From: Eukaryota sp. GEM-RC1
Lineage: Eukaryota
Length of the DNA stretch: 64,000 nt
Assembly (NCBI GenBank): GCA_040285855.1
Contig: JAUFOQ010000016.1
Location: 1,364,001 to 1,428,000, forward strand
Reading direction: 5' to 3'
The notes under the pieces were generated by a model. That model worked only from the letters and a program-made list of their open reading frames with translations. It did not search any database and was not told the origin of the DNA. Position 1 is the first letter of the stretch. Each line of letters begins with the position of its first letter. Positions 1 through 64,000 of the stretch are shown here, one piece after another. The position numbers and the translations under genes are program-made.

Positions 1-481
1 GAGTGAGCTGTACATGGGTAAATTTATCAGAGGAGGAAGTACAGTAGGGACACGTTTTAGACGCTTTAACACTACGAGACTTTTTGCAGGGTGGCGGCGG
101 TACATCACAACAACACGTTGATACCAATCGTTTTGTGGAGGTAGTACATGTCAGAGCTTGTGGAGACTCAACAGAGTGGTGGGGAACGATGCATGTATGT
201 GATATTGCCTGCTGGAGTGGGAGAATAGAAGCACAAAACAGGCAGCGGAAGACAAATACATCAGAGGCGACGAAAGTGCGTTCTTGTTGAGAGGAAGACC
301 AACACTCAAAAAGATGATGTAGAAAAGTGATAACAGAATGGTGTGAAAAGGCACAAAAGAAACACGAGAATGAATCCAAGACAAGATGGTGAGCTGTTAG
401 TGGTACATGGGTGAGAAGGTGTTGAGCAAGGCCATTGATGTCATCAACTGTGATGGGGCAGAAAAAGCACGGGGATGTCAT
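1..481 (-). CDS. 5' part of a multi-zinc-finger protein, truncated by the window edge (candidate element transposase or regulator)
   Basis: Not in the ORF track. ATG at 481 opens 160 stop-free codons to position 1: MTSPCFFCPITVDDINGLAQHLLTH...CFFCAFSHHSVITFLHHLFEC...CLFCASILPLQQAISHTC...CPYC. Repeated CxxC-x12-HxxxH/C spacing. Confidence 0.65.
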   Translation of the reverse strand, partial: MTSPCFFCPITVDDINGLAQHLLTHVPLTAHHLVLDSFSCFFCAFSHHSVITFLHHLFECWSSSQQERTFVASDVFVFRCLFCASILPLQQAISHTCIVPHHSVESPQALTCTTSTKRLVSTCCCDVPPPPCKKSRSVKASKTCPYCTSSSDKFTHVQLT

Positions 482-1439
482 TACGGGGGTGTTGCCTGGG
501 TGAAAAGTAATCACAATTGTACATCATTCAGCTTCAAGTCATTTTGGTTCAGAACCGGTTATTACGGTTCCCAAAACTGGCGGTTCAGGTTGCTGAAAAC
601 AATGAATGAATGAATGAGCATTGATTTGTTTTAATCTATTGTCCTCCACATTTTACATGAGTGATTATAAACCATCGACATGCTACATTCACTGACATTG
701 TAGATGACAAATGTTGTGGATACTTTCCATTTCTATGTTTGTCGGTTGAAGACGAAACAGACTATATAGTTTTGGAAATAGTACTGTAGTGCACTCAAAT
801 CCAATAGTAAATCAATTGTTTTAACTGTTCTCAAACACTTAAAACAATTGACTGAAGAATGCAATTTCTTCTTAGAACACTACATTTCATTTCTAACTTG
901 ATGTAGCCCGGTTGCGAAGATATAAGTGTTTAGGTACCGAAAATAGTATCATTCCTACCACAGAGAACTGCGAAAACAATTGAAAAGTACTAAGACTAAA
1001 TCCAAACGACTTCATCCATATCCGAGAAGGGCCTACGTTTTTGGACTTTAAATTCAAAAATTGTAAAGTTTATCAACTAAACCCGAAAAATGGAAAACAA
1101 TTTACTGTGTTTCCATTCACTCATTCTAAACTTACGCTACTGTTCTTTACATTGTTCTTCAAATGCTTGAACAACTATTCACCTGCAGTACTTATCGACC
1201 CGAAATAAGAAACAGAAAAAGGTTGAAACACAAATTTGTAGTGTGTAGTTCGTTAAATTATGACATATATTCATCTTCATTAAACAAATTTAGAATATCA
1301 ATTCCGATGTAGTTCTTCAACTTTGGAGTCATTCTTGGAATAAGAACTGAACTGTATTAGCACTTGTCTGCCAAGCAGCAGTCGTTTCCCATCTGGTTGT
1401 TTCGAATTTAGTTTATGAACAGTTTTGGTTTCTGTACAT

Positions 1440-1734
1440 GACTCTTGGCTATCTTGTTGTTTTGGATTGTGTGTATTTCTGAGTCTGCTACCGCCCAGAC
1501 TGATACTGATCGATTTGTTCACACAGTGAACTATTTTAATCTGTAATATTCACAAAGGAAATGATTCCGCATCTCATCATACAATGATTTTAGAAGTCAA
1601 TTTTATTGTTATTTACCACTGTGAATTTCATTCCAAATGCATAAGGGCATAACCCTTCACATTTTCATGAGATAACCCACAGTTGACAAAGTCCTCATTC
1701 GCAAAGTCTTTTAAGACGAGCTAACTTCATAGAT
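1440..1734 (-). ncRNA. Candidate Fanzor omega-RNA scaffold (boundaries uncertain)
   Basis: Directly 3' of the Fanzor ORF. Long imperfect hairpin at 1683->1618 (ACUGUGGGUU/AAUUCACAGU, UCAU/AUGA, AAAUGU/GCAUUU, AAGGG/CCCUU) whose G-U pairs form only on the minus strand. Further hairpins GUUCAC-ugu-GUGAAC (~1517-1531) and AGUCUG...CAGACU (~1482-1501). Confidence 0.35.
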
Positions 1735-4700
1735 TCAAGATTCCTGATCTTTCTGGTTTACGTGTGAGTCCTTGGGTACATCTTTCTTAGGCTTATTTGG
1801 ACAAGTTGCTCTGTTATGCCCAGGTTGAAAACATATACCACACTTGTTAGGACCTCTGACTTTTGTTAGAGGACGCTTTGCTTTACCCTTACCCTTACTC
1901 ACAGTCTTTTTCTTTTGGAATCTGATCTGTATTCCCGCCATCCACGACAGGTGTTGTTTGAGATTTTGGTCTCTCGAGGATGGCAGGTCTACCTTGACCT
2001 TGAATGGTTCCATTTACAATATTGTAAATATTGATAGCAGAATTGAAGTCTCTATTCCAGAGGACATGACATTTAGCACATTCAACTAAGCCCCATGGTG
2101 AGACTTTGTTGTTCTTCAATCTTTCTTTCGAAAATGTCAACTGGTCAGTCCATTCATCATCAAAGTTACGCTGCACAATATTGTCTAATTGATTGTGTTC
2201 CATAATTTCCTTTTTAATTCTTTCTCTTCCTTCTGTAACTTCTTCTTCCAATGAGGATCAGTGACTTTTATCCTTTCAGGATTGGAACAGATACCTTCGT
2301 CGTTTCTGGAAACACATGCAGAGCAACATTTGCTGGTCTTAAATTCATCAACTAGGAACACTTTTAATCCAAATTTTCTTAATAATTTCCGAATTGAAGC
2401 ACCTTTTACAGTAGATGCTTTACCTCTTCTTCGACGAAAAGCAGTGTCGTTCCAGTCTCCATACCCAACAACGACTTCATCTGGGTTTCCAAACTGTAGA
2501 GCAAATCTGTGAAGCATGTTTTTCTCACTTCGTTCCTTTCTTGAATACTGTGTGAGACGATTCCTCCTAAACCACTTTTCTTCGTAAATTCCTTCTGTAG
2601 TTCTTTGATCAGTAGTGGGTGATCGTAATAAAGAACAGGTAATTTCTTTACCAAGAACAAAAGCAGAATACTGAGTCAAATCACAAGATTTACTACCTGG
2701 CGAGTTAGAGCCCCATTGATCTAAAATTTGTTGCCCATTTATGTCAATGCGTCTGCCATCTGGAATGTGAATAAATTGGGTAGAGTATTGTTGTAACCGT
2801 TCAGATTCAGATAAACGGTGGAGATTATATCGTCTTATTTTCTTCTCCAGCTTCCTCTTCTTTCTCTTAGCTCTTTTTCTTTCCGTCCTTGTTTTTTTCT
2901 TTTCCATGGAGACTTTTTAATATCTGCCTTGCGCTCCCCAGCAGTGTATCTGAATACTTTCCAATCGTCACGATTTTTTAACTTGACAGTTGATGGTTTG
3001 TCAATAGTGGGTGCGTCTTTCCAATCCTTCAATTCCTTTTTCAATTTTTTCAAGCTTCCTTTTTTCTTTGATGATTTTGGAGAAATCTTTCTTCTTCTGA
3101 GATTGGCTGATGTATCGAAACCTTCGATGTTCTTTTCCTCCTCAGATTTTAAAGAAGCACAATACATCAAATCATGCTGATTAGGATCAATAGCAACAAT
3201 TCTTTTGGATTTCAAATTTAAGTTTTGAATTTCTGTGGAACTCAAAGAATCAATGTACCTTTCAGTAGCTGTGTAGTCAACTGCTTTCACCTTCTTATGA
3301 GGATTTCCTCTCCCATCAAGCAGATCTTTCCGCATCATCATTAAATTACAGCTAACTCCATCTGTAGAAATAGAACTGTATTTGAAGTCATGAGACAATG
3401 ACTTTGGAAGACACTTTGGTTTCAAAACTGAGTGCCAAATATCTTTTCGAACGTCATCAAAGCTACCTTTCATTTCTGATGCATAAACTTCTTTAAACCA
3501 TGTAGTATCCAATCTGATATGATTAGGAATCAGTGATTTTGTTAGAGGAAAAGGATTATTGGCAGTAACACCAGGACAAGAGTCCTCAACAAGACGTTTC
3601 AAAAACACTGCATGACTTAAGAATTTCAAAGGATCTACTTTTTCAGCATAATAGATTGTTTTCTCCATTTTACCTTCAAAAAAAGTAAACAAATAATTAA
3701 AAAATAGTAAACTCAGTCTAGAATTGGGATCAGGAAACACTTCAACATCTTGAAAATTAATTTTTGAAATTTCCCCATTAATGATCAACTGTCTGACTTC
3801 ATTAAGCTTTGTACACAACTCTTGTCGTAGATTCTTATCAGTAAGCTTGTTAAGTCTATCTTTTTCAGGGTAACCAAATTAAATACTTGAAAAACATATT
3901 CATGAAAGTGATCACTCATGTTAGTCTTGTAATTCGTTATAATTTCAGTAGCCATGTAATGCAATATACGAGATAAACGATGACTACTGGGAAACACAAT
4001 CCTATCAAGTCCAACAGATCGAGCAGCTATTTCTAAACGAGGAATATAATACATCAAGAAGTGTTGAGCAAACTGATTTTGAGTTGAGCCATCATTTGTG
4101 TTAGAAATTATGTTTGTTAACGATTCTTGCACAGTCTCAATATGATTCTGATTGTTTACAAGTTTGTTGTCCCTAATCGTCATCATAGACAACACTTGTT
4201 CCATTGATTTCAACGTAAAAAAATTCTTCCAGTCTGGCAATTCAATTTTGGTAGTTTGAATTTTAGTCCAAAGGTCAGGTTCACCACTCGCATCTTCAAT
4301 ATTTTCTAATTTAACAGGAGGAGCAGTATCATCGATAGACTCTGAATGTACATCTGTTTCTTCATCAGTTGACTCATCTGTATCAGAATTCATTTTTCCC
4401 TTAACAGTTACATTTGGAACAGTAGCAGGCAGTAACTTCTGAATGTAACCTATAATACCTGAATGGTGAAAATTATGAACAAAAAATGTTTCAAAAAGAG
4501 AGTACTACGGACTCTTACTTGGTGAGCTCTCTTAACACGAGATTCAATAAATTTAACCTTCGCTTTGGATACAACATTGTCCAGTCGTTTCTTAACCACT
4601 TTCATTGGTGACTTTGAACGTAATGTTTGCTTTTTGGGATCCAATAGGTCAGCCAACAAGTATTCAATCAGAGGTAATTGTTGAATTGAGTTCATCAACA

Positions 4701-7163
4701 ATAGCGGTCTTGTCGATTCCTTGGCCCAAAGTTCATTTACTTTCTCCAAATTTTTTACAAATTTCTTTTTAATCTTATCGACCTTCACTTTGGGATTGTC
4801 TGGAACTAAAACATTAATACTGTCAATTATGCCATGCAAGTTTTGGACATCATTGACCAATTGAACTTCATCAGGATCAGAGTCATGATTAAGTTCTTCC
4901 AAGCGTTTGACAGTTTCATTTTTAGAAAAATTATTCATTTCAAGAAAAATTTGAACAACATTTTCCAAAAAACGGCCACCAGTAAAGACATAAAAATTCT
5001 TCAGTACAGCATTCAAATCAAGACTAAAAAACGGACCAAAAGTTGTTTCCTTACACCATTTGTTGAACCAAAAGGGAATGTAGGGTTTAAATTCTGGAAC
5101 AGTAAACGTTGTATTGATTTTGAGGACTTGACAACGTGATACAAGAAAGGGAAATGTATCTAAGTGAAAGTCATAACTCACAAACAATCGTGGACAATGT
5201 TGAGTAATGAAGGAAATGAAGTTTTTAAGCATACTGGATTCACTATCTGAAATATGTAAAGTACACAAATCCAAGTTTGTAGTATCAAAATTGCCATGAG
5301 AAAATAAATGCTTTTCATTAAACTCATTGTGATCAATGATCTGGATGGAAATTGATACAATCGGATCAACAGAAGAATCACGTTTAACTTCTAATTGATC
5401 TTCAGCTTCACCTTCAACAGTTTCAATGTAATCATCATCTTCTTGAACAAGTTGAACATTTCTGCCAATAATTCTTTCTTTTTGGCAAAATCACTTTGAA
5501 CATGAATTAAACAAAAAGTTGGTAGATTGTTCCAAAGTAGAGGGGATTTAAGAAAGTCTTGAATTTGTATTTCTTCTTCTATAGGCTCAGTGTGTAGATT
5601 TACTTCCATTTTTTGGATTTCTTCTTGAATTGGCGATGGATACGACATAATGGAGGCCTGTGATTTTGGTGGTAGTTCAGATGGTGGTACTTCAGATGGT
5701 GATGGAGGCAATTCAGATGGTGGTACTTCAGATGATTCCAATGTGGACATACGGCGGTGAGTCTTTCGTATTGGAGTGTCACCAGTTGAAACAAGGGAGC
5801 TGGTAGTTCTAAATTTATTTCGTTGAATTAAAGGTGAACCTCGTGGTGATGGAATATCAGAAATTTTGGGCTTACTTTTTTTAGTGCTTAAACCAGTAGA
5901 TGCTTTAGTACTAGCAAGACGTGAACCTGTGAGAGGAATTGAAGTGGTTGGATGTTCTTTACCGGCAGGAGGTTGAATGGGTAACGATGGTACAATAGGA
6001 GCTACTGTGGTTTGACGTTGTTGTAGATAAAGTGTCCTTTGTTGAGACAATACATCCCGAATTTTTTCACGAAATATGTCTGCTTGAAGTTCATTGTTCA
6101 CTTGGACCAAATAAGTTTCCAAATACATCAGAGACGGAACATACGTGAGTCTTTTAAAAAGTTCAACATATTTTTGAATATACGCAATGACATAAACTCC
6201 ACAGTCGTTAGCAGACTGTGTTTTAGTCACAGGCACATAACGGAAAACATACCCCAATGGCACAAGTACTTCGGATAATATGTCGACAGCTGATTTTACC
6301 ATAGACTTACTCATATCTTCGCTAGTTAACATTGGATCAATGAAGATCCAAGAATTTTCACAACAGTCTATAATGGCTAAACCCCAATGAGAACCAGTGA
6401 CACCTTCTCTGGAATAATTAGCATTTCTAGTCATGGTATCACTAAGGGGAACAAAGAGGTATTTGGAGTTTATGATTTGATTTTTCTCAATTTTCGTCAA
6501 CAACCATTGATCTAGCGGGGCATCTGGTGAAACAATATATTGAAGCAATGTGGTCGGATGGATAAACATGCTTTCAAAGTCTAACTCTGCTTCTTGAAAT
6601 ATCACTTTACAGTACTCCACTATCGCTTCGTCATCAACCCATTGATGAGGATAAACTGAGTTTATGGCTTCTTGAGTTACGGGTCCTGGATTGGATTCAA
6701 TATCACCATCAGCGGTCAGGTCTTTTGGGAACGGAGGATGGGAAGGGATAACACATGAATAGAAGTAGAGTACATACAACAGCAGAGATGGAAGTGTTTT
6801 CACAACATAGAAAAAGCTATCCATATATCGACTCAACGGAGATAGAATCCAAGCAGGGGATTCCGCCTCATATTGGGTCAAATACAAACAACAAGGTGGC
6901 AGCATGACATCAACGGGAGAGGAGAAAAAGCTATCCATATATCGACTCAACGGAGATAGAATCCAAGCAGGGGATTCCGCCTCATATTGGGTCAAATACA
7001 AACAACAAGGTGGCAGCATGACATCAACGGGAGAGGAGAAAAAGCTATCCATATATCGACTCAACGGAGATAGAATCCAAGCAGGGGATTCCGCCTCATA
7101 TTGGGTCAAAAGAGGAGTCTTGTACGGAACAGAGTGTCTGTTAGAATGTAAAACAACCAACAT
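1735..7163 (-). CDS. Polyprotein: repeat leader / 2A / SENP8-Ulp1 protease / PolB-exonuclease-like domain / Fanzor1 nuclease / CCHC knuckle (reconstructed across 6 frameshifts, ~1,800 aa)
   Basis: Joins ORFs 5391-7163, 4450-5274, 3785-4393, 2835-3818, 2185-2907, 1895-2251 and 1735-2013. Five junctions are repaired by one extra base in an A/T run, the last by two. Fanzor1 motifs: ILHYMATEIITNY, FPLTKSLIPNHIRLDTT, ISTDGVSC, IVAIDPN (RuvC-I D), FRYT, GYGDW, VDEFKTSKCCSAC (E), CAKC..WNRDFNSAINI (RuvC-III D), GRPAIL. Protease: WVDDEAI, GSHWGL, FIDP, QSANDCGVY. Confidence 0.85.
6681..6725 (-). other. 2A (StopGo) ribosome-skipping peptide
   Basis: KDLTADGDIESNPG|P matches D[V/I]ExNPG|P, in frame, immediately before the protease domain. 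Confidence 0.9.
6809..7110. repeat. 114-bp coding tandem repeat, ~2.6 identical copies (38-aa unit)
   Basis: GAAAAAGCTATCCATATATCGACTC recurs at 6810, 6924 and 7038. Unit LTQYEAESPAWILSPLSRYMDSFFSSPVDVMLPPCCLY. Confidence 0.95.
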
Positions 7164-7458
7164 TTGTGGAGAGAGGAAAATGAAATGTTTCAGTCATCCC
7201 TGTAGTCTAGACTACAGTACAATTCTACTATCACTTGTAGTCAGTAGAGTGTCAAAACATCAAAACAACTCTTATGTTATACCATCATCCGTTACCATTA
7301 GTGATTACTTAAGACGTCTTTAAGACTGTCAATCGTATAACCAAACTCATTGACTTAGTTCTCTTCTGAATTCATTTGCTATAAAGCCATGTATAGTCGT
7401 AGACGAGAAGAAAATGAATTAATTCCAATAAGTAATGAAGTAATGAATGTAAATTCAC
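7164..7458. promoter_or_regulatory. Divergent intergenic region with palindromes
   Basis: Lies between head-to-head ORFs. Perfect 16-bp palindrome TGTAGTCTAGACTACA at 7201-7216 and AAGACGTCTT at 7311-7320. Confidence 0.35.
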
Positions 7459-8981
7459 ATGTCTGGAACGAAATCTGTAATAAAGTCTATACCAGAATTT
7501 CCCATGTCCTACTCAATCTTCAAACTCAGAACCACTTCTAAACAAGAAAGTCGTTCCCGTACCATCAAAACATATATGAAACTTGTTGTAAAGCTTGCTG
7601 ATAAGTATGCAGTTAACTTGTCACTTGTTCTTCTTCCTTATGGAACATACAATTCTTGGAGAACTAAATCTATCCACATAACGGAAGTCTCAACCTCTGA
7701 CTTACCAGATGATCTCAAAAAAGGTACCATGGATTTTTGCCTCAACTACAAATCAGCCGTTGCCATTGTGCTAGATGTTGATCTAGAAACTGTTCATCTC
7801 TTTCCTTTTGATGGTTCTTATGAGAAGCGTGACATATCTCTTCCACTTCCTTCAACAACTTCAACTCTAAATCATCTTAAGGATCTACTCAAAGACGTTA
7901 AACGAGTTACAATTGCTCCTCCTCCTCCTCCTCCTCAGTCTCAATCTCCTAATCTTTTACATGATTGTGACATTACTCGCATTGACGATACTCCATCTCA
8001 AGTCGTTTTTCCTTCACCAAAACGTCGTATTGATAACTTCGCAATCAATCATATTCATTCTATTTTCTCTGAACCATCTGAAATAGTTCCTGTTCCGGTC
8101 ATTGATAATGCTAATTTATCTAAACCTATGAAACGCAAAAAACAACGTAACCCGTTGATTCTTTATGTAGATTTAATCAGTGATCAGTTTTACATAAATT
8201 CAAAATTAAAATCTGGATTTTGTGATATTGAAAAAATGTTGACAAAGGATGATAGAGAAGGTAAAACACAACTCTTGTTGAGTTCTGAACTTGATTTCAT
8301 TGTGATGCTTGCATTCCAAAAAATTAAATCAAGTAGGTACAAGTTCCTGCAATCTCAAGAAACTCAACAGTTGGTAGGTGATCCAATATGCTATGCCTTA
8401 CATTCTGGTAAGGCTATTGTCGATACACTAAAATCAGGAAAAGAATTCTTGCCCCATTATGTTTGGTGAAAGAACATGTTCCTGGTGATGCAGGATCTGG
8501 TCATTGGATTCTTATTGAATTGTTTCTAAATGAAGCAAATGTTTTATTATTCAATATTTATGATTCTTTGGATTATTCATTAACCACTGAATTAATCGTT
8601 AATCCTTTTAGAACTGTTTATGGATGTGGGGAAACAAATCTGTTTGCAAGATTACCAGAGTATAAGGTGGACTACTATATACCTTTTGAACAGTCAACAT
8701 CGTCTCTTATCTGTGGATGGATTGTCTGTTTGAATGTTACTTTAATTTTACAAGGATTAATGGTTGATGCACGTCAGGAACAAAATCAGACAAAATTATA
8801 CACTAACAGATCAAGAAAAAATCTATGTCTTGTTATGTATGATCTACTTCAGAGTGTACAACCTGACTTGGTGACAGAACAAAATGTAATTGATTGTTCA
8901 AGAACAAAATTTGAAAACAAATCGTTAAAGACAAAAGACGAAAATGAAGTTTTAGGGAAAAAACAGGAAAACGAAGAATGA
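7459..8981 (+). CDS. Protein with C-terminal Ulp1/C48-like cysteine protease domain (one frameshift near 8440)
   Basis: Adding one A at GGAAAAGAATT gives GKRILAPLCLVKEH...SGHWILIEL...IYDSL...EQSTSSLICGW, the H-D-Q-C catalytic pattern. Confidence 0.7.
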
Positions 8982-9450
8982 AAACAACTGCAAGTGCTTT
9001 TGGAATCAAAAAGACTTTAAAAAAAATGAATTGATAGTGATAGAGAATAAATAGTACAATATAGATGTATTTATAATTTTGTATAACATATAAGAATAAC
9101 ACATCAAATAAACAATATTTGTACAATATTACAATGTTCAATGAAATGTGTCAGACGTAGTCTAAATATCAATGTTTTGTTACATAGTTATTACATACAG
9201 AACAATCCGTGAATTTCATCCACCTGAAATCTGACAGAAATTTGTTACAGATTTAGTATGTCAGAAAATGTGACATATAAAACCAGACCAATTTGTTACA
9301 TATTCAGTGTCGATGTGGTAGCATAGTTTATGTGAAAAATCATGGTATAAATTATAAATTTAGACCAGAAAAAGATAAATAAAGATAAATTGTAATAAAG
9401 TATATTGTTCTACATAATAAAAAACATCAATGAAGTATTAAAAGACTACA

Positions 9451-12400
9451 TCAATTCAGGTGTTGGCAATCCTGAGGGTCCAAAGAAGTTTTTTTGCAAA
9501 TTTTGCTTTTGTCTTTATCACTGATAGAATCGTAAAAGATTACGATTTTTTGATTTTGTTCATACAATTTGGCAACAAGTTTGGCATCACTTGGTAGATC
9601 AAAGATTATACAAAGATCAGCCTGAACAGAATGGTTAACCGCTAATTGAGTAGTACTAATCATTATAACAGACTTATCATCCTTCTTGAATTGACTGAGA
9701 CTGTAATCCTTGGAACGTTTACTTTGTTTCCCGGTCAGTTCAACCACGGTAAAAGGAACTGACTGATCACGTCTGAGATTTTGATATAATTTCGGTGAAT
9801 TTACATCAGTTGTAATTAGCACCTTTTGCAGAGACTTGACAGAGACTTGACTTAACAAATGCTTGACATAGCTGATATTCTCATCCACAGTTGAGACACA
9901 AATGATGAATTGCAGTTTTGGTGATGTATCAACGAGGACAAAAGCTTTGTCTTCATTCTCAGAAATCTCAACGACTGATTCAGAAATAGATTGAGACGGT
10001 TCTTGAGTCAACTGTGTATGAAAAGCACGTAGTTCAAGACATCGTTGTTCAAAAATTTGATTAATTTCTTTTGCATCACAGTGACGAACATCACGAACTT
10101 CTAAAAATGTACCAGAAATACACAGCACAGATAAAGCTGAAAGAATAAAAAGTGTGCCATCATTTTTCAGAATGATAAAAGAATCCAAATCATTACAAAA
10201 CTCAATTTTTTGTAATTGAACAGCTAAATCACCAAATGAACAGTCAATTATAAACTGTACTTGTTTCTGTGGCAGTTTCAAACCGAAACCAATACAAAAC
10301 CCTAATTCAGTTATGTACATTATTGTGTCATAACGTTGTACATAGACTGCATCAATAATTCTGTCAACGTGGTGACATGTACAAAGATCCTTTACTTTTG
10401 TATCAATCAGCTGCTTTTCATACAAATCTAGCTTTCGGATGGTAAATGTACCAACAATTAATATCAAATTGTCATAACGTCTTAATTTTTTGAACTGTTC
10501 TCCGCGTTCAATTGTTAAATCATCTAAATCTAACAATATTGAAAGAGAATCCCATTCTAGGTCTTTTTGTCAGTTTCTGTAACTGGAAATAACCGACAAT
10601 ATACAATTCGATATACAAATGAAAGAATTGGATGTACCAACCATGTCAATAACATTGGGGTCACTGCGATTTGGTGCACATGGCAATGCTTTTCGACCAG
10701 CTTTTCCAGATGGCTTCTTGTAATGTAGAAAAAATTTGGGACCTATAGAAGCTACCAGTACAGCATATCCACCCAATTGGCCATGAAGAGCAAACATTGT
10801 TAATTGATGTTCAAAGGGTTTGCAGAATTCTTCAACTCTTCCCGAGCTACGTTTAAAAAATTTGAGGACTTTACCATTGTTGTAGAAAACAAAATTTTTG
10901 CCAACAAACAACACGACAGGAGTAGGATCGAACTCCGTCACAGCCTCAACCTCCGTCACATGCTCAACGACACTGTTGTTGTCTGCCAAATCTAATGTTC
11001 CAATGTGGATTTTGAACTCTTGTTCAAATACAACATAGAACAAAGAACCTGAATTATGTACAAAATTCAGAATTTTACAACTTTGTCCCAAATATGTCGC
11101 AGAATAAGTATTGACCTTACAATTGGTATTAGTCCAAGACAATAAATCACTAACACATGGTTCTTCAGTAGCTTCAACAATCATTTGTTCAGTACCTTCA
11201 GCAATTTCAGTACCTTCAGCAATCATTTGTTCAGTACCTTCAGCAATCATTTGTTCAGTACCTTCAGCAATTTCAGTACCTTCAGCAATCATTTGTTCAG
11301 TACGAACTGTAATTTCAGAATTCAAAATAGAATTTAGATCAACAGATAGTATCCCACAGATTGGACACGAAGGATTAAAACACATCAACATGTTGCTTTC
11401 ATCTCTCAATTGAAATTTCAAAAGTTGAAAATGATTATGTCTTCTTTCGACAAAATCCACAGCAACTGATTGATCCTTAAATCTACTCAAATCAATACAA
11501 GCAATTCTTTGATAAAAAGCGGATAAATCAACTGAAGAAACAATTCCTTGTTCAGTCAAATATACCAGAATGCGTAATCTGTTGATACATCCAAAAGTTG
11601 ATTTAATAAATGATTCTTGATAAGACCAGAACACATGCCAGAGACGTTTAACTTGAAATATTCCATTAAGATCTAGCTCGTGACTTAATAAATATAATTG
11701 AAGATAATTGTTGTCAGAACAGTGATCTGGTCTACCGATCTTGACAACTGGTTTTTCAAATTCTAATTCTGATTCTGAATTAATATTGAAGTTCATTAAC
11801 CATATGATGAACAAATTAGTTGTGCACGGGATAAATGATAATAATTGGGGCAGCTTGTCTCCAACAAAAATTCCATTGTGGTAACTTGCAGTATCACTAG
11901 TAGGAGCTAGAACAGTAGGAAGAGGAAACAGTGTCTTGTTACAGTTGACTGTATAAAATTTCTCATAGTCAAGACGATTGTACTGAATTAAATCAGTACA
12001 TGGTTTTACAGCAACTTCAAATTGTAGCATAATAGTTTTTTTCTCACAACATTCAATGTGATCCCAATGATACAATTGACTATACATTTCCCAAAAAGAT
12101 TTGTCTTTAATAAATTCTGTTGCCTTATTCCATACAATCGTACGACCACTAAAGAATCTATTGTGGTCAAAGTACAATTTGATTTTGAACTTCTTAATTG
12201 AACTTACATTTCCACTACACTTGTGAATGAACAATTGATCTTGATACTCATCAGAAAATTCTGATGTAAATATTGCAGTGGAACTTTCATTGTCTTGTAA
12301 GTAGATACCAAAATTCGGAGTCTTACCCTGTTTTAACAACCCTTTAACAACAAACTGTTTACCAAACAACGTTTCAATAAATTTGTCAAAAGATTCTTTG

Positions 12401-14909
12401 TCTTTAACTCTGCCATACAGTTTCAATTGGATTTGAGAAGATGAATTGTTTACCACAGTTGTGTGGAAGGCCTTATTGGGATACGAGGCCACAACTGCTT
12501 GGTAGAGGGTCATTGCTGAATTTGAAGAGTCACAAAAAGTACAACAAAAATCGATGATTGTTGAAGAAATTCAACGAGAGTAGATTCGGAAGGATTGGTA
12601 ACAAAATTTAACAGCATCAAGGCAGTGGACTTAAGATTAACTAATTTTTTTACAAGAGTAGGTGGGGAGTCTTCCATATACTGGAACCGTGAAACAAGAG
12701 ATCTTAGTTCATTCAAATATCTCTCTAGTTTTTTTAAATGTACATATCTAGATAGATTATCAATAGCGCCTTTATACCTTGGTTCTGTTGAATCGTATTT
12801 TTCAACCGGAAGTTTAGTAAATTTTGCACGAAAAATGTAATCAACCAGTGATAATTTTAAAAACATATCTGAACAAACAAATTCAGAAATTTCCTCATCA
12901 TTACCCAAAGTTGATAGAGATTTTAATACATCAATTGATTCTGAAAATTTGAATAAATCATAAAATGAATCAAAAGTACGATGACAGCGAAGAAACGACA
13001 TAGAGTTGATACCAGCTAACATAATCAACCCTTGAGAGAGATAATCATTTTTAACACAATAAAACAAGAATTTAAAATTGAAGAACGAAATATTCGCCTT
13101 ACTGCACAACTTCCCCAAACAAGTCAACTCAGAATCGAGGTTGTTTTGTGTGAGAACATTGTTGCGGAAGAGCACATCAACTGTAGATAGGATATTCTCT
13201 GATGAAGGAATATCTGGCAGTTCGTTGATGAAAGATGTAGGGTCAGTAGCAATTTGTTTCATCGTCAACAATGGTTCAATTAATGAGCATGTCAATATTT
13301 CAGGTTTGTCGTAGTCTAGTCGTGGAAAACGGTTTGGAAGGAATTTTGTACTTACAAGACGTAACGCAAATCCAGCTGAATTTCTACCAGCACGACCAGA
13401 GCGCTGGTCCAAAGAAGCAATGGAGCAATGGTAAGTTTCCAGAAGATCATCAACATCCGTTTGTTTCGACAACCCACAGTCAATGACAAATTTCACACCG
13501 TCAATTGTTAGTGAAGATTCTGCTATATTTGTAGCAAGAACAATTTTGAATTGATTCTCCATTGGTTTCGCCACTGCCGTGTCTTGTTGATTCGAATCCA
13601 GGCTTGAATATAAAGGATGAACATTTGGTTTAACTGTACGTGATACATCAAGATCAGGTTTTTTCTGTTTAAGGAGAAATGTATACTCATTCTCAATGTA
13701 CTGAGTAAGCGTAGTAATTTCTGGACTACCAGGAAGAAAAACAAGCAACGTAAATCCTTCACAGTGAGAAAACCGCTTGAATATTGACTGTGCAAGCGAG
13801 TAATAACAGAGACAAACTTGAGCCAATGCTTTGAAGTTTATACTCTTGTGTGAAATTGGGTTCAAATTTTTGACGAAATGAGAGTAGTAACGACAGACAC
13901 TGCTAGTAAAATATTGATATATTTTACAAAAGTGGTACTTAAAATGGCGTAGAACCTCACGATCTTCGAAAAGTCTGATTTGGATAAGTTGACTACCAAC
14001 GGTGTCTGGGAAAAAAGTATTGACACTAATGCAGTCATAGTCAACAACAACAAGTGGGTTGGTTCTGCCAGTAGCATGGATGGTATAATTGTTTTCACAA
14101 TTCAAATAAAATGACTGGTTCCTACAATCCTGAGTTAAATATCTGAAACAAGGATTTGGAGTGTCCATAGTAGCTGAACAAACGACAACCCTCAATTTGT
14201 GCCCTAAAGGAGATCGAGGAGTTCGAGAAATAATCCTCAGCTGAGCTAACAAAATGTCAATATCACATTTTCGTTCATGGACTTCATCAACCATAATTGT
14301 CATAAATTTTTCAACATTTTTGTTGTTCGTTATAAATTTAGAAGTATAAGCAGCAGTTTGAACTTCAATAAACCTGTGTGAATTCAGAGGGATATTTGTG
14401 TTCTTATTGCCTGTACGGTATCCAGACAAGGGAAAAGTAGTATCACACAAATCGTTGATAAAATTTGATAGTTTTGTTGCTGGTAAAATTCGTGGTTGGC
14501 AGACAATGATTGGTTCCAGAGTAACCATGACAACAACAACGCCAGTTAAAACTGATTTACCCGAACCTGTTTCACCAGAAACGATGAAAGGAATAATACA
14601 ATTATCATCAATATAATTTAGACGAATCATCTCAATCAGATCGAAAAAAGTTTGTAATCCTTCATTGACAAAGGCAATACGGCAATTCCGTGCACTATGA
14701 ATTAACCGCAGACATGACAACACCAATTCAAAGTTAAGCTGGTCAGCGTCAACGGCAGTATTCCATTCATCATTTTTGGTCAAAATATCAACAACCGAAC
14801 TTAGAAATTCGCTCAGTCGGACAAAAGATTTTAGATTAGCTAATTTTGAGGTATTGATGGGATATTCAATAGAGTCAACTTTTTCCTCTTGTGGCAGTAC
14901 AATCTCCAC
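9451..14909 (-). CDS. Large DEAH-box RNA helicase with long C-terminal extension ending in a degenerate DEAD-type HELICc domain (three ORFs joined)
   Basis: GETGSGKS, CQPRILPA, VDEVHER, CSAT, LVFLPG, PLYSSL, LATNIAESSLTIDGV, QRSGRAGR. Next ORF joins at a T5 run (LYQAVVASYPN). Last ORF has ELTGKQSKRSKDYSLSQFKK..VIMISTT..IIFDLP; the join near 10570 is less certain. Confidence 0.85.
11160..11302. repeat. Coding tandem repeat (EQMIAEGT / EIAEGT units)
   Basis: TCAGTACCTTCAGCAAT repeated about five times within the helicase ORF. Confidence 0.9.
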
Positions 14910-15186
14910 CGTTTCATGTTCTTTTTAAAAATAGAGGGGGATGTCTCCATTTTGTGTATATGTCGAATAACTCACAGTAGTCTTGGTGATTTGGCAGATA
15001 CCATGTCATTGAGACTAAATAATTAATAGCCGATAGACAAAAAGACGTTAGACATGGAGAAGTTTGTGCAGTATAATGATGATAGGCACAAAAGACAATT
15101 GGAACAGCAACATACTTGCACTTTCAAACCTTGTTCCAAAAAAATTCTCCAATAAGGTATACCTATGTCGGATAACTTTTCTATTT

Positions 15187-17120
15187 TCAACTTCTTTTCA
15201 GTTTCAATGATGTTTCCTGTTTCTTCATCTTTTCAGTTTGAATGACTGTTTCCTTCTCAATACGGATGACATCAGCTGTATCCACATACATATAATATTC
15301 AATTACAGAACACAAATTAAAAAATCTTGACAGTAGTTGAGAAGTCCATGATGAATCTCTGATAGCCTTAAATTGATTCCACATATCATTAAGAGAATTT
15401 TGAGTATACAATTGATCGGATTCAGCTGTTTCAGTATCATTCTTTTCAGTATCAATCTTTTCAGTGTCTTCGTCCTCTTCAATTAACAGAAGAATTTGCG
15501 CAATATCAAAGACCAATGTTTGAAAATTTGGAACAGCTTCTGTCGATTTAGCAAAATCTTTAATAACTTCTTGGTTTACTCTGTACATTTCCAGTGTAAA
15601 TTGATTTGTATCAACATCATACACTTTAAGGACCTGGTTTTCTGACTGTGCTAATTGCATATGAAGCATTGTCAATAAGATATCAAGCGTTACTTCAGGT
15701 CTTAACAAAACGTTTGGGTTAATGTTTTCGTACAATGATTTAAACTTAAATGTAACATCACTATAATTGGCAACTGCAAAGGGACAGTTTTCATATTGGT
15801 GCCCCGGAATTAAACAATAAAGGCATGGTGCAATAAAATGACAAAAAGGTTGCTTAAAAGACCGACATTTTTCATCATTTTGATGCATGGTAATTTGAAA
15901 TCCATTAGGTTGAATAGGAAGCGACATTCTTTTTTCTGGATCCTGGAGATCCTGCCAATAAATATGAAGTGCGTCCAAAACTTCATCGTCATAACAGAGA
16001 ATAGGATGCTTTTCACTACGTTGGCATTCAGCGACAATACTTTCATAATGTTTGGCAATAATAAAATTCTCAATTTTCCACAGTGAAGGCCAACAACCGG
16101 GTGAGCACAATTCCTTCTGAATTCGATCGAGAAAAGAGCGTCGTGAACTATTATCTGGCTCAGTGATGACATCTGGAGCAGGATCTGTCAAATGTTCAAA
16201 ATCATTATCAATCATTAGATGTTGTAAACATGAACAAACAACCAACCCGTCGAGTTTACCTGACCTAACAAATGGATGTGAATATGTATCATGCCAAACA
16301 CGACAACAACGGTGCCTCCTGATGTTGTGGTACTTCATCTTTTTGTCTTAGATCTTTTAATCTGTTTTCGTAGTGGCTCTTTTCGTATTCGTAGTGGCTG
16401 AGTATCATGTGATAAGGAGGAAGAAGCTCTGATTATCTTTGCATCGATCATAGTTGGTCGGGTAGAGGAACCTCGTACAGAACGAGGAGGTCCCGGATTG
16501 AGTTCAATATCACCATCAACGGAAAGATCACGTATCCACGATGTATTTCCTTCTGTAGAGAGAACACAACACCCCATGTTACAAGACTTCATCTCATCGT
16601 CATCATCAACTGACCAAGCAGGGGAGAGCGAAATCAGACGACAAGAGGAAGACGTTGTGTCCATTGAAGTGACAGAGAAAGCGGTGGTAAGATACTCGGA
16701 AGAAGAGAAGGGAAATGAGCAGAGAGACGCGGAAAGCAAACAACACCCCATGTTACAAGACTTCATCTCATCGTCATCATCAACTGACCAAGCAGGGGAA
16801 AGCGAAATCAGACGACAAGAAGAGATTGTGTCCATGGAGGTGTCAGAGCAAGCGGCGGTAAGATACCCGGGAGAAGAGAAGGGAAAGGAGTAGAGAGAAG
16901 AGCAGGGAAAGGAGCAGAGAGAAGCGGAAAGCAAACAACACCCCATGTTACAAGACTTCATCTCATCGTCATCATCAACTGACCAAGCAGGGGAAAGCGA
17001 AATCAGACGACAAGAGGAAGACATTGTGTGTGAGGTGGTTGAAGTAGAGGAACACATTCTTACAGACAAATGTAATTTGTACTTTGAACAATCTAGACTA
17101 TCTATAGATAGACATGACAT
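15187..17120 (-). CDS. Second 2A polyprotein: repeat leader / 2A / unknown domain with CCHC knuckle (one frameshift near 16340)
   Basis: ORFs 16335-17120 and 15187-16338 join by adding one A in ACAAAAAGATG. WIRDLSVDGDIELNPGP; CLYCLIPGHQYENC. Confidence 0.7.
16488..16538 (-). other. 2A (StopGo) ribosome-skipping peptide
   Basis: WIRDLSVDGDIELNPG|P matches D[V/I]ExNPG|P. Confidence 0.9.
16566..17028. repeat. Three-copy coding repeat upstream of the second 2A
   Basis: CAACACCCCATGTTACAAGACTTCATCTCATCGTCATCATCAACTGACCAAGCAGGGGA occurs three times; peptide SSCRLISLSPAWSVDDDDEMKSCNMGCC. Confidence 0.95.
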
Positions 17121-17317
17121 GGACGTGAATGGATTTAGATAATCTTATCCAACTACATCGTTGTACATTTGCATGCAAATCAGTGATATCTCTCCCCTTT
17201 CTATCTATTGAATTAAAAGATCAAGCTGAATATTGTTAACTGGACACTGTATCTTCACTTACTGTAAGATTATGTGTGATATGTTAATAAATGAAGCACT
17301 GTATTTATTATCATTTA

Positions 17318-19193
17318 TTACAAAGAAGAATGCTGATAATATAAAACATAACCAGTCGATGAAATGTCAGTTAACGCTGTACGTTCATCTACAATTTGCT
17401 TTGATACATTATTGGTATCATGCAAGAACCAAGAACCATCTACTACCTTTGTATATGTTACAAAATGACTGTTAGTTTGAAAACCGTGACAGCAAATGGC
17501 AGAGAACAGTTTGTAAGTGTATAACGGATCATTTGTTCGAGTTACCACACTGTGGTGTCTTTGAAAGGATTTTCGTTCCCAATCACGACCTGCACCAAAA
17601 GACTTACTTCCACATAGTCTTTCGCTTTCATTTGAAATATCAAACACAGAACACTCTTCTGGTTTAGGACGATGAGATAAAGAAAAAATGTCATCACAAT
17701 GCAGTCGAGAATTGATGTCAGTAAATGGTGAAATCTCAATTATTTCTTTCTTCAGCTGGACTTCAGGTGATAGTAATTGATATACAGATATTTCTAAGGA
17801 AATATCAACTGGTTGCTGAGGACCGGTTAGTCTAATGATAAGTACTTTAGGCAGAGACGCTAGCGTTTCAGTAATTTCTGATTTTGGGTCTGAACAGTAA
17901 GGATTAGAACATTCAACATATTTTCGGACAGGTAAATGTGAATCTAATAATAACTGGAGACTGTATGGACTGAAGCGGCTGGATTCTTCGGAGGGGTTAA
18001 TTTCTAACACAAACTTAGTTTTAAATGAGGTATTCTCATTACACCACGAACACCTTGAATCCGTTCTAATACAAAAACAAAAGGCATTGATAACACTGGA
18101 ATGTTTCAATTTATGATCCATCAGGTATTGGTCTAAATCATGTTTTAACACAGTTCTATGATCCTGAAGGGATGATTTGGGACCTGGTTGGGCGGCTTTT
18201 GGATACACTATGGCTTCTCGACTACAGTCATAAAAACAAAACTCTGGTAAATTAGGAACAGTTTGTTCTGGATCAGATTGTGGATGAAAACGATTACGAA
18301 AACTTTCAAGTTCGTCAGTTGAATATGATTCCAACAGCGACTGGAATTCCTGATTGAGAGATTTTAATAGTTTGGAAAAAAAATTGAATGGATCCTGTTG
18401 TCCAGACGCAAAAGTAGGTTAAAGACTTGCGATATGGGAGTGTATTTCATTAGACTTTTTGCTAAAAAAAACAGTGTATCAGAGGAGTTTGGCTTTGGTG
18501 GATTTTTTGAGCTACTAAATGTTCGATATCAAGCATAAAGAAATGTTGAAATTTATCACCGAGAAATTCGAGAACGGAATTGACGTAACAGTTATCAGTC
18601 GTAACAGAAGTACGAATCGAAAGAGCTTGGTTGACAGATTTGGTTAGAGCAGAAAGAGATGAATGAGACACTGTTGAACGAGAGCATGGGAATGAGATTT
18701 GTCTGTTATTAATGATCGTTATGAGTTTTTGAACGATAGAAGCATCTCGGAGAGGAGTGACTTGACGAAGACTTGACGAAGGAGTTGAGCTCAGACTGAA
18801 GCTTTTCTGTTCCACGTCAGCGGACACAAGTGCAACATTAACACAGTGTTGGATATGTCCGTCATACACTACAATCATGAAAATATCAACACTGTCTTCT
18901 ACGAGGGCTGTTTGTATAGTGGGTTTACCCTTCAACTTGTCATTCAAACCAACTGACCGAGCAGTGGAAAGCGAGTGAGAATGATTAGAAGAAAGATGAC
19001 CTTCACTATCTTCTACGAGGAGTATATCAACATTGGCTGTTTGTATAGTGGGTTTACCCTTCAACTTGTCATTCAAACCAACTGACCGAGCAGTGGAAAG
19101 CGAGTGAGAATGATTAGAAGAAAGATGACCTTCAAACATTAGTTGCATGGGTTGCTCCGAAAAACGTTGGATGACGCGGAATGATGTTGACAT
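17318..19193 (-). CDS. USP (peptidase C19) deubiquitinase-like protein, disrupted at ~18340-18470
   Basis: Cys box DNCYVNSVLEFL; GQQDP in the inter-ORF gap; LPKVLIIRL; His box YKLFSAICCHG..NSHFVTY...SWFLHD; terminal GYVLYYQ. Direct duplication of ~100 bp at 18906/19035. Confidence 0.75.
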
Positions 19194-19779
19194 GGGATTG
19201 GAAAAATGAGGATGAAAATTACAGGCAGCTAGAGTCTATTGTACTGCTCTCTCTACTCTACAAGAGTCTACTGTATTGTAAGGGTTTGGAGCTTACAGTG
19301 ATTGTCATTGTTAAGAACATTACATTTCAACTGAACCCTTGATACCAAAAGGCCTATTCTTTTCGTTTGGCATCATCAGTTAAAGTTTGTATAGATGAAG
19401 GTTCACAATGATCCGCCTGATCAGTAAGAAAATCTTCGTCAGAAGAATGATCTTCAAGAGATGATAATTTGAAACGTCGTGAACGAGAAGAAGTTCGTTT
19501 AGACATGATGAGGATTATACACCAAACTACAATGTACAATGAATGAATGTTAGAAAACACATATATTTTTTTTATTTTTAAATAATGTTCACTTTCGTCA
19601 GTGTTACATTTAAACCCTAAAAAGTTTTGGTCGGAAAGCTGTATCGTTACGAAATCTAATTAAATATGCATATGTATGTATTGATTAAATGGAAAAGAAT
19701 TTATTTCTGGACAAAACAACAAACTTGATAGAATCGGTTTGTTGTTTATAGAACACCCCTACCACTTGGCTATTTTTGT

Positions 19780-20340
19780 CAGTATCAATGACTGATTCAG
19801 TAATAGATTGAGACGGTTCTTGAGTCAACTGGGTATGTAAAGCATTGAGTTCAAGATACTTCGTGAACGAGAAGTTGTAAATAAATCGTGGACATTAAGT
19901 CAAGTTTGTTTTGGACCATGATGATGTTTTTATATTTGACGGTGAAATCAGTGGAACCATTTATGTTCTAGAGTTGATTCCTGGTGTCATAACGTGGACA
20001 CCACAATCGGTGGTGACATTGAACTGAATCCACGTGGTGAAATCTAGCTTGTATGATAAAAATGAATCAACAATCCTTAGATTTTAAACAAACACAATAC
20101 ATCATATCATATTGATTAGGATCAATCGCAACAATTCTCTTAGATTCATACCTTTGTTTAAATACATATCAGAACACTTTGACCGAATCACCAATTTTTT
20201 TAAACAACATTTCCACACAATTGGCCATGAAGAGGAAACATTGTTTAATATACCTTCATACAAAACTATGCAATAATAATTAGTCTGTATTGTCGAAAAC
20301 AATTTTAGACCAGTAGTTTAATCTAGTTCCATTGAATTGA
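19780..20340 (-). pseudogene. Decayed paralogous fragments of the DEAH gene's 3' region
   Basis: 19788-19858 closely matches 9970-10040 (GACTGATTCAG.AATAGATTGAGACGGTTCTTGAGTCAACTG). ~20218-20246 matches ~10775-10802 (CAATTGGCCATGAAGAG.AAACATTGTT). Confidence 0.6.
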
Positions 20341-21404
20341 TTTTTTAGTGATCCTTCGTATGTTCGAATGATGAGTGTCTTGGTTGACACTATAAGCAGG
20401 ACAGTGATTGATCTGGATATCTCCCCCAACTTAATTGATATTGAAAGTCACATTTTCTGTTTTTCACCCAAAGAAGCGGGGGTGGCAGGATTTGAAGAGG
20501 TGATGTATATGACGTACATAAAGACCATTTACATCTGTTGATCTACTCTACTTCTGAATTGTACAGAGGAACGAAGATATACCACCAAGCTATTGCTCAA
20601 GATGTTCCCATTGTTTCTGTAAACAAAGAATAGCCAGCTATAAAGAACACATTACAGTAAATACATCACAGTAGATCTGCTGATCCTTTCTCCAATCTTG
20701 CTTCTTCTACTGGTCATTCTGTTTTCCAGAAACACACTGGAGTTTCTTCGAATAGTAATTTCAGTGGTGCTTGTGTCACAAGCAATTCAGTGGAAGAAGA
20801 GCAGAGAGAAATGAAACGGATGGAACGAAGAAAGTTATACAGTATGGCCAATACAAGTCACAAGACATTGTCTTAAACTTCTCAGAGGTCAATCTTCAAG
20901 AGTAGAACACGGCCATGGTCATAGTAGGTAATTTGTGTGAAAGGAATCACACGCTTATAACTTAGGTAGTAAGTAGCGAGTGTAACGACGGATGAACCAT
21001 AGATTGCCAACCGAACACCTTCATTGCCATTTGTCCAAGCGGGAGACAACTGGGTAAAAATGTTGGATGACAACCTGGGGAACGGCGTCATACCTCACTA
21101 CTTCAGCTTTTAGGTAAGCACTTACCATAGTGAAAAATTACTTTTCATATCGCGCAGTCTATAGTTAGAAAGATGGAGGATCATACGCATGTCAAGAGAG
21201 AAGAAAAGTGAAATTGCAGTATTCATTTTTGGAGTCTTGTCTTGTTTGTCTACAGATAGCAGACATCTTTTCTGTCTTCGGATATCTCCTACACTTCATA
21301 TACAACATTTTTGTACTTACTTACTTGACATCATTCATTAATTAATACATCAACAATGTTATTTTCAATGCTCTTGTGTATCACAACATTGACAATACAT
21401 TGAA

Positions 21405-22657
21405 CTAGAACGTATATGTTGATTTCGTGTTAACAAGGAAGAGACTTGAAACAAAAGAAGAACGGGATGCTTTATTGATATCTAAACAAAGAAAACTACA
21501 ATAATGATCTATAAAAACAAATTTAAATCGCATATGGTGTATGAGGCTAGCAGTATCACGAGTAGTATCACCAGCAATTCGAATAGCTCTTTCAATTACT
21601 GGGGTGGTGGTTTCACGAAGGGCGGAAGCAACTGCACTAAAGATGAGTTCAAGTTCCTTCTCGTCAAGTGAATGCTTAGAGTTTGCTAAAAGAGTAATCA
21701 CTGCCTCATGACCAGTCTTGACAACGCTGTCAACGTCAACAATCTTCTTAGGTTGAGGTTCAGTTATCTAGAATTAGATCAGTGGATTCATGTATGAAAG
21801 AAAAGTGAACTTCACTTCACATCTTCGAGTCCTATACTAGACCATGCACACTTATCTCATTCAATAAACAACATCTTCTTTATTTTGTTCTACTTGCCAG
21901 TTGTTTCTGCAAAACAGGTCCTACATTTAACTTCTTTATCTCTAACTTCTTTCTCTTATCGCTGCCTGAGATAGGCTTTTCCTTTCCACACTGATGTCCC
22001 AAAGTCTTGGAAACAAGTGATCCTAGGGAGGATTGAATTTCATCGTATTTAGTAGTAGTGGAAGGAGCGGATTCGACGGGAGAGTTACGAGAGGACTTTG
22101 TGAGAGGTTCTGGAGTTGTGGCTTCTTTGCTAACAACATTAGCTTCTTTAAGGTACTTATTCTTTTCTTAACAATATGAGTTCTTTCATGAATAACATTA
22201 GGAGCAATTGAATAAAACTCAGTAAGATCTTCGTTTTCTTCAGGATTTATACCATACACTTTCTTAAAACGTGAAGAAATGTCTGGTACTTTTGCGCCTT
22301 GGGAAGCTAAATATTGAGTTCTAGAATTAATAAAGTGAACAATATTCTCAAAAAGTCTTCCTTAGACTGTACCAAGTCTGAGAGGAATTCATCATTGTTG
22401 GTACTTATAGAAAGTCCATCGGTTGAATTGTCACGAGGTCGTGAAATTAGAATATAATCCCCATTGGGACCGAGCTGAACACTTTTACCATCCACCTTTG
22501 TCGATGTATAACTAAAGACGTTATAGACATCCTGGTGCTTGTTCATATTCTTTCTTCGGAAAGCGTTAGAGCGTCGTTTCTTGTTATAATTGACAGACAT
22601 AGACGTTGCATCATCTGAAGACTGAAATGAGAGTGAATAAAGACATACAACTGACAT
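21405..22657 (-). CDS. Hypothetical protein(s), fragmented
   Basis: Successive same-strand ORFs 22307-22657, 22023-22259 and 21405-21701 with protein-like composition; no recognised motif. Confidence 0.3.
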
Positions 22658-22699
22658 TGGATTTTTGCCGGAAAAATATTTTCCTTCACTATCAATTCA

Positions 22700-23503
22700 A
22701 TGACCAACAATATCTTACAAGATTGTTTGGCAACATTCTTTGAAACATATCTCATTCAACAAATACAAGCATGTGGGTGTATCAAATGCATGGCCATAGG
22801 AGAACTTAACTCTCTTGACAAATTGACATCACTTTTGTCTCACATACATCGTATGAGCTTTCATCCAAATCCTGAAGATGACTTAACTTCTTTATCTCCT
22901 TTACTTTCAATCTGCTCACATATACTAGCGAAATGTAAGACAATGCCGTCGATTCCATTGTGGAACGTGGTATTCAAAATTGTTTGTTGTTGTTGTAGTA
23001 GTGTAGATGTTGAGGGAATGCTAAATTGTTTTTCTGTCCTGTTATTTGTACTTGCAAATTCTTTACAAGCAATGTATAACACGTTGGTGATCACAAAGTG
23101 TGCAAGAATATTGTTTCTCAATGATATTTCCGAATTTCTTTGGAGTATTAGTGATCGGCAGTGTCTAGTTAAAGTATTGACAGTTTTGGTACTATCCTTG
23201 AATGGTGATGAATGTAGGGAATTGTTACTTACTGAAATATTCCAAGAGTTTACAGGATGTTCTGAACCATTGACAGATATAATTCTTATGTGTGAGAACA
23301 GTCAAGATGAGGAGTTTATTGAAATGTCCGTTGTTGTTAAAAGGGTGTCTTCGTTGTTCAACTTGTTTGATGTGAATGAGATTTGTGAATGTGATGCAGA
23401 TTGTGACAAGGAGTTTGTGAGTTTCATTGATTCGTTGTTTAAGTATAAAGAACAGTTTTATTTTTTAACAAATAGCAATGAGGAGATTACATTCGACATA
23501 TAG
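22700..23503 (+). CDS. Hypothetical helical, Cys-rich protein
   Basis: 267-aa ATG-initiated ORF; no recognised motif. Confidence 0.5.
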   Translation: MTNNILQDCLATFFETYLIQQIQACGCIKCMAIGELNSLDKLTSLLSHIHRMSFHPNPEDDLTSLSPLLSICSHILAKCKTMPSIPLWNVVFKIVCCCCSSVDVEGMLNCFSVLLFVLANSLQAMYNTLVITKCARILFLNDISEFLWSISDRQCLVKVLTVLVLSLNGDECRELLLTEIFQEFTGCSEPLTDIILMCENSQDEEFIEMSVVVKRVSSLFNLFDVNEICECDADCDKEFVSFIDSLFKYKEQFYFLTNSNEEITFDI

Positions 23504-23959
23504 AGAACACAAATCGGGGTGTTCGACTTCTACGATGAACATCAGCAGTGGAGGGAGGATGAGGATTACCTTGGATTTAGTGAAACAGAAGCAGAAGGTA
23601 CCTTGTCTTCAGATAGAATGGCATCAACGAGGGCTAGGAGAGAGAACTCATGTTTGATTTGTAAGATCAAGGGAGTGTCTTTAAAAGACTCGGATATGAG
23701 TTAGAGTGCTCGAAAGTAGTCCAATGACACGATACATTGCTCTATTTCATCAAGATCGATCCCAACACCAACATCACCTTTTACAAAGACATATAATTTG
23801 ACATATGAGACGATAGAAAGCTCATCATGGTAGAATAAGCTTCTAAGAATTATGTACGACCAGCATTTTCCATACAGTGGAGATAGATATATAAATTATA
23901 ATGAAAGGAAAGTTTCCCTGCACAATCTGCATCTTAAACATCACCACTTCACACACTCA

Positions 23960-26409
23960 ATGTCCATTATCAACACACTTACAGACGAACAGGCTCAGGT
24001 CTTCCAAGCTATTACTCATGCTAGACCTTCTAAGCGTCGAAATTTCTTCATTACTGGTGGTGCCGGATCGGGCAAGTCTTACCTACTGTACTGTCTTAAA
24101 CAGTGGTGGTCTAATGCGGGTTCCAAGCTAATGAGACCCAATGGCCATGTCTTTTTTACTGCTACTACTGGTGTTGCTTCCACTGTCTTTGGTGGTCAAA
24201 CCCTACACTCTCTCTTTGGTTATAATTTTATCCGTAATGAAAAACCAATATCTGATGTCATTCGCTCTATGCCTTCAAGTGTTAAGTCTGTTTTACGAAC
24301 TATTAGTGCTCGAAATTCAATGCTTGTTATTGATGAAATTTCAATGTTGACTGCTGAACTATTCAACAGAGCCTCGGATATATTTAAAGATTTACTGAAG
24401 TCTCAGTTACCATTTGGTGGACTTCAAGTTGTAATTTTTGGAGATTTTTTGCAACTTGCACCAATTGTAAAGTCTGACTCAAACACACGTACTGTTCTTC
24501 AACTTTCAGACTTTACGTTTTCATCACAGTCTTGGAAGGACTTGAATTTAAATTTTATTGAATTATCTGGAAGTATCCGACAACAAGGTGATGTCAATTT
24601 TTATAATTTTTTGAATGAAATACGTCTCGGACTTTTTGATGACTATATGAAACATATTTTATTGAAACATAAGTCATTAGCCAAAAATATTGAAAGTCCA
24701 ACCAAATTATTTGCTAGAAACAAGGATGTCGCCGACGAAAATTTAAAGCAATTTGAATTATTATGTGAACAAGGGAATGAAAATGTTGAATTTCATTCCC
24801 TCGATAAGTTCAATGAACCCTTAATTAAATCAGAAATTGTAAAGAGTTGGGCATTTGGTAAGCCTAATGAGGAACAAATGGAAAAGGCTGTTGATTTAAA
24901 TTTAAAAAAATTATCAAGTAGGCTAAACGATTTTGCCGAACAAAAATTTCACTGTGTTGTCGGAGGTTTGGTAATGTTTACCCAAAACAAACCAGATCTG
25001 GGCCTAGTAAATGGGTCAAAAGGCAAAATTATTGATTTTTCGGAAAGTTCACATTTCATTAATGTAAGATTCGGGAGGGACGAAGAACCAATCAAAATTA
25101 TTCCGACTAAATTTGAAATTGAGGTGTTGAATGAGAAGAAAAAGCCTGTAATTATAGCATCCCGATTGCAATATCCTCTTCGTCCTTGTTGGGCAATAAC
25201 AGTCCATAGATCTCAGGGACTAACAATTGAAGGAATTGAAGTATCATTAAATTTTTGGGAATATGCCCAATTGTACGTTACATTGAGTCGAGTGAAGAAC
25301 TGGAACTCAATTCAAATTTTAGATATTTCTTCAAGATTTCCCATACCAAGAATTGATCTTTATCAGTGGTATTATTCCACTTTTCACCCCTGTCGACCGG
25401 TTACAAAACCTCTTTATCCTTTGCCAATAGAAGATGAAAGAATTGTTAGAAATTGGCCTTCTGTGTTGAAAACTTTTGATGAATTTTCGTCCAATATTAA
25501 TTCTATTGTTGGTGAAAGTATGGAAACTGTTGATGTTCTTGATCCAGTCAATGAAGAAATTGAGGAAGATTTGGTGGAAGATGTTCCAAAAATTGAAAAT
25601 TTGAATACCACTTCTAATTCAGTTTTAGAATTATTCGATAATGAAGTTGTTGTCTCTGGAAGTGATAGTGGAGATGATGAAACTGATGATGATGACGATG
25701 CGTCGTCTAGTATGAATGATTTTGTTGTGAATGATGATGAAGATGAGTGTCTCAATAATCAAAGTGTAAGTGCCATCAATTCTGATTTAATTTTTAACAA
25801 ACATGTGCCAAAACTGAAAAAACAACAATTACTACTTTGCCTAAATTGAGACCAAATCTATTGTCTCGAAATACTCTCAAACCAAATTCGAATTTACCTA
25901 GTTTGAAATTATCAAAAAAAGTTACAGATCATGTGGACACTGAATCTGTCAACAGATTACCAAATTCTCTTGGTATTCAGACAGACCTTGAAAACAACTT
26001 GAACAATACTCGTACTATTTCCATGCAGACAGAAACAAAGGTTCTTACAATTGTCCACGATATTGTACCACTGCATTGGAACCAAAGTGGTACAACATCA
26101 GACTGTCAATCACATATGAGTTTGAAACTTCAGTTGTTAAAAGATTTAAATTTATTGATGGCGGAAATTTTGAGTTTTCATTTGAATGATAGGGACAAGT
26201 ACTTTAATGTGTTGTCGTTGACCAATACTTTTGTTATGTCGATATTAGATTTAAATGATGAAGTGATGTGTGATGAACATTGTTTGGGAATATTGGATGA
26301 ATTTCGTGAAGTGATGTGTGAGTATTGTTGTGGGATTGGATATAAGGAGTCGTTTTCGTTGGCTGTGATGTTTGCGAGGGTGATGGGGGGATATAGTAGT
26401 GTTAGTTAA
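23960..26409 (+). CDS. PIF1: PIF1-family SF1B DNA helicase with acidic tract and C-terminal extension (frameshift near 25820)
   Basis: LTDEQ, FITGGAGSGKS, TATTGVA, GGQTLHS, IDEISM, PFGGLQVVIFGDFLQLAPI, RQQGD, LVNGSKG, QYPL..WAITVHRSQGLT, QLYVTLSR. An A6 run joins ORF 25837-26409. Confidence 0.9.
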
Positions 26410-26532
26410 GTTTGATAAACTGAGGTTGTATATTTTATTGGTTGTGTTTAACGACATTATATATAGAAGAAAAAATTATGAGCAACAACAATTCAATACA
26501 CATAGGACACGTTGATTGAGATTGATTCTCAC

Positions 26533-26902
26533 CAAATGTTGTAGTTACAAATGTTGTAGTTACAAATGTTGTATCACCAAATGTTGTCATTACAAATGTT
26601 GTCATTACAAATGTTGTCATTACAAATGTTGTAGTTACAAATGTTGTATCACCAAATGTTGTCATTACAAATGTTGTCATTACAAATGTTGTAGTTACAA
26701 ATGTTGTAGTTACAAATGTTGTAGTTACAAATGTTGTATCACCAAATGTTGTAGTTACAAATGTTGTATCACCAAATGTTGTCATTACAAATGTTGTCAT
26801 TACAAATGTTGTCATTACAAATGTTGTAGTTACAAATGTTGTAGTTACAAATGTTGTATCACCAAATGTTGTATCACCAAATGTTGTCATTACAAATGTT
26901 GT
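26533..26902. repeat. 15-bp minisatellite, 25 cores; probable subterminal repeat of the element
   Basis: Invariant CAAATGTTGT plus one of three 5-mers (AGTTA, CATTA, ATCAC) at exact 15-bp period. Confidence 0.95.
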
Positions 26903-26949
26903 ACATGTAGTTATAACTTGGTGTCTTTGTGTCTTCTGATGAATGAAGC

Positions 26950-27492
26950 TTCATGGACTTGATGTCGTTGACCTTAGTCTCATTCCAGATAGCATCTGAT
27001 AGAATTGAAAAATGCAGTCAAAAATGACTGAAGACACAGCAGTGTATTACACTATCATAGTTGTAGCAAACCAGAAGAGTTGTAGCGAACCTTAGTGTTT
27101 TCCTTTGGAGGATAAGATGTCAATGTGATGTATGTGTAGTAGGATGGTTGTACAACGTTGAGTTTATTCATGAACTGGTTATTTACCAGTGTGTTTTAGT
27201 CATACCCAACATTTCCGAAACCAAAATTTAGTAAAATATTCATAATTTATAACTCATTCAGCAATTGCTGTTTGTCATACTTTGAGAAGATATACCAAAA
27301 CAGTTCTGAATCAGTCCAAATCAAATCATTGTTTTTGATCGGTTGTAAGTTCGTTTCCGGATTGTGTGAGCTGACGTTTGATTGGTACCAAGCAAACACC
27401 CTTAATTCCATATCCTTAAACGCATGCCTACGCTTAGTTTGTGGAGTTCTATAGACATCTGTCGATGAATGGAACAGTTTCAGATTCCTCAT
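26950..27492 (-). mobile_element. Decayed pogo/Tigger-like transposase N-terminus
   Basis: KRRHAFKDMELRVFAWY resembles the CENP-B-type HTH of pogo transposases; short and disrupted. Confidence 0.35.
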
Positions 27493-27604
27493 AAGCCCAT
27501 GTCATAAAGCAGTGTTGAAAAGTAAGTGGATGACCTACACGTCATTTTGAGCTGTATTTGGACTTTTGGTCCAGAGAATTCCAGAGACTAACTCCTCTGC
27601 GTAA

Positions 27605-29095
27605 ATGTCTACTTATCATTGTGATGCTGTAAATTTTGAACCGTTTCGTTTCTCAAGAATCCTTGCAACTGTAGGACCTGCTTCCATTGACAGGATCAAA
27701 GTGTTGTTGGATAAAGGTGTCAATGCTTTCAGATTGAATTTCTCTCATGGCTCCCACCAAGACCATGAAAAGGCCTACAACCTAATCCGCTCATTGTCCA
27801 CAGACAATTATCTCAGTACAGCCATTGTTGCAGATCTTCAAGGACCAAAAATCCGTATTGGTACCTTTGAAGACGGACCAGTCATTCTAGAACCTGGTCA
27901 AACCTTTACTTTCACTCGTTGTCTTCGCCCAGGAGACAACACCCGTGTTGGACTTCCTCACCCTGAAATCTTCGAAGCCTTCCTTGCTAACTCAAAAGTC
28001 AACCACTACGTTCTCATTGACGATGGAAAGGTTAAGCTTGACGTCGTGTCAGTCTCAGATACTGAGATCGTCTGTGTTTCCAAGCTTGGAGGAGCTCTTA
28101 GTGATAGAAAAGGTGTTAACCTACCCACCGTCCAACTAGGCGTTTCAGCAATGACCGACAAAGATCGTCGTGATTTGAAGTGTGCTCTTCAGTTAGGTGT
28201 TGACTACGTTTGTCTTTCCTTCGTTCAACACGCTGAAGATGTCAAAGAAGCAAGAACTTTTATAGAGAACTGGAGAAGTGTTAACAACTCTGATCACGAT
28301 CCCCCACATATCATTTCGAAAATAGAAAAACCTCAAGCCCTGGACAACATTGATGAGATTATTGCTCTAAGTGATGCTATTATGGTAGCTAGAGGAGATC
28401 TTGGTGTCGAAGTACCTGCCGCTTCTGTACCAGTGATTCAAAAGAGACTCATTGGATTGTGTCGTGAAGCTGGCAAGTCTATAATCATTGCAACTCATTG
28501 TTTAGAGAGTGTCGTTTCTAACCCCCGTCCTACCCGGGCTGAAGTTGGTGACGTGGCATCACACGTGTTTGACCAATCATCTTGCGTCATGCTGTCTGCT
28601 GAGACTGCTTCTGGACAGTTTCCAGTTGAAGCTGTTACCATTATGGATTCCATAATGCGTGAAGTTGAAATCTTTGTTGTACAACGTAGTGCTAATAGAA
28701 CTGGTATCACCATTAGTGCAACCTCAGATGTTGATGCTGTTGCTTTCTCTGCTAAGGAAATGGCATCACAAGTAGGAGCTAAATGTATGATTAACTTCAC
28801 TGAAACTGGGTTTTCCACCAGTAGAATAAGTCGAACCAGACCTGGAATTCCTATTGTTGCTATTTCCCCATCAATTGATGTTTTGAGGAAGTTAAACATT
28901 GTCTATGGTGTACTTGGAGTGCATTGTAGTGGTGTTTCTAACTTTGATGAGTTGCCGGCTGCTGCTTCAGAGTATGCTTTGAACAGTGGTTTTGCTAAGA
29001 AAGGGGACAAGATAGTGGTTGTGGCTGGAACTCCTTTTAATACTCCTTATAAGAAGACTCATACCGCATGTTTTAACTTAATTGTTACTGTTTAG
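27605..29095 (+). CDS. PK: Pyruvate kinase
   Basis: ATVGP, FRLNFSHG, DLQGPKIR, KGVNLP, SKIEK, MVARGDLGVE, PTRAE, MLSAETASG; intact 496 aa. Confidence 0.97.
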   Translation: MSTYHCDAVNFEPFRFSRILATVGPASIDRIKVLLDKGVNAFRLNFSHGSHQDHEKAYNLIRSLSTDNYLSTAIVADLQGPKIRIGTFEDGPVILEPGQTFTFTRCLRPGDNTRVGLPHPEIFEAFLANSKVNHYVLIDDGKVKLDVVSVSDTEIVCVSKLGGALSDRKGVNLPTVQLGVSAMTDKDRRDLKCALQLGVDYVCLSFVQHAEDVKEARTFIENWRSVNNSDHDPPHIISKIEKPQALDNIDEIIALSDAIMVARGDLGVEVPAASVPVIQKRLIGLCREAGKSIIIATHCLESVVSNPRPTRAEVGDVASHVFDQSSCVMLSAETASGQFPVEAVTIMDSIMREVEIFVVQRSANRTGITISATSDVDAVAFSAKEMASQVGAKCMINFTETGFSTSRISRTRPGIPIVAISPSIDVLRKLNIVYGVLGVHCSGVSNFDELPAAASEYALNSGFAKKGDKIVVVAGTPFNTPYKKTHTACFNLIVTV

Positions 29096-29536
29096 AGTAA
29101 CTTTGTTAGAATTAGTGATTAAATATCGTTTTGTCTACTTTTGTTTATCGATAATGTTGTGATCAACCGCTATAAAACTTAATTCATACGCTTCATTAGC
29201 ATAGCATTTAACAGAACAACACAGTACACACTCCAAAAAAATATGAAAAAATCGGATTTTGTTTAATTTATCAGAATAATAAATTGTATTTCTCTCACTT
29301 GGTGGACAAACTTTACAAGTTGAATCAGGGATTGGAAAACATATATACTTGTTGTCGACCAACATTTTTTTTGATTTTTTTTGGATACACTTAATATATT
29401 GTAAATGTAAAAGGCCAAACCACTAAAATTTGATATCATTAAACCAACACCCGTCGCCAGGGATGTTCAAAAATAATTGCATTCTGCAATACAGTATTGC
29501 AATAATGTATGGCAACAGTATGGAGTATTGCAATTA

Positions 29537-29676
29537 CACTGGTCACAACAATTAGTCTCAGTGAGATACTAGTAGTCTCAGTTCAGAATTAGTCTCACTG
29601 AGACTAATTTATGAATAGACCATTTTGAAACTAGGTTATGAATTAGTTCCACTGAGACTAAATATTGTGACCAGTG
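29537..29676. mobile_element. 140-bp Tc1/mariner-type MITE
   Basis: TIR CACTGGTCACAACAATTAGTCTCAGTG / CACTGAGACTAAATATTGTGACCAGTG, flanked by TA on both sides. Confidence 0.85.
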
Positions 29677-29689
29677 TATTTGTTCTAAG

Positions 29690-31010
29690 ATCAAGTCTTA
29701 CACCAGCTTTGTCCTCATAAAAGGAACTCACAGCTAGTAAAGCTTTGGAGATGATTAGGGGAATTGTTTTAAAAATAGTTAAAAGGATACGACTCAACGA
29801 TAACAGATGATCAAAACGTTTGTTCATCCTATTATTTATCATTTTCCGAAATCGTTTAAAAAATGCAATACACGTTTACCCATACGGCTATGGAATGAAA
29901 CCACAAAAGGGCATAATTCGTACTATTGATACTATGTGATCTAAAACAATATGGTATTGTAATATAAACAAATATATGTTATTATTTTATGGAGAATGCT
30001 TTAAAAGACCGGCAGTCCATAAACATAACCTACATGTCATTTAAGTCCAAACCATGACATTTTAAACGTTTCATACGTAACGTCGTGAACAGCACTGTGT
30101 AAAATCGATCTAAACTGAAGAAATTATTTGCAACTAACAATGTGTTTGAAGTCAGCTTCTGGTCTTTTATCACAACAGCACATAGTATTATCTAACAATT
30201 CAGATGGAAACAGACCTAAGCGAAGACGCATGTTAAGTTTCCAAGCATCATTATTGAGAATATATAGATAAAAAGTATGTATTAACATACCTGGAACAAA
30301 AACTTTGAAATGAACATCTAATCTATAATGACATATACCAGTATATGATGTATATTTTTCTTCAATTCCTTGTTTTGATTTGACAACAACACTACAGTGT
30401 GCATACATCTAATAATCAATATCCTCAAAGTCCAGATTCCTATCTGGAAATTTTCACCTACCTTATCCTCATAATGACTGCCAAGAGATAATAAAGCACT
30501 AGATACAGAAGTCACCAGACCTTCAAAGATAGCAAACAGAATTCGATTTTTTCAAAATGTAAGATCAAATGTCCTAGATGTTTTGTCTTTTACAATCTTC
30601 ACAAAGATTTCAAGTAATGATGTTGCAGACTCACCTAAAGAATTGTACAGTGAAAATACAAAAGGGTACAACAAGTAATTCGTGTGTGAAACTGAATTCA
30701 ATAATTTCAATTTAGCACAATATTTTTGCATTTTAAATTTTTCACCAATCAACAGGGGGTTATTAGCATTAGATTCAGCAAGTTTTTTGTTGGAATCATT
30801 GCAAGCATTGATAAACATAACATCATCAATAATGAAAGAACCATCGAGACCAGCAAATGTGACTTCACCACGGCTATTTCCAAACGATTTGTCAACATCC
30901 GTATCATCAAGCAAACCAGCCAGAACTGGTTCTAAAAAGGAAACTATTCCATAAGATTTACACATACAATATAATTGATCTCTTACTGAATCATGAACCT
31001 TACTTCTAAA
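29690..31010 (-). mobile_element. Fragments of non-LTR retrotransposons (zinc finger plus restriction-like endonuclease C-terminus, CRE/NeSL-like), at least two copies
   Basis: HDSVRDQLYCMCK..EP..SRGE..IIDDV..K.QKY..YPFVFSLY.SLG (30552-31010). RLRLGL..CCC..HIVSC (30124-30285). 3' tails ending ..ALL.....YEDK. Confidence 0.7.
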
Positions 31011-31121
31011 AAGAAAAAAAACGGTTACAATTCAATAAATGTGTAGGTTTACAGATTGTCCACATGATGTAGATAGAAGTTCAGACATTGAAAAATTGGC
31101 TCCTCACTTTCTTACCAACAC

Positions 31122-31999
31122 ATGTTTGCTCTCTTGTTCACCGCTCTCCTAGGCTTGGTTAGTGCTTCCATCCCTGACCAGATTTCCACTGGTTTTGTGC
31201 AGAATTTGAAACAGTTCTCTGGGTTTTTGCGTCCCTTAGATCAAATTCATAAGCGATTTGGTGCTATCCTCTCCCTGGTTGTGTCAGTGGTTGAACCAAA
31301 GTTGACTACCCTATTGAGCTTCATGTACAACGAATTTTTCCGTCTTTCAGCTACCTCTGCAAGCGAAATAATTCCGTCGTTCTCGTTCCTCCCACAGTGG
31401 ATCATCAACAATAGTCAGACGGTTGCTCATATTTGTCTTGTTATTTTCTTCCTTGCTATCGGTGTTGTTGGACTTTTCTCCACCATTTTTGTTCTGCGCA
31501 CCATCAGAAGACAACGTCCTTTTGTCACCGTGTCCGTATCATTCTTCTTGCAGTCGCTCTCGGATATCTCTTTGCTCGTTCTCAAACCAAGCCCGTCTTG
31601 GTCCGTGCCGTTTCTCCCGTTCCTTCTATATTCTGTACGATCCTCTTTGTGTGGGAACTCCTCCTTGTTGCTGGCCCAGGCTCCTTCCTCCTCTCTACTC
31701 CTCTCCTTACCATCTTCGCTCTTATTGCATTTGACGAGAAGTACATCCTAGAAGGTCCCAGAGCCATGGCTTTGCTCCTCACCTATCTCGCTGTCTACTC
31801 CTTCATGAGCTGCTCTGCCTCTCAAGGCTGTTTGTTCTCCATGTGTGGTAAAAGGTGTGCTGTGAAACAACAGAAGAAGACTTATGGAATGGTACGACCA
31901 GAGATGCCTGAACATCCAGTAGTAGCCGATTGTGAACCTCTTTGCTGTAGAAAATCTAACAAAAAGAACAAACAACAATCAAGAGCTACTCATATGTAA
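31122..31999 (+). CDS. Signal-peptide, multi-pass membrane protein of unknown function (frameshift near 31520)
   Basis: MFALLFTALLGLVSA leader; hydrophobic segments continue in ORF 31433-31999 after adding one T in a T4 run. Confidence 0.55.
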
Positions 32000-32099
32000 G
32001 ACTTTAATTTGACTTTAGTTGCGAATAAACATTTTGTCTCAAACGAAGACTATTTCTTATTACAAACAAAATCTATTAAATATGTTACATTTCAAAGTG

Positions 32100-33077
32100 T
32101 TACACTTTTTTCCGCAAACTTCTTCTGTTTCTCAATTCCTCCAATCGTTTAACTGTTGCTCTAGGAATTGGCTTAGAACTACTACTCTCCTCTACAACAG
32201 ACTCCCTTCGTACTTCCCTTTTCTGTTCAACAATCTTTGAAGGCTCAGATTGCCTAAGAGTTGATGACGTGAGCTGCTTGAACTTTGTCCTCATCGATTC
32301 TAACCTCAAAGTAGCATATCCTGAGCTCATGTTAGAAGCCAGACAAGTTTCCGGACTCATAGCTTGAAGAAGTTCAAAATGTAGAGATTTACTACAAAAG
32401 AGAGATGTTGAAAGTACAAGTTCTAAAGATCCTGAACATTTTGATGACATGCCATATGAAGAGTAAACAGGCGAACATCGTGATTTGGGAGTGAATAGAC
32501 TAGGATAACAAGCAGATGGTTTAATAAGAGAAACAGGGGAGCCCAGGAGAAGTTCTGATAGTTGCTGAGTGATTGTGAGAGGGTGTAGTTTCCAGCAAGA
32601 GAGGCTATGACTAGATGAACTAGAGAGAGGGTTTATCAGGATCCAGGTATAACCTTCTACTCTTTGACGACCCCAGAAGTCTTGGGATACGACTGAGAAA
32701 CAGAGAAGAGGGAGAGGTGGAGCCTGTGATGATTGGTAGAAGGTAGCATCCTTCAGGGATTCAACAAGACTTGCTGAAAGTTCAAGATCATATGTGAACT
32801 GAAAGCCACACTGTAACGATTGAGGAGTAGACAAGCAAAGAGGAGATTTATACACAGGAGATGTGAAGAAAGATGTATCTGAAGAATTGTGGTGGTGGCA
32901 ATCCTTTGGAAGAACCATTTCTATTTGGATGAAGAGGTTCCGTCTGGAGAACCGCTTCAAAGAAGTCAGTTGTCCATAAACGTTTAGTCTAGCCTTTCCA
33001 TCAGTTGGAGGTTTGATGAAGAACACGGATTGTGGCATGTCATTGGTAAATCTTCCCTGCTTCTCATCTCTAGTCAC
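32100..33077 (-). CDS. MKS1: B9-domain ciliary transition-zone protein, MKS1-like (start uncertain; first ATG ~33039)
   Basis: RLNVYGQL...NLFIQIEMVLP, FSVVSQDFWGRQRVEGY, SCWK, LSELLLGSPVSL. Confidence 0.75.
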   Translation of the reverse strand: MTRDEKQGRFTNDMPQSVFFIKPPTDGKARLNVYGQLTSLKRFSRRNLFIQIEMVLPKDCHHHNSSDTSFFTSPVYKSPLCLSTPQSLQCGFQFTYDLELSASLVESLKDATFYQSSQAPPLPLLCFSVVSQDFWGRQRVEGYTWILINPLSSSSSHSLSCWKLHPLTITQQLSELLLGSPVSLIKPSACYPSLFTPKSRCSPVYSSYGMSSKCSGSLELVLSTSLFCSKSLHFELLQAMSPETCLASNMSSGYATLRLESMRTKFKQLTSSTLRQSEPSKIVEQKREVRRESVVEESSSSKPIPRATVKRLEELRNRRSLRKKV

Positions 33078-33087
33078 TCTTTGGCTA

Positions 33088-34868
33088 ATGCTTTCATTCT
33101 TGGCAAGTGCGTTTCAAGATCTACTTGTACCTGAATTATCTACTTCTGAATTCAGTAACCATTGTGATTACGTTATTTCTACACTCTCTAGTTATGCAGA
33201 TCAACAATCCGTTCCTGCCCAACTACCTGACGACCTATTCAACGTCTGTACCTTTATAATCGATTGTCTATCTGAAGTACCAGAAACAGGACCACTAGTT
33301 TCCATCATAATCGAAACCCACTTCCTTGAACGCCTCATTGCAGCTATCATTGTACTATCTCCACAATCTCCATTTGCTCACTCAGTTCCTGTTCTTCAAC
33401 TTGGAATGAAGCTGACGTCAGCGATCCTTTCTCTTTCCCAGAATCTGCTGCATCTTCACTCGATAGTAGTTGCCATTCACAATCTCTTGTTCCACATATC
33501 TTCCCTTCAATCCACTCCTTTCTATAATCCTTTCCCAGGATGTAATGCTCTGCTTAATGCTATTGTTTCAGATTGTTTTAATAATTCTTCCAGTGCTACT
33601 AATTTCTTCACTTCTTCTGATAAACTTAGTCCGAGTAATATTCTCATCCGGTTAGCAGTGCAATGTTTAATCAATTCATCAAATTCAAGTGATTTCTCAC
33701 TTTTAAAAACTTTGGTTTCTGGTCTGCAAACTGTTTTTTCAAAAATTATTGATTTGGAGTCAGTAGTTGATGAGTTTTTCCCTGAAATTGTGTTCAACAT
33801 TTTGTTTTTGAATTTTATTCATGGGAAGCTTACACCTCAATCCAAAGTTTCAAATTTAATCAAATATTTGAATATCGTCTTTTCAATCAAAAATGATATT
33901 CTTGTTGAGCGTTTTTCTGATCTCTTTTCTGATCATTCCGACCTTTTGGCTGAGTTTTTGACCACATCTCTTAATCCAGACACTTTTAACGAACATTTCT
34001 GGTCTTTTTTCGTTAAACTATTGTATTTCCTAGACCAGCAACCCAGAACAATTGTTGTCTTTGAAATGATTATTAGAACTGGAATAACTCCTTTAATAGT
34101 TAATTGTCTCAAAAGTGGATCAATCGGACAATCTCAATCTATTTTGATTGTGCTTCTCGAGTATCTTTCTGTTTTTTCAATAGCAAAGGAATTTGATCCT
34201 CTGTCGGACTTTGAGCTGATTACAGTGAGCCTTTCCGAAAGAAGAAGGTTCTTTCAACTGATTTTCTCACTGAATCCTGCTCTAAATATTGATGCCGCTG
34301 TTTCTTTGCCCTCAGGTTTTGAATTTTACCAAAAAAATGTAAATATCCGTGTAAATTCAATTTTCAGTAATGTTGTCGACATACGACGACACTTCCTTCC
34401 CTTCTAATCGACAATGATTGTATCTCTTTCTCTCAGTATTTTGAGTTGATGTGTTCTTTAGTTGAAACCTTTTGGTTTGATAGCAATGTTTCCCTGGACT
34501 TTATAGTTAGGTTATCATCAGTCTTTGTGACGATTCTTCAACAATCAATTCTGATTGACGACATCTCTCACTCTATAGTCTTCGCAACAGGTCCTTCGTC
34601 GTTACAAGCTTGTCTTAAATCCATTGCAGATACCGGTTTAAGTGTACTAGCAAGCGAACAAGATATCATGAGAATAACGCAATCAGTGCGATTAAAGATG
34701 GTTTCAAACTCGAGGTTTGATTGTAGTAAGTACGAGTCTGTTCTGAGTGAGTTTTCCTATCTTGGGAAAGATTTTCTAATGTACCAAACCAGATGGATCG
34801 TGTTTGAACAGTTGTGTATAGAACTTCAAGCACTTGAGGTTCAGTTACTGGAAGATAAGAAGGAATAA
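33088..34868 (+). CDS. FHIP/FAM160 (RAI16-like) family protein, frameshift near 34400
   Basis: N-terminal ETGPLVSIIIETHFLERL and C-terminal WIVFEQLCIELQAL resemble FAM160 motifs (GPC.EY....ILE.L; V.EEF.KELAA). Confidence 0.55.
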
Positions 34869-35028
34869 AGATGTTGTTGGTGTTTATATACAATCTGAAT
34901 ACCGAAAATAGAAATAAATACAGTAAGTGTGGAAGTGAAGCAGGTAGGGTCTGATTCTGTCCCACTGATTACAAGTAGCAGCTACGTCACAGTATATGAT
35001 TAGTCAGTCATAGGGAATGCGCATGAAA

Positions 35029-35271
35029 CTACTCTGATTTTCCTGATGCCAATCGTTGTGCTAGTTTCTGATGGAGATTTAGCTTGGTGGGTTGTCTTGT
35101 TTTAAGAGAAGCCTTTGAGAGATCTATTTCATTCGGTGAAGAAACAATTGTTTTGTTGAGGAAGGTGGAGGATAAGGTCTTTTTGAGGTTTTTGAATTCA
35201 TCACTACGTAGAAAACCAATGAAGATCATCAATAGTCCAAACAGAAAGGGATACCAAAGAAGGGTGATCAT
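35029..35271 (-). CDS. Small single-pass membrane protein
   Basis: 80-aa ATG ORF with hydrophobic N-terminus and basic tail. Confidence 0.45.
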   Translation of the reverse strand: MITLLWYPFLFGLLMIFIGFLRSDEFKNLKKTLSSTFLNKTIVSSPNEIDLSKASLKTRQPTKLNLHQKLAQRLASGKSE

Positions 35272-35442
35272 TGGGGGAGAAATTATCTGATAAGCATGAC
35301 ACGTATACTGCTGTATACACTCCCCTTAAGGTTCGCCCGAACCACTAATGGGAGTAGACTGTACTAGTAGTTGAGGTGACATAATCCATATCGTAACTTT
35401 TCTCCCCTTTAAGCATCTTTTAAAAGATGAAATCATTTGAAG

Positions 35443-36886
35443 CATAGTTTAAGTTGGGAAATACACTTTTTTTATATTTTTCTGTATTTTTTAAATTCGG
35501 TTTTATGTGTTGTTTTAGTATTTTTCTGTAGTCTTTGTATTTTTCCCAGAAACTTCATTTTGACTTTTCAAGTGGTCAAATGCCTCGAATATGCATGTTT
35601 CAGTTATCAGAATAACTAAACAACCTAGAAATCAGTAACATTGAGCTATGAATCTACTTAACAAACACAACATTCATATTATTCTGTGAAACACATTTTT
35701 TATGTACATTACCTTATAAGTAGTTGTACTACAGCAATTGGTGTATTTAGTGTGGATTTTAATTAGTGTGGTCCACACTAATTCTCATTTTCTTGCTATT
35801 TTTTAGTGTTAAGTTTGGACTCAATTAGTGTGGATTTTATTCTTTCAATAATATCAATATCTGAAAATCAGAACAAATCTATATGAAAGCACCAGTCCTA
35901 AACCGATAAACGCTTTTTCTTTTCAACATTCCCTAACATGATACTAGGCTCTGAAATCCTGGCTGCTTTTGATCGATAAAGAGTCAATTTAATAGAGTGC
36001 TATCTGCCTAACAATAATACTCATTTACTACAACTCGAAGATTCTTTTGTCATTTCAAAAATCAAGGCAAAATGGTTTAAAGAATGGAACACCAAGAATA
36101 GACAATTGACTAACAACCTTGATTTTTCTAGATCGGGAAGATTTCAAATCCTGGAAAACAATTCTTTCTTGAATTAGCTGAATAATGTATCATTGACGTC
36201 AATGCAGAAGCAGACATATAATGGTAATTTACATGCTCTCAAAGCCATGATTATCTGTGGTTTGAGCTTGAACACAATCGTTCGTTGGGAAATTGAACAG
36301 TTGAAATCAGAGCTTCAAGAAACTAACAAAAGAATCCCTGATCAATTCAATAACGCAGTTAAGGAGTTGTTGTAATAGTGAAATAGAATTTTCAGATTAC
36401 ATGTAGTAGTAACTTAAAAACACTGTTGTAAGATCTTCTATAGTTTTGCATTGTTTCACGAATGTACACATCACCAACTACAATTATAATAACATCTTTT
36501 TAATTCACACTAATTCTAATTTCTACGAGCTGAAAAAAGTAATGAAAATTAGTATGGTCCACACCAATTATACCAATTGCTATAATCAATTAACATTGTT
36601 TTATAATTGAGACGTGATCCAAAAACGCAATCAACGACACCAAATGTGAGATGATAAAAGTTCCAGATAAACTTTGCAATTTGGTAGACACTCAACGTGA
36701 GTGGTAAAACAGAATGTAGAATCTTATCATGTCTCAGGATTGAGGTCGAATCGAAATTGACATTGATTGGTGATATTAAGCGGTAAATCGAATATTTCGA
36801 CAAATAAAAATTACAAAATACAATTATGCTGGAAATTTGCATTTTTGTGCATTTTATTTTCTGAGGTGGTGTATTTCCCAACTATG
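35443..36886. mobile_element. hAT-like non-autonomous element (family A), interrupted by a pogo element
   Basis: TIR CATAGTT(TAAGTT)GGGAAATACAC / GTGTATTTCCCAACTATG; 8-bp flanks ATTTGAAG / AGTTGAAG. Both arms align with the copy at 45640-46187. Confidence 0.75.
35732..36582 (+). mobile_element. Internally deleted pogo/mariner element
   Basis: TA-flanked TIR CAGCAATTGGTGTATTTAGTGTGGA / TCCACACCAATTATACCAATTGCTA. Residual DDE_1 motif YLPNNNTHLLQLED at ~36001-36045. Confidence 0.75.
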
Positions 36887-37745
36887 AGTTGAAGCATGAT
36901 TCAATCATGAATCTTGAACGAAATGAGGGTATTGCATAAAATTATTAAAATTTTTGATAATACGTTCAGACACTTGTGTTAACATCTAAGTTACTGAATA
37001 CGACGCATTTATGCTCGCACTCTGTTTGTGCGCACTGACTGTGAGTCCGGTCTGGGTGCAATACAAAAGATAAATACTATCATACTAATTGTACATGTAG
37101 TTTTAAGTTTGTACATCAAATACAAGATTTCGTTGTGTTTCAGTTTTTTCTCGATTTTAATGTGGAAATCGACTGAATGAGTTTTATAGAATAGACAGAT
37201 TCTTCCTCTAAACTCAATTGACAGCAACTTCTATCACGATATACGTCACTCATCGAACAATACTAACGGAAAACCTCGTCATTACAAATATGTGTTGGTT
37301 TTAAATACGCCATTACAATACCATCTCGCTACTCGAGGATCTAGTCCGTTTAGAGGGAGTAGTAGTGGATTGGATAAAATTAGACTTGGTAGTCTTGCTA
37401 CTTGATCTAGCTCTGGCTTTGAGCTTGATATGAGTGTGGTTGGTAAATTGATTTTTATTATACTGTACATCTTTTTTTCCACGTGTGTTTTCATTAATGA
37501 CACCTAAAGGCAATAATAATTATGGGCCTCATCCTAGTATGATGGTGCATGTCAGCAAAAGTGAGCCCAGCAAAGGGTAAACGAATACCTACGTGGCTTT
37601 TTCAAGGTAAAAGAGAAAACATCCAATCTAGAACTAAGCGAAAAAGGGTTTCTGAAGAAGTGTGCTATGGGACTCTCCCTGTGGCTTTCGAAAGTCATTG
37701 ATGGCCAGAATTGATGATGGAGCATTTAGCGATTTAAGGCATACA

Positions 37746-38080
37746 TGTAGTTGGGAAATACCCACCTCCGAAAATCAATCACAAAAGTACACAATAATAC
37801 AAATTTGTAACATAATAACATTTTGTACCTTTTTTTGGAGAAGTATTAGAAGTGGAATTGAGTCTTAATGTCAGCCATGGTCAGCTCTAATCCAATCTGA
37901 TGATTCACAATTAGCAAAGTTTAGCTTAAACTGTCATCATCTCAAATTTGGTGTCGTAGTTGCGTATTTTGATCATATTCGACACAAAAACAATATCAAT
38001 TAATCAGACCATCTGTTTGATGGCAAAGGAACTAGGCATAAAAAATTGGGTTTCTTATACGATGACTATGATTGTTGTGT
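37746..38080. mobile_element. Truncated copy of hAT-like family A
   Basis: Begins TAGTTGGGAAATAC; body aligns with 45650-46000 (CATCATCTCAAAT.TGGTGTCGT...TTGCGTATTTTGATC). Confidence 0.7.
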
Positions 38081-38081
38081 C

Positions 38082-38308
38082 TTATTAGTTGCAACAGCCA
38101 TTGATGGTGTAGGCCACACTTTCCCCTTGGCATTTGGAGGGGTGGGCAGAGAAAATTGTGATTCTTGGGCTTAGTTTCTCGGTGAGCTTAGAGAGATATT
38201 TATTCTTTCAAACACCACCATCATCTCTGAGAGACAGATAGAGTTAATAAAAGCTGTCGAAACTGTTTTGCCTTTTACGCCACATGCTTTTGTGTGTACA
38301 GCATCTAC
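38082..38308 (+). mobile_element. MULE (Mutator) transposase relic
   Basis: VATAIDGVGHTFPLAFGGVGRENCDSWA*FL...TIISER..LIKAVETVLP..PH..CVQH; contains a stop and a frameshift. Confidence 0.8.
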
Positions 38309-39114
38309 ACTGTAGAAGATAATGCTAACGGCAAAGGTTCTAATAAGCCCCGTCCTTTCATTTTTGGGATAAGCATTCGTATGAGCACCGTCGGTGTATT
38401 GCAGATGTATTCATTATCGCATTACAAACCGGATTCCAAAATGATGTGATCGATATTATTCTCAAAGTTAGAAAATTTGCAGAAAAACGAGTCAATCACC
38501 CCGAATCAAACAAAATTTAAAGAAAATAGTAATTGTCGACGTGACGGCTGATTTTAGAGCGTCGGGTCACGTCCACGGAGAGAGACAACCATCGAACCCG
38601 TCGACTGCCGTCAAATGAGAAGTCTAATTAATATTACATTTTAATATCATTAGCACAAAGAGATGAAATCAGGTATAGCATTTGATAAGAGCAACTGATC
38701 CAAGTGGCTTATTTGGATAAGAGGAAGTGATTACATATGACATAAACCGAAGTGAACCGCAGGATTCCTAGAATTTCTCGAGGGATCGGAAGAATTCAAC
38801 ATCCATTAAAAAACAACAACTAAAAGCGACAATACAGCAAAACTAATGAATTGAAGAACCCATACTGCGCATCCTTTTAACATAGAAGCTTAAAATATGT
38901 CAGGTTGCAACGATAAGCGTACCTGACATGATCATAACAAGTAATGATACATACAAAAGATGTTCAACAGCAAAGCTTCATCATAACGTTGCTTGATGTA
39001 AACGTTTTGGTTATATAACTTTGTTTTGCTTTGTTGAACGACGTTTCGCTCACTGTGATTCCATCTGTGATCAAAGATTTGGAACCAGCATTTGTTTCTA
39101 CTAATTTCTGTACA

Positions 39115-39639
39115 ATGACCAGGATTACTTCTTCTATTAGTACCGTCTTGCTTGTTCTTTCTTTGGTCATCGTGATTGACGCCAAGTGTGTTGGTGGTTC
39201 TCCATATCTTTGGAGTAACATACGCTGCTTCTGTGATATGCAAAAATATGCCAATAACAATGGATCTCCCCCTGATGCCAAAGCTTACTGGATGGGGTAC
39301 TCTGCTGGCTTCAGTAAAGGTTACTGCAAAGTTTGCAGTCTCTACTTCAACGGCATTGATGATGCAGAAGAAGAACCTCTTTCTACTGACGATGGCACAC
39401 TTGCTGACTTGAGGAATGACAAAATAGTCTTCCCTATTATGCAATGCCTTACCAAATCGTATGATTTCGCTGCCTTCTCTAATACAAGATCTCATTTCAT
39501 GGATTACGCTGGCTGTGTCCAATGGGCCAGGACCAAAACACATGTTTTTGTTAACGACAAGTGGAACATCCGTTATACTGCAAAGTTTAGAGCTTCTCCT
39601 GCTTGTATGTTACTTTATATCTTTTATCTTAGATTGTAA
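39115..39639 (+). CDS. Secreted Cys-containing protein of unknown function
   Basis: MTRITSSISTVLLVLSLVIVIDA signal-like leader; multiple Cys/Trp/Tyr. The 3' end may be frameshifted into 39461-39685. Confidence 0.55.
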   Translation: MTRITSSISTVLLVLSLVIVIDAKCVGGSPYLWSNIRCFCDMQKYANNNGSPPDAKAYWMGYSAGFSKGYCKVCSLYFNGIDDAEEEPLSTDDGTLADLRNDKIVFPIMQCLTKSYDFAAFSNTRSHFMDYAGCVQWARTKTHVFVNDKWNIRYTAKFRASPACMLLYIFYLRL

Positions 39640-39775
39640 CTTGTGCGGTCCCACCGATCCTTGTAATGGTGAGATTCGTGGTTAATTCACTAGCACCCAA
39701 ATTAATTTATTATTCCCCTTATTGCATGTATATAAAGCATCGTAACGTACCATGCATACAAAAGGTTGAACAATA

Positions 39776-39848
39776 CAGTGAACGCTAACACGTAACACGC
39801 GTGTTAACACGTGTTAGATTCAATTTTGCAACGTGTTAGCGTTCACTG
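39776..39848. repeat. 73-bp foldback / mini-MITE
   Basis: 17-bp perfect inverted repeat CAGTGAACGCTAACACG / CGTGTTAGCGTTCACTG with internal AACACG/CGTGTT copies; no clear TSD. Confidence 0.75.
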
Positions 39849-39867
39849 GTCATTTATGGCCTTATGA

Positions 39868-40030
39868 TAAATTACGGAAATTAATTTACGGTTTCAGATT
39901 ATTACGGGAATTAATATACGGCTAAATTTTATTACGGAACTTAATTTACGGTTGTGAATTGTTACAGAAATTAATTTATGGTTTAGTCTCATCGCAAAAT
40001 TAATTTACGGTTCAATTTTTAGACAGCCCT
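39868..40030. repeat. ~30-bp tandem repeat x5, probable solo transposon end
   Basis: ATTACGGAAATTAATTTACGG-type units ending in TTTTTAGACAGCCC, similar to the AACAGCC end at 44836. Confidence 0.65.
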
Positions 40031-40159
40031 GCCCAATACTAATGAAGATAACGGATTACACAATTAGGAACACCAATGAAGTGTTGTCACATTACATTAA
40101 ACAATGGAATTCTGTGTCGGGAAACAAAATAGATAGACTAACAGAGTACTAGATGAGTA

Positions 40160-41160
40160 TGGTACGTTTCTGATTTAATATAAGGAGCAGTAGTATCAAT
40201 GTCAGAAATATAGGTAGGATTACTATGAATAACTACTACTTCTGATAATGGTTGTTTAACAGGAAGCTTATTTCGATCTCTCATAGTCCTAATCTTAACC
40301 ACAACGTCCTGCATTCTAGACACCATTCGTTCAACTTCTAAGTGTTGATCTTGATCTTGAAGCTTAGGGAAAGACAAGAAGTGAACAGAAAGCTCATAAG
40401 TTTCAGTAGTTATACACTTGTTCAGTCGATGATAGATATGTTCAGTCATGAAGCAAGCAAAAGGAGCCATACAGAGATTGAACTGGTACTAAACATGGAA
40501 TAAAGTTTGGAGTGCAGCTACAGAGTCAGCTTCACCCAACAAACCCTTAAGTCTATCTCTGTTCAATCTAACGTACCAATTAGATAGATCTTGAATGAAC
40601 TCCAACATTTTAGGTACAACCAGACTGAGTAGACTCTATAGTTTTCCATTTCAGTCTGGACAACCTCAATTAATGAATTAAGAGAGGAAATGGTCCACTC
40701 ATCAAAAATATTGTCAGAAGCCAAAGCTTTAGTGGTATCAGGAATAAACTTTTCAAACTTTCTTCATAACGATCTACATTTTGTAGTAAAAAGCTAAACG
40801 TGTTGTACCAGGGAATTAACACGTCTCTAAAAATTCCTTCAACTCCGTCTTTTCTAAATCTAAAGCTGTCTCCTCTCATTACTTGAGAATTGATCAAGTA
40901 AAGTCTCAGAGCATTAGCTCCGTGGTCCTCAATTACTAACATAGGATCAGGATAATTCTTTAATCTTTTGGACACCTTTCTTCCATCAGGAGCTAAGATT
41001 AAACCAGTAACTACTAAGTTCTTAAAGGCGGGAGATTCAAAAGAGCGGTAGATAGCACTAACATAGTGTAAAACCATCCACGTGTTTGGTCAAATGCTTC
41101 AGCTACGAAGTCTGCAGGGAAAGAGTTCATGAATGACTCTGGATTAGTAAAAGGACAAAC
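40160..41160 (-). pseudogene. IARS1: Isoleucyl-tRNA synthetase internal fragment (eukaryotic cytosolic type)
   Basis: [72 protein letters not shown]. Only ~1 kb, no HIGH half, several disruptions. Confidence 0.85.
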
Positions 41161-41380
41161 GATATCACTGGAATTCGTCCCAAGTGGCTTTCAATCCCTC
41201 TAGAAAAGTGCAATTAACAAGTAAAGTTATCAGTCTATTGATAAAAGACTGATAAAAATTGATGGGCACAATCTTAGTTCATCAGGAAGAAAAAGTCTTA
41301 AAAGGGATCAGGATAATCAACAAAGAAACTCGGCATTAAGCTATAAATGAAAGTGGTTTGGAAACATAATATTCTAAACT

Positions 41381-44289
41381 CTACCAAAAGGAATATCTCA
41401 ATCGATCACGTGATTTCCTATTAGTACTATCTTGAGTCCGAAAATCAATCGGATTATTACGAAGATTAATCTCTTTAATTGTAAAATTCACTTCTAAAGC
41501 TTCAGTCAATGCCAAAGCTCCTTCATTTCCAATCAAATTTGATTGGAGAAACAAGACAGAAACAGCATTATTAACCTTTAAAGCATCTGCTAAGGCAATG
41601 GCACCTTCATTTCCAATAGAGTTACTCTGTAGATACAGTTTAGAAATAATAGATCCAGACTTTAAAGCTTCAGCCAATGCTGACGCACCTTCATCATTAA
41701 TAGAATTGAATTGTAGACAAATCTCAGTTATTGGATTAACTGTCAGTGCTTGAGCTAATACCAGAACACCCTGATTACTAATAGAATTACGACTTAGATT
41801 AATTCGAGTCAAAATAGAAGAAGAATTGAGCTTAAAATCACCAAACATTTTTAAAATATTACGACAAGACAGCTTACACTGACTGAGCTCTACTGAAGTT
41901 AGATTAGTGCAAGTCGTGAGTAAATCACGTATCCCAGAACTTCCATCATCACAGAAATCACAGCCCTTTAATACTAACATTTTAAAACCAAATCTTTTTA
42001 AAAATGATTGTAAGTGAATTAAATCATTAGAAGAAGGACCCAAGTATCGGTATTTAGGACAATAACTAAACATATTATTATCAATCTTAAGAATTTTAGG
42101 AGTGAAATGAAGGTCAATTAAGTAAGGACTGAAGGAACGAAGCTCAAGTTGGATTAGAACTGAGTGAAGACATTTAGAATTGTATCCATCGTGAGTAACG
42201 TCAACAATAGGAATACCAGACTTTAGGAAATCTAAAAGTAAAATTAAATCCTCCTTTGTGATTCTTTTGTCATATCTAATATCACCAGAGGAAATATTAA
42301 AAGAATGTGGGGAAACGTCAACAGAGGAAATCATGGTGTTTTCATAAAATAATTTAAAAATTCTCAAGAGACCTTGGAAAGTAACATGATTTTGACCAAT
42401 TTTGATATCCGTTAGACTTGAACTGACTGAAAGATCACCAAATATATTTAAAATATTATCGTCAGAAAGCTGACAGAGACTGAGGTCAATGGAAGTCAAG
42501 GAAGTGTTGACCTTGATTAACTCACGTAAACTGGCCACCGACTCCTCAGAAAATCGACATTTTTTGAGAGAAAGTTCAAAAATCCCATGATAATCTAAAA
42601 ATGTCTGTAAAGATGATATTTCATCAGCAGATACATCTTTTAAATGTGCAGGGTTGAAACAAAACATACCATCATCAACGTTAACATGGTTGGGAGAGAA
42701 ATCAACATCAATTACGGATCTGTATACAGTGCAAAGTTCAAAAGCTTCAATCATAATCTTGACAGACGTAAATTCCCATTTCTGGCAGGTGAAACGTTTA
42801 ATAGGGACATTTGATTTCAGGGTATTTAGAAGAAGAACCACATCTTCATTAAACACAAAGCCTGCATAGTTAACAAGACCACATGAAATATTAAAATAAT
42901 GTGGGGAAATGTCGATATGTGTAGTGATTTCAAAAGAGCATAAACTGTCAAAACAAGCAAGTAAAGCAGTTAAATCTAAGTGGGGTAGTACAAGTTTCCT
43001 TAACGTTGAATTCACTTGAAGTGATTGAAACATTTGATTGATTAGTGAAGAGTCCAAGCTATGAGAGTCAAGATTAAAAACAAGTAATCCAGTATTTTCT
43101 TTAAACATTTGCGCTAATAGTTGAGCTTCTAGGTCAGAAAACGGATAATTTGACCTATCATAAATTTCTAGATCAAGCAAGGATTTGTTAGTCAAAAGAG
43201 ATTTAAAAATTGGAGAAAAACAAACATTCCTCCTTGATACAACGAGTTTTTTCAAAATACTATTGAATTTTAAAACTTCGCCAATATCACTGGGTGTATT
43301 TTCTTTTAGATTAGTACTTTGTAATTCTAGCACTTCCAAAGACTTATTGTTCAAAAGGGCGGGGAAAACTTGAGAATCAATATTTGAAAACCAAGCCAAT
43401 TTTAAAGTTTTTAGAGTTGAACAACTCAACAAAGGCAGTATAAAAGTACAATCATCATTTCTATCTAAAAATAGAAAAATAAAATTGAGATGAACAATCT
43501 TAAGTCCAATAGTTTTAGATAGAGCAGTACAAACACGTGATAAGTCGTGATTAGGAACTGAATGATGAGATGAAAGCACTACCTTTGTCAACGTGGTCAT
43601 GTTCAAAAACACGTGTTCAATGTTGTCTAATAGATCTAAAGTCAACTGGGAGAAACTTATATGTAACTCTTGGATTGTAGAATTAGACATGAGAGCTCTA
43701 GCAAAAGGAGTAAAACTGTCATTGGAGGGAATCTCAACATCAAGTTCTATGAGTTGAGGAAGGTAAAAAGAAGAAGTTTGAGTTAACAAGTCTAGAACCT
43801 TCACTGTGGAAGTAGTTGTTTTAAGTTTTGAAATGGCTCGATTAAAGGGAAGAATGGCACTCACATCAATGATAGTTTTCTCATATAGGTGAATTGAACG
43901 TAACTTAGCAAAAAGAAAGAAGCAATGGCGCTGACATTGGGAACTTGAGAAGATGCTACCGAGAAAGTGTTGGTTTCAAAGAATAACTTAGCTCCTATGA
44001 AACTAACTTTGAAGAAATGTTCACTTACAAAGCCAAATCTTTCAAAGAAGTCGTACAAAGGTTGTTTGAAATAGCGATGACTAGAAGTGCAAAGGATGGT
44101 CGAATCTGTGCGGGAGCGTATGAAGCTTCTGAGGGAGTGAGAACTGATCAACACCAATAAAGAGTGTTGAAGAAGAATAGGTATGGGATAGAGTTCATCA
44201 GGAGTGGAACATGTATCAGAGTAGGAGGAGTCATTGTCATTATCTAGATCTGAGGAACGACTCTTCTTTAAGAGAGGTTCAACATTCAT
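41381..44289 (-). CDS. RNI-like leucine-rich repeat protein (frameshift near 43910)
   Basis: 28-aa LRRs such as LYLQSNSIGNEGAIALADALKVN. ORF 43861-44289 joins by adding one T in a T5 run. Confidence 0.85.
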
Positions 44290-44298
44290 TGATTTTAA

Positions 44299-44836
44299 GG
44301 CTGTTAAAAAGTTAAGATAAGATCAGGACATGTCTCGGGTCAGATCAAGATACCTCAGATGCGGTCTTCTCTGCTCAATGTCTGTGCTCTAGTTCAAAAT
44401 CATGATGGATTGGTAGCACAGATCTATTGTTATGTATCAAAATGTTCTACACTAGCTAAATATTCTGGCATGTGTGGATTATAAAATCTTCCAGTGGTGA
44501 GAATGACAAGGTTTACAAGTTGACGATGCTCAAGCTCTTGTCTGTCTGAATGATTGATTAAAATTTGGTTTTGAATTGAAAGATGTATAAAGCAATTGCA
44601 TGTATTTCACTATTTTTGAGTTCAACATAACAACTGAACAGCAACTATAAAACACAACAGTTTTCCCATCGGGGCAAAGGTCAGGTCAAGACATCAAGCA
44701 ACAGGTCAAAGGTCAGGTCAAGATACCTTGTCTCGGGTCAAAAGTCAGGTCAAGACATCAAGCAACAGGTCAAAGGTCAGGTCAAGATAGGGTCAAGACT
44801 TTGACCTGATTTGTGACCTGATTTCTTTGAACAGCC
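44299..44836. mobile_element. TTAA-flanked non-autonomous TIR element (Kolobok/piggyBac-like target) with subterminal repeats
   Basis: TTAA-GGCTGTT ... AACAGCC-TTAA; internal AGGTCAGGTCAAGA repeats at 44677-44800 with related motifs near the left end. Confidence 0.65.
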
Positions 44837-45358
44837 TTAATTGAATTGGTTTTAATCACAACAATTCGACTTTAGGATATATAAATACAGTTTGTATTAA
44901 TCACAGTTGCAAAATACAAAATACAGTATTTTTTAGTATTCTGTATTTTTTCTGCATCATGTATTGTATTTTTTCTGGACAAGTGTGTTTGTATTTGTAT
45001 TTTTTTGTGTTTTCTTACCAGCCCTAAAATCCCTTTACTTGATGAAAATGACTGAAGTATATGGGAGAAACACTCCACAACGGATCTTGCTGATCCATTA
45101 TACAATTGTTTGGTACAATTGGTCTATGTGTTATTTTAGAAATACTAGTCCAATTGCCTGCTGAATTTTCTAAACGTTCCAGTACAGTAAGTCAACGGCG
45201 TATGCTAGATGACTTAAGAGTGAAACACCGGTCAAAGTCAAGTAACAAAAATTTAGAAACGCTTAATAATGTTCGTCCAAAGAAATGAAAAATACCAAAC
45301 CATGTGAAGTTGTGCAATCGAGCTTCACTAATGTTAGTCAGTGATGAAGATTCAAAAC

Positions 45359-46592
45359 CATACCTGTTGATAACAAAAACAATGTGATAACATGTGTTTA
45401 GCGATAACATGTTATAACAAGCATGAAATATCTTGTGATAACATTTGGTCTTTATATGGTAAAATTAAACAAAATTAATTACAACCAATAACTACATGCA
45501 GTACAGTACATTCGGGTTTGTATTTAGTGTAGGATTACTCCAAGATGTAGGTTGCTAGTTAACGCAAAATCATCATTCACAACTGGAAAGAGACTGTTGA
45601 CCTCCACACAACACAAAAAGTATTTCTCAATGATAAAAACGTTAAAAATGGACAAAAATACATCAGAATACAAATTTGTAATAATAATATTTTGTAACTT
45701 TCATTTGTTCAAACATTAAGATTACCGCTTAATATCACCAAGCAATGTCAACTTCGATTAGCTCTCAATCCTGAGACATGATTAGATTCTACATTCTGAT
45801 TTACCAATAACATTGATTGTTTACCATTTGCAAAGTGGATCTGGAACTTTCATCATCTCAAATCTGGTGTCGTTGATTGCGTATTTTGATCTTGTGTCAA
45901 ATATAAACCAATCCCAATTAATTAGTCCATCTGTTTGACGACCAAATCAAAGGTACTGGCCATAAAATGAGTTTCACAGAAGATGACTATGAATGTTGTG
46001 TTTGTTGAGTAGATTCATAGCTTAATGTTACTGATTTATGGGTTTACTTGTTATTATGAAACATGACTATTCGAGGCATATGACCACTTGAATAGATAAA
46101 ATGAGGTTTCTGGAAAAATAGCAAAACAACCTTTAAACCGAATTTAAAAATACAGAAAAATACAACAAAGTGTATTTCCCAACTATGTCTCAAAACCTGA
46201 ACATTAAAAGCTGAAGACGAAGACAGAAACCGAAGGAAAATCTGATGACGCTGTTGTTGTCTATCAGGATTCGGAGGGATTGGTTGAAGAGATTGATTTT
46301 GAATGGCCAATTGATCACAGATCGCCCCTATGCGCAGAACATTAGAGAAAAACAGAATACAGGCTTCAATGACCACCACTGATGAATTGCTAATAGTAGT
46401 TTTGTTTTTGTGTGTAGTTGTGGGTGAGTTTTGACATCGTCAAAGTGCTTAATAGCCGTATTAGTATTTCATAAACGGTTATCACAAATACCCTTTGTTA
46501 TAACACGTGATAGTATGTTATCACATTTTGTTATTGTGATTATGTGATAACATGTGATCACAAACGGTAGTTGGTTGTTATCAACAAGTATG
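45359..46592. mobile_element. hAT-like element (family C), middle layer
   Basis: TIR CATACCTGTTGATAACAA / TTGTTATCAACAAGTATG with perfect 8-bp TSD TTCAAAAC; GTGATAAC subterminal motifs. Confidence 0.85.
45640..46187. mobile_element. hAT-like family A copy, inner layer (one end lost)
   Basis: Ends GTGTATTTCCCAACTATG; reverse complement aligns with 35455-35700 plus 36590-36860. Confidence 0.75.
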
Positions 46593-48018
46593 TTCAAAAC
46601 CCTGATGAGACGAGCTACAGGACACTCAGTTTGATCCTGTTTTGAAGATGTACGGGTAGACTTTGGGGACTATGATTTCGAGTTTATACATTTTTACCTA
46701 TAAGCGGTAAATTAAGACGATTTACAACTAATGGACGAGACAAAAAGTGTCCAAAGTCACATTGTATAACTGTAAAACTCCAGGTCAGTTCTTTCCGTGG
46801 ACCAAATGAACATTTGATCCCTCGGTGCATTTTAGAATCGAAAGAACAATTGGGTTGATAAATGAAAAGAAGTCTAAGAATCCGTACCGAAGAGGTGAAC
46901 TATGATAACCCTGAAGATCAATCACGCTTGTAGTCGTTGGACTCAATACACTTAGTTTAATACTTTCAATTACAAGAAAAAATTACACTTAATACAGTAT
47001 TCTGTATCTGTATTGTATTTTTGCATTCTGTATTGTATTATTTTTATGTCCGTGTATTTTGCAACTATGGTATTGGGTTTCTATTAACTTCAATAAAATC
47101 TCTCTTAACCATGTATTCACACCATAGATTTAAGTTGGATTCCTGCAACTATCGATGAAGTTGAAAGACCATTCTGCGATGCCAAATCAACTTGAAGTGT
47201 TCATATCTGAGCTCAAAAGCTTTAAAAAAAGCAACTGTTCTTGTATTCCAATACTGATCTGTGAGATCAATTACTAGTACCTACCTACATGTACTCAGAA
47301 AGTGTTAAAAAAGTATGCTAATATCGAATCCCAATCATGTGAGGCTTGAGTTCATAATTTTGACGAAATCAATCAAACAATAAGATATATTTACATTGCT
47401 AATTCAAAGTCACTCCATATCAATCAGGATGTTTTCCTGTAAGTCCCTGAAAAGCGGAGTACATTTGGGTGATGATCCATTCTTGCTGAATAGTGATGAC
47501 GTGTAGTTTGGCTTTGTGATCCTTGTTACTATTAATAAGCATTTCTTCTCTTTCGTACCTTAGAAAGGCAACACTGAACACCCGACTTGAGTAATAATAT
47601 AAACATTTAAATAACGACAATAAATTATTGGAAAAATAGTACTTTTTCCTCAGAGAATGGCAATTATTGATTATTGATTTTGTTGGTCGAAATACTGCAA
47701 TCATTTATTGTTGATCTGGAAATTATTTAAGTTACTGTTACTAATCTGTGTGTAGTTTGTTCAACCATTAGTTTAATTGCTGATTCATCATAAATATAGA
47801 TGCATTTTATTCATTAGTGCATATAGTGAAGTGAACAGTGAAATCCCTGTTAGGTCCCCTTTATCTCCTCTACTTCATCAATGAAGAAAGTTGTCTTGTT
47901 CTACTATAGGAGAATTGAACCACAACCTTCAGATCTTCTAGCGGATAAAGTCTCATACGCATGTCAGAGAAGTCAGTGTATCTATCCTTAAGAACAAAGG
48001 ATTGTTTTCTTTACAGAA

Positions 48019-48560
48019 ATGTCTAAAGGGACCGTCACTAGATCCCAATCTAAACAATCTAAGGATCTTCTTATTGACAAATCCTCCCTTACATCGACAA
48101 TTCTTTCTGTTGCTTCCACCTTGTTTAGTGACAATAATAATGATAACACAGATTCCTCTCATGAAAATAAAGGCGTCTGTAGGTGTACTATTTGTAAACA
48201 ACCTGGACATAACAAGAGAAGGTGTGTCTTCCAGAAGAAGCCTCTTGGACAGGATCTAAGAGATGCTGTGTCTGAAGTAGAACAGCTAGCCGAATCTTTG
48301 AATCATGATGGTGTTTCTTCTGAAGACAATGGACATGAACCTCTTTCCGATCCACACCCAAGACTTGACTTGTTAATCTTGTCACACCGTCCTTGCGGAA
48401 TCTTCTTCATCACTACTCAACGATGATGCCCCTCTTTGCTTTTGTTCTGAAGCTTCTCTATGGATACAAGTCAAAAGACAGTCCAGGTTAAACCGTTCTA
48501 CTGTCCGAAATACCATCGGAATACCAAACTTCATTGCATTAAGATCCCCGGAAGTAAAAA
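48019..48560 (+). CDS. Small zinc-knuckle protein, possibly with a GRF-like finger after a frameshift; probably transposon-derived
   Basis: CTICKQPGHNKRRC; downstream frames give PLCFC and YCPKY..LHC. Confidence 0.4.
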
Positions 48561-49014
48561 CAACAATGTCATGGGTCGCCTTCAGAATTGAAACAATTCA
48601 CAAGTACCTAAGGAATATCCTTCCCCAACGTTAAAGAACATCCCAGACTGTCTTTGACTCTTTACAATTAGTGACATAGAGAGAATGACAAAACAAGTTG
48701 TTTGACTAATTGCTATTACGTTATTGGGGTCGTTGGATCTCAGTATTCCTAGAATTTCTCGAGGAATAGAATTAACTCCGCTTTCGTAGAAACAACAACC
48801 AACGGCAACAATATAGTATAAACAATTGGTGAACAAATATTGCGCATTCTGATTAACAAACAAGCTGAAAAGAAGGCGTATCAAGAAGTCAGAAATCAGA
48901 ACAGGTGAACAAGTACTGTCCAATGCGGAGAAAAGGGTGAGGACTGTTTCAACAACCAATTACACTTCCACTTTGGTTACAAACAAATGCTCCCACAGTT
49001 CTTTGAATTGCTCA

Positions 49015-52000
49015 ATGTGCGAGTTCTTCTCTGGAGCGTTGTGGGTTCCATCTACTTGTTATTCGCTCTATGTTACTTGGGCCGCTTCTTCGGCCTCTTA
49101 TCCTCTTTTTGCTGAACTTTATCCTTCCCAAAACCCACTTTTTCTCTCTAAGATCACTAAGATTGGGTTTACTAAGTGGCTGTTTGAAATGTTCTGATAT
49201 CCATATAATATCAAAGTCCTTCAAATTACGCATTGGTGTTCTAAATGTCCGATTCTCCCCATTCCCTACTAAATCAGCTCCCCGTCTGTCTGTATCTATT
49301 CGTGGCTTTCAAATGACTGTATTTGCCAATGCAAAACGCTCCGAAGACCTTCGCGAAATCATTAAATCACGTCTCAAAGCTAAGATTGATCGTCTCAATC
49401 AACAACGTCAAGGCAAAGACTTCACTCTGGATTCACGTGACTTTGCCTCCCCAATCTCTTTCAGCGATGTCCTCTCCTTCCTTGATCTACCTATCCCTAC
49501 CTTTTCTCAAACACCTTCCCTTCCAAAGTCTTCCCTTCCATTCTTCTATCGTCTTGTTGCTCAAACCTCCATCAAGATCCACCACGGAACCCTTCTCATC
49601 GGTAATAATCGACTTCCCAATGTAATGATTGGTTCATTTGCTTCTGTTACTGGTGTCCACGAGGCTGTCTCCTGCTCCAACTCCATTGATCCCTACAGAA
49701 CAATCACTAAACTCACCCTCCTCCAAGTTTCTTTCAAGACAGCTCAGAACCAGGACTACTCTCCGGCCCCTCCTCCTCCCCACTCTCATTCCTCTTCATC
49801 TCTCTCTTCCTTCTCTGCTGGTACTGGTGACTACTCTCTAGAAACTGATGCTCTAATGAGACTAGGTGCCTTTCTCTACGACCACGATCCCTCCCTTCAA
49901 CAATGTGTTGACTCTTTCACTTCCTCTCTTCTTCAACCTCAGGACGACTTCTTCACTCGTCAGGCTGAGTATTGGAAGAAGATTGACCAAACTGCCACCA
50001 CTGAAACAATATTCGAAACGGAATCCATGGTTGTAGTCTACTATTATGATGCGATTGACCCTGATTATAAACCTGAACCACTTGATGACGAGGAAACGTC
50101 GGATATGACGTCATTGATTGAGTCAAGTGCTGCATACGGTGTGGAAGTTCGATTTACCTCAAAAGTAAAACTTCGATATGGTCCATGGACAGAACGTCTT
50201 CGACAAGTTTCCCAACGTTTCTTTTACCCTTTCCAATACGATACTCGTCCTCTAGTTGACCTCAACGATCCTCTGACTGAACGTCTCTATCTTTTCATGG
50301 TTGCCTCTGTTAAATTCGATGCTCAGTGTTCAGTTGTTGTTCCCTTTAGACGAATGCTCAACAGCGTACAGCGTCTTTCTGGTGATAATCCCCACTTAGA
50401 TTCCCTTCCTTTAAGTGGATGTATGTCGGTTAACATTGGATCTGGAAGTTCAATTGATGTGCTTCAGCCTTGGTATGATTTGGAAGATGCAGGGATGATT
50501 AGTAGTATTGATTGTGGACTTCGGAACGTGACTGTCACGTTTCATGACGTGGCAAATGGATATGGCTCAAAAATCCCACTGCTTCAATCAAATCTGATGG
50601 ATATCAAGGTCGGAATGGCTTACCCTAGACAGTGGAACGGAGTTTACAAGACTCTAGTTGACGTATCCTCTCCAAATGCCAAAATCAACTACTTTTCTGA
50701 TCTTTTAGACGTTTCTCAAGACTTAGCCGCTGACTTCAGCTCAGGAGCTCCTCTGTGGAACCTGTCTAACTACTTTCCCACTGAGTATAACATTAACTTT
50801 AGGTTCAAGGAGTGTACCACGACTTTGAATGCTTCTTATAAGAACATTCTCAATACAAGGCTCCCTGATTTAATGCATACTAAGGCAGTTCTTAAATCAT
50901 CAAATTTGACTGGCTCTGTCACGTCACCTATGACTATCTTTAAACCTCCCTTTATTACACATTCAATTTCTCTTTCCAGCGACTCCAGTGTTTTCTCAAT
51001 TGTCTATCCCAATTGTTCTCCAATGGCAATGTTCTCAAAGACTTCTTCTTCAGACATTGCTCTGGGAAGTCTGTCTGTTGATGGTTATTACAAGGGTCAC
51101 TATGAGATCTTGAGGGACAATGTTGACCAGTTTGTGATGAATGTGTCTCTAGAAGGAGTTGATGGAACAGTATTTGGTCCTGAGATATACATTGGAAAGC
51201 AGATCCTGGCTAACTACTTTGGTTGGGATGCTTGTCCGATTACTTTAGAAGAGTTTGGTGAGTACAACTTCCAGAATAAGCTAAGTGAAGACCGATGGAA
51301 TAGGAAAACTAGATGGGGTGATGGTTCTGTCAAACTGTTCAACTCCTTTGAGTCCGCTGTAAGTCTTGGTCTCCGTCACTCTCGTATCTCTGTTCCTTGT
51401 GATGCCCTTGGATCTAGACAAGTTGTAATCGGACTCCCTGAGCTTTCCTTTAACACCCATAACTTAGATGGACTTTACACTTCAGCAGTGAAAGCTCCCC
51501 TAGTGACAGTGTTCAACCAGAACCTTGCTGGTCTTGATTCTGGTACCCCTGACCTGGCAATATCTAATCTTTCTGTCTCTCTTACTGGTTACTACACTCC
51601 TTCCCCAGCGATTGAGTGTTATTTCTATCAAATGAGTATTGGGGTTGAAGCCGTTACTGGGGAGAGTTCTCTATCATTTTTGATGGATCTGTCTGATATG
51701 GCAGAGCAATCATCTAAGATTATGAAGTTGCCCTTCTTGAACGATCCTTCTGGAAAAGCTGAAGTTCCCGATTTCTATAATAATTTAAAAATGCCCTTAA
51801 GTCTGACTATTGTCAATATTCAATCTGTAATGGTGTCAATCTCTCTAACCTCCACTTCCCTCCTCTCTTTAACTTTGGCTGATGGAGTCCGATACTACTC
51901 TGAAGCTGCTCATCGTTTCAATAGGTCATCTGTCTCTACTGTTCAAGTTCCAGACTTCGCTGTAAAGATGCTGGTCCCAGTCAATCAATCACGTGATCAT

Positions 52001-55000
52001 TCGAAAACTTCCGTAACTGGAAATATGTTGTGTGTTGTGGATTTATCGTTACCATTGGCGTTTTCTCAGATCTATCAATCATCTTTTTCTCATCAGGACA
52101 GTGATTACAATGATTGGTTGAAGACGTGCGATGTTGATTATGACCGGATGACGTCTATATACGGGAATGATTGGAATATTACCAGTATTTTCGACCCTCT
52201 TCATGATCTCCTTTCATCTCCTCTTCTAAACACTGTTGCTATAGACACAGTCGATGACCTTCCTGATTCAGATCAATCAGATGACGAATCTTCGATTGAT
52301 GAGACTGATATCCTTGTTGACGACTTCAACACTGCTAGAGGTGATGCTGACTCCTTAAGTGACCGCAGCATCGACTCGTTGTCCTTTAGAACAGACAGCT
52401 CCATGCACTCCCACCAATTCAGTGACTTCTTTAGAGTTTTCCATGATGAGTATTCCTTTGACTTGGATCTCCTCAAAGACCGATTCAAGAGCAACATCTA
52501 CAAGTCACACTCACATCGTCTCTACTCAACCCCCACTCTTCTGTTGTCCCTTCTTCGTCAACTCCAACTTCATGGACCTTTGTTGATTGTCCTTCACTGT
52601 CGGTGTTTGTATCTCCTCTGTGTATTACTTTTGTAGCTGAGTTGTTGAATTCTTTACAAGGAGTGGACGTCGTGGATCGAATTGGAAAGTCCTTGGTTAA
52701 TTATGGAATTTCTGAGTACCGGACTGAACAGACTACATCTGACATTGACTCAAACATGTCGTTCAAAATTTCAAATATTCTACTGGAACTACCAGCCTCC
52801 GCGTATATCGTTGACGTTCCAGTTGTCAAAACCTCTGCCCCTGAATCCCCCACTATCACAGTCAAAAACAACGTCCTTTTCTCTTCCGTCTCCATCAATT
52901 CTCTCTCTGGAGCTCTCAGAAAGGTAGCTAGAAGTGGTGATACATCAGTATCATTGAACCTTGACAACCTCGTAGTTGATCTCTCTCGATTTGACCAGTC
53001 AGCTTTTGTTGTTAATCAGTTATTAGAGGGGTTACACCCTTATTGTTTCCAGTTGAAACTTGAAGAAGTTTCATTGACTACAGTAGCTCGAAAGAATGAT
53101 TGGGGTCTCATCAAATTTGATTGTAAACCTGTAACTGCAATGATTTCTAGAAATCTCTACAGTGCGGTGCTTGCGTTGAAACATGTACTTGACACTAAAT
53201 TTGAAAAATTCAATAGTATTCGCTCTAATTCTGAATATACCCAAATTTCTGAAATTGGAGAGTCACTAGTTAACGAACTAATCATTAAAGATAGCTCATA
53301 CGCTCTCTTGTCTCACCCTAAAAGAATTAGGACGATGATTCAAGTATTTAGAGTTCTTGGAAGCAAAGAACGTTAATCTCAAGAAGTTAATGTGTAGCAA
53401 AAGTTTATTAATTCCTCTCAAACACCTCCTTCTAATTCTTTCTTGGATTCCTACAAGTTTAGAGTGTTTGTATCAGTGGAAAGTATTGGTCTCCAATTGA
53501 GCTCTAATGATGCTCGTACGCCAGCAACTGATTGTTCATTTACTGATTTTAAAATAACTGGTCAAATTTCAAATAATTCTCTAATTAACGTCTCTCTCGA
53601 CAACATCAACCTCAACCTCTCCCCACTTGTTACGATTGTCTACGTGGCACTCAACGCCCAGTTGGGTCTTCCTTCTTCAGTCACCACTGATGATAATGAC
53701 TTCTCTTCAGATGATGAAGATGGATTAGGACAGTACAATCCTTTTGAAGCGTATGATCTTCTTAGACAGAAGACAACTGGTTCTACTCCTTTGACTGCCA
53801 TGACGTCATCACCTGCCCGAATGGGAGGCATTCATAAGTTTGATGATAGTGTTGTCGGTTACAGCAGACTCATTGTAGAGCTCTTCAGATCAAGTCCATT
53901 AAATGACTCTCAGAAAGCAGTAGTTCGCCCTCAATCAATTACGCCATCAAAATCAATCACCACAGTCAAATTCACCATTAATCAGGTTGGAATTAGTCTA
54001 GTTGGAGTGAATGGGGGTCAAACCATTTCTTGCTCTTCCTTTTACACTACTCTAGTCAAAACTCCTGACGTTACTTCTGCTTGTTTCTCTCTTTCATCAG
54101 TTAGAACTTACTTCATGTCGGAAGAGATGACGTATGATTTTGGAATCTGTATGAACAACCTCAAGTTCTTACATACTCAAGCGAATGAAGTTCAATCAAA
54201 TCAGGTTCTAATCAATAGCTTTTTGATTGATGTTCCTTTCATGTCTGATTATTGGATCCTTCCTAAACTGATTTTAGAAGAGTTCTCTCCGAGTTCCTTC
54301 AAAGTTCCTTCTCTCATGACTAACGTGACACGTGGCGATGAGCTCCAATCACAGATTTCTTCAGAAGTCAGCGCTCCTCTCATTAGAATATATGCTAGAC
54401 ATAAGAATAAGCTTCCAAAACAATGGATGATGCTGTTAGATAACGTTTCCAGTGCTTCTAAGGTATCACAGCCCACAGAAAGTCAAGCAAAGTCAGCAGT
54501 GACGTCATCACCTCCAACCAAAACAGTTTTCACTGTTGTTATCGACAACTTCACTGTTTCATCTCTTTTGAACGAACATTATTTAAATTTATCATCACTG
54601 ATGTCGTCTTCAACTCCTCCACTCAACAACTAAATAACTTACTACTAAACATCTCCACGATAGACTTAGAATTCACTCCGGTTGTTCCTGCCCAGTTAAA
54701 CGATCGGAACACCTCCCCTTGTTTCTCTGACCTGTCCTCTGAACCCAAGTCTCTCTCCTCTGATAATGGCCTCTTTGTTGCTGGTTCAACTGACGAGGAA
54801 AGTGATGGTCTGTTTGGTGAAGAAGAAGAAGTTCAAAAGAAGATGGATTCTGAGTACGAAGAATCCAGAATTACTATTGGAAACGACGAGTACGTTGTTC
54901 TAATGCAAAACAAGAAGATCTACTCGTTCTCACGTTTATTCTTCACTGGTGTCAACACTGCTGAAGTTTTGAAGGCCAAGGTTTTCTTTGCACCAATGTC

Positions 55001-58000
55001 CAATACTATTACTACTGAAATGGTGTCCTTTATGGCCCTTCTACAGACTAAGATCACTGAAGAATGGTCCACTTATTCAGATAAGATTTCTGAGTTGATT
55101 AAGACTTCTAAGAAGTATACGGACGACGCGAAGGATTTGTTGGATGCATCGTCAGCAGTCCAAATATCTAAAAAGTTTGAAATTTTGGTGAATTTTACTG
55201 CTGTCAGTTTAATCTGCCCAACTCCAGCTGCCTCCGCGGCGGTCAAATTATCAAATTTAAAAATTTCGTTCAACAACACTGGACCTGCTGCTAAATTCTA
55301 CTTCTTAATTGACAAAATTAAATTCCAATTAGCCTGCAAAAATCTCTTATTCATGGATGATTGTTCTGATTCTCAATCCCAAACTTCCTATTACCGTCCA
55401 TCACTCACCAATGGAAGTCAATCAGCTCAATTCTCCGACAATGTTGACGCCACTCTTTCCAAAAACGACGTTATTTGCATGGAACTCATCACATCTATTT
55501 CAATTTCCAACTCTGACGATTCTCTTACCAATCCTCAACCAGACCTTCTATTCTTGTCCGTTTCAGTTAGTAATACCTTGGCCATTGTCAGACCAATGAC
55601 CTCACAATGTTTATCTTTAATTTCATCTAGTTTCATGAGAGCCTATGCTTCTGTTGAAAGCAGGAGAGTTATTGCCTCATTGCCTGCTGGTTTCTCTGCC
55701 AACGACTTACAAGAAGCTCTAGCAGGAATCAAGGATAGGTCAAAAACTGCCGGTCAGTCGTGGTTCAGCTCAAAATCATTCCTCGTCTCAATCTTATTTG
55801 ATTCCACTGCTCTGGTGATCCCTTCCGCTTTAACAAAGGTCAAAGTCTCTAGAGATCGTCCCCTATCTCTTCTCTACACTCACTTTGACTCTATATCTAT
55901 TGGGGGAGACTCGCACCCACTTCTAATGGCTTCACTACCCAAGCTAAGCTTTCCATCTCTGAGGTTCTCCTAACTGGTTTACTTGTACCTCAACAGATTG
56001 AAACTAAACACGTGTTAAAGCTAAAGGATTCTCTGCACTACACTCATGGCTTGTTCAAGGTCAATGATATCCTTCTGTCACTAGCAGCGGATCGACTTGA
56101 TGATGGATTATCCATTGGTGGTAAACTCTCTGTACCTCCTTGTCTACTCTCCTTTAATGAAAAGTTCTTCCAAATCATTTCTAATGTCGCTACAGCTTTT
56201 GGAACAGTTGCTTCAGCTTCAGATACCTCTCAAACGGTGAGTGAGTCTGGTTCTTATGTTGGATCAACCTCAACCTACGACCGCTCTTTCCAACCTTCCG
56301 AGTCCTTCTCTGGAGCTCCAGCTGATCTACCAATGTTAGTGCCAGTTTCTGATACGAAGACCTCTGTTAAGGTTAACTTCTCTGCTCATGTCGGGTCTCT
56401 GTCAATCTCGTTGTGTAGTTATAAGGCTGGAAAGCTGACTAAGTTTAAGAATATTTCAAATGAAAAGTCAAAGTTGTTGAGATTTCCTGAGATATTAAAT
56501 TTTCCACTCTCCCCTATTTCTGTCCACACCTATTACAGTTCCATTTCCCAAGAAGAATCTTCCCCGATTACTAGCCTCAAACTAAAACTCTGCTTACTCT
56601 CAGAAATGTCTCTCTCTATTACCCCAGAGATTCTGGCATTTGCACTAGACTCCATTCCTACAGCTTCAGATAGTTCTACAGTTAAGTTTGTGTCAACCTC
56701 TGACATTAGGTCTCAGATTAAAGTGTTAAAGTCAACCCAGAAGGCGACTGAAAAGACTAGACGAAAAGATGCATTGAAGGGAAGAATATTTGAGACGAAA
56801 GCAAAATTTGAATGTTTTAAATTCTGCTCAAGGTGTGACCATGATACAGGTCGAAATTCCTGGCGTTTCTATTAAAGCAATTAATCACAATGACGTGACA
56901 GCAGTCGGATTCAAGAAGTTGAGTGTTTTTGGATCATCCACTCTATCTGATTCGATTGTCTCCCACACAGTTACTTCTACAATCAAGGAAATATCACTTT
57001 CCGTTTCTGCTCCCAATCAAATCTTCTCAATCAATCAATCTGCGTCGTCTCTCACGTTCTCTACTACAGTTGGATTTTTCCCTCTTCCAGTAGTTTCTGG
57101 TGTGGTCCTATTAGGTAAGAATGAAATCAATCTATCATTGCCTAATTTGGCTTTAATCAGCTCAGTATTACATCCTTGGATGACGATACTTTCCAAAAAG
57201 AATTTGGACTATCAAGGAATTGAGAATTCTGAAGAGAAGATTGTCTCTGAAGAAACTGAATCAGCTAAGAATCCAATGTTTGTCGAAGTATTCATCGACA
57301 AAACAACAATCAAATCTGATCTTGGACCTGAAATAGGCAATCTCAAGTTCTCAATCAACTCCATTCGAAGTCATGCCCAACTTCTTCCCACTCTAGAAGA
57401 GTTCACCCAGTCGTCAGCCATTGTTCTCTTTGACTCGATCTCCTTGACTTCCTTTGGATGTCTCTCGATCTCCTCTCAGTTGAAGAGTTGTTCTTTGGTT
57501 TCGGTTAAGAACTTTAGTTCACCAACACCTATTCCTAAGTTACGAATGTTGTTGTCAAACTTCTCTTTTGATACCGAGTTTGAGGTTGTTCGCATTCTTT
57601 TCTGTCAGTTTTCAACTCTTGCCTTCTTCTCCGCTTTTGACCACCACTCATCAGATTTGATTAATTGGCTAGTGATTGATAACTTCAAGGTCGCTGTGTC
57701 GTCACTCACAACTCCTTCCCTGTTCAATCTATCAAAGAAACTTAGCAATTTCTTTGAAACTGCTAAAGTTGGAATTCTATCTGAATTGAATTTCACTCCA
57801 ATTGAAAACAATTCTATTGTCCTCATCAAGCCTCTCAACGCAGTACTTCCTTCGAGATTTACTTTAGTTCTGTCCAACATTTCCCTTAACCTTTTCACTC
57901 GGTCATTACGTGATTCTGAGTGGATCTCTTTGTTAGGAGAAGAGGTCAGTCTTTCCTTTTCTCAGACTGTAATTGAAAAAGTTGAGGAACCTTTGATTGT

Positions 58001-58543
58001 TCAACGTCAAATCGACCTCCTTCTAGTTAAGAATGAACTGTCTAAGTTAACTATCAGAAACTCCCATTCTGATGACGTTTCTGTTAGATTATCCAATCCT
58101 CATGTTAAGTTCTTGGTTAGAATTCCAGGAACGGAGGTAGCCTTTTGTCACAAGAAATGGAACAATGTCAAGAAATTATTGGTGAAATTGATAGTAAGTT
58201 TGATGGTCCTTTCTTAATAGCTTTTGATAAGACCAGATATGATTATTTAATTTCTACAATGAAGACTTTCATTGCACAACTGCCTGTTTCATCCAGCACT
58301 TCGACAGCCGTTGTTCCCTCTGCTGCCTCTAACTTGAAATACTCTTTTGGATTGTCGTTCAATCCAGCAATCCAGTTTCTAGGCAATCACAAGATTCCTT
58401 TTGGTAGTTTCCTCTCTCAGTTTACTAATTCTGAGCCCAAGGACCTTGTTCCTGAAATTATCCACCAGCAAGTAATTTCTTTGATTGATATGATTGTTGA
58501 TGGTTCAGCTTCTTTGGTTTATACTTTAGATACAATTTTGTAA
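49015..58543 (+). CDS. BLTP1: Bridge-like lipid transfer protein 1 (KIAA1109/Csf1/Tweek), ~3,100 aa across several frame breaks
   Basis: GTLLIGNNRLP, VYYYD, LRYGPWTERLRQVSQRFFYP, YPRQWN, DLAADFSSGAP, NYFG match BLTP1/Csf1 N-terminal motifs. Beta-strand-rich same-strand ORFs tile 9.5 kb without real gaps. Confidence 0.8.
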
Positions 58544-58832
58544 TACTATTTCGGAAATAAATTTGATGTATATTTTTCGTTTAAGATGAAGTTGTTTGTT
58601 ACACGTTCTTCATTTCTGTTGATCAACGAATATAGACTGAAAACGAAAACCTGTAAGGAATGTCTCGTCGCAATAGAACTCCAACTGATACCATCAGCTA
58701 ATGTAGAAACTCACATAGAAAACTGTCTTCTGTATTTGTGATACATGCATATTTGTTTTCAATCAAATTCTTCTCACATCTTCTTTCAAACCCAAGTGAC
58801 TTTCACCCTTATTCTTCTTTTCCTGGCTCTTC

Positions 58833-59450
58833 ATGTTTATAGTTACAACAATTAAAGATTGTGTTGCGATTGAACCACACAAATTTGGCGAGAAACTTGA
58901 TATTGCCATAGAAGACTCAATTAATAGCCGTTATTCAGGAAAAGTGCTTTCAGACCATGGTATTTGTATATCAATGTGGGAACTTATGGATATGAGTGAT
59001 CCTTTTATTTTCCCTGGTAAAGGAGAGTCATACACCTGGGTGACATTCAAAATGCTCCTATGGCAACCCATGGTTGGTGAAATAGTCTCTGGTAAAGTTC
59101 TGAGTTGTTCTAAAGAAGAAGGCATCACAGTCTCCTTAGGTTTCTACGATGAACTCATCGTTCCTCCTACTCAAATGATGCCCAATACTTCTTTTGATGA
59201 TATTGATAACCTATGGACATGGGCTTACACTGAAGACTATGATCTGCCGATTGATATAGACCATTCAATTGCTACCAGGATAACTGATGTCACGTATCCT
59301 CTCGCCAAACCAAAAATCAAACCAGATCCAAAGAAACAACTGGAAGTTGATCAAGAAGAGGAAGAAACACCATCTGCTATACGTGTTGTTGCTTCCATTG
59401 CTGAAACAGGACTCGGAATGAAAGATTGGTGGACGAATTCCGAAGAGTGA
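58833..59450 (+). CDS. RPC25: RNA polymerase III subunit RPC25/RPC8
   Basis: MF...IKD.V.IEPHKF, GKVL..HGICI, IFPGKG, PMVGEIVSGKV, VSLGFYDELIVP, GLGMKDWW. Confidence 0.92.
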   Translation: MFIVTTIKDCVAIEPHKFGEKLDIAIEDSINSRYSGKVLSDHGICISMWELMDMSDPFIFPGKGESYTWVTFKMLLWQPMVGEIVSGKVLSCSKEEGITVSLGFYDELIVPPTQMMPNTSFDDIDNLWTWAYTEDYDLPIDIDHSIATRITDVTYPLAKPKIKPDPKKQLEVDQEEEETPSAIRVVASIAETGLGMKDWWTNSEE

Positions 59451-59790
59451 TATTTCTGCAAGTAAACCTAGACAAGTTTGGTATTGTTGTGGAGCGTTTT
59501 GTTTTCAGTCAAGTTTTATTTAAACTTGACTGTTTGTGAGGGAAACAATGATTTATGTTCACAAAACGATGTGAATTTCGTTGCCAACCAGTAGTGACTT
59601 TATTTATTGTATTGTTTTTCAGAGCTATTTTTTGTGCACAAATCAATTGTATTGCCCAATCAATTATTCTTTTGTCGGAATATTGTAGAAAAAACAATAA
59701 ATCCTTTAGTACAATCATGGTATCAATACATGCAAGAAACTGAAACTCTTGAATTGAAACTGTTGAATCTCATAAAAGTAAAATTAATCT

Positions 59791-59880
59791 AAACTATGAT
59801 CCTTCTGTCCATCACCGATCAACTTACCTAAAATTGAATTAAAATATCTGTGCATTGATCCAAACAACGCAAATGTTTAA
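59791..59880 (-). repeat. 3'-end fragment of the non-LTR family at 61793-62440
   Basis: GATCCTTCTGTCCATCACCGA.CAACTTACCTAAAATTGAATTAAAATATCTGTGCATTGA is shared with 61803-61863. Confidence 0.8.
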
Positions 59881-60058
59881 ATTAAAGATGATGCAAACAG
59901 AATTTGCAAAGTTTATTAAGTTTATTAATTGTACAATGTTTTACATGTCAAATGACCAAATTAGACACCTCAAGAACCAGTATGTCTATTATTAAAAGAT
60001 AACTATTTACAATTCTTTCAAGAAACTGTTCTTCCCCCAAAAAGAATTAGCCACTTAC

Positions 60059-60766
60059 TCAACTCTTGTCATGACATTGTAGAGCTAGTTCCAGACACTG
60101 TTTAAGTCGCGAGTTTTCCTCTTCCAAACGACTTATTTTAATTTTTTGAAGATCACAAAGTGAGTTGTCTGCTGAACACTGCTTCAATCTTTCAAATATT
60201 CCCTGCAGCATTTGTTCAATTTGACCTGTTTCTATTGAGCTCTGAGTAATTGAGGTGGACACATTATCATCAATGGGATAGTTAGAAAGCATTTTCTTAA
60301 TGAATTCAATAGATTGTTTACAGATTGATTGAAGGGCCTCTCGTTGAGATTGTAGAGAGACAACTTCTTCTTTAAGTACAGCCGCAGTGAAGTTGTGATG
60401 TTCTTTTAGTTTTTCACACGACGTACAATTCTGATGAATATCTTGAGTCTGCTGACGAGGTGGAGGCTTGGAAACTGGAGGTTTTTTGTCAAGTTGAAGT
60501 GACGGAGTGGATGTAAATGAATCTGGAAGATCCTTGAAAGATACAGACTGTGTACTTTCAGGCGAAAACGATCCTATTGATGTGATGTTAGCTGGATAGT
60601 TTGAAGTGGGTGGTTTGTTGGAAAAGGGTTGAAGATTTCGGGTGACTTTTGGAGTAGGTTTAAAGAAGGATTCATTGTCAGACTCAGAGCTCTCAACGTC
60701 TGACATACCAACAGGCTTAAAGCGTCTTCGCCTGGGAGTATTGGTGCGTCTTCCGATTCTAATCAT
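60059..60766 (-). CDS. Hypothetical protein with low-complexity N-terminus and coiled-coil C-terminus
   Basis: 235-aa intact ORF; heptad-like KISRLEEENSRLKQCL. Confidence 0.65.
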   Translation of the reverse strand: MIRIGRRTNTPRRRRFKPVGMSDVESSESDNESFFKPTPKVTRNLQPFSNKPPTSNYPANITSIGSFSPESTQSVSFKDLPDSFTSTPSLQLDKKPPVSKPPPRQQTQDIHQNCTSCEKLKEHHNFTAAVLKEEVVSLQSQREALQSICKQSIEFIKKMLSNYPIDDNVSTSITQSSIETGQIEQMLQGIFERLKQCSADNSLCDLQKIKISRLEEENSRLKQCLELALQCHDKS

Positions 60767-60810
60767 GAGGAATGTGTAATGGAATTTCGAGAATTATTTT
60801 TTCAACTCTG

Positions 60811-61474
60811 ATGCCTTTCAACCTCTTTGGAAAGAAAAAACAACCTGTAGCTAAGCCTCAAGATACAGGTGACATTCTAGAAAAACAACGTCAGCAAATT
60901 GAAGGTCTGGAAAAGCGATACGAATATGTGGAGAAGAAAATATCCGGTTGTGACCAGCAGGCTCGTGAATATGTTAAGGCAGGAAACAAGCGAGGGGCTA
61001 TGAATGCTCTGAAACGCAAAAAGACTTTTGGAAGGTCAGCTCCGCACTATTGACGGCATTCGAAATAACGCTGAAACTCTTATGGCTACTCTTGAAAGTA
61101 GTACAATGGAACAACATGCTCTTTCTGCCTTCTCCGAAGCAGCTCAACATCTCAAACAACGCCAAAACTTCATGGATGCTGATGATATTGCTGAGCAAAT
61201 GGACGACTTACGTGAAGTTATGGACAACGCTCAGTCGGTCTCCGATGCTATATCTCAACCGCTGATGGATGGAATGGGCTTTGAAGAGGATGATATCATG
61301 GCAGAGCTTAACGAACTAGAAAACGAACATGTTCAGTCTGAACTTCTATCACTTACTGACTCTGTGCCTTCTTCAGGAACAAGAACTGCTGAACAACAAC
61401 CAGCTGCCCCTCAACCACCTCAAAGAACTGAAACTGACGACCTTGAGGATTTGAAGAAGATGGTTTTTGATTAG
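60811..61474 (+). CDS. SNF7: ESCRT-III subunit Snf7/Vps32/CHMP4 (frameshift near 61027)
   Basis: FNLFGKKK, LEKRYEYVEKKI, NKRGAMNALKRKK-TLEGQL, MDDLRE, VSDAISQP, EDDIMAELNELE. Removing one T joins the two ORFs. Confidence 0.93.
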
Positions 61475-61792
61475 AGTGTTTTTGGATTTATTGTGGGGCT
61501 ATTGGGTGTCTATTTGTATAAAAAATCGGTAATTGTTTTCAACTTTTGTATTAAAACCTTTTTTTTAGTTTATAAATGACTCAATTTCAGTTTTGAATGA
61601 TGGTTGAAATGGGGAAAGCTGAACATAATACGTGTTGGAATTCTGCTGAATTTTTGATGATTTCAAAAAATACAATGAGGATCTATAATAGTATTTTATC
61701 CGTGTCCGCAAAACAACGGGGTTTATGATCAGTCAGTGAAATAAATGCATTTGCAGAAGTTGATAACTAACAGACACTAACTAAAGTATCTA

Positions 61793-62820
61793 AACTATGA
61801 TCGATCCTTCTGTCCATCACCGAACAACTTACCTAAAATTGAATTAAAATATCTGTGCATTGAACGAAACAACGCAAACGTTAACCTACTCAACCAAAAA
61901 CTTTCATTGAAAACTTTGCCATACTCAGAACACAATTTACCGAAAGAAGCTAAAAAACCTTGTGCAGCTCCTCCAACATTACCGTATATTGACATCGCAA
62001 ATGGTTAGAACACAAATGAATTGTATCTATCAACATTCAATTGGGTAATTAAACGACAGTATTTGTTGTATTTTTTGCCTTTTCAGCTACTCCAAGAAAA
62101 CTCATCTTCAAATATTTTGGAAATTGATCTTGAATTACAAGGATCAAACGTTGTGAAATCAATGATCATTTCCTGACAAGATAACCAAGGACCAATCAAA
62201 TCACCACGAATTCTATCAAATTTTGGCAAATCAGAAAGATCAGCAAATAAAGGTTTAATTTGTTCATGAAAACCATTAGCTTGAAACGTATCCAAACAGT
62301 TATCTCACATACTGTTGTGAATAATAGATCTAAAATGAATAAATTGACGACAGTTAACTAAATGATGAATATTCGAAGCCTTTGATCGACCACAAAGACA
62401 TGGAGAATGCTTCAAACGACATGAAGGCCGTAATCAAAACATAAGTCTCTTGTTTACAAGCACCTTACAACTTTAGATTAAAAAGGCGCATTCTATTTTT
62501 TATACATGTATTTGTTTTCTGAATATACTTTTTTATTATCGTGTTTTTATTGACAACAACACTAAAGTGTACATACATCTAATAATCAATATCCTCAAAG
62601 TCCAGATTGCCTAACTGGAAATTTTCACATGCCTTATCCTCATAATGTTTGCCAAGAGATAAGATATAGTTTTATAGAACAAACCTATAATTCAATATCA
62701 TTAAAGCAACAGTCATTGCCATTGAAACTCACAGAAGCTTTTTCGTCATAGACAACACTAAGAGCTAAAAGAGCTTTCGAGATTATAACATTAATTGTTT
62801 TAAAGATTGTAAAAACAAAA
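61793..62820 (-). mobile_element. Non-LTR retrotransposon relics (zinc finger plus RLE endonuclease)
   Basis: CLCG..HHLVNC..FRSIIHN, RIRGDL..IIDFT, PFAMSIYGNVG, FWLSRLTFALF. 62550-62660 is near-identical to 30380-30492. Confidence 0.7.
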
Positions 62821-63193
62821 AAAAGTACAATCAATATTAACAGAGGAGATACCAGTACCTCTATCCCCTCTCACACTCATGTCTCAATTCAAAAAGTCCT
62901 GTTCGAGTACGTGATGAAGACTGTTGCGAGTTTCAAATGTGTTGGCGTGAAAAATGTTGGAGTTTTCACCGTTGTGGATTGGAGAGAACAATATATATAA
63001 ATAATTGTTTATCCCTTTTTTTATAAAATTAATTATGGAAGAACTCAACTTGAAAAATACATAAACTACCATTATTGATTTTAAATGATTAAGTACAAGC
63101 ATTTATCACCATGGACTGAGTTTTGGCAGCAAACGAGAACCAGAAAAATACGGTTATACACGTAACTTATAATTACAACTTAAAATTACAAAA

Positions 63194-63928
63194 TCAGACT
63201 CCTTTACAGAAAATATCTATTGGTTCTACAATGGATATAAACTCCGCTCCTTTAAAAGTTGGGAGTTGAAGTCCAAATTCCTCGGCGAGAGCCGGTGGAA
63301 CGAAACGCCCACCAATGTAGTGATGGCATTCATTTTTGAGCTGGAAAACAAAAGGTTTCGGAAGAGTAAGTGACACAAGTAAAACTGGTGTAATACATCC
63401 ATAGGTTCCAGGTCCTGTATTAACCTCCCAGCCAGAAGGAACATCAATTGAAATGACATTGGTTAAACTGCCCAATTGCTTAATGATAGAATCAAACGGG
63501 GCACGTATGCCATGTGTTGCATCAAAAGAAAAGCCAAAGATGGCATCAACAACGAAATCAAATGCATTGATATCAATATCTTCCAGAGATGAAAAGCGAT
63601 CAACTTTGAAAGCATCTAGTTGTGAGACAAGACGATCATGTAACGGTGTAGATTTTGGTTTTGGCTCAACAAGAGTAACAGGACAGTTATAGGATTTGAG
63701 ATAGCGAGCAAGAACTAAACCATCGGCTCCATTATTCCCTGGACCTACTATAACAAGGAAAGACTTAATTGAAGATTCGAGATCTGCAAATCGGAAGATT
63801 GATTGGGCACAGGACAACCCCGCCAGCTCTACTAGTTGATCAAGACTATAGATTTCAAAGAGTTTTTGATCAAGCTGGTATGCAGTCTGAGCTGATACGA
63901 CAGAAATTCTTTGTTTTGAGGGTGTCAT
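63194..63928 (-). CDS. NAXE: NAD(P)H-hydrate epimerase (YjeF N-terminal domain)
   Basis: QLVELAGLSCA, VGPGNNGADGLVLAR, VVDAIFGFSF, SIDVPSGW, LVSLTLPK, HYIGGRFVP. Confidence 0.96.
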   Translation of the reverse strand: MTPSKQRISVVSAQTAYQLDQKLFEIYSLDQLVELAGLSCAQSIFRFADLESSIKSFLVIVGPGNNGADGLVLARYLKSYNCPVTLVEPKPKSTPLHDRLVSQLDAFKVDRFSSLEDIDINAFDFVVDAIFGFSFDATHGIRAPFDSIIKQLGSLTNVISIDVPSGWEVNTGPGTYGCITPVLLVSLTLPKPFVFQLKNECHHYIGGRFVPPALAEEFGLQLPTFKGAEFISIVEPIDIFCKGV

Positions 63929-64000
63929 AATGAAGGGTAGTCGATTTTAATCACAAACTTTGCACTGAAAAGTATTCCAATCACTTTTGATTTCAATGGC

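What the first reader, a model, noticed from the sequence alone, without database searches (positions are those of the whole stretch)
1..26905. Giant (>27 kb) Fanzor-bearing element with virus-like expression and a ubiquitin-like deconjugase toolkit
Seen: zinc-finger ORF, Fanzor polyprotein, second Ulp1, giant DEAH helicase, second 2A polyprotein, USP and PIF1 in one block, ending at a 15-bp array, with host genes only beyond it. No capsid, packaging ATPase, PolB polymerase domain, Helitron Rep or DDE transposase was recognised within the window. Established: Ulp1 and PIF1 occur as cargo of large DNA transposons, and Fanzor1 rides several transposon superfamilies and giant viruses. Inference: this combination does not match a Polinton, Helitron or ordinary MULE gene set and may be an undescribed family of giant transposon or endogenised virus.
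Basis: partly seen in the sequence, partly recalled or inferred. Interest (0 to 1): 0.85.

Follow-up and report, generated by a model that had tools for sequence, protein, structure and literature searches.

The report
Modular Fanzor island in a metamonad
A 26-kb block in a Skoliomonas-type anaerobic protist packs several multi-copy, likely selfish gene cassettes, among them a likely 1,750-residue Fanzor1 RNA-guided nuclease joined to an Ulp1-type protease, an exonuclease-like domain and a predicted ribosome-skipping leader, and these cassettes likely spread and swap parts separately rather than as one fixed giant transposon.

Summary
Most of the gene list is real, and the block is mobile-type DNA, but one fixed element over 27 kb is not shown. 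Confirmed: Fanzor1 with its D-E-D triad, SENP8-like Ulp1, PolB-type exonuclease domain, DEAH helicase, USP, PIF1, two canonical 2A motifs and a 25-unit 15-bp array. Paralogues indicate two long 2A-led genes: F (leader-2A-Ulp1-exo-Fanzor1, about 1,750 aa) and H (leader-2A-X-DEAH-unknown, at least 2,180 aa). The "giant helicase" and the "second 2A polyprotein" are therefore one gene. The "second Ulp1" is inconclusive. The zinc-finger ORF looks host-like, so the block probably ends near 0.8 kb.

In named Eukaryota sp. GEM-RC1 records the parts are dispersed families: 14 other F, 19 other H, 18 other PIF1 and 1 other USP. Only 1 of 14 F copies has an H nearby and none has a PIF1 within 30 gene tags, although looser clustering exists. 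Leaders and Ulp1 domains are shuffled around the 2A. New: a 0.85-kb mosaic of 40-115-nt pieces of multi-copy genes. No transposase, integrase, Rep, polymerase or capsid was found. Best reading: a composite island of recombining selfish cassettes carrying a new Fanzor1 architecture. How it moves is unknown.

The parts
2..523 (-). Cys/His-rich ORF running off the window; probably a host gene flanking the block
   Evidence: Host-like codon use; no zinc-finger Pfam hit; no longer homologue among 107 candidates
797..866 (-). Strong imperfect hairpin about 0.9 kb downstream of the Fanzor gene; candidate right-end or guide-RNA stem (inferred)
   Evidence: Inverted pair I15; folding z -4.8 and -5.0, the two lowest of 43 windows in 500-2300; no Rfam match
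1741..2013 (-). CCHC zinc-knuckle ORF overlapping the Fanzor C-terminus; possibly its tail
   Evidence: Pfam zf-CCHC_2 E 0.0014, below cut-off; frame junction
1898..4504 (-). Fanzor1 part of gene F: TDG motif, RuvC-I D (IDPN), RuvC-II E (VDEFKTS), Zn-finger Cys, RuvC-III D (NRDFN); in four frames
   Evidence: Translations; collinear tblastn with P0001, P0002, P0006; profile hits to solved Fanzor1, E 1e-45 to 3e-26
4453..5490 (-). PolB-type 3'-5' exonuclease-like domain of gene F; activity uncertain
   Evidence: Pfam DNA_pol_B_exo1 above cut-off; PHROG 262 E 3e-5; 14 other loci at 92.7-98.8% aa
5394..7163 (-). N-terminal part of gene F: 114-bp tandem-repeat leader, 2A motif (DIESNPGP, about 6704), SENP8/NEDP1-like Ulp1 with His-Asp-Gln-Cys, disordered linker
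7453..8978 (+). Two overlapping ORFs, probably one gene; the C-terminal part has an HW..YDS..CG pattern (possible divergent CE-clan protease, unconfirmed)
   Evidence: negative or weak
9454..10569 (-). Helicase_C-containing ORF, in frame after a stop codon behind gene H; joining not shown
   Evidence: Pfam Helicase_C E 1.9e-6; junction
10573..17120 (-). Gene H: tandem-repeat leader, 2A (DIELNPGP, about 16511), Cys-rich domain X with CCHC knuckle, DEAH helicase core, about 650-aa unknown region
   Evidence: P0133, P0139, P0132 and P0011 bridge the pieces; 4 H1 and 15 H2 paralogues; best outside hits TDRD9/HrpA-type, about 31%
17321..19193 (-). USP deubiquitinase gene with Cys and His boxes; broken here by a frameshift and an in-frame stop
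   Evidence: Pfam UCH E 5e-11; whole 624-aa paralogue P0148 at 99%
19690..20540 (.). Mosaic of short pieces of multi-copy genes in both orientations: H C-terminal ORF (19785-19856, 90%), 2A-like (about 20000-20045, +), Fanzor RuvC-I (20074-20146, 88%), H middle (20204-20245, 90%), LRR-like family (20389-20502, +)
21408..22600 (-). Unidentified gene in several frames with host-like codon use, inside the block
   Evidence: All four pieces lean host-like, each weakly; no family hit above cut-off
22700..23500 (+). Cys-rich, probably helical-repeat ORF with element-like codon use
23960..26406 (+). PIF1 helicase plus downstream ORF, joined in paralogues P0157 and P0163
   Evidence: Pfam PIF1 E 1.6e-32; 19-member 90% cluster; P0157 matches to 26449
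26533..26903 (.). 15-bp array with invariant CAAATGTTGT core and three 5-bp variants; candidate end of the PIF1 cassette (inferred)
   Evidence: no inverted copy in the window

Best explanation
The block is likely a composite mobile island: several lineage-specific, multi-copy cassettes (F = leader-2A-Ulp1-exonuclease-Fanzor1; H = leader-2A-X-DEAH helicase; PIF1 with its downstream ORF and array; USP) that likely spread mostly on their own and tend to gather in the same regions. Shown: domain content, dispersal of each family, unequal copy numbers, and shuffled leader/Ulp1 combinations. Inferred steps: (1) The 2A likely releases a variable repeat-derived leader so that the working protein always starts at the same proline, which makes leaders freely exchangeable. 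(2) Fanzor1, with a guide RNA likely ending near the 797-866 hairpin, would cut copies or empty sites, and repair from related copies would keep the cassette and recombine its parts. (3) The same repair or template switching likely wrote the gene-fragment mosaic. (4) The Ulp1 and USP proteases and the DEAH helicase likely act as anti-silencing or chromatin cargo. (5) Movement to new sites would need a transposase in trans, or homology-driven copying; no such enzyme is in the window.
For: Dispersed recent families: F exonuclease region at 14 other loci on 8 contigs, 92.7-98.8% aa; PIF1 cluster of 19; H 4+15; sister Fanzor family of 4. Tight linkage is rare: F~H within 15 tags 1 of 14 (expected 0.59), F~PIF1 within 30 tags 0 of 14 (expected 0.80), H1~F|PIF1 1 of 4. 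Module swapping: the window's leader type sits in front of five different post-2A sequence types, two other leaders in front of two each, and one Ulp1 type follows three leaders. Some copies carry two Ulp1 domains before the same exonuclease (P0209, P0217). Codon use is element-like in F, H and PIF1, but host-like at 2-484 and 21.4-22.6 kb. All three long-range self-matches between different genes of the block other than 2A-2A have one partner inside 19785-20245. Fanzor1 is known cargo of many DNA transposons, with its RNA at the right end (passages of PMC3627910 and PMC10711439).
Against: Looser clustering is above chance: H within 30 tags of an Ulp1/F or PIF1 model in 8 of 19, expected 2.85, p 0.0015 (best of 15 tests); H2 5 of 15, p 0.025. 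In 10 of 12 mixed groups the tag order is F/Ulp1, H, PIF1 as in the window (1 reversed, 1 mixed), and spacings of 24-26 tags recur four times. Both fit larger conserved elements. Locus tags are an indirect ruler: only the clusters I looked up are counted, 4 of 18 other PIF1 members were not listed, repeats were masked before gene prediction (PMC11316075 passage), and the 14,000-tag total is my assumption. No cassette end, target-site duplication or empty site was seen. The codon test is weak per gene: the H leader and the USP N-terminus score host-like, and an LRR-like gene outside the block scores element-like.
Confidence: 0.5

Rival explanations
1. One family of giant, length-variable DNA elements. 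The window is a compact, probably complete 26-kb member, bounded by the hairpin and the 15-bp array. Others are 60-100 kb or truncated, and an unrecognised or external enzyme mobilises them.
For: Clustering within 30 tags, p 0.0015; same order in 10 of 12 mixed groups; recurring 24-26-tag spacings. Total family sizes are similar (F 15-19, H 20, PIF1 19). Codon use and low GC are shared (0.357 against 0.38-0.39). Fanzor lies at one end and the array at the other.
Against: 10 of 14 F copies have no H or PIF1 model within 45 tags. USP has only one other copy. No matching termini. A host-like gene lies inside. A strong one-way order is not expected of randomly oriented insertions either.
Confidence: 0.3
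2. Host multigene families (defence or silencing functions, with a domesticated Fanzor) expanded by segmental duplication, not mobile elements.
For: The closest outside relatives are cellular: SENP8/NEDP1-like proteases (family name recalled) and TDRD9/HrpA-type helicases. No transposase. A 2A-Ulp1 family also exists in the sister species TZLM3-RCL (4 members).
Against: Young copies are scattered over 7-8 contigs without shared neighbours. Fanzor1 is typical transposon or virus cargo. Codon use differs from host genes.
Confidence: 0.12
3. Fragments of an endogenised large DNA virus.
For: The nearest non-Skoliomonas Fanzor relatives found are in giant-virus-type contigs at 27-33% (64 loci). PIF1, ubiquitin-like proteases and a PolB exonuclease are common in such viruses (recalled).
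Against: No capsid, ATPase or polymerase domain. H and PIF1 have no relative in the viral collection (0 of 127 and 0 of 99 candidates). The viral Fanzors are stand-alone, at most 695 aa in 64 of 64, and none of the other block ORFs hits those loci.
Confidence: 0.08

Closest known systems
Fanzor1-carrying DNA transposons and giant-virus Fanzor1 (Bao and Jurka 2013, PMC3627910; PMC10711439; PMC10530073)
   Same: RuvC D-E-D triad, TDG motif, C-terminal zinc finger; multi-copy dispersal; position at one end of the block with a hairpin downstream.
   Different: Known Fanzors are about 600 aa (PMC10530073 passage; at most 695 aa in the 64 viral loci). Here about 900 extra N-terminal residues hold a repeat leader, 2A, Ulp1 and an exonuclease-like domain. 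No associated transposase, TIR or TSD was found.
2A-bearing non-LTR retrotransposons (L1Tc, Ingi, CR1/Crack; PMC3708506)
   Same: One 2A near the N-terminus of a long ORF.
   Different: No RT or APE domain. The 2A precedes a protease or an unknown domain, occurs in two unrelated genes, and marks where leaders are exchanged.
Helitron/Helentron and Pack-MULE gene-capturing elements (PMC6431247)
   Same: PIF1-family helicase, cysteine-protease cargo, captured gene fragments, terminal hairpin and tandem array; Helitrons can carry Fanzor1.
   Different: No Rep domain or HUH motifs. PIF1 is stand-alone, with DEISM rather than the Helitron DEAPM motif (motif recalled). No TIRs. The captured pieces come from the element's own and other multi-copy families.
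Polinton/Maverick and giant endogenous viral elements
   Same: Size range, protease cargo, PolB-related domain.
   Different: Only the exonuclease part of PolB. No integrase, capsid, packaging ATPase or TIRs.

Membership tests
Fanzor1 | Split RuvC with D-E-D triad, zinc finger and TDG motif; similarity to Fanzor1 proteins | tested here: met
   Motifs in the translations. tblastn with P0002, E 1e-15. Profile A1, which includes two outside Fanzor1s, hits solved Fanzor1 at E 1e-45 to 3e-26. TDG as a Fanzor1 feature from a PMC10711439 passage.
Fanzor1 | Guide RNA at the element's right end | tested here: inconclusive
   Hairpin at 797-866 with z about -5; no Rfam match; no second DNA copy to define the end.
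Fanzor1 | RNA-guided DNA cleavage | not testable with these tools
   Needs an assay.
2A/StopGo element | D(V/I)ExNPGP motif | tested here: met
   DIESNPGP and DIELNPGP; conserved in 34 fetched non-viral proteins.
2A/StopGo element | Ribosome skipping, which needs a suitable upstream tract | not testable with these tools
   PMC3708506 passages state that the motif alone is not enough.
Helitron/Helentron | HUH Rep domain fused to a PIF1 helicase | tested here: not met
   No Rep family or HUH/Y2 motif in 1-27000; PIF1 paralogues start at or after 23960.
Polinton/Maverick | Protein-primed PolB, retroviral-type integrase, capsid, ATPase, TIRs | tested here: not met
   Only an exonuclease domain; no such families; no end-to-end inverted repeat.
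MULE/CACTA and other DDE transposons | DDE transposase | tested here: not met
   No hit; a non-autonomous derivative is not excluded.
MULE/CACTA and other DDE transposons | TIRs and target-site duplication | tested here: inconclusive
   The longest inverted match between the two flanks is 10 nt; true ends unknown.
Giant endogenous viral element | Nucleocytoviricota hallmark genes | tested here: not met
   window only.
Non-LTR retrotransposon with 2A | Reverse transcriptase and endonuclease | tested here: not met
   No RT or APE hit or YxDD-type motif in 1-27000.
Ulp1/C48 protease (ORF 8412-8978) | C48 fold with His-Asp-Cys triad | tested here: inconclusive
   Pattern visible; profiles negative or weak; no structure model obtained.

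The most novel reading that the evidence does not exclude
A transposase-free class of large eukaryotic selfish DNA that spreads by homing. Its Fanzor1-exonuclease fusion cuts and resects a target, its PIF1 drives long-tract copying from an existing copy, template switches shuffle 2A-bounded modules, and captured pieces of rival or sibling elements are banked in an internal mosaic that serves as a source of guides or silencing RNAs, an acquired memory inside a eukaryotic mobile element.
Probability: 0.15. Interest if true: 0.88.

Novelty: new variant of a known kind. Interest (0 to 1): 0.62.

Why it matters
It adds a Fanzor1 about three times the usual length, with protease and exonuclease-like modules and a 2A leader, from a metamonad; my searches found no paper pairing Fanzor with metamonads. 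It shows 2A motifs used outside RNA viruses and retrotransposons, apparently as a module boundary in DNA-based selfish genes. It gives a tractable case for the open question of what Fanzor1 does for eukaryotic elements: 15 or more near-identical copies in one cultured protist allow ends, guides and targets to be read directly. If the mosaic yields small RNAs or guides, it would be a CRISPR- or piRNA-like memory carried by the element itself.

Tried and rejected
No whole genome was available, so ends, TSDs and empty sites could not be read. No sequencing run was listed; this is no evidence on expression. Five look-ups of earlier scan findings returned nothing. Left terminus by array motif: one direct 11-mer at 707 ties with chance matches elsewhere, so I rejected it. 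The metagenome scan gave only generic DEAH helicases, 15 loci at 25-34%. Viral scans for H and PIF1 found nothing; PIF1 was a single-protein query, so it sees close relatives only. The AlphaFold model of domain X was unusable (pLDDT 39) and was not searched further; no second model was obtained. ESM Atlas gave nothing usable for X and only helical-repeat look-alikes for ORF 22700. PDB sequence searches for ORFs 7453, 10573, 8412 and X were negative. Rfam was negative. A GTPase-G4-like piece (19854-19967, Pfam E 0.063) and an Ulp1-Cys-like reading of 19964-20083 (E 0.18) are too weak to count. Introns as the cause of the breaks: only two intron-like patterns in the block, neither at a bridged junction. 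Programmed frameshifting is not excluded: six exonuclease models, the window's included, end at the same break. Assembly error is more likely, since a long host-like gene is also split five times.
Full report
Host and data. All close relatives of the block's proteins are NCBI records named Eukaryota sp. GEM-RC1, with a more distant 2A-Ulp1 family in TZLM3-RCL. The host is therefore a Skoliomonas-type free-living metamonad. The named assemblies were built from Nanopore reads with Illumina correction and were repeat-masked before gene prediction (PMC11316075, passages).

What is in the sequence. Pfam gives above-cut-off hits for PolB exonuclease (4453-5490), Ulp1/C48 (5394-7193), Helicase_C (9454-10569 and 12513-14924), UCH (17321-18418) and PIF1 (23834-25846). 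It gives weak TnpB zinc-finger hits for two Fanzor pieces. The Fanzor has the TDG motif and the RuvC D, E and D residues. It is collinear with outside Fanzor1s, and a profile containing it hits three solved Fanzor1 proteins. The nearest outside relatives found are 64 viral-collection loci at 27-33%. All 64 are stand-alone ORFs of at most 695 aa, and none of the other block ORFs matches them. Two canonical 2A motifs follow tandem-repeat leaders. The array has 24 full units of three variants plus one core. No transposase, integrase, Rep, RT, polymerase or capsid family was found.

Gene models. P0217 and P0173 run through the Ulp1-exonuclease junction, and P0001 and P0006 run through the next two without missing residues. 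The last two junctions rest on collinearity with a distant Fanzor1. Gene F is thus likely one ORF of about 1,755 aa. P0133 and P0139 join leader, 2A, domain X and the DEAH core, and P0011 links the core to the 10573-12570 region, with a deletion. Gene H is likely at least 2,180 aa; the last Helicase_C ORF follows an in-frame stop and is not bridged. Of 14 junction windows in the block, 13 contain a homopolymer run, which is common in AT-rich DNA and only suggestive. A long host-like gene is also split five times, 2 of 5 at such runs. Sequencing error is the likely cause, but predicted paralogue models can also bridge breaks with false introns. The USP has a frameshift and a stop against its 99% paralogue. 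The second Ulp1 is inconclusive.

Boundaries. The Cys/His ORF at the left edge has host-like codons (LLR -0.051 +/- 0.027 per codon) and no longer homologue (0 of 107 candidates; a weak test). The block likely starts near the strong hairpin at 797-866 (z about -5) and ends at the array, about 26 kb. The longest inverted match between the flanks is 10 nt, and the single direct array motif at 707 is not above chance. One PIF1 paralogue matches to 26449, close to the array. A gene at 21.4-22.6 kb leans host-like.

Dispersal and linkage. Other loci found: F exonuclease region 14 (92.7-98.8% aa, 8 contigs), sister Fanzor family 4, H1 4 (94-99%), H2 15 (about 62%), PIF1 18 (14 listed with names), USP 1. 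That each F locus still has a RuvC is inferred. In the window, F, H and PIF1 lie within an estimated 10-15 gene models. Elsewhere this is rare: F~H within 15 tags 1 of 14 (expected 0.59), F~PIF1 within 30 tags 0 of 14 (0.80), F~either within 45 tags 4 of 14 (2.53). Against this, H lies within 30 tags of some Ulp1/F or PIF1 model in 8 of 19 (expected 2.85, p 0.0015, best of 15 tests), and 10 of 12 mixed groups keep the order F/Ulp1, H, PIF1. Transposon-rich islands explain the clustering; the one-way order stays unexplained. The tests assume 14,000 tags and incomplete sampling.

Modularity. Among 34 fetched 2A-bearing proteins plus the window's H leader (three virus-like polyproteins left out), leaders and post-2A domains are mixed. 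The window's leader precedes five post-2A types, and the window's Ulp1 type also follows another leader. Some copies have two Ulp1 domains before a 96-98% identical exonuclease region. This points to repeated recombination at or near the 2A.

Mosaic. Apart from the 2A-2A match, the only long-range self-matches in the block are three pieces of 42-73 nt at 88-90% identity, all within 19785-20245. They come from the Fanzor RuvC-I and two parts of H. tblastx adds a 38-codon piece of the LRR-like family seen at 42.7 kb (E 1e-5), and a degenerate 2A lies on the opposite strand. Changes are mixed (synonymous/non-synonymous 4/5, 2/4, 0/4), so the sources may be diverged relatives or old copies. There are no repeats between the pieces. 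Fragment capture is known from Pack-MULEs and Helitrons (PMC6431247, passages).

Mechanism. I favour a composite island of separately spreading cassettes (0.5), then one family of large variable elements (0.3), host families (0.12) and a viral remnant (0.08). Shown: domains, dispersal, module exchange, mosaic. Inferred: 2A release of leaders (the motif alone is not sufficient; PMC3708506, passages); RNA-guided cutting with a right-end RNA (PMC10711439 and PMC10530073, passages); repair-driven recombination and capture; anti-silencing roles of the proteases and helicase (by analogy; PMC6338049, passages). Pif1's role in break-induced replication is from an abstract start in a listing (10.1101/554550). 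The mobilising enzyme is unknown.

Literature. Eight searches listed no paper whose title or abstract start describes a Fanzor fused to Ulp1 or a PolB exonuclease, 2A-led DNA-element genes, or such elements in Skoliomonas. Fanzor with metamonad gave 0 papers. Term look-ups in PMC3627910, PMC10711439, PMC10530073, PMC12338488 and PMC8788227 (passages only) showed no such fusion. Supplementary Fanzor tables were not read and could list these proteins, and most subscription papers are not covered.

Verdict. Real and unusual mobile DNA, a new variant of the Fanzor1-carrying kind. Interest 0.62.

Noticed in passing
window 35452-46184: Second mobile-like island: inverted-repeat segments at 84% or less near both ends (35452-35715 with 45950-46184; 36583-36855 with 45655-45924). 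They enclose fragments resembling isoleucyl-tRNA synthetase (40141-41089; recognised from recall), an 864-aa LRR-like ORF with element-like codon use (41384-43975), and 30- and 32-bp arrays (39871, 44669)..
   Followed up: partly
window 49007-58217: Long host-like gene split over six overlapping ORFs, showing that frameshifts also affect DNA outside the block.
   Followed up: partly
window 29697-31031 and 62542-62815: Repeated, decayed sequence resembling a non-LTR retrotransposon C-terminus (recalled; no Pfam hit); a related zinc-knuckle ORF lies at 47992-48423.
   Followed up: no
window 29531-29682: 33-bp inverted repeat at 91% around a 27-bp periodic core.
   Followed up: no
locus tags of paralogues: In 10 of 12 mixed groups, on several contigs, the tag order is Ulp1/F, H, PIF1; random orientation would give about half.
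   Followed up: partly
window 27605-29092: The flanking pyruvate kinase has a near-identical C-terminal paralogue fragment (P0008, tag 012858) 21 tags from the 99%-identical H copy (tag 012879); chance or co-duplication.
   Followed up: no
P0206: An unnamed protein carries the same 2A-Ulp1 module behind a 365-aa unrelated N-terminal region.
   Followed up: no
window 59787-59877 and 61788-61882: 91-95-bp direct repeat at 92%, 2 kb apart, around two host-like genes.
   Followed up: no

Follow-up and report, generated by a model that had tools for sequence, protein, structure and literature searches.

A multi-copy protist Fanzor1 family, represented in Eukaryota sp. GEM-RC1, with a 2A sequence, a PolB-type exonuclease domain and optional C48 protease cargo

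The window analysed is a stretch of 64,000 nucleotides of the Eukaryota sp. GEM-RC1 assembly (contig JAUFOQ010000016.1, positions 1,364,001 to 1,428,000; all coordinates are given within it). Seven minus-strand ORFs, from 7163 to 1735, join here as a single frame of 1,805 codons that contains, in this order, a repeat leader, a 2A sequence, a C48 protease, a linker, a PolB-exonuclease domain, Fanzor1 and a CCHC knuckle (Table 1). This bears out the frame of about 1,800 codons proposed in an earlier note on this DNA, and sibling and paralogous proteins support it. Translated with an X at each of six breaks the chain has 1,805 aa, of which 1,645 would be left after the predicted 2A skip, close to the 1,650 or so that had been expected. 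The gene family is multi-copy and the window copy shares 92-96% identity with its siblings. Family fragments are also found elsewhere in the window (20073-20146).

Table 1 Features of the Fanzor1 locus in the window
Feature	Position	Strand	Evidence
160-codon leader, 114-nt tandem repeats at 6809-7110	6684..7163	-	Translation and repeat analysis
2A/StopGo motif DLTADG-DIESNPG/P	6681..6722	-	Core and upstream class match PMC12846837
C48 (Ulp1/SENP8-like) cysteine protease; His 6389, Asp 6338, Cys 6203	6040..6680	-	Pfam, SENP8 match
Ser/Pro/Thr-rich linker with basic stretches	5530..6039	-	Translation
PolB-type (DEDDy) exonuclease and helical connector; break about 5460-5478	4640..5520	-	PF03104, family profile
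Fanzor1: WED/REC with TDG, RuvC, C4 zinc finger; four breaks	1950..4635	-	Outside profile, P0009 matches
Basic C-terminal tail, CCHC knuckle 1842-1801, break about 1912-1915, stop 1737-1735	1735..1949	-	zf-CCHC_2
Long hairpin, candidate omega-RNA scaffold (predicted)	1612..1690	-	z=-4.7

The 2A sequence reads KDLTADGDIESNPG/P, with the predicted skip site between 6684 and 6683. In PMC12846837 the 2A core is given as (D/G/C/N)(V/I)ExNPGP, with upstream motif classes that include DLTxDG, and the window sequence agrees with both. The DIESNPG/P that had been placed behind a 160-aa repeat leader is a canonical 2A at that position. Altogether 22 family proteins carry a 2A, the second species included, behind leaders of 42-336 aa with several unrelated repeat types, and the leader of the window copy is predicted to be shed through 2A skipping. 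A second 2A cassette in the window likewise shifts frame at an A5G.

A control profile (length 691), built solely from 92 Fanzors outside the window family, recognises five successive ORFs collinearly (12-65, 101-175, 183-447, 428-597 and 594-651 of the profile). The first of these matches falls inside the exonuclease ORF (E=3e-4) and the exonuclease-Fanzor junction therefore needs no repair. The paralogue P0009 matches the solved Fanzor1 proteins SpuFz1 (E=2.8e-14), GtFz1 (5e-11) and PpFz1 (3e-10). The RuvC residues (IDPN Asp 3188, VDE Glu 2346, NRD Asp 2050) and both CxxC pairs are all where the earlier note had located them, and the Fanzor1 identity is supported by siblings and paralogues. 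RuvC-I has DPN as in SpuFz1, not DPG, while VDEFKTS aligns with SpuFz1, the RuvC-II Glu lying in the shifted site before the zinc finger, and STDG in the ORF 2835-3878 corresponds to the WED-domain TDG motif. IDPN, TSKCCSAC, ECAKC and NRD are ordered as in the Fanzor1 pattern D-X(125,275)-[TS][TS]-xx-C4 finger-X(5,50)-RD (PMC3627910), with an Asp-to-TS distance of 282 residues, slightly above the 125-275 of the pattern. The AlphaFold model of the family protein P0067 is mostly confident across the Fanzor part and of low confidence in the exonuclease part (pLDDT mostly <50). The window Fanzor1 is predicted to cut DNA under omega-RNA guidance. The C-terminal knuckle matches zf-CCHC_2 below the Pfam cut-off (E=0.0014); P0024 and P0085 have it in the same frame as NRD, and knuckle tails were also found in P0072 and P0078 and none in P0067.

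Pfam assigns the preceding domain to DNA_pol_B_exo1 (PF03104, E=3.8e-7) and the family profile matches PolB structures at E=2e-10, which makes it a DEDDy exonuclease by domain homology. The PolB-exonuclease-like segment suspected earlier is hence a confirmed domain, but alignment with motif-intact relatives indicates that the catalytic acids have been lost in the window copy; ExoI D-x-E, ExoII D and ExoIII Y-x3-D are absent from the whole window subfamily. P0067 and P0213 carry DVET, FD and YCxND, that is, all the catalytic acids, and P0187 carries DFET and FD. The constant fusion partner in the family is the exonuclease, whose catalytic motifs the second species retains and the window copy has lost.

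The protease matches Peptidase_C48 (PF02902) above the Pfam cut-off (E=1.2e-5) and its best solved match is SENP8 (2bkq, E=2.1e-4), to which it aligns at HW, D and DCG; the His-Asp-Cys triad is intact. Of the H-D-Q-C proposed before, H-D-C stands at the positions indicated and the Gln is uncertain. The oxyanion Gln of Ulp1 and SENP1 is six residues before the Cys, whereas the Gln of the window copy lies five residues before (TQSANDC); in SENP8 both of these positions are Gln. QSANDC is retained in 10 of the 11 other 2A-bearing copies of the window subfamily. Sister subfamilies exchange the C48 for different or tandem domains, and 0, 1 or 2 copies occur across the family. Comparison of these sequences indicates that the protease is a swappable, optional cargo and not a conserved partner, and the emphasis that the earlier note gave to it was misplaced, since intact second-species relatives lack it and sister subfamilies swap it. 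A second C48 on the plus strand (8412-8981) was discarded as unsupported (BLASTP E=0.22; no Pfam, PDB or family-profile match); its high alignment-based score was circular because the query itself was in the alignment.

Unbroken ORFs of 1,473 and 1,491 aa in the second species contain 2A, exonuclease and Fanzor1 without the protease, and 2A plus exonuclease-Fanzor1 is therefore the conserved core. P0067 and P0213 are whole (clusters of 4 and 6), P0044 and P0020 have 2A, C48, exonuclease and the N-terminal part of Fanzor on one chain, and P0009 spans exonuclease to RuvC-II; C48 and RuvC were together in one chain in no record found. The control set consisted of 111 ordinary Fanzor loci (27-44% identity) obtained from scans with alignment A5. 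The 2A, exonuclease, C48 and knuckle additions were found in 0/111 of these loci and 0/122 outside proteins, and the outside relatives have a median length of 662-667 aa with a maximum of 1,033. In a quick tree the nine family rows are set apart by a branch with an SH-aLRT of 98. Scans found no loci like P0044 in metagenomes and none like P0067 in viruses, two ESM Atlas queries gave no usable match and NCBIfam gave weak matches only. Nor did the literature yield a described Fanzor with such an architecture, and the earlier note too knew of none; we take the observation to be real and the family to be a variant of Fanzor1.

The hairpin lies 45-120 nt beyond the stop and has the lowest z among 30 windows of 100 nt; the whole 281-nt stretch reaches z=-1.8 only. 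Rfam gave nothing for the hairpin region at gathering score, with two sub-threshold snoRNA matches only. There is precedent for an omega-RNA behind the stop codon (PMC10432273). No transposase was found in the window, and terminal inverted repeats and target duplications gave nothing above chance there (best score 13), so that the case for mobility rests on copy number.

The breaks are located at about 5460-5478, ~4483, about 3863-3866, ~2900, ~2213 and about 1912-1915. Bases lost in A/T runs, as had been proposed, account for five of the six (one base missing in each, three in an identical A5G context), but the last has one base extra relative to siblings. Break ~5460 is read through by 12 close sibling proteins, and ~4483 by four (plus P0021 for 13 residues), the latter break being common to six close records. 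At ~3863 one close sibling reads through and 4/5 share the break; at ~2213 two read through and three sequences (four records) share it. The break at ~2900 is outside the coverage of every close sibling and is spanned by distant relatives, and at ~1912 both siblings covering the site read through. Among the sibling records, P0027, P0041 and P0053 are predicted gene models in which a break is skipped. An intron at 4509-4450 (GT...AG) was rejected because siblings and paralogues encode conserved residues across it. A neighbouring host gene, Csf1/BLTP1-like, is broken in a similar way: its frame changes five times over 9.5 kb, with four of the changes -1, and it contains zero A or T runs of 6+ where ~10 are expected from composition. 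The breaks of the window copy are most likely assembly indels that split a single ORF, judging from these alignments.

The family architecture could be real and the window copy a decayed pseudogene in which some breaks are true homopolymer-slippage mutations. The element has a higher density of breaks than the host gene (six in 5.4 kb, 1.1/kb, vs 0.5/kb), the break at ~1912, which may be genuine, is opposite in sign and absent from both siblings, and family fragments lie elsewhere in the window. We nevertheless consider decay rather unlikely, given seven pieces without any in-frame stop, the retention of all RuvC, zinc and protease residues at the high identity to siblings given above, and long A/T runs that are commoner in the element than in the host gene. 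Programmed -1 frameshifts at the A5G of 3863 and 2213, limiting the output of full-length nuclease, would explain why most close siblings share these breaks, in an element that already has one recoding signal and in a window where a second 2A cassette shifts at A5G too. But those 12 siblings read through the identical context at 5460, the frame is kept at the two sites in P0112, P0024 and P0085, as it is in paralogues and in the second species, and G_AAA_AAG is not known as a canonical slippery heptamer, all of which makes this very unlikely.

It is also very unlikely that the protease cleaves itself from the chain, as processing proteases of its clan do in viruses, leaving protease and nuclease to act apart. 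A long low-complexity linker, a polyprotein strategy and an exchangeable protease module would fit. However, proteases of this clan usually need Gly-Gly and the translated linker (5530..6039) has none, which makes the self-processing suggested in the earlier note less likely; the best solved match is an isopeptidase, and tandem C48 variants retain a second copy, Cys-to-Ser, in the same chain.

We therefore favour, as fairly probable, a member of a multi-copy Fanzor1 family whose one ORF was most likely interrupted by assembly indels and would give a protease-dead-exonuclease-Fanzor1 of ~1,645 aa that acts as one chain and is a predicted RNA-guided cutter. The 2A would free the protein from whichever repeat-rich leader precedes it and fix its N-terminus, and Fanzor1 would bind RNA from the hairpin region past the stop and cut element-free alleles, whose repair would keep or copy the element, as for TnpB. 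The exonuclease may have been captured from a family-B polymerase and originally have trimmed 3' ends at the Fanzor break, and in the window copy would now persist as a DNA-binding or structural module. The optional C48 might strip NEDD8 or SUMO from its own protein or from nearby repair or chromatin factors, as has been proposed for the Ulp1 domains of Ginger1 and Mutator transposases (PMC2836005). The fusion likely brings extra enzyme activities to predicted target DNA sites, with RNA-guided deneddylation or deSUMOylation as a hypothesis. More tentatively, these proteins could be eukaryotic RNA-guided multi-enzyme effectors, a programmable Fanzor1 chassis behind a 2A in which the 3'-5' exonuclease processes the cut and the NEDD8/SUMO protease steers host repair by altering ubiquitin-like marks where the guide directs it, a possibility that we hold to be somewhat doubtful.

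As in described Fanzor1s (SpuFz1 8GKH, GtFz1 9CER, PpFz1 9CF0), we find a D-E-D triad in a split RuvC whose Glu immediately precedes the zinc finger, TDG and GDW motifs, a C4 finger and a structured RNA candidate past the stop. Unlike them, with up to about 800 aa (PMC10711439), the window family also carries a 2A and an exonuclease, a knuckle and, optionally, a C48, for a length of 1,470-1,800 aa, and terminal repeats were not found in the window. Ulp1/OTU domains occur on Ginger1, Mutator and Helitron transposases (PMC2836005), where a ubiquitin-like isopeptidase is also joined to a mobile-element DNA enzyme, but in the window copy it is paired with an RNA-guided nuclease instead of a transposase and the protease is N-terminal, directly behind the 2A and nearest to SENP8. 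Recoding by 2A-like sequences within a mobile-element ORF is shared with the non-LTR retrotransposons L1Tc, Ingi, CR1, L2 and Rex1 (PMC3708506), although the product here is a Fanzor1 and Pfam revealed no reverse transcriptase or APE domain. The exonuclease matches in sequence the proofreading domain of Pol delta and archaeal PolB, but the polymerase domain is absent and the exonuclease joins straight onto the first Fanzor strand. DEDDy exonucleases are known as transposon cargo in Terminons (PMC6431247). The engineered T5E-SpuFz1 also tethers an exonuclease to an RNA-guided nuclease, in this case a 5' exonuclease that lowered SpuFz1 editing according to PMC13434818. In contrast to that construct, the window-family fusion is natural and of 3'-5' type.

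Fanzors are known as compact nucleases, about 600-800 aa long, that stand alone. The family described here shows that a eukaryotic Fanzor1 tolerates 600-850 aa of N-terminal cargo, kept in two species, which may inform the placement of Fanzor1 fusions for editing, and it extends 2A recoding to an element without reverse transcriptase. The unbroken second-species proteins would be a natural exonuclease-Fanzor directly open to testing. Through the protease-bearing subfamilies, the ubiquitin-like signalling of the host would be connected with an RNA-guided nuclease. The family thus bears on what Fanzors do for their elements in eukaryotes, in particular on the way in which the break passes to host repair.

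On the minus strand, the element spans positions 7163-1735 as seven overlapping ORFs. In Pfam the first of them matched Peptidase_C48 (E=1.2e-5) and the second DNA_pol_B_exo1 (E=3.8e-7), with weak matches to Cas12f1-like_TNB in the fifth and sixth and to a zinc knuckle in the seventh. One of the two 2A motifs detected in the window by a six-frame scan belongs to this element. Joined with an X at each frame break, the frame encodes 1,805 aa, or 1,645 aa after the predicted 2A skip. ORFs 2 to 6 were matched, in order, by a profile whose 92 Fanzor-like proteins all come from outside the family studied here. Positions 12-65 of this profile, near its N-terminal end, align within the exonuclease ORF, so that the exonuclease-Fanzor junction is present in the raw sequence. 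The earlier note had merged these ORFs into a chain of 2A, C48 protease, exonuclease and Fanzor1, an anatomy that proved right; its Fanzor RuvC assignment also held, the profile covering ORFs 2-6 with all three RuvC acids present (3188, 2346 and 2050). The element is a real feature and a new Fanzor1 variant. Its relative P0009 matches SpuFz1, GtFz1 and PpFz1, to which a family-plus-relatives profile gave E values of 1e-75 or better.

The six breaks lie at about 5460, 4483, 3863, 2900, 2213 and 1912-1915, three of them in A5G, one in T6 and one in A7. The proposal that the frame could be restored by adding bases in A/T runs stood for the five that are short by one base and failed at 1912-1915, where there is one base extra. 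As an internal control, a Csf1/BLTP1-like host gene (49007-58543, plus strand) has seven ORFs and five frame changes, four of them -1. It contains no A or T runs of at least 6, against roughly 10 expected by a crude estimate from base composition; introns could account for some of its junctions. Comparison with siblings and paralogues is the stronger test. For each break we tallied those of 212 proteins that closely resemble the window's sequence on the relevant side. At 5460, 12 read through, one has the same break and two are uninformative. At 4483 four read through, and a further record, P0021, runs on for 13 residues; the break is shared by six, two stop just short and two gene models skip it. 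P0112 reads through 3863 and four records share that break; at 2213 P0024 and P0085 read through and three sequences share it; both records covering 1912 are open. None of the close sibling records among the 212 covers 2900, which is spanned by paralogues such as P0009, P0002, P0074 and P0079. An open allele is therefore recorded for five breaks, with paralogues open at the sixth. No collected protein carries C48 and RuvC in one chain; the longest records are P0044, which extends from 2A to the Fanzor REC region, and P0009, which runs from the linker through RuvC-II as far as the first CxxC. A single-chain architecture is probable for the window copy and very likely for the family.

The first ORF clusters at the 90% level with NCBI proteins that bear the label Eukaryota sp. 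GEM-RC1, an unclassified eukaryote in NCBI; we treated these proteins as copies of one family from the same or very close species. When P0009 was compared with 1.84 billion representatives (1,110 matches, best 150 listed), the second of the matches listed was P0067. This protein (1,473 aa, cluster of 4) and P0213 (1,491 aa, cluster of 6), both unbroken and labelled Eukaryota sp. TZLM3-RCL, have leader, 2A (DGDVEANPGP), Ser/Pro linker, exonuclease and Fanzor1, without C48 or knuckle. Their exonuclease retains DVET, GYNxxxFD and YCxND, catalytic acids that the alignment shows lost in the window's subfamily; matches to this domain include the exonucleases of Pol delta and of archaeal PolB. An AlphaFold model of P0067 (residues 268-1443, pTM 0.66) was mostly confident in the Fanzor part and poor in the exonuclease, where the alignment is shallow. 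The window-type C48 is found in 12 of the 22 2A-bearing family proteins, the window's included; eight have a different C48, in seven of these with a further C48-like copy behind it in which Ser replaces Cys, and two have none. Leaders range from 42 to 336 aa, and N-terminal modules have recombined across subfamilies (tandem protease with window-type exonuclease in P0053 and P0061). In a quick tree (127 columns, midpoint root) nine family rows among 84 lay on one side of a branch with SH-aLRT 98. The family was found only under the labels GEM-RC1 and TZLM3-RCL, plus unnamed fragments.

Exonuclease, C48 and 2A were all absent from 111 Fanzor loci in metagenome and viral contigs (median 662 aa) and from 122 outside representatives (667 aa), a screen with family profiles that very distant domains may escape. 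The earlier note knew of no described Fanzor with such a fusion. Publications that pair Fanzor with an exonuclease, a protease, Ulp1, a 2A peptide or metamonads, judged mostly from listings, yielded no natural fusion of this kind; long members may figure in supplementary Fanzor tables. In the parts available of PMC3627910, PMC10530073, PMC10711439, PMC10432273, PMC11423790, PMC12846837, PMC6338049, PMC13434818, PMC2836005, PMC6431247 and PMC3708506, Ulp1, DEDDy and 2A are each precedented on mobile elements, and none was found joined to Fanzor1.

Downstream, a hairpin at 1690-1612 had the lowest z among 30 windows (-4.7; the next, -3.7, at 2020-1921, lies within the coding tail). Its position fits an omega-RNA, since that of SpuFz1 sits between stop and right end (PMC10432273, in the part available). 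No element ends were found at this locus. Among the neighbours, a second cassette indicates that the repeat-leader-plus-2A layout serves other genes too. Deubiquitinase-like and helicase ORFs cluster near the element, perhaps as cargo belonging to different or bigger mobile elements; Pfam showed neither a Rep nor a transposase.

Other features of the window
Feature	Position	Strand	E value	Remarks
Divergent gene	7453-8981	+		two frames; second part with HW...D...C spacing reminiscent of C48, an identity unsupported by any search
DEAH/DEAD helicase ORFs	14924-9451	-
Second cassette	17144-15187	-		tandem-repeat leader and 2A (RDLSVDGDIELNPGP at ~16511); frame change at A5G, ~16345, then 386-aa ORF without Pfam match
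USP/UCH deubiquitinase-like ORF	18418-17318	-	5e-11
Patchwork of short fragments	19785-20245			88-90% identity to 3139-3211, in the RuvC-I region of Fanzor, and to the genes at 9968-10039 and 10760-10801
PIF1 helicase	23834-25849	+	2e-32
15-nt tandem array	26435-26978			24 copies; minus-strand frame starts HQKTQRHQVIT, as does the leader of sibling P0028
Inverted repeat, MITE-like	29531-29682			33 nt, 91% complementary, spacing 86 nt; adjoining stretches recur near 62400-62815
Non-coding repeat	35452-38080, 45652-46184			diverged copies (75-84%) in both inverted and direct orientation; perhaps a non-autonomous element

We propose that a single mRNA would be translated and the leader, free to vary, shed by 2A. 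The released chain would bind RNA made from its own 3' flank and cut matching DNA, which would favour retention or copying of the element on the pattern of bacterial TnpB (PMC10690162, in the part available). The exonuclease would be an old partner trimming 3' ends at the cut, that of the window copy being presumably dead and likely structural. The protease would be cargo stripping NEDD8 or SUMO locally, an isopeptidase role that we regard as possible though somewhat doubtful. The better-supported novelty, compared with the protease-Fanzor fusion emphasised earlier, is a 2A-exonuclease-Fanzor1 core with exchangeable protease cargo.
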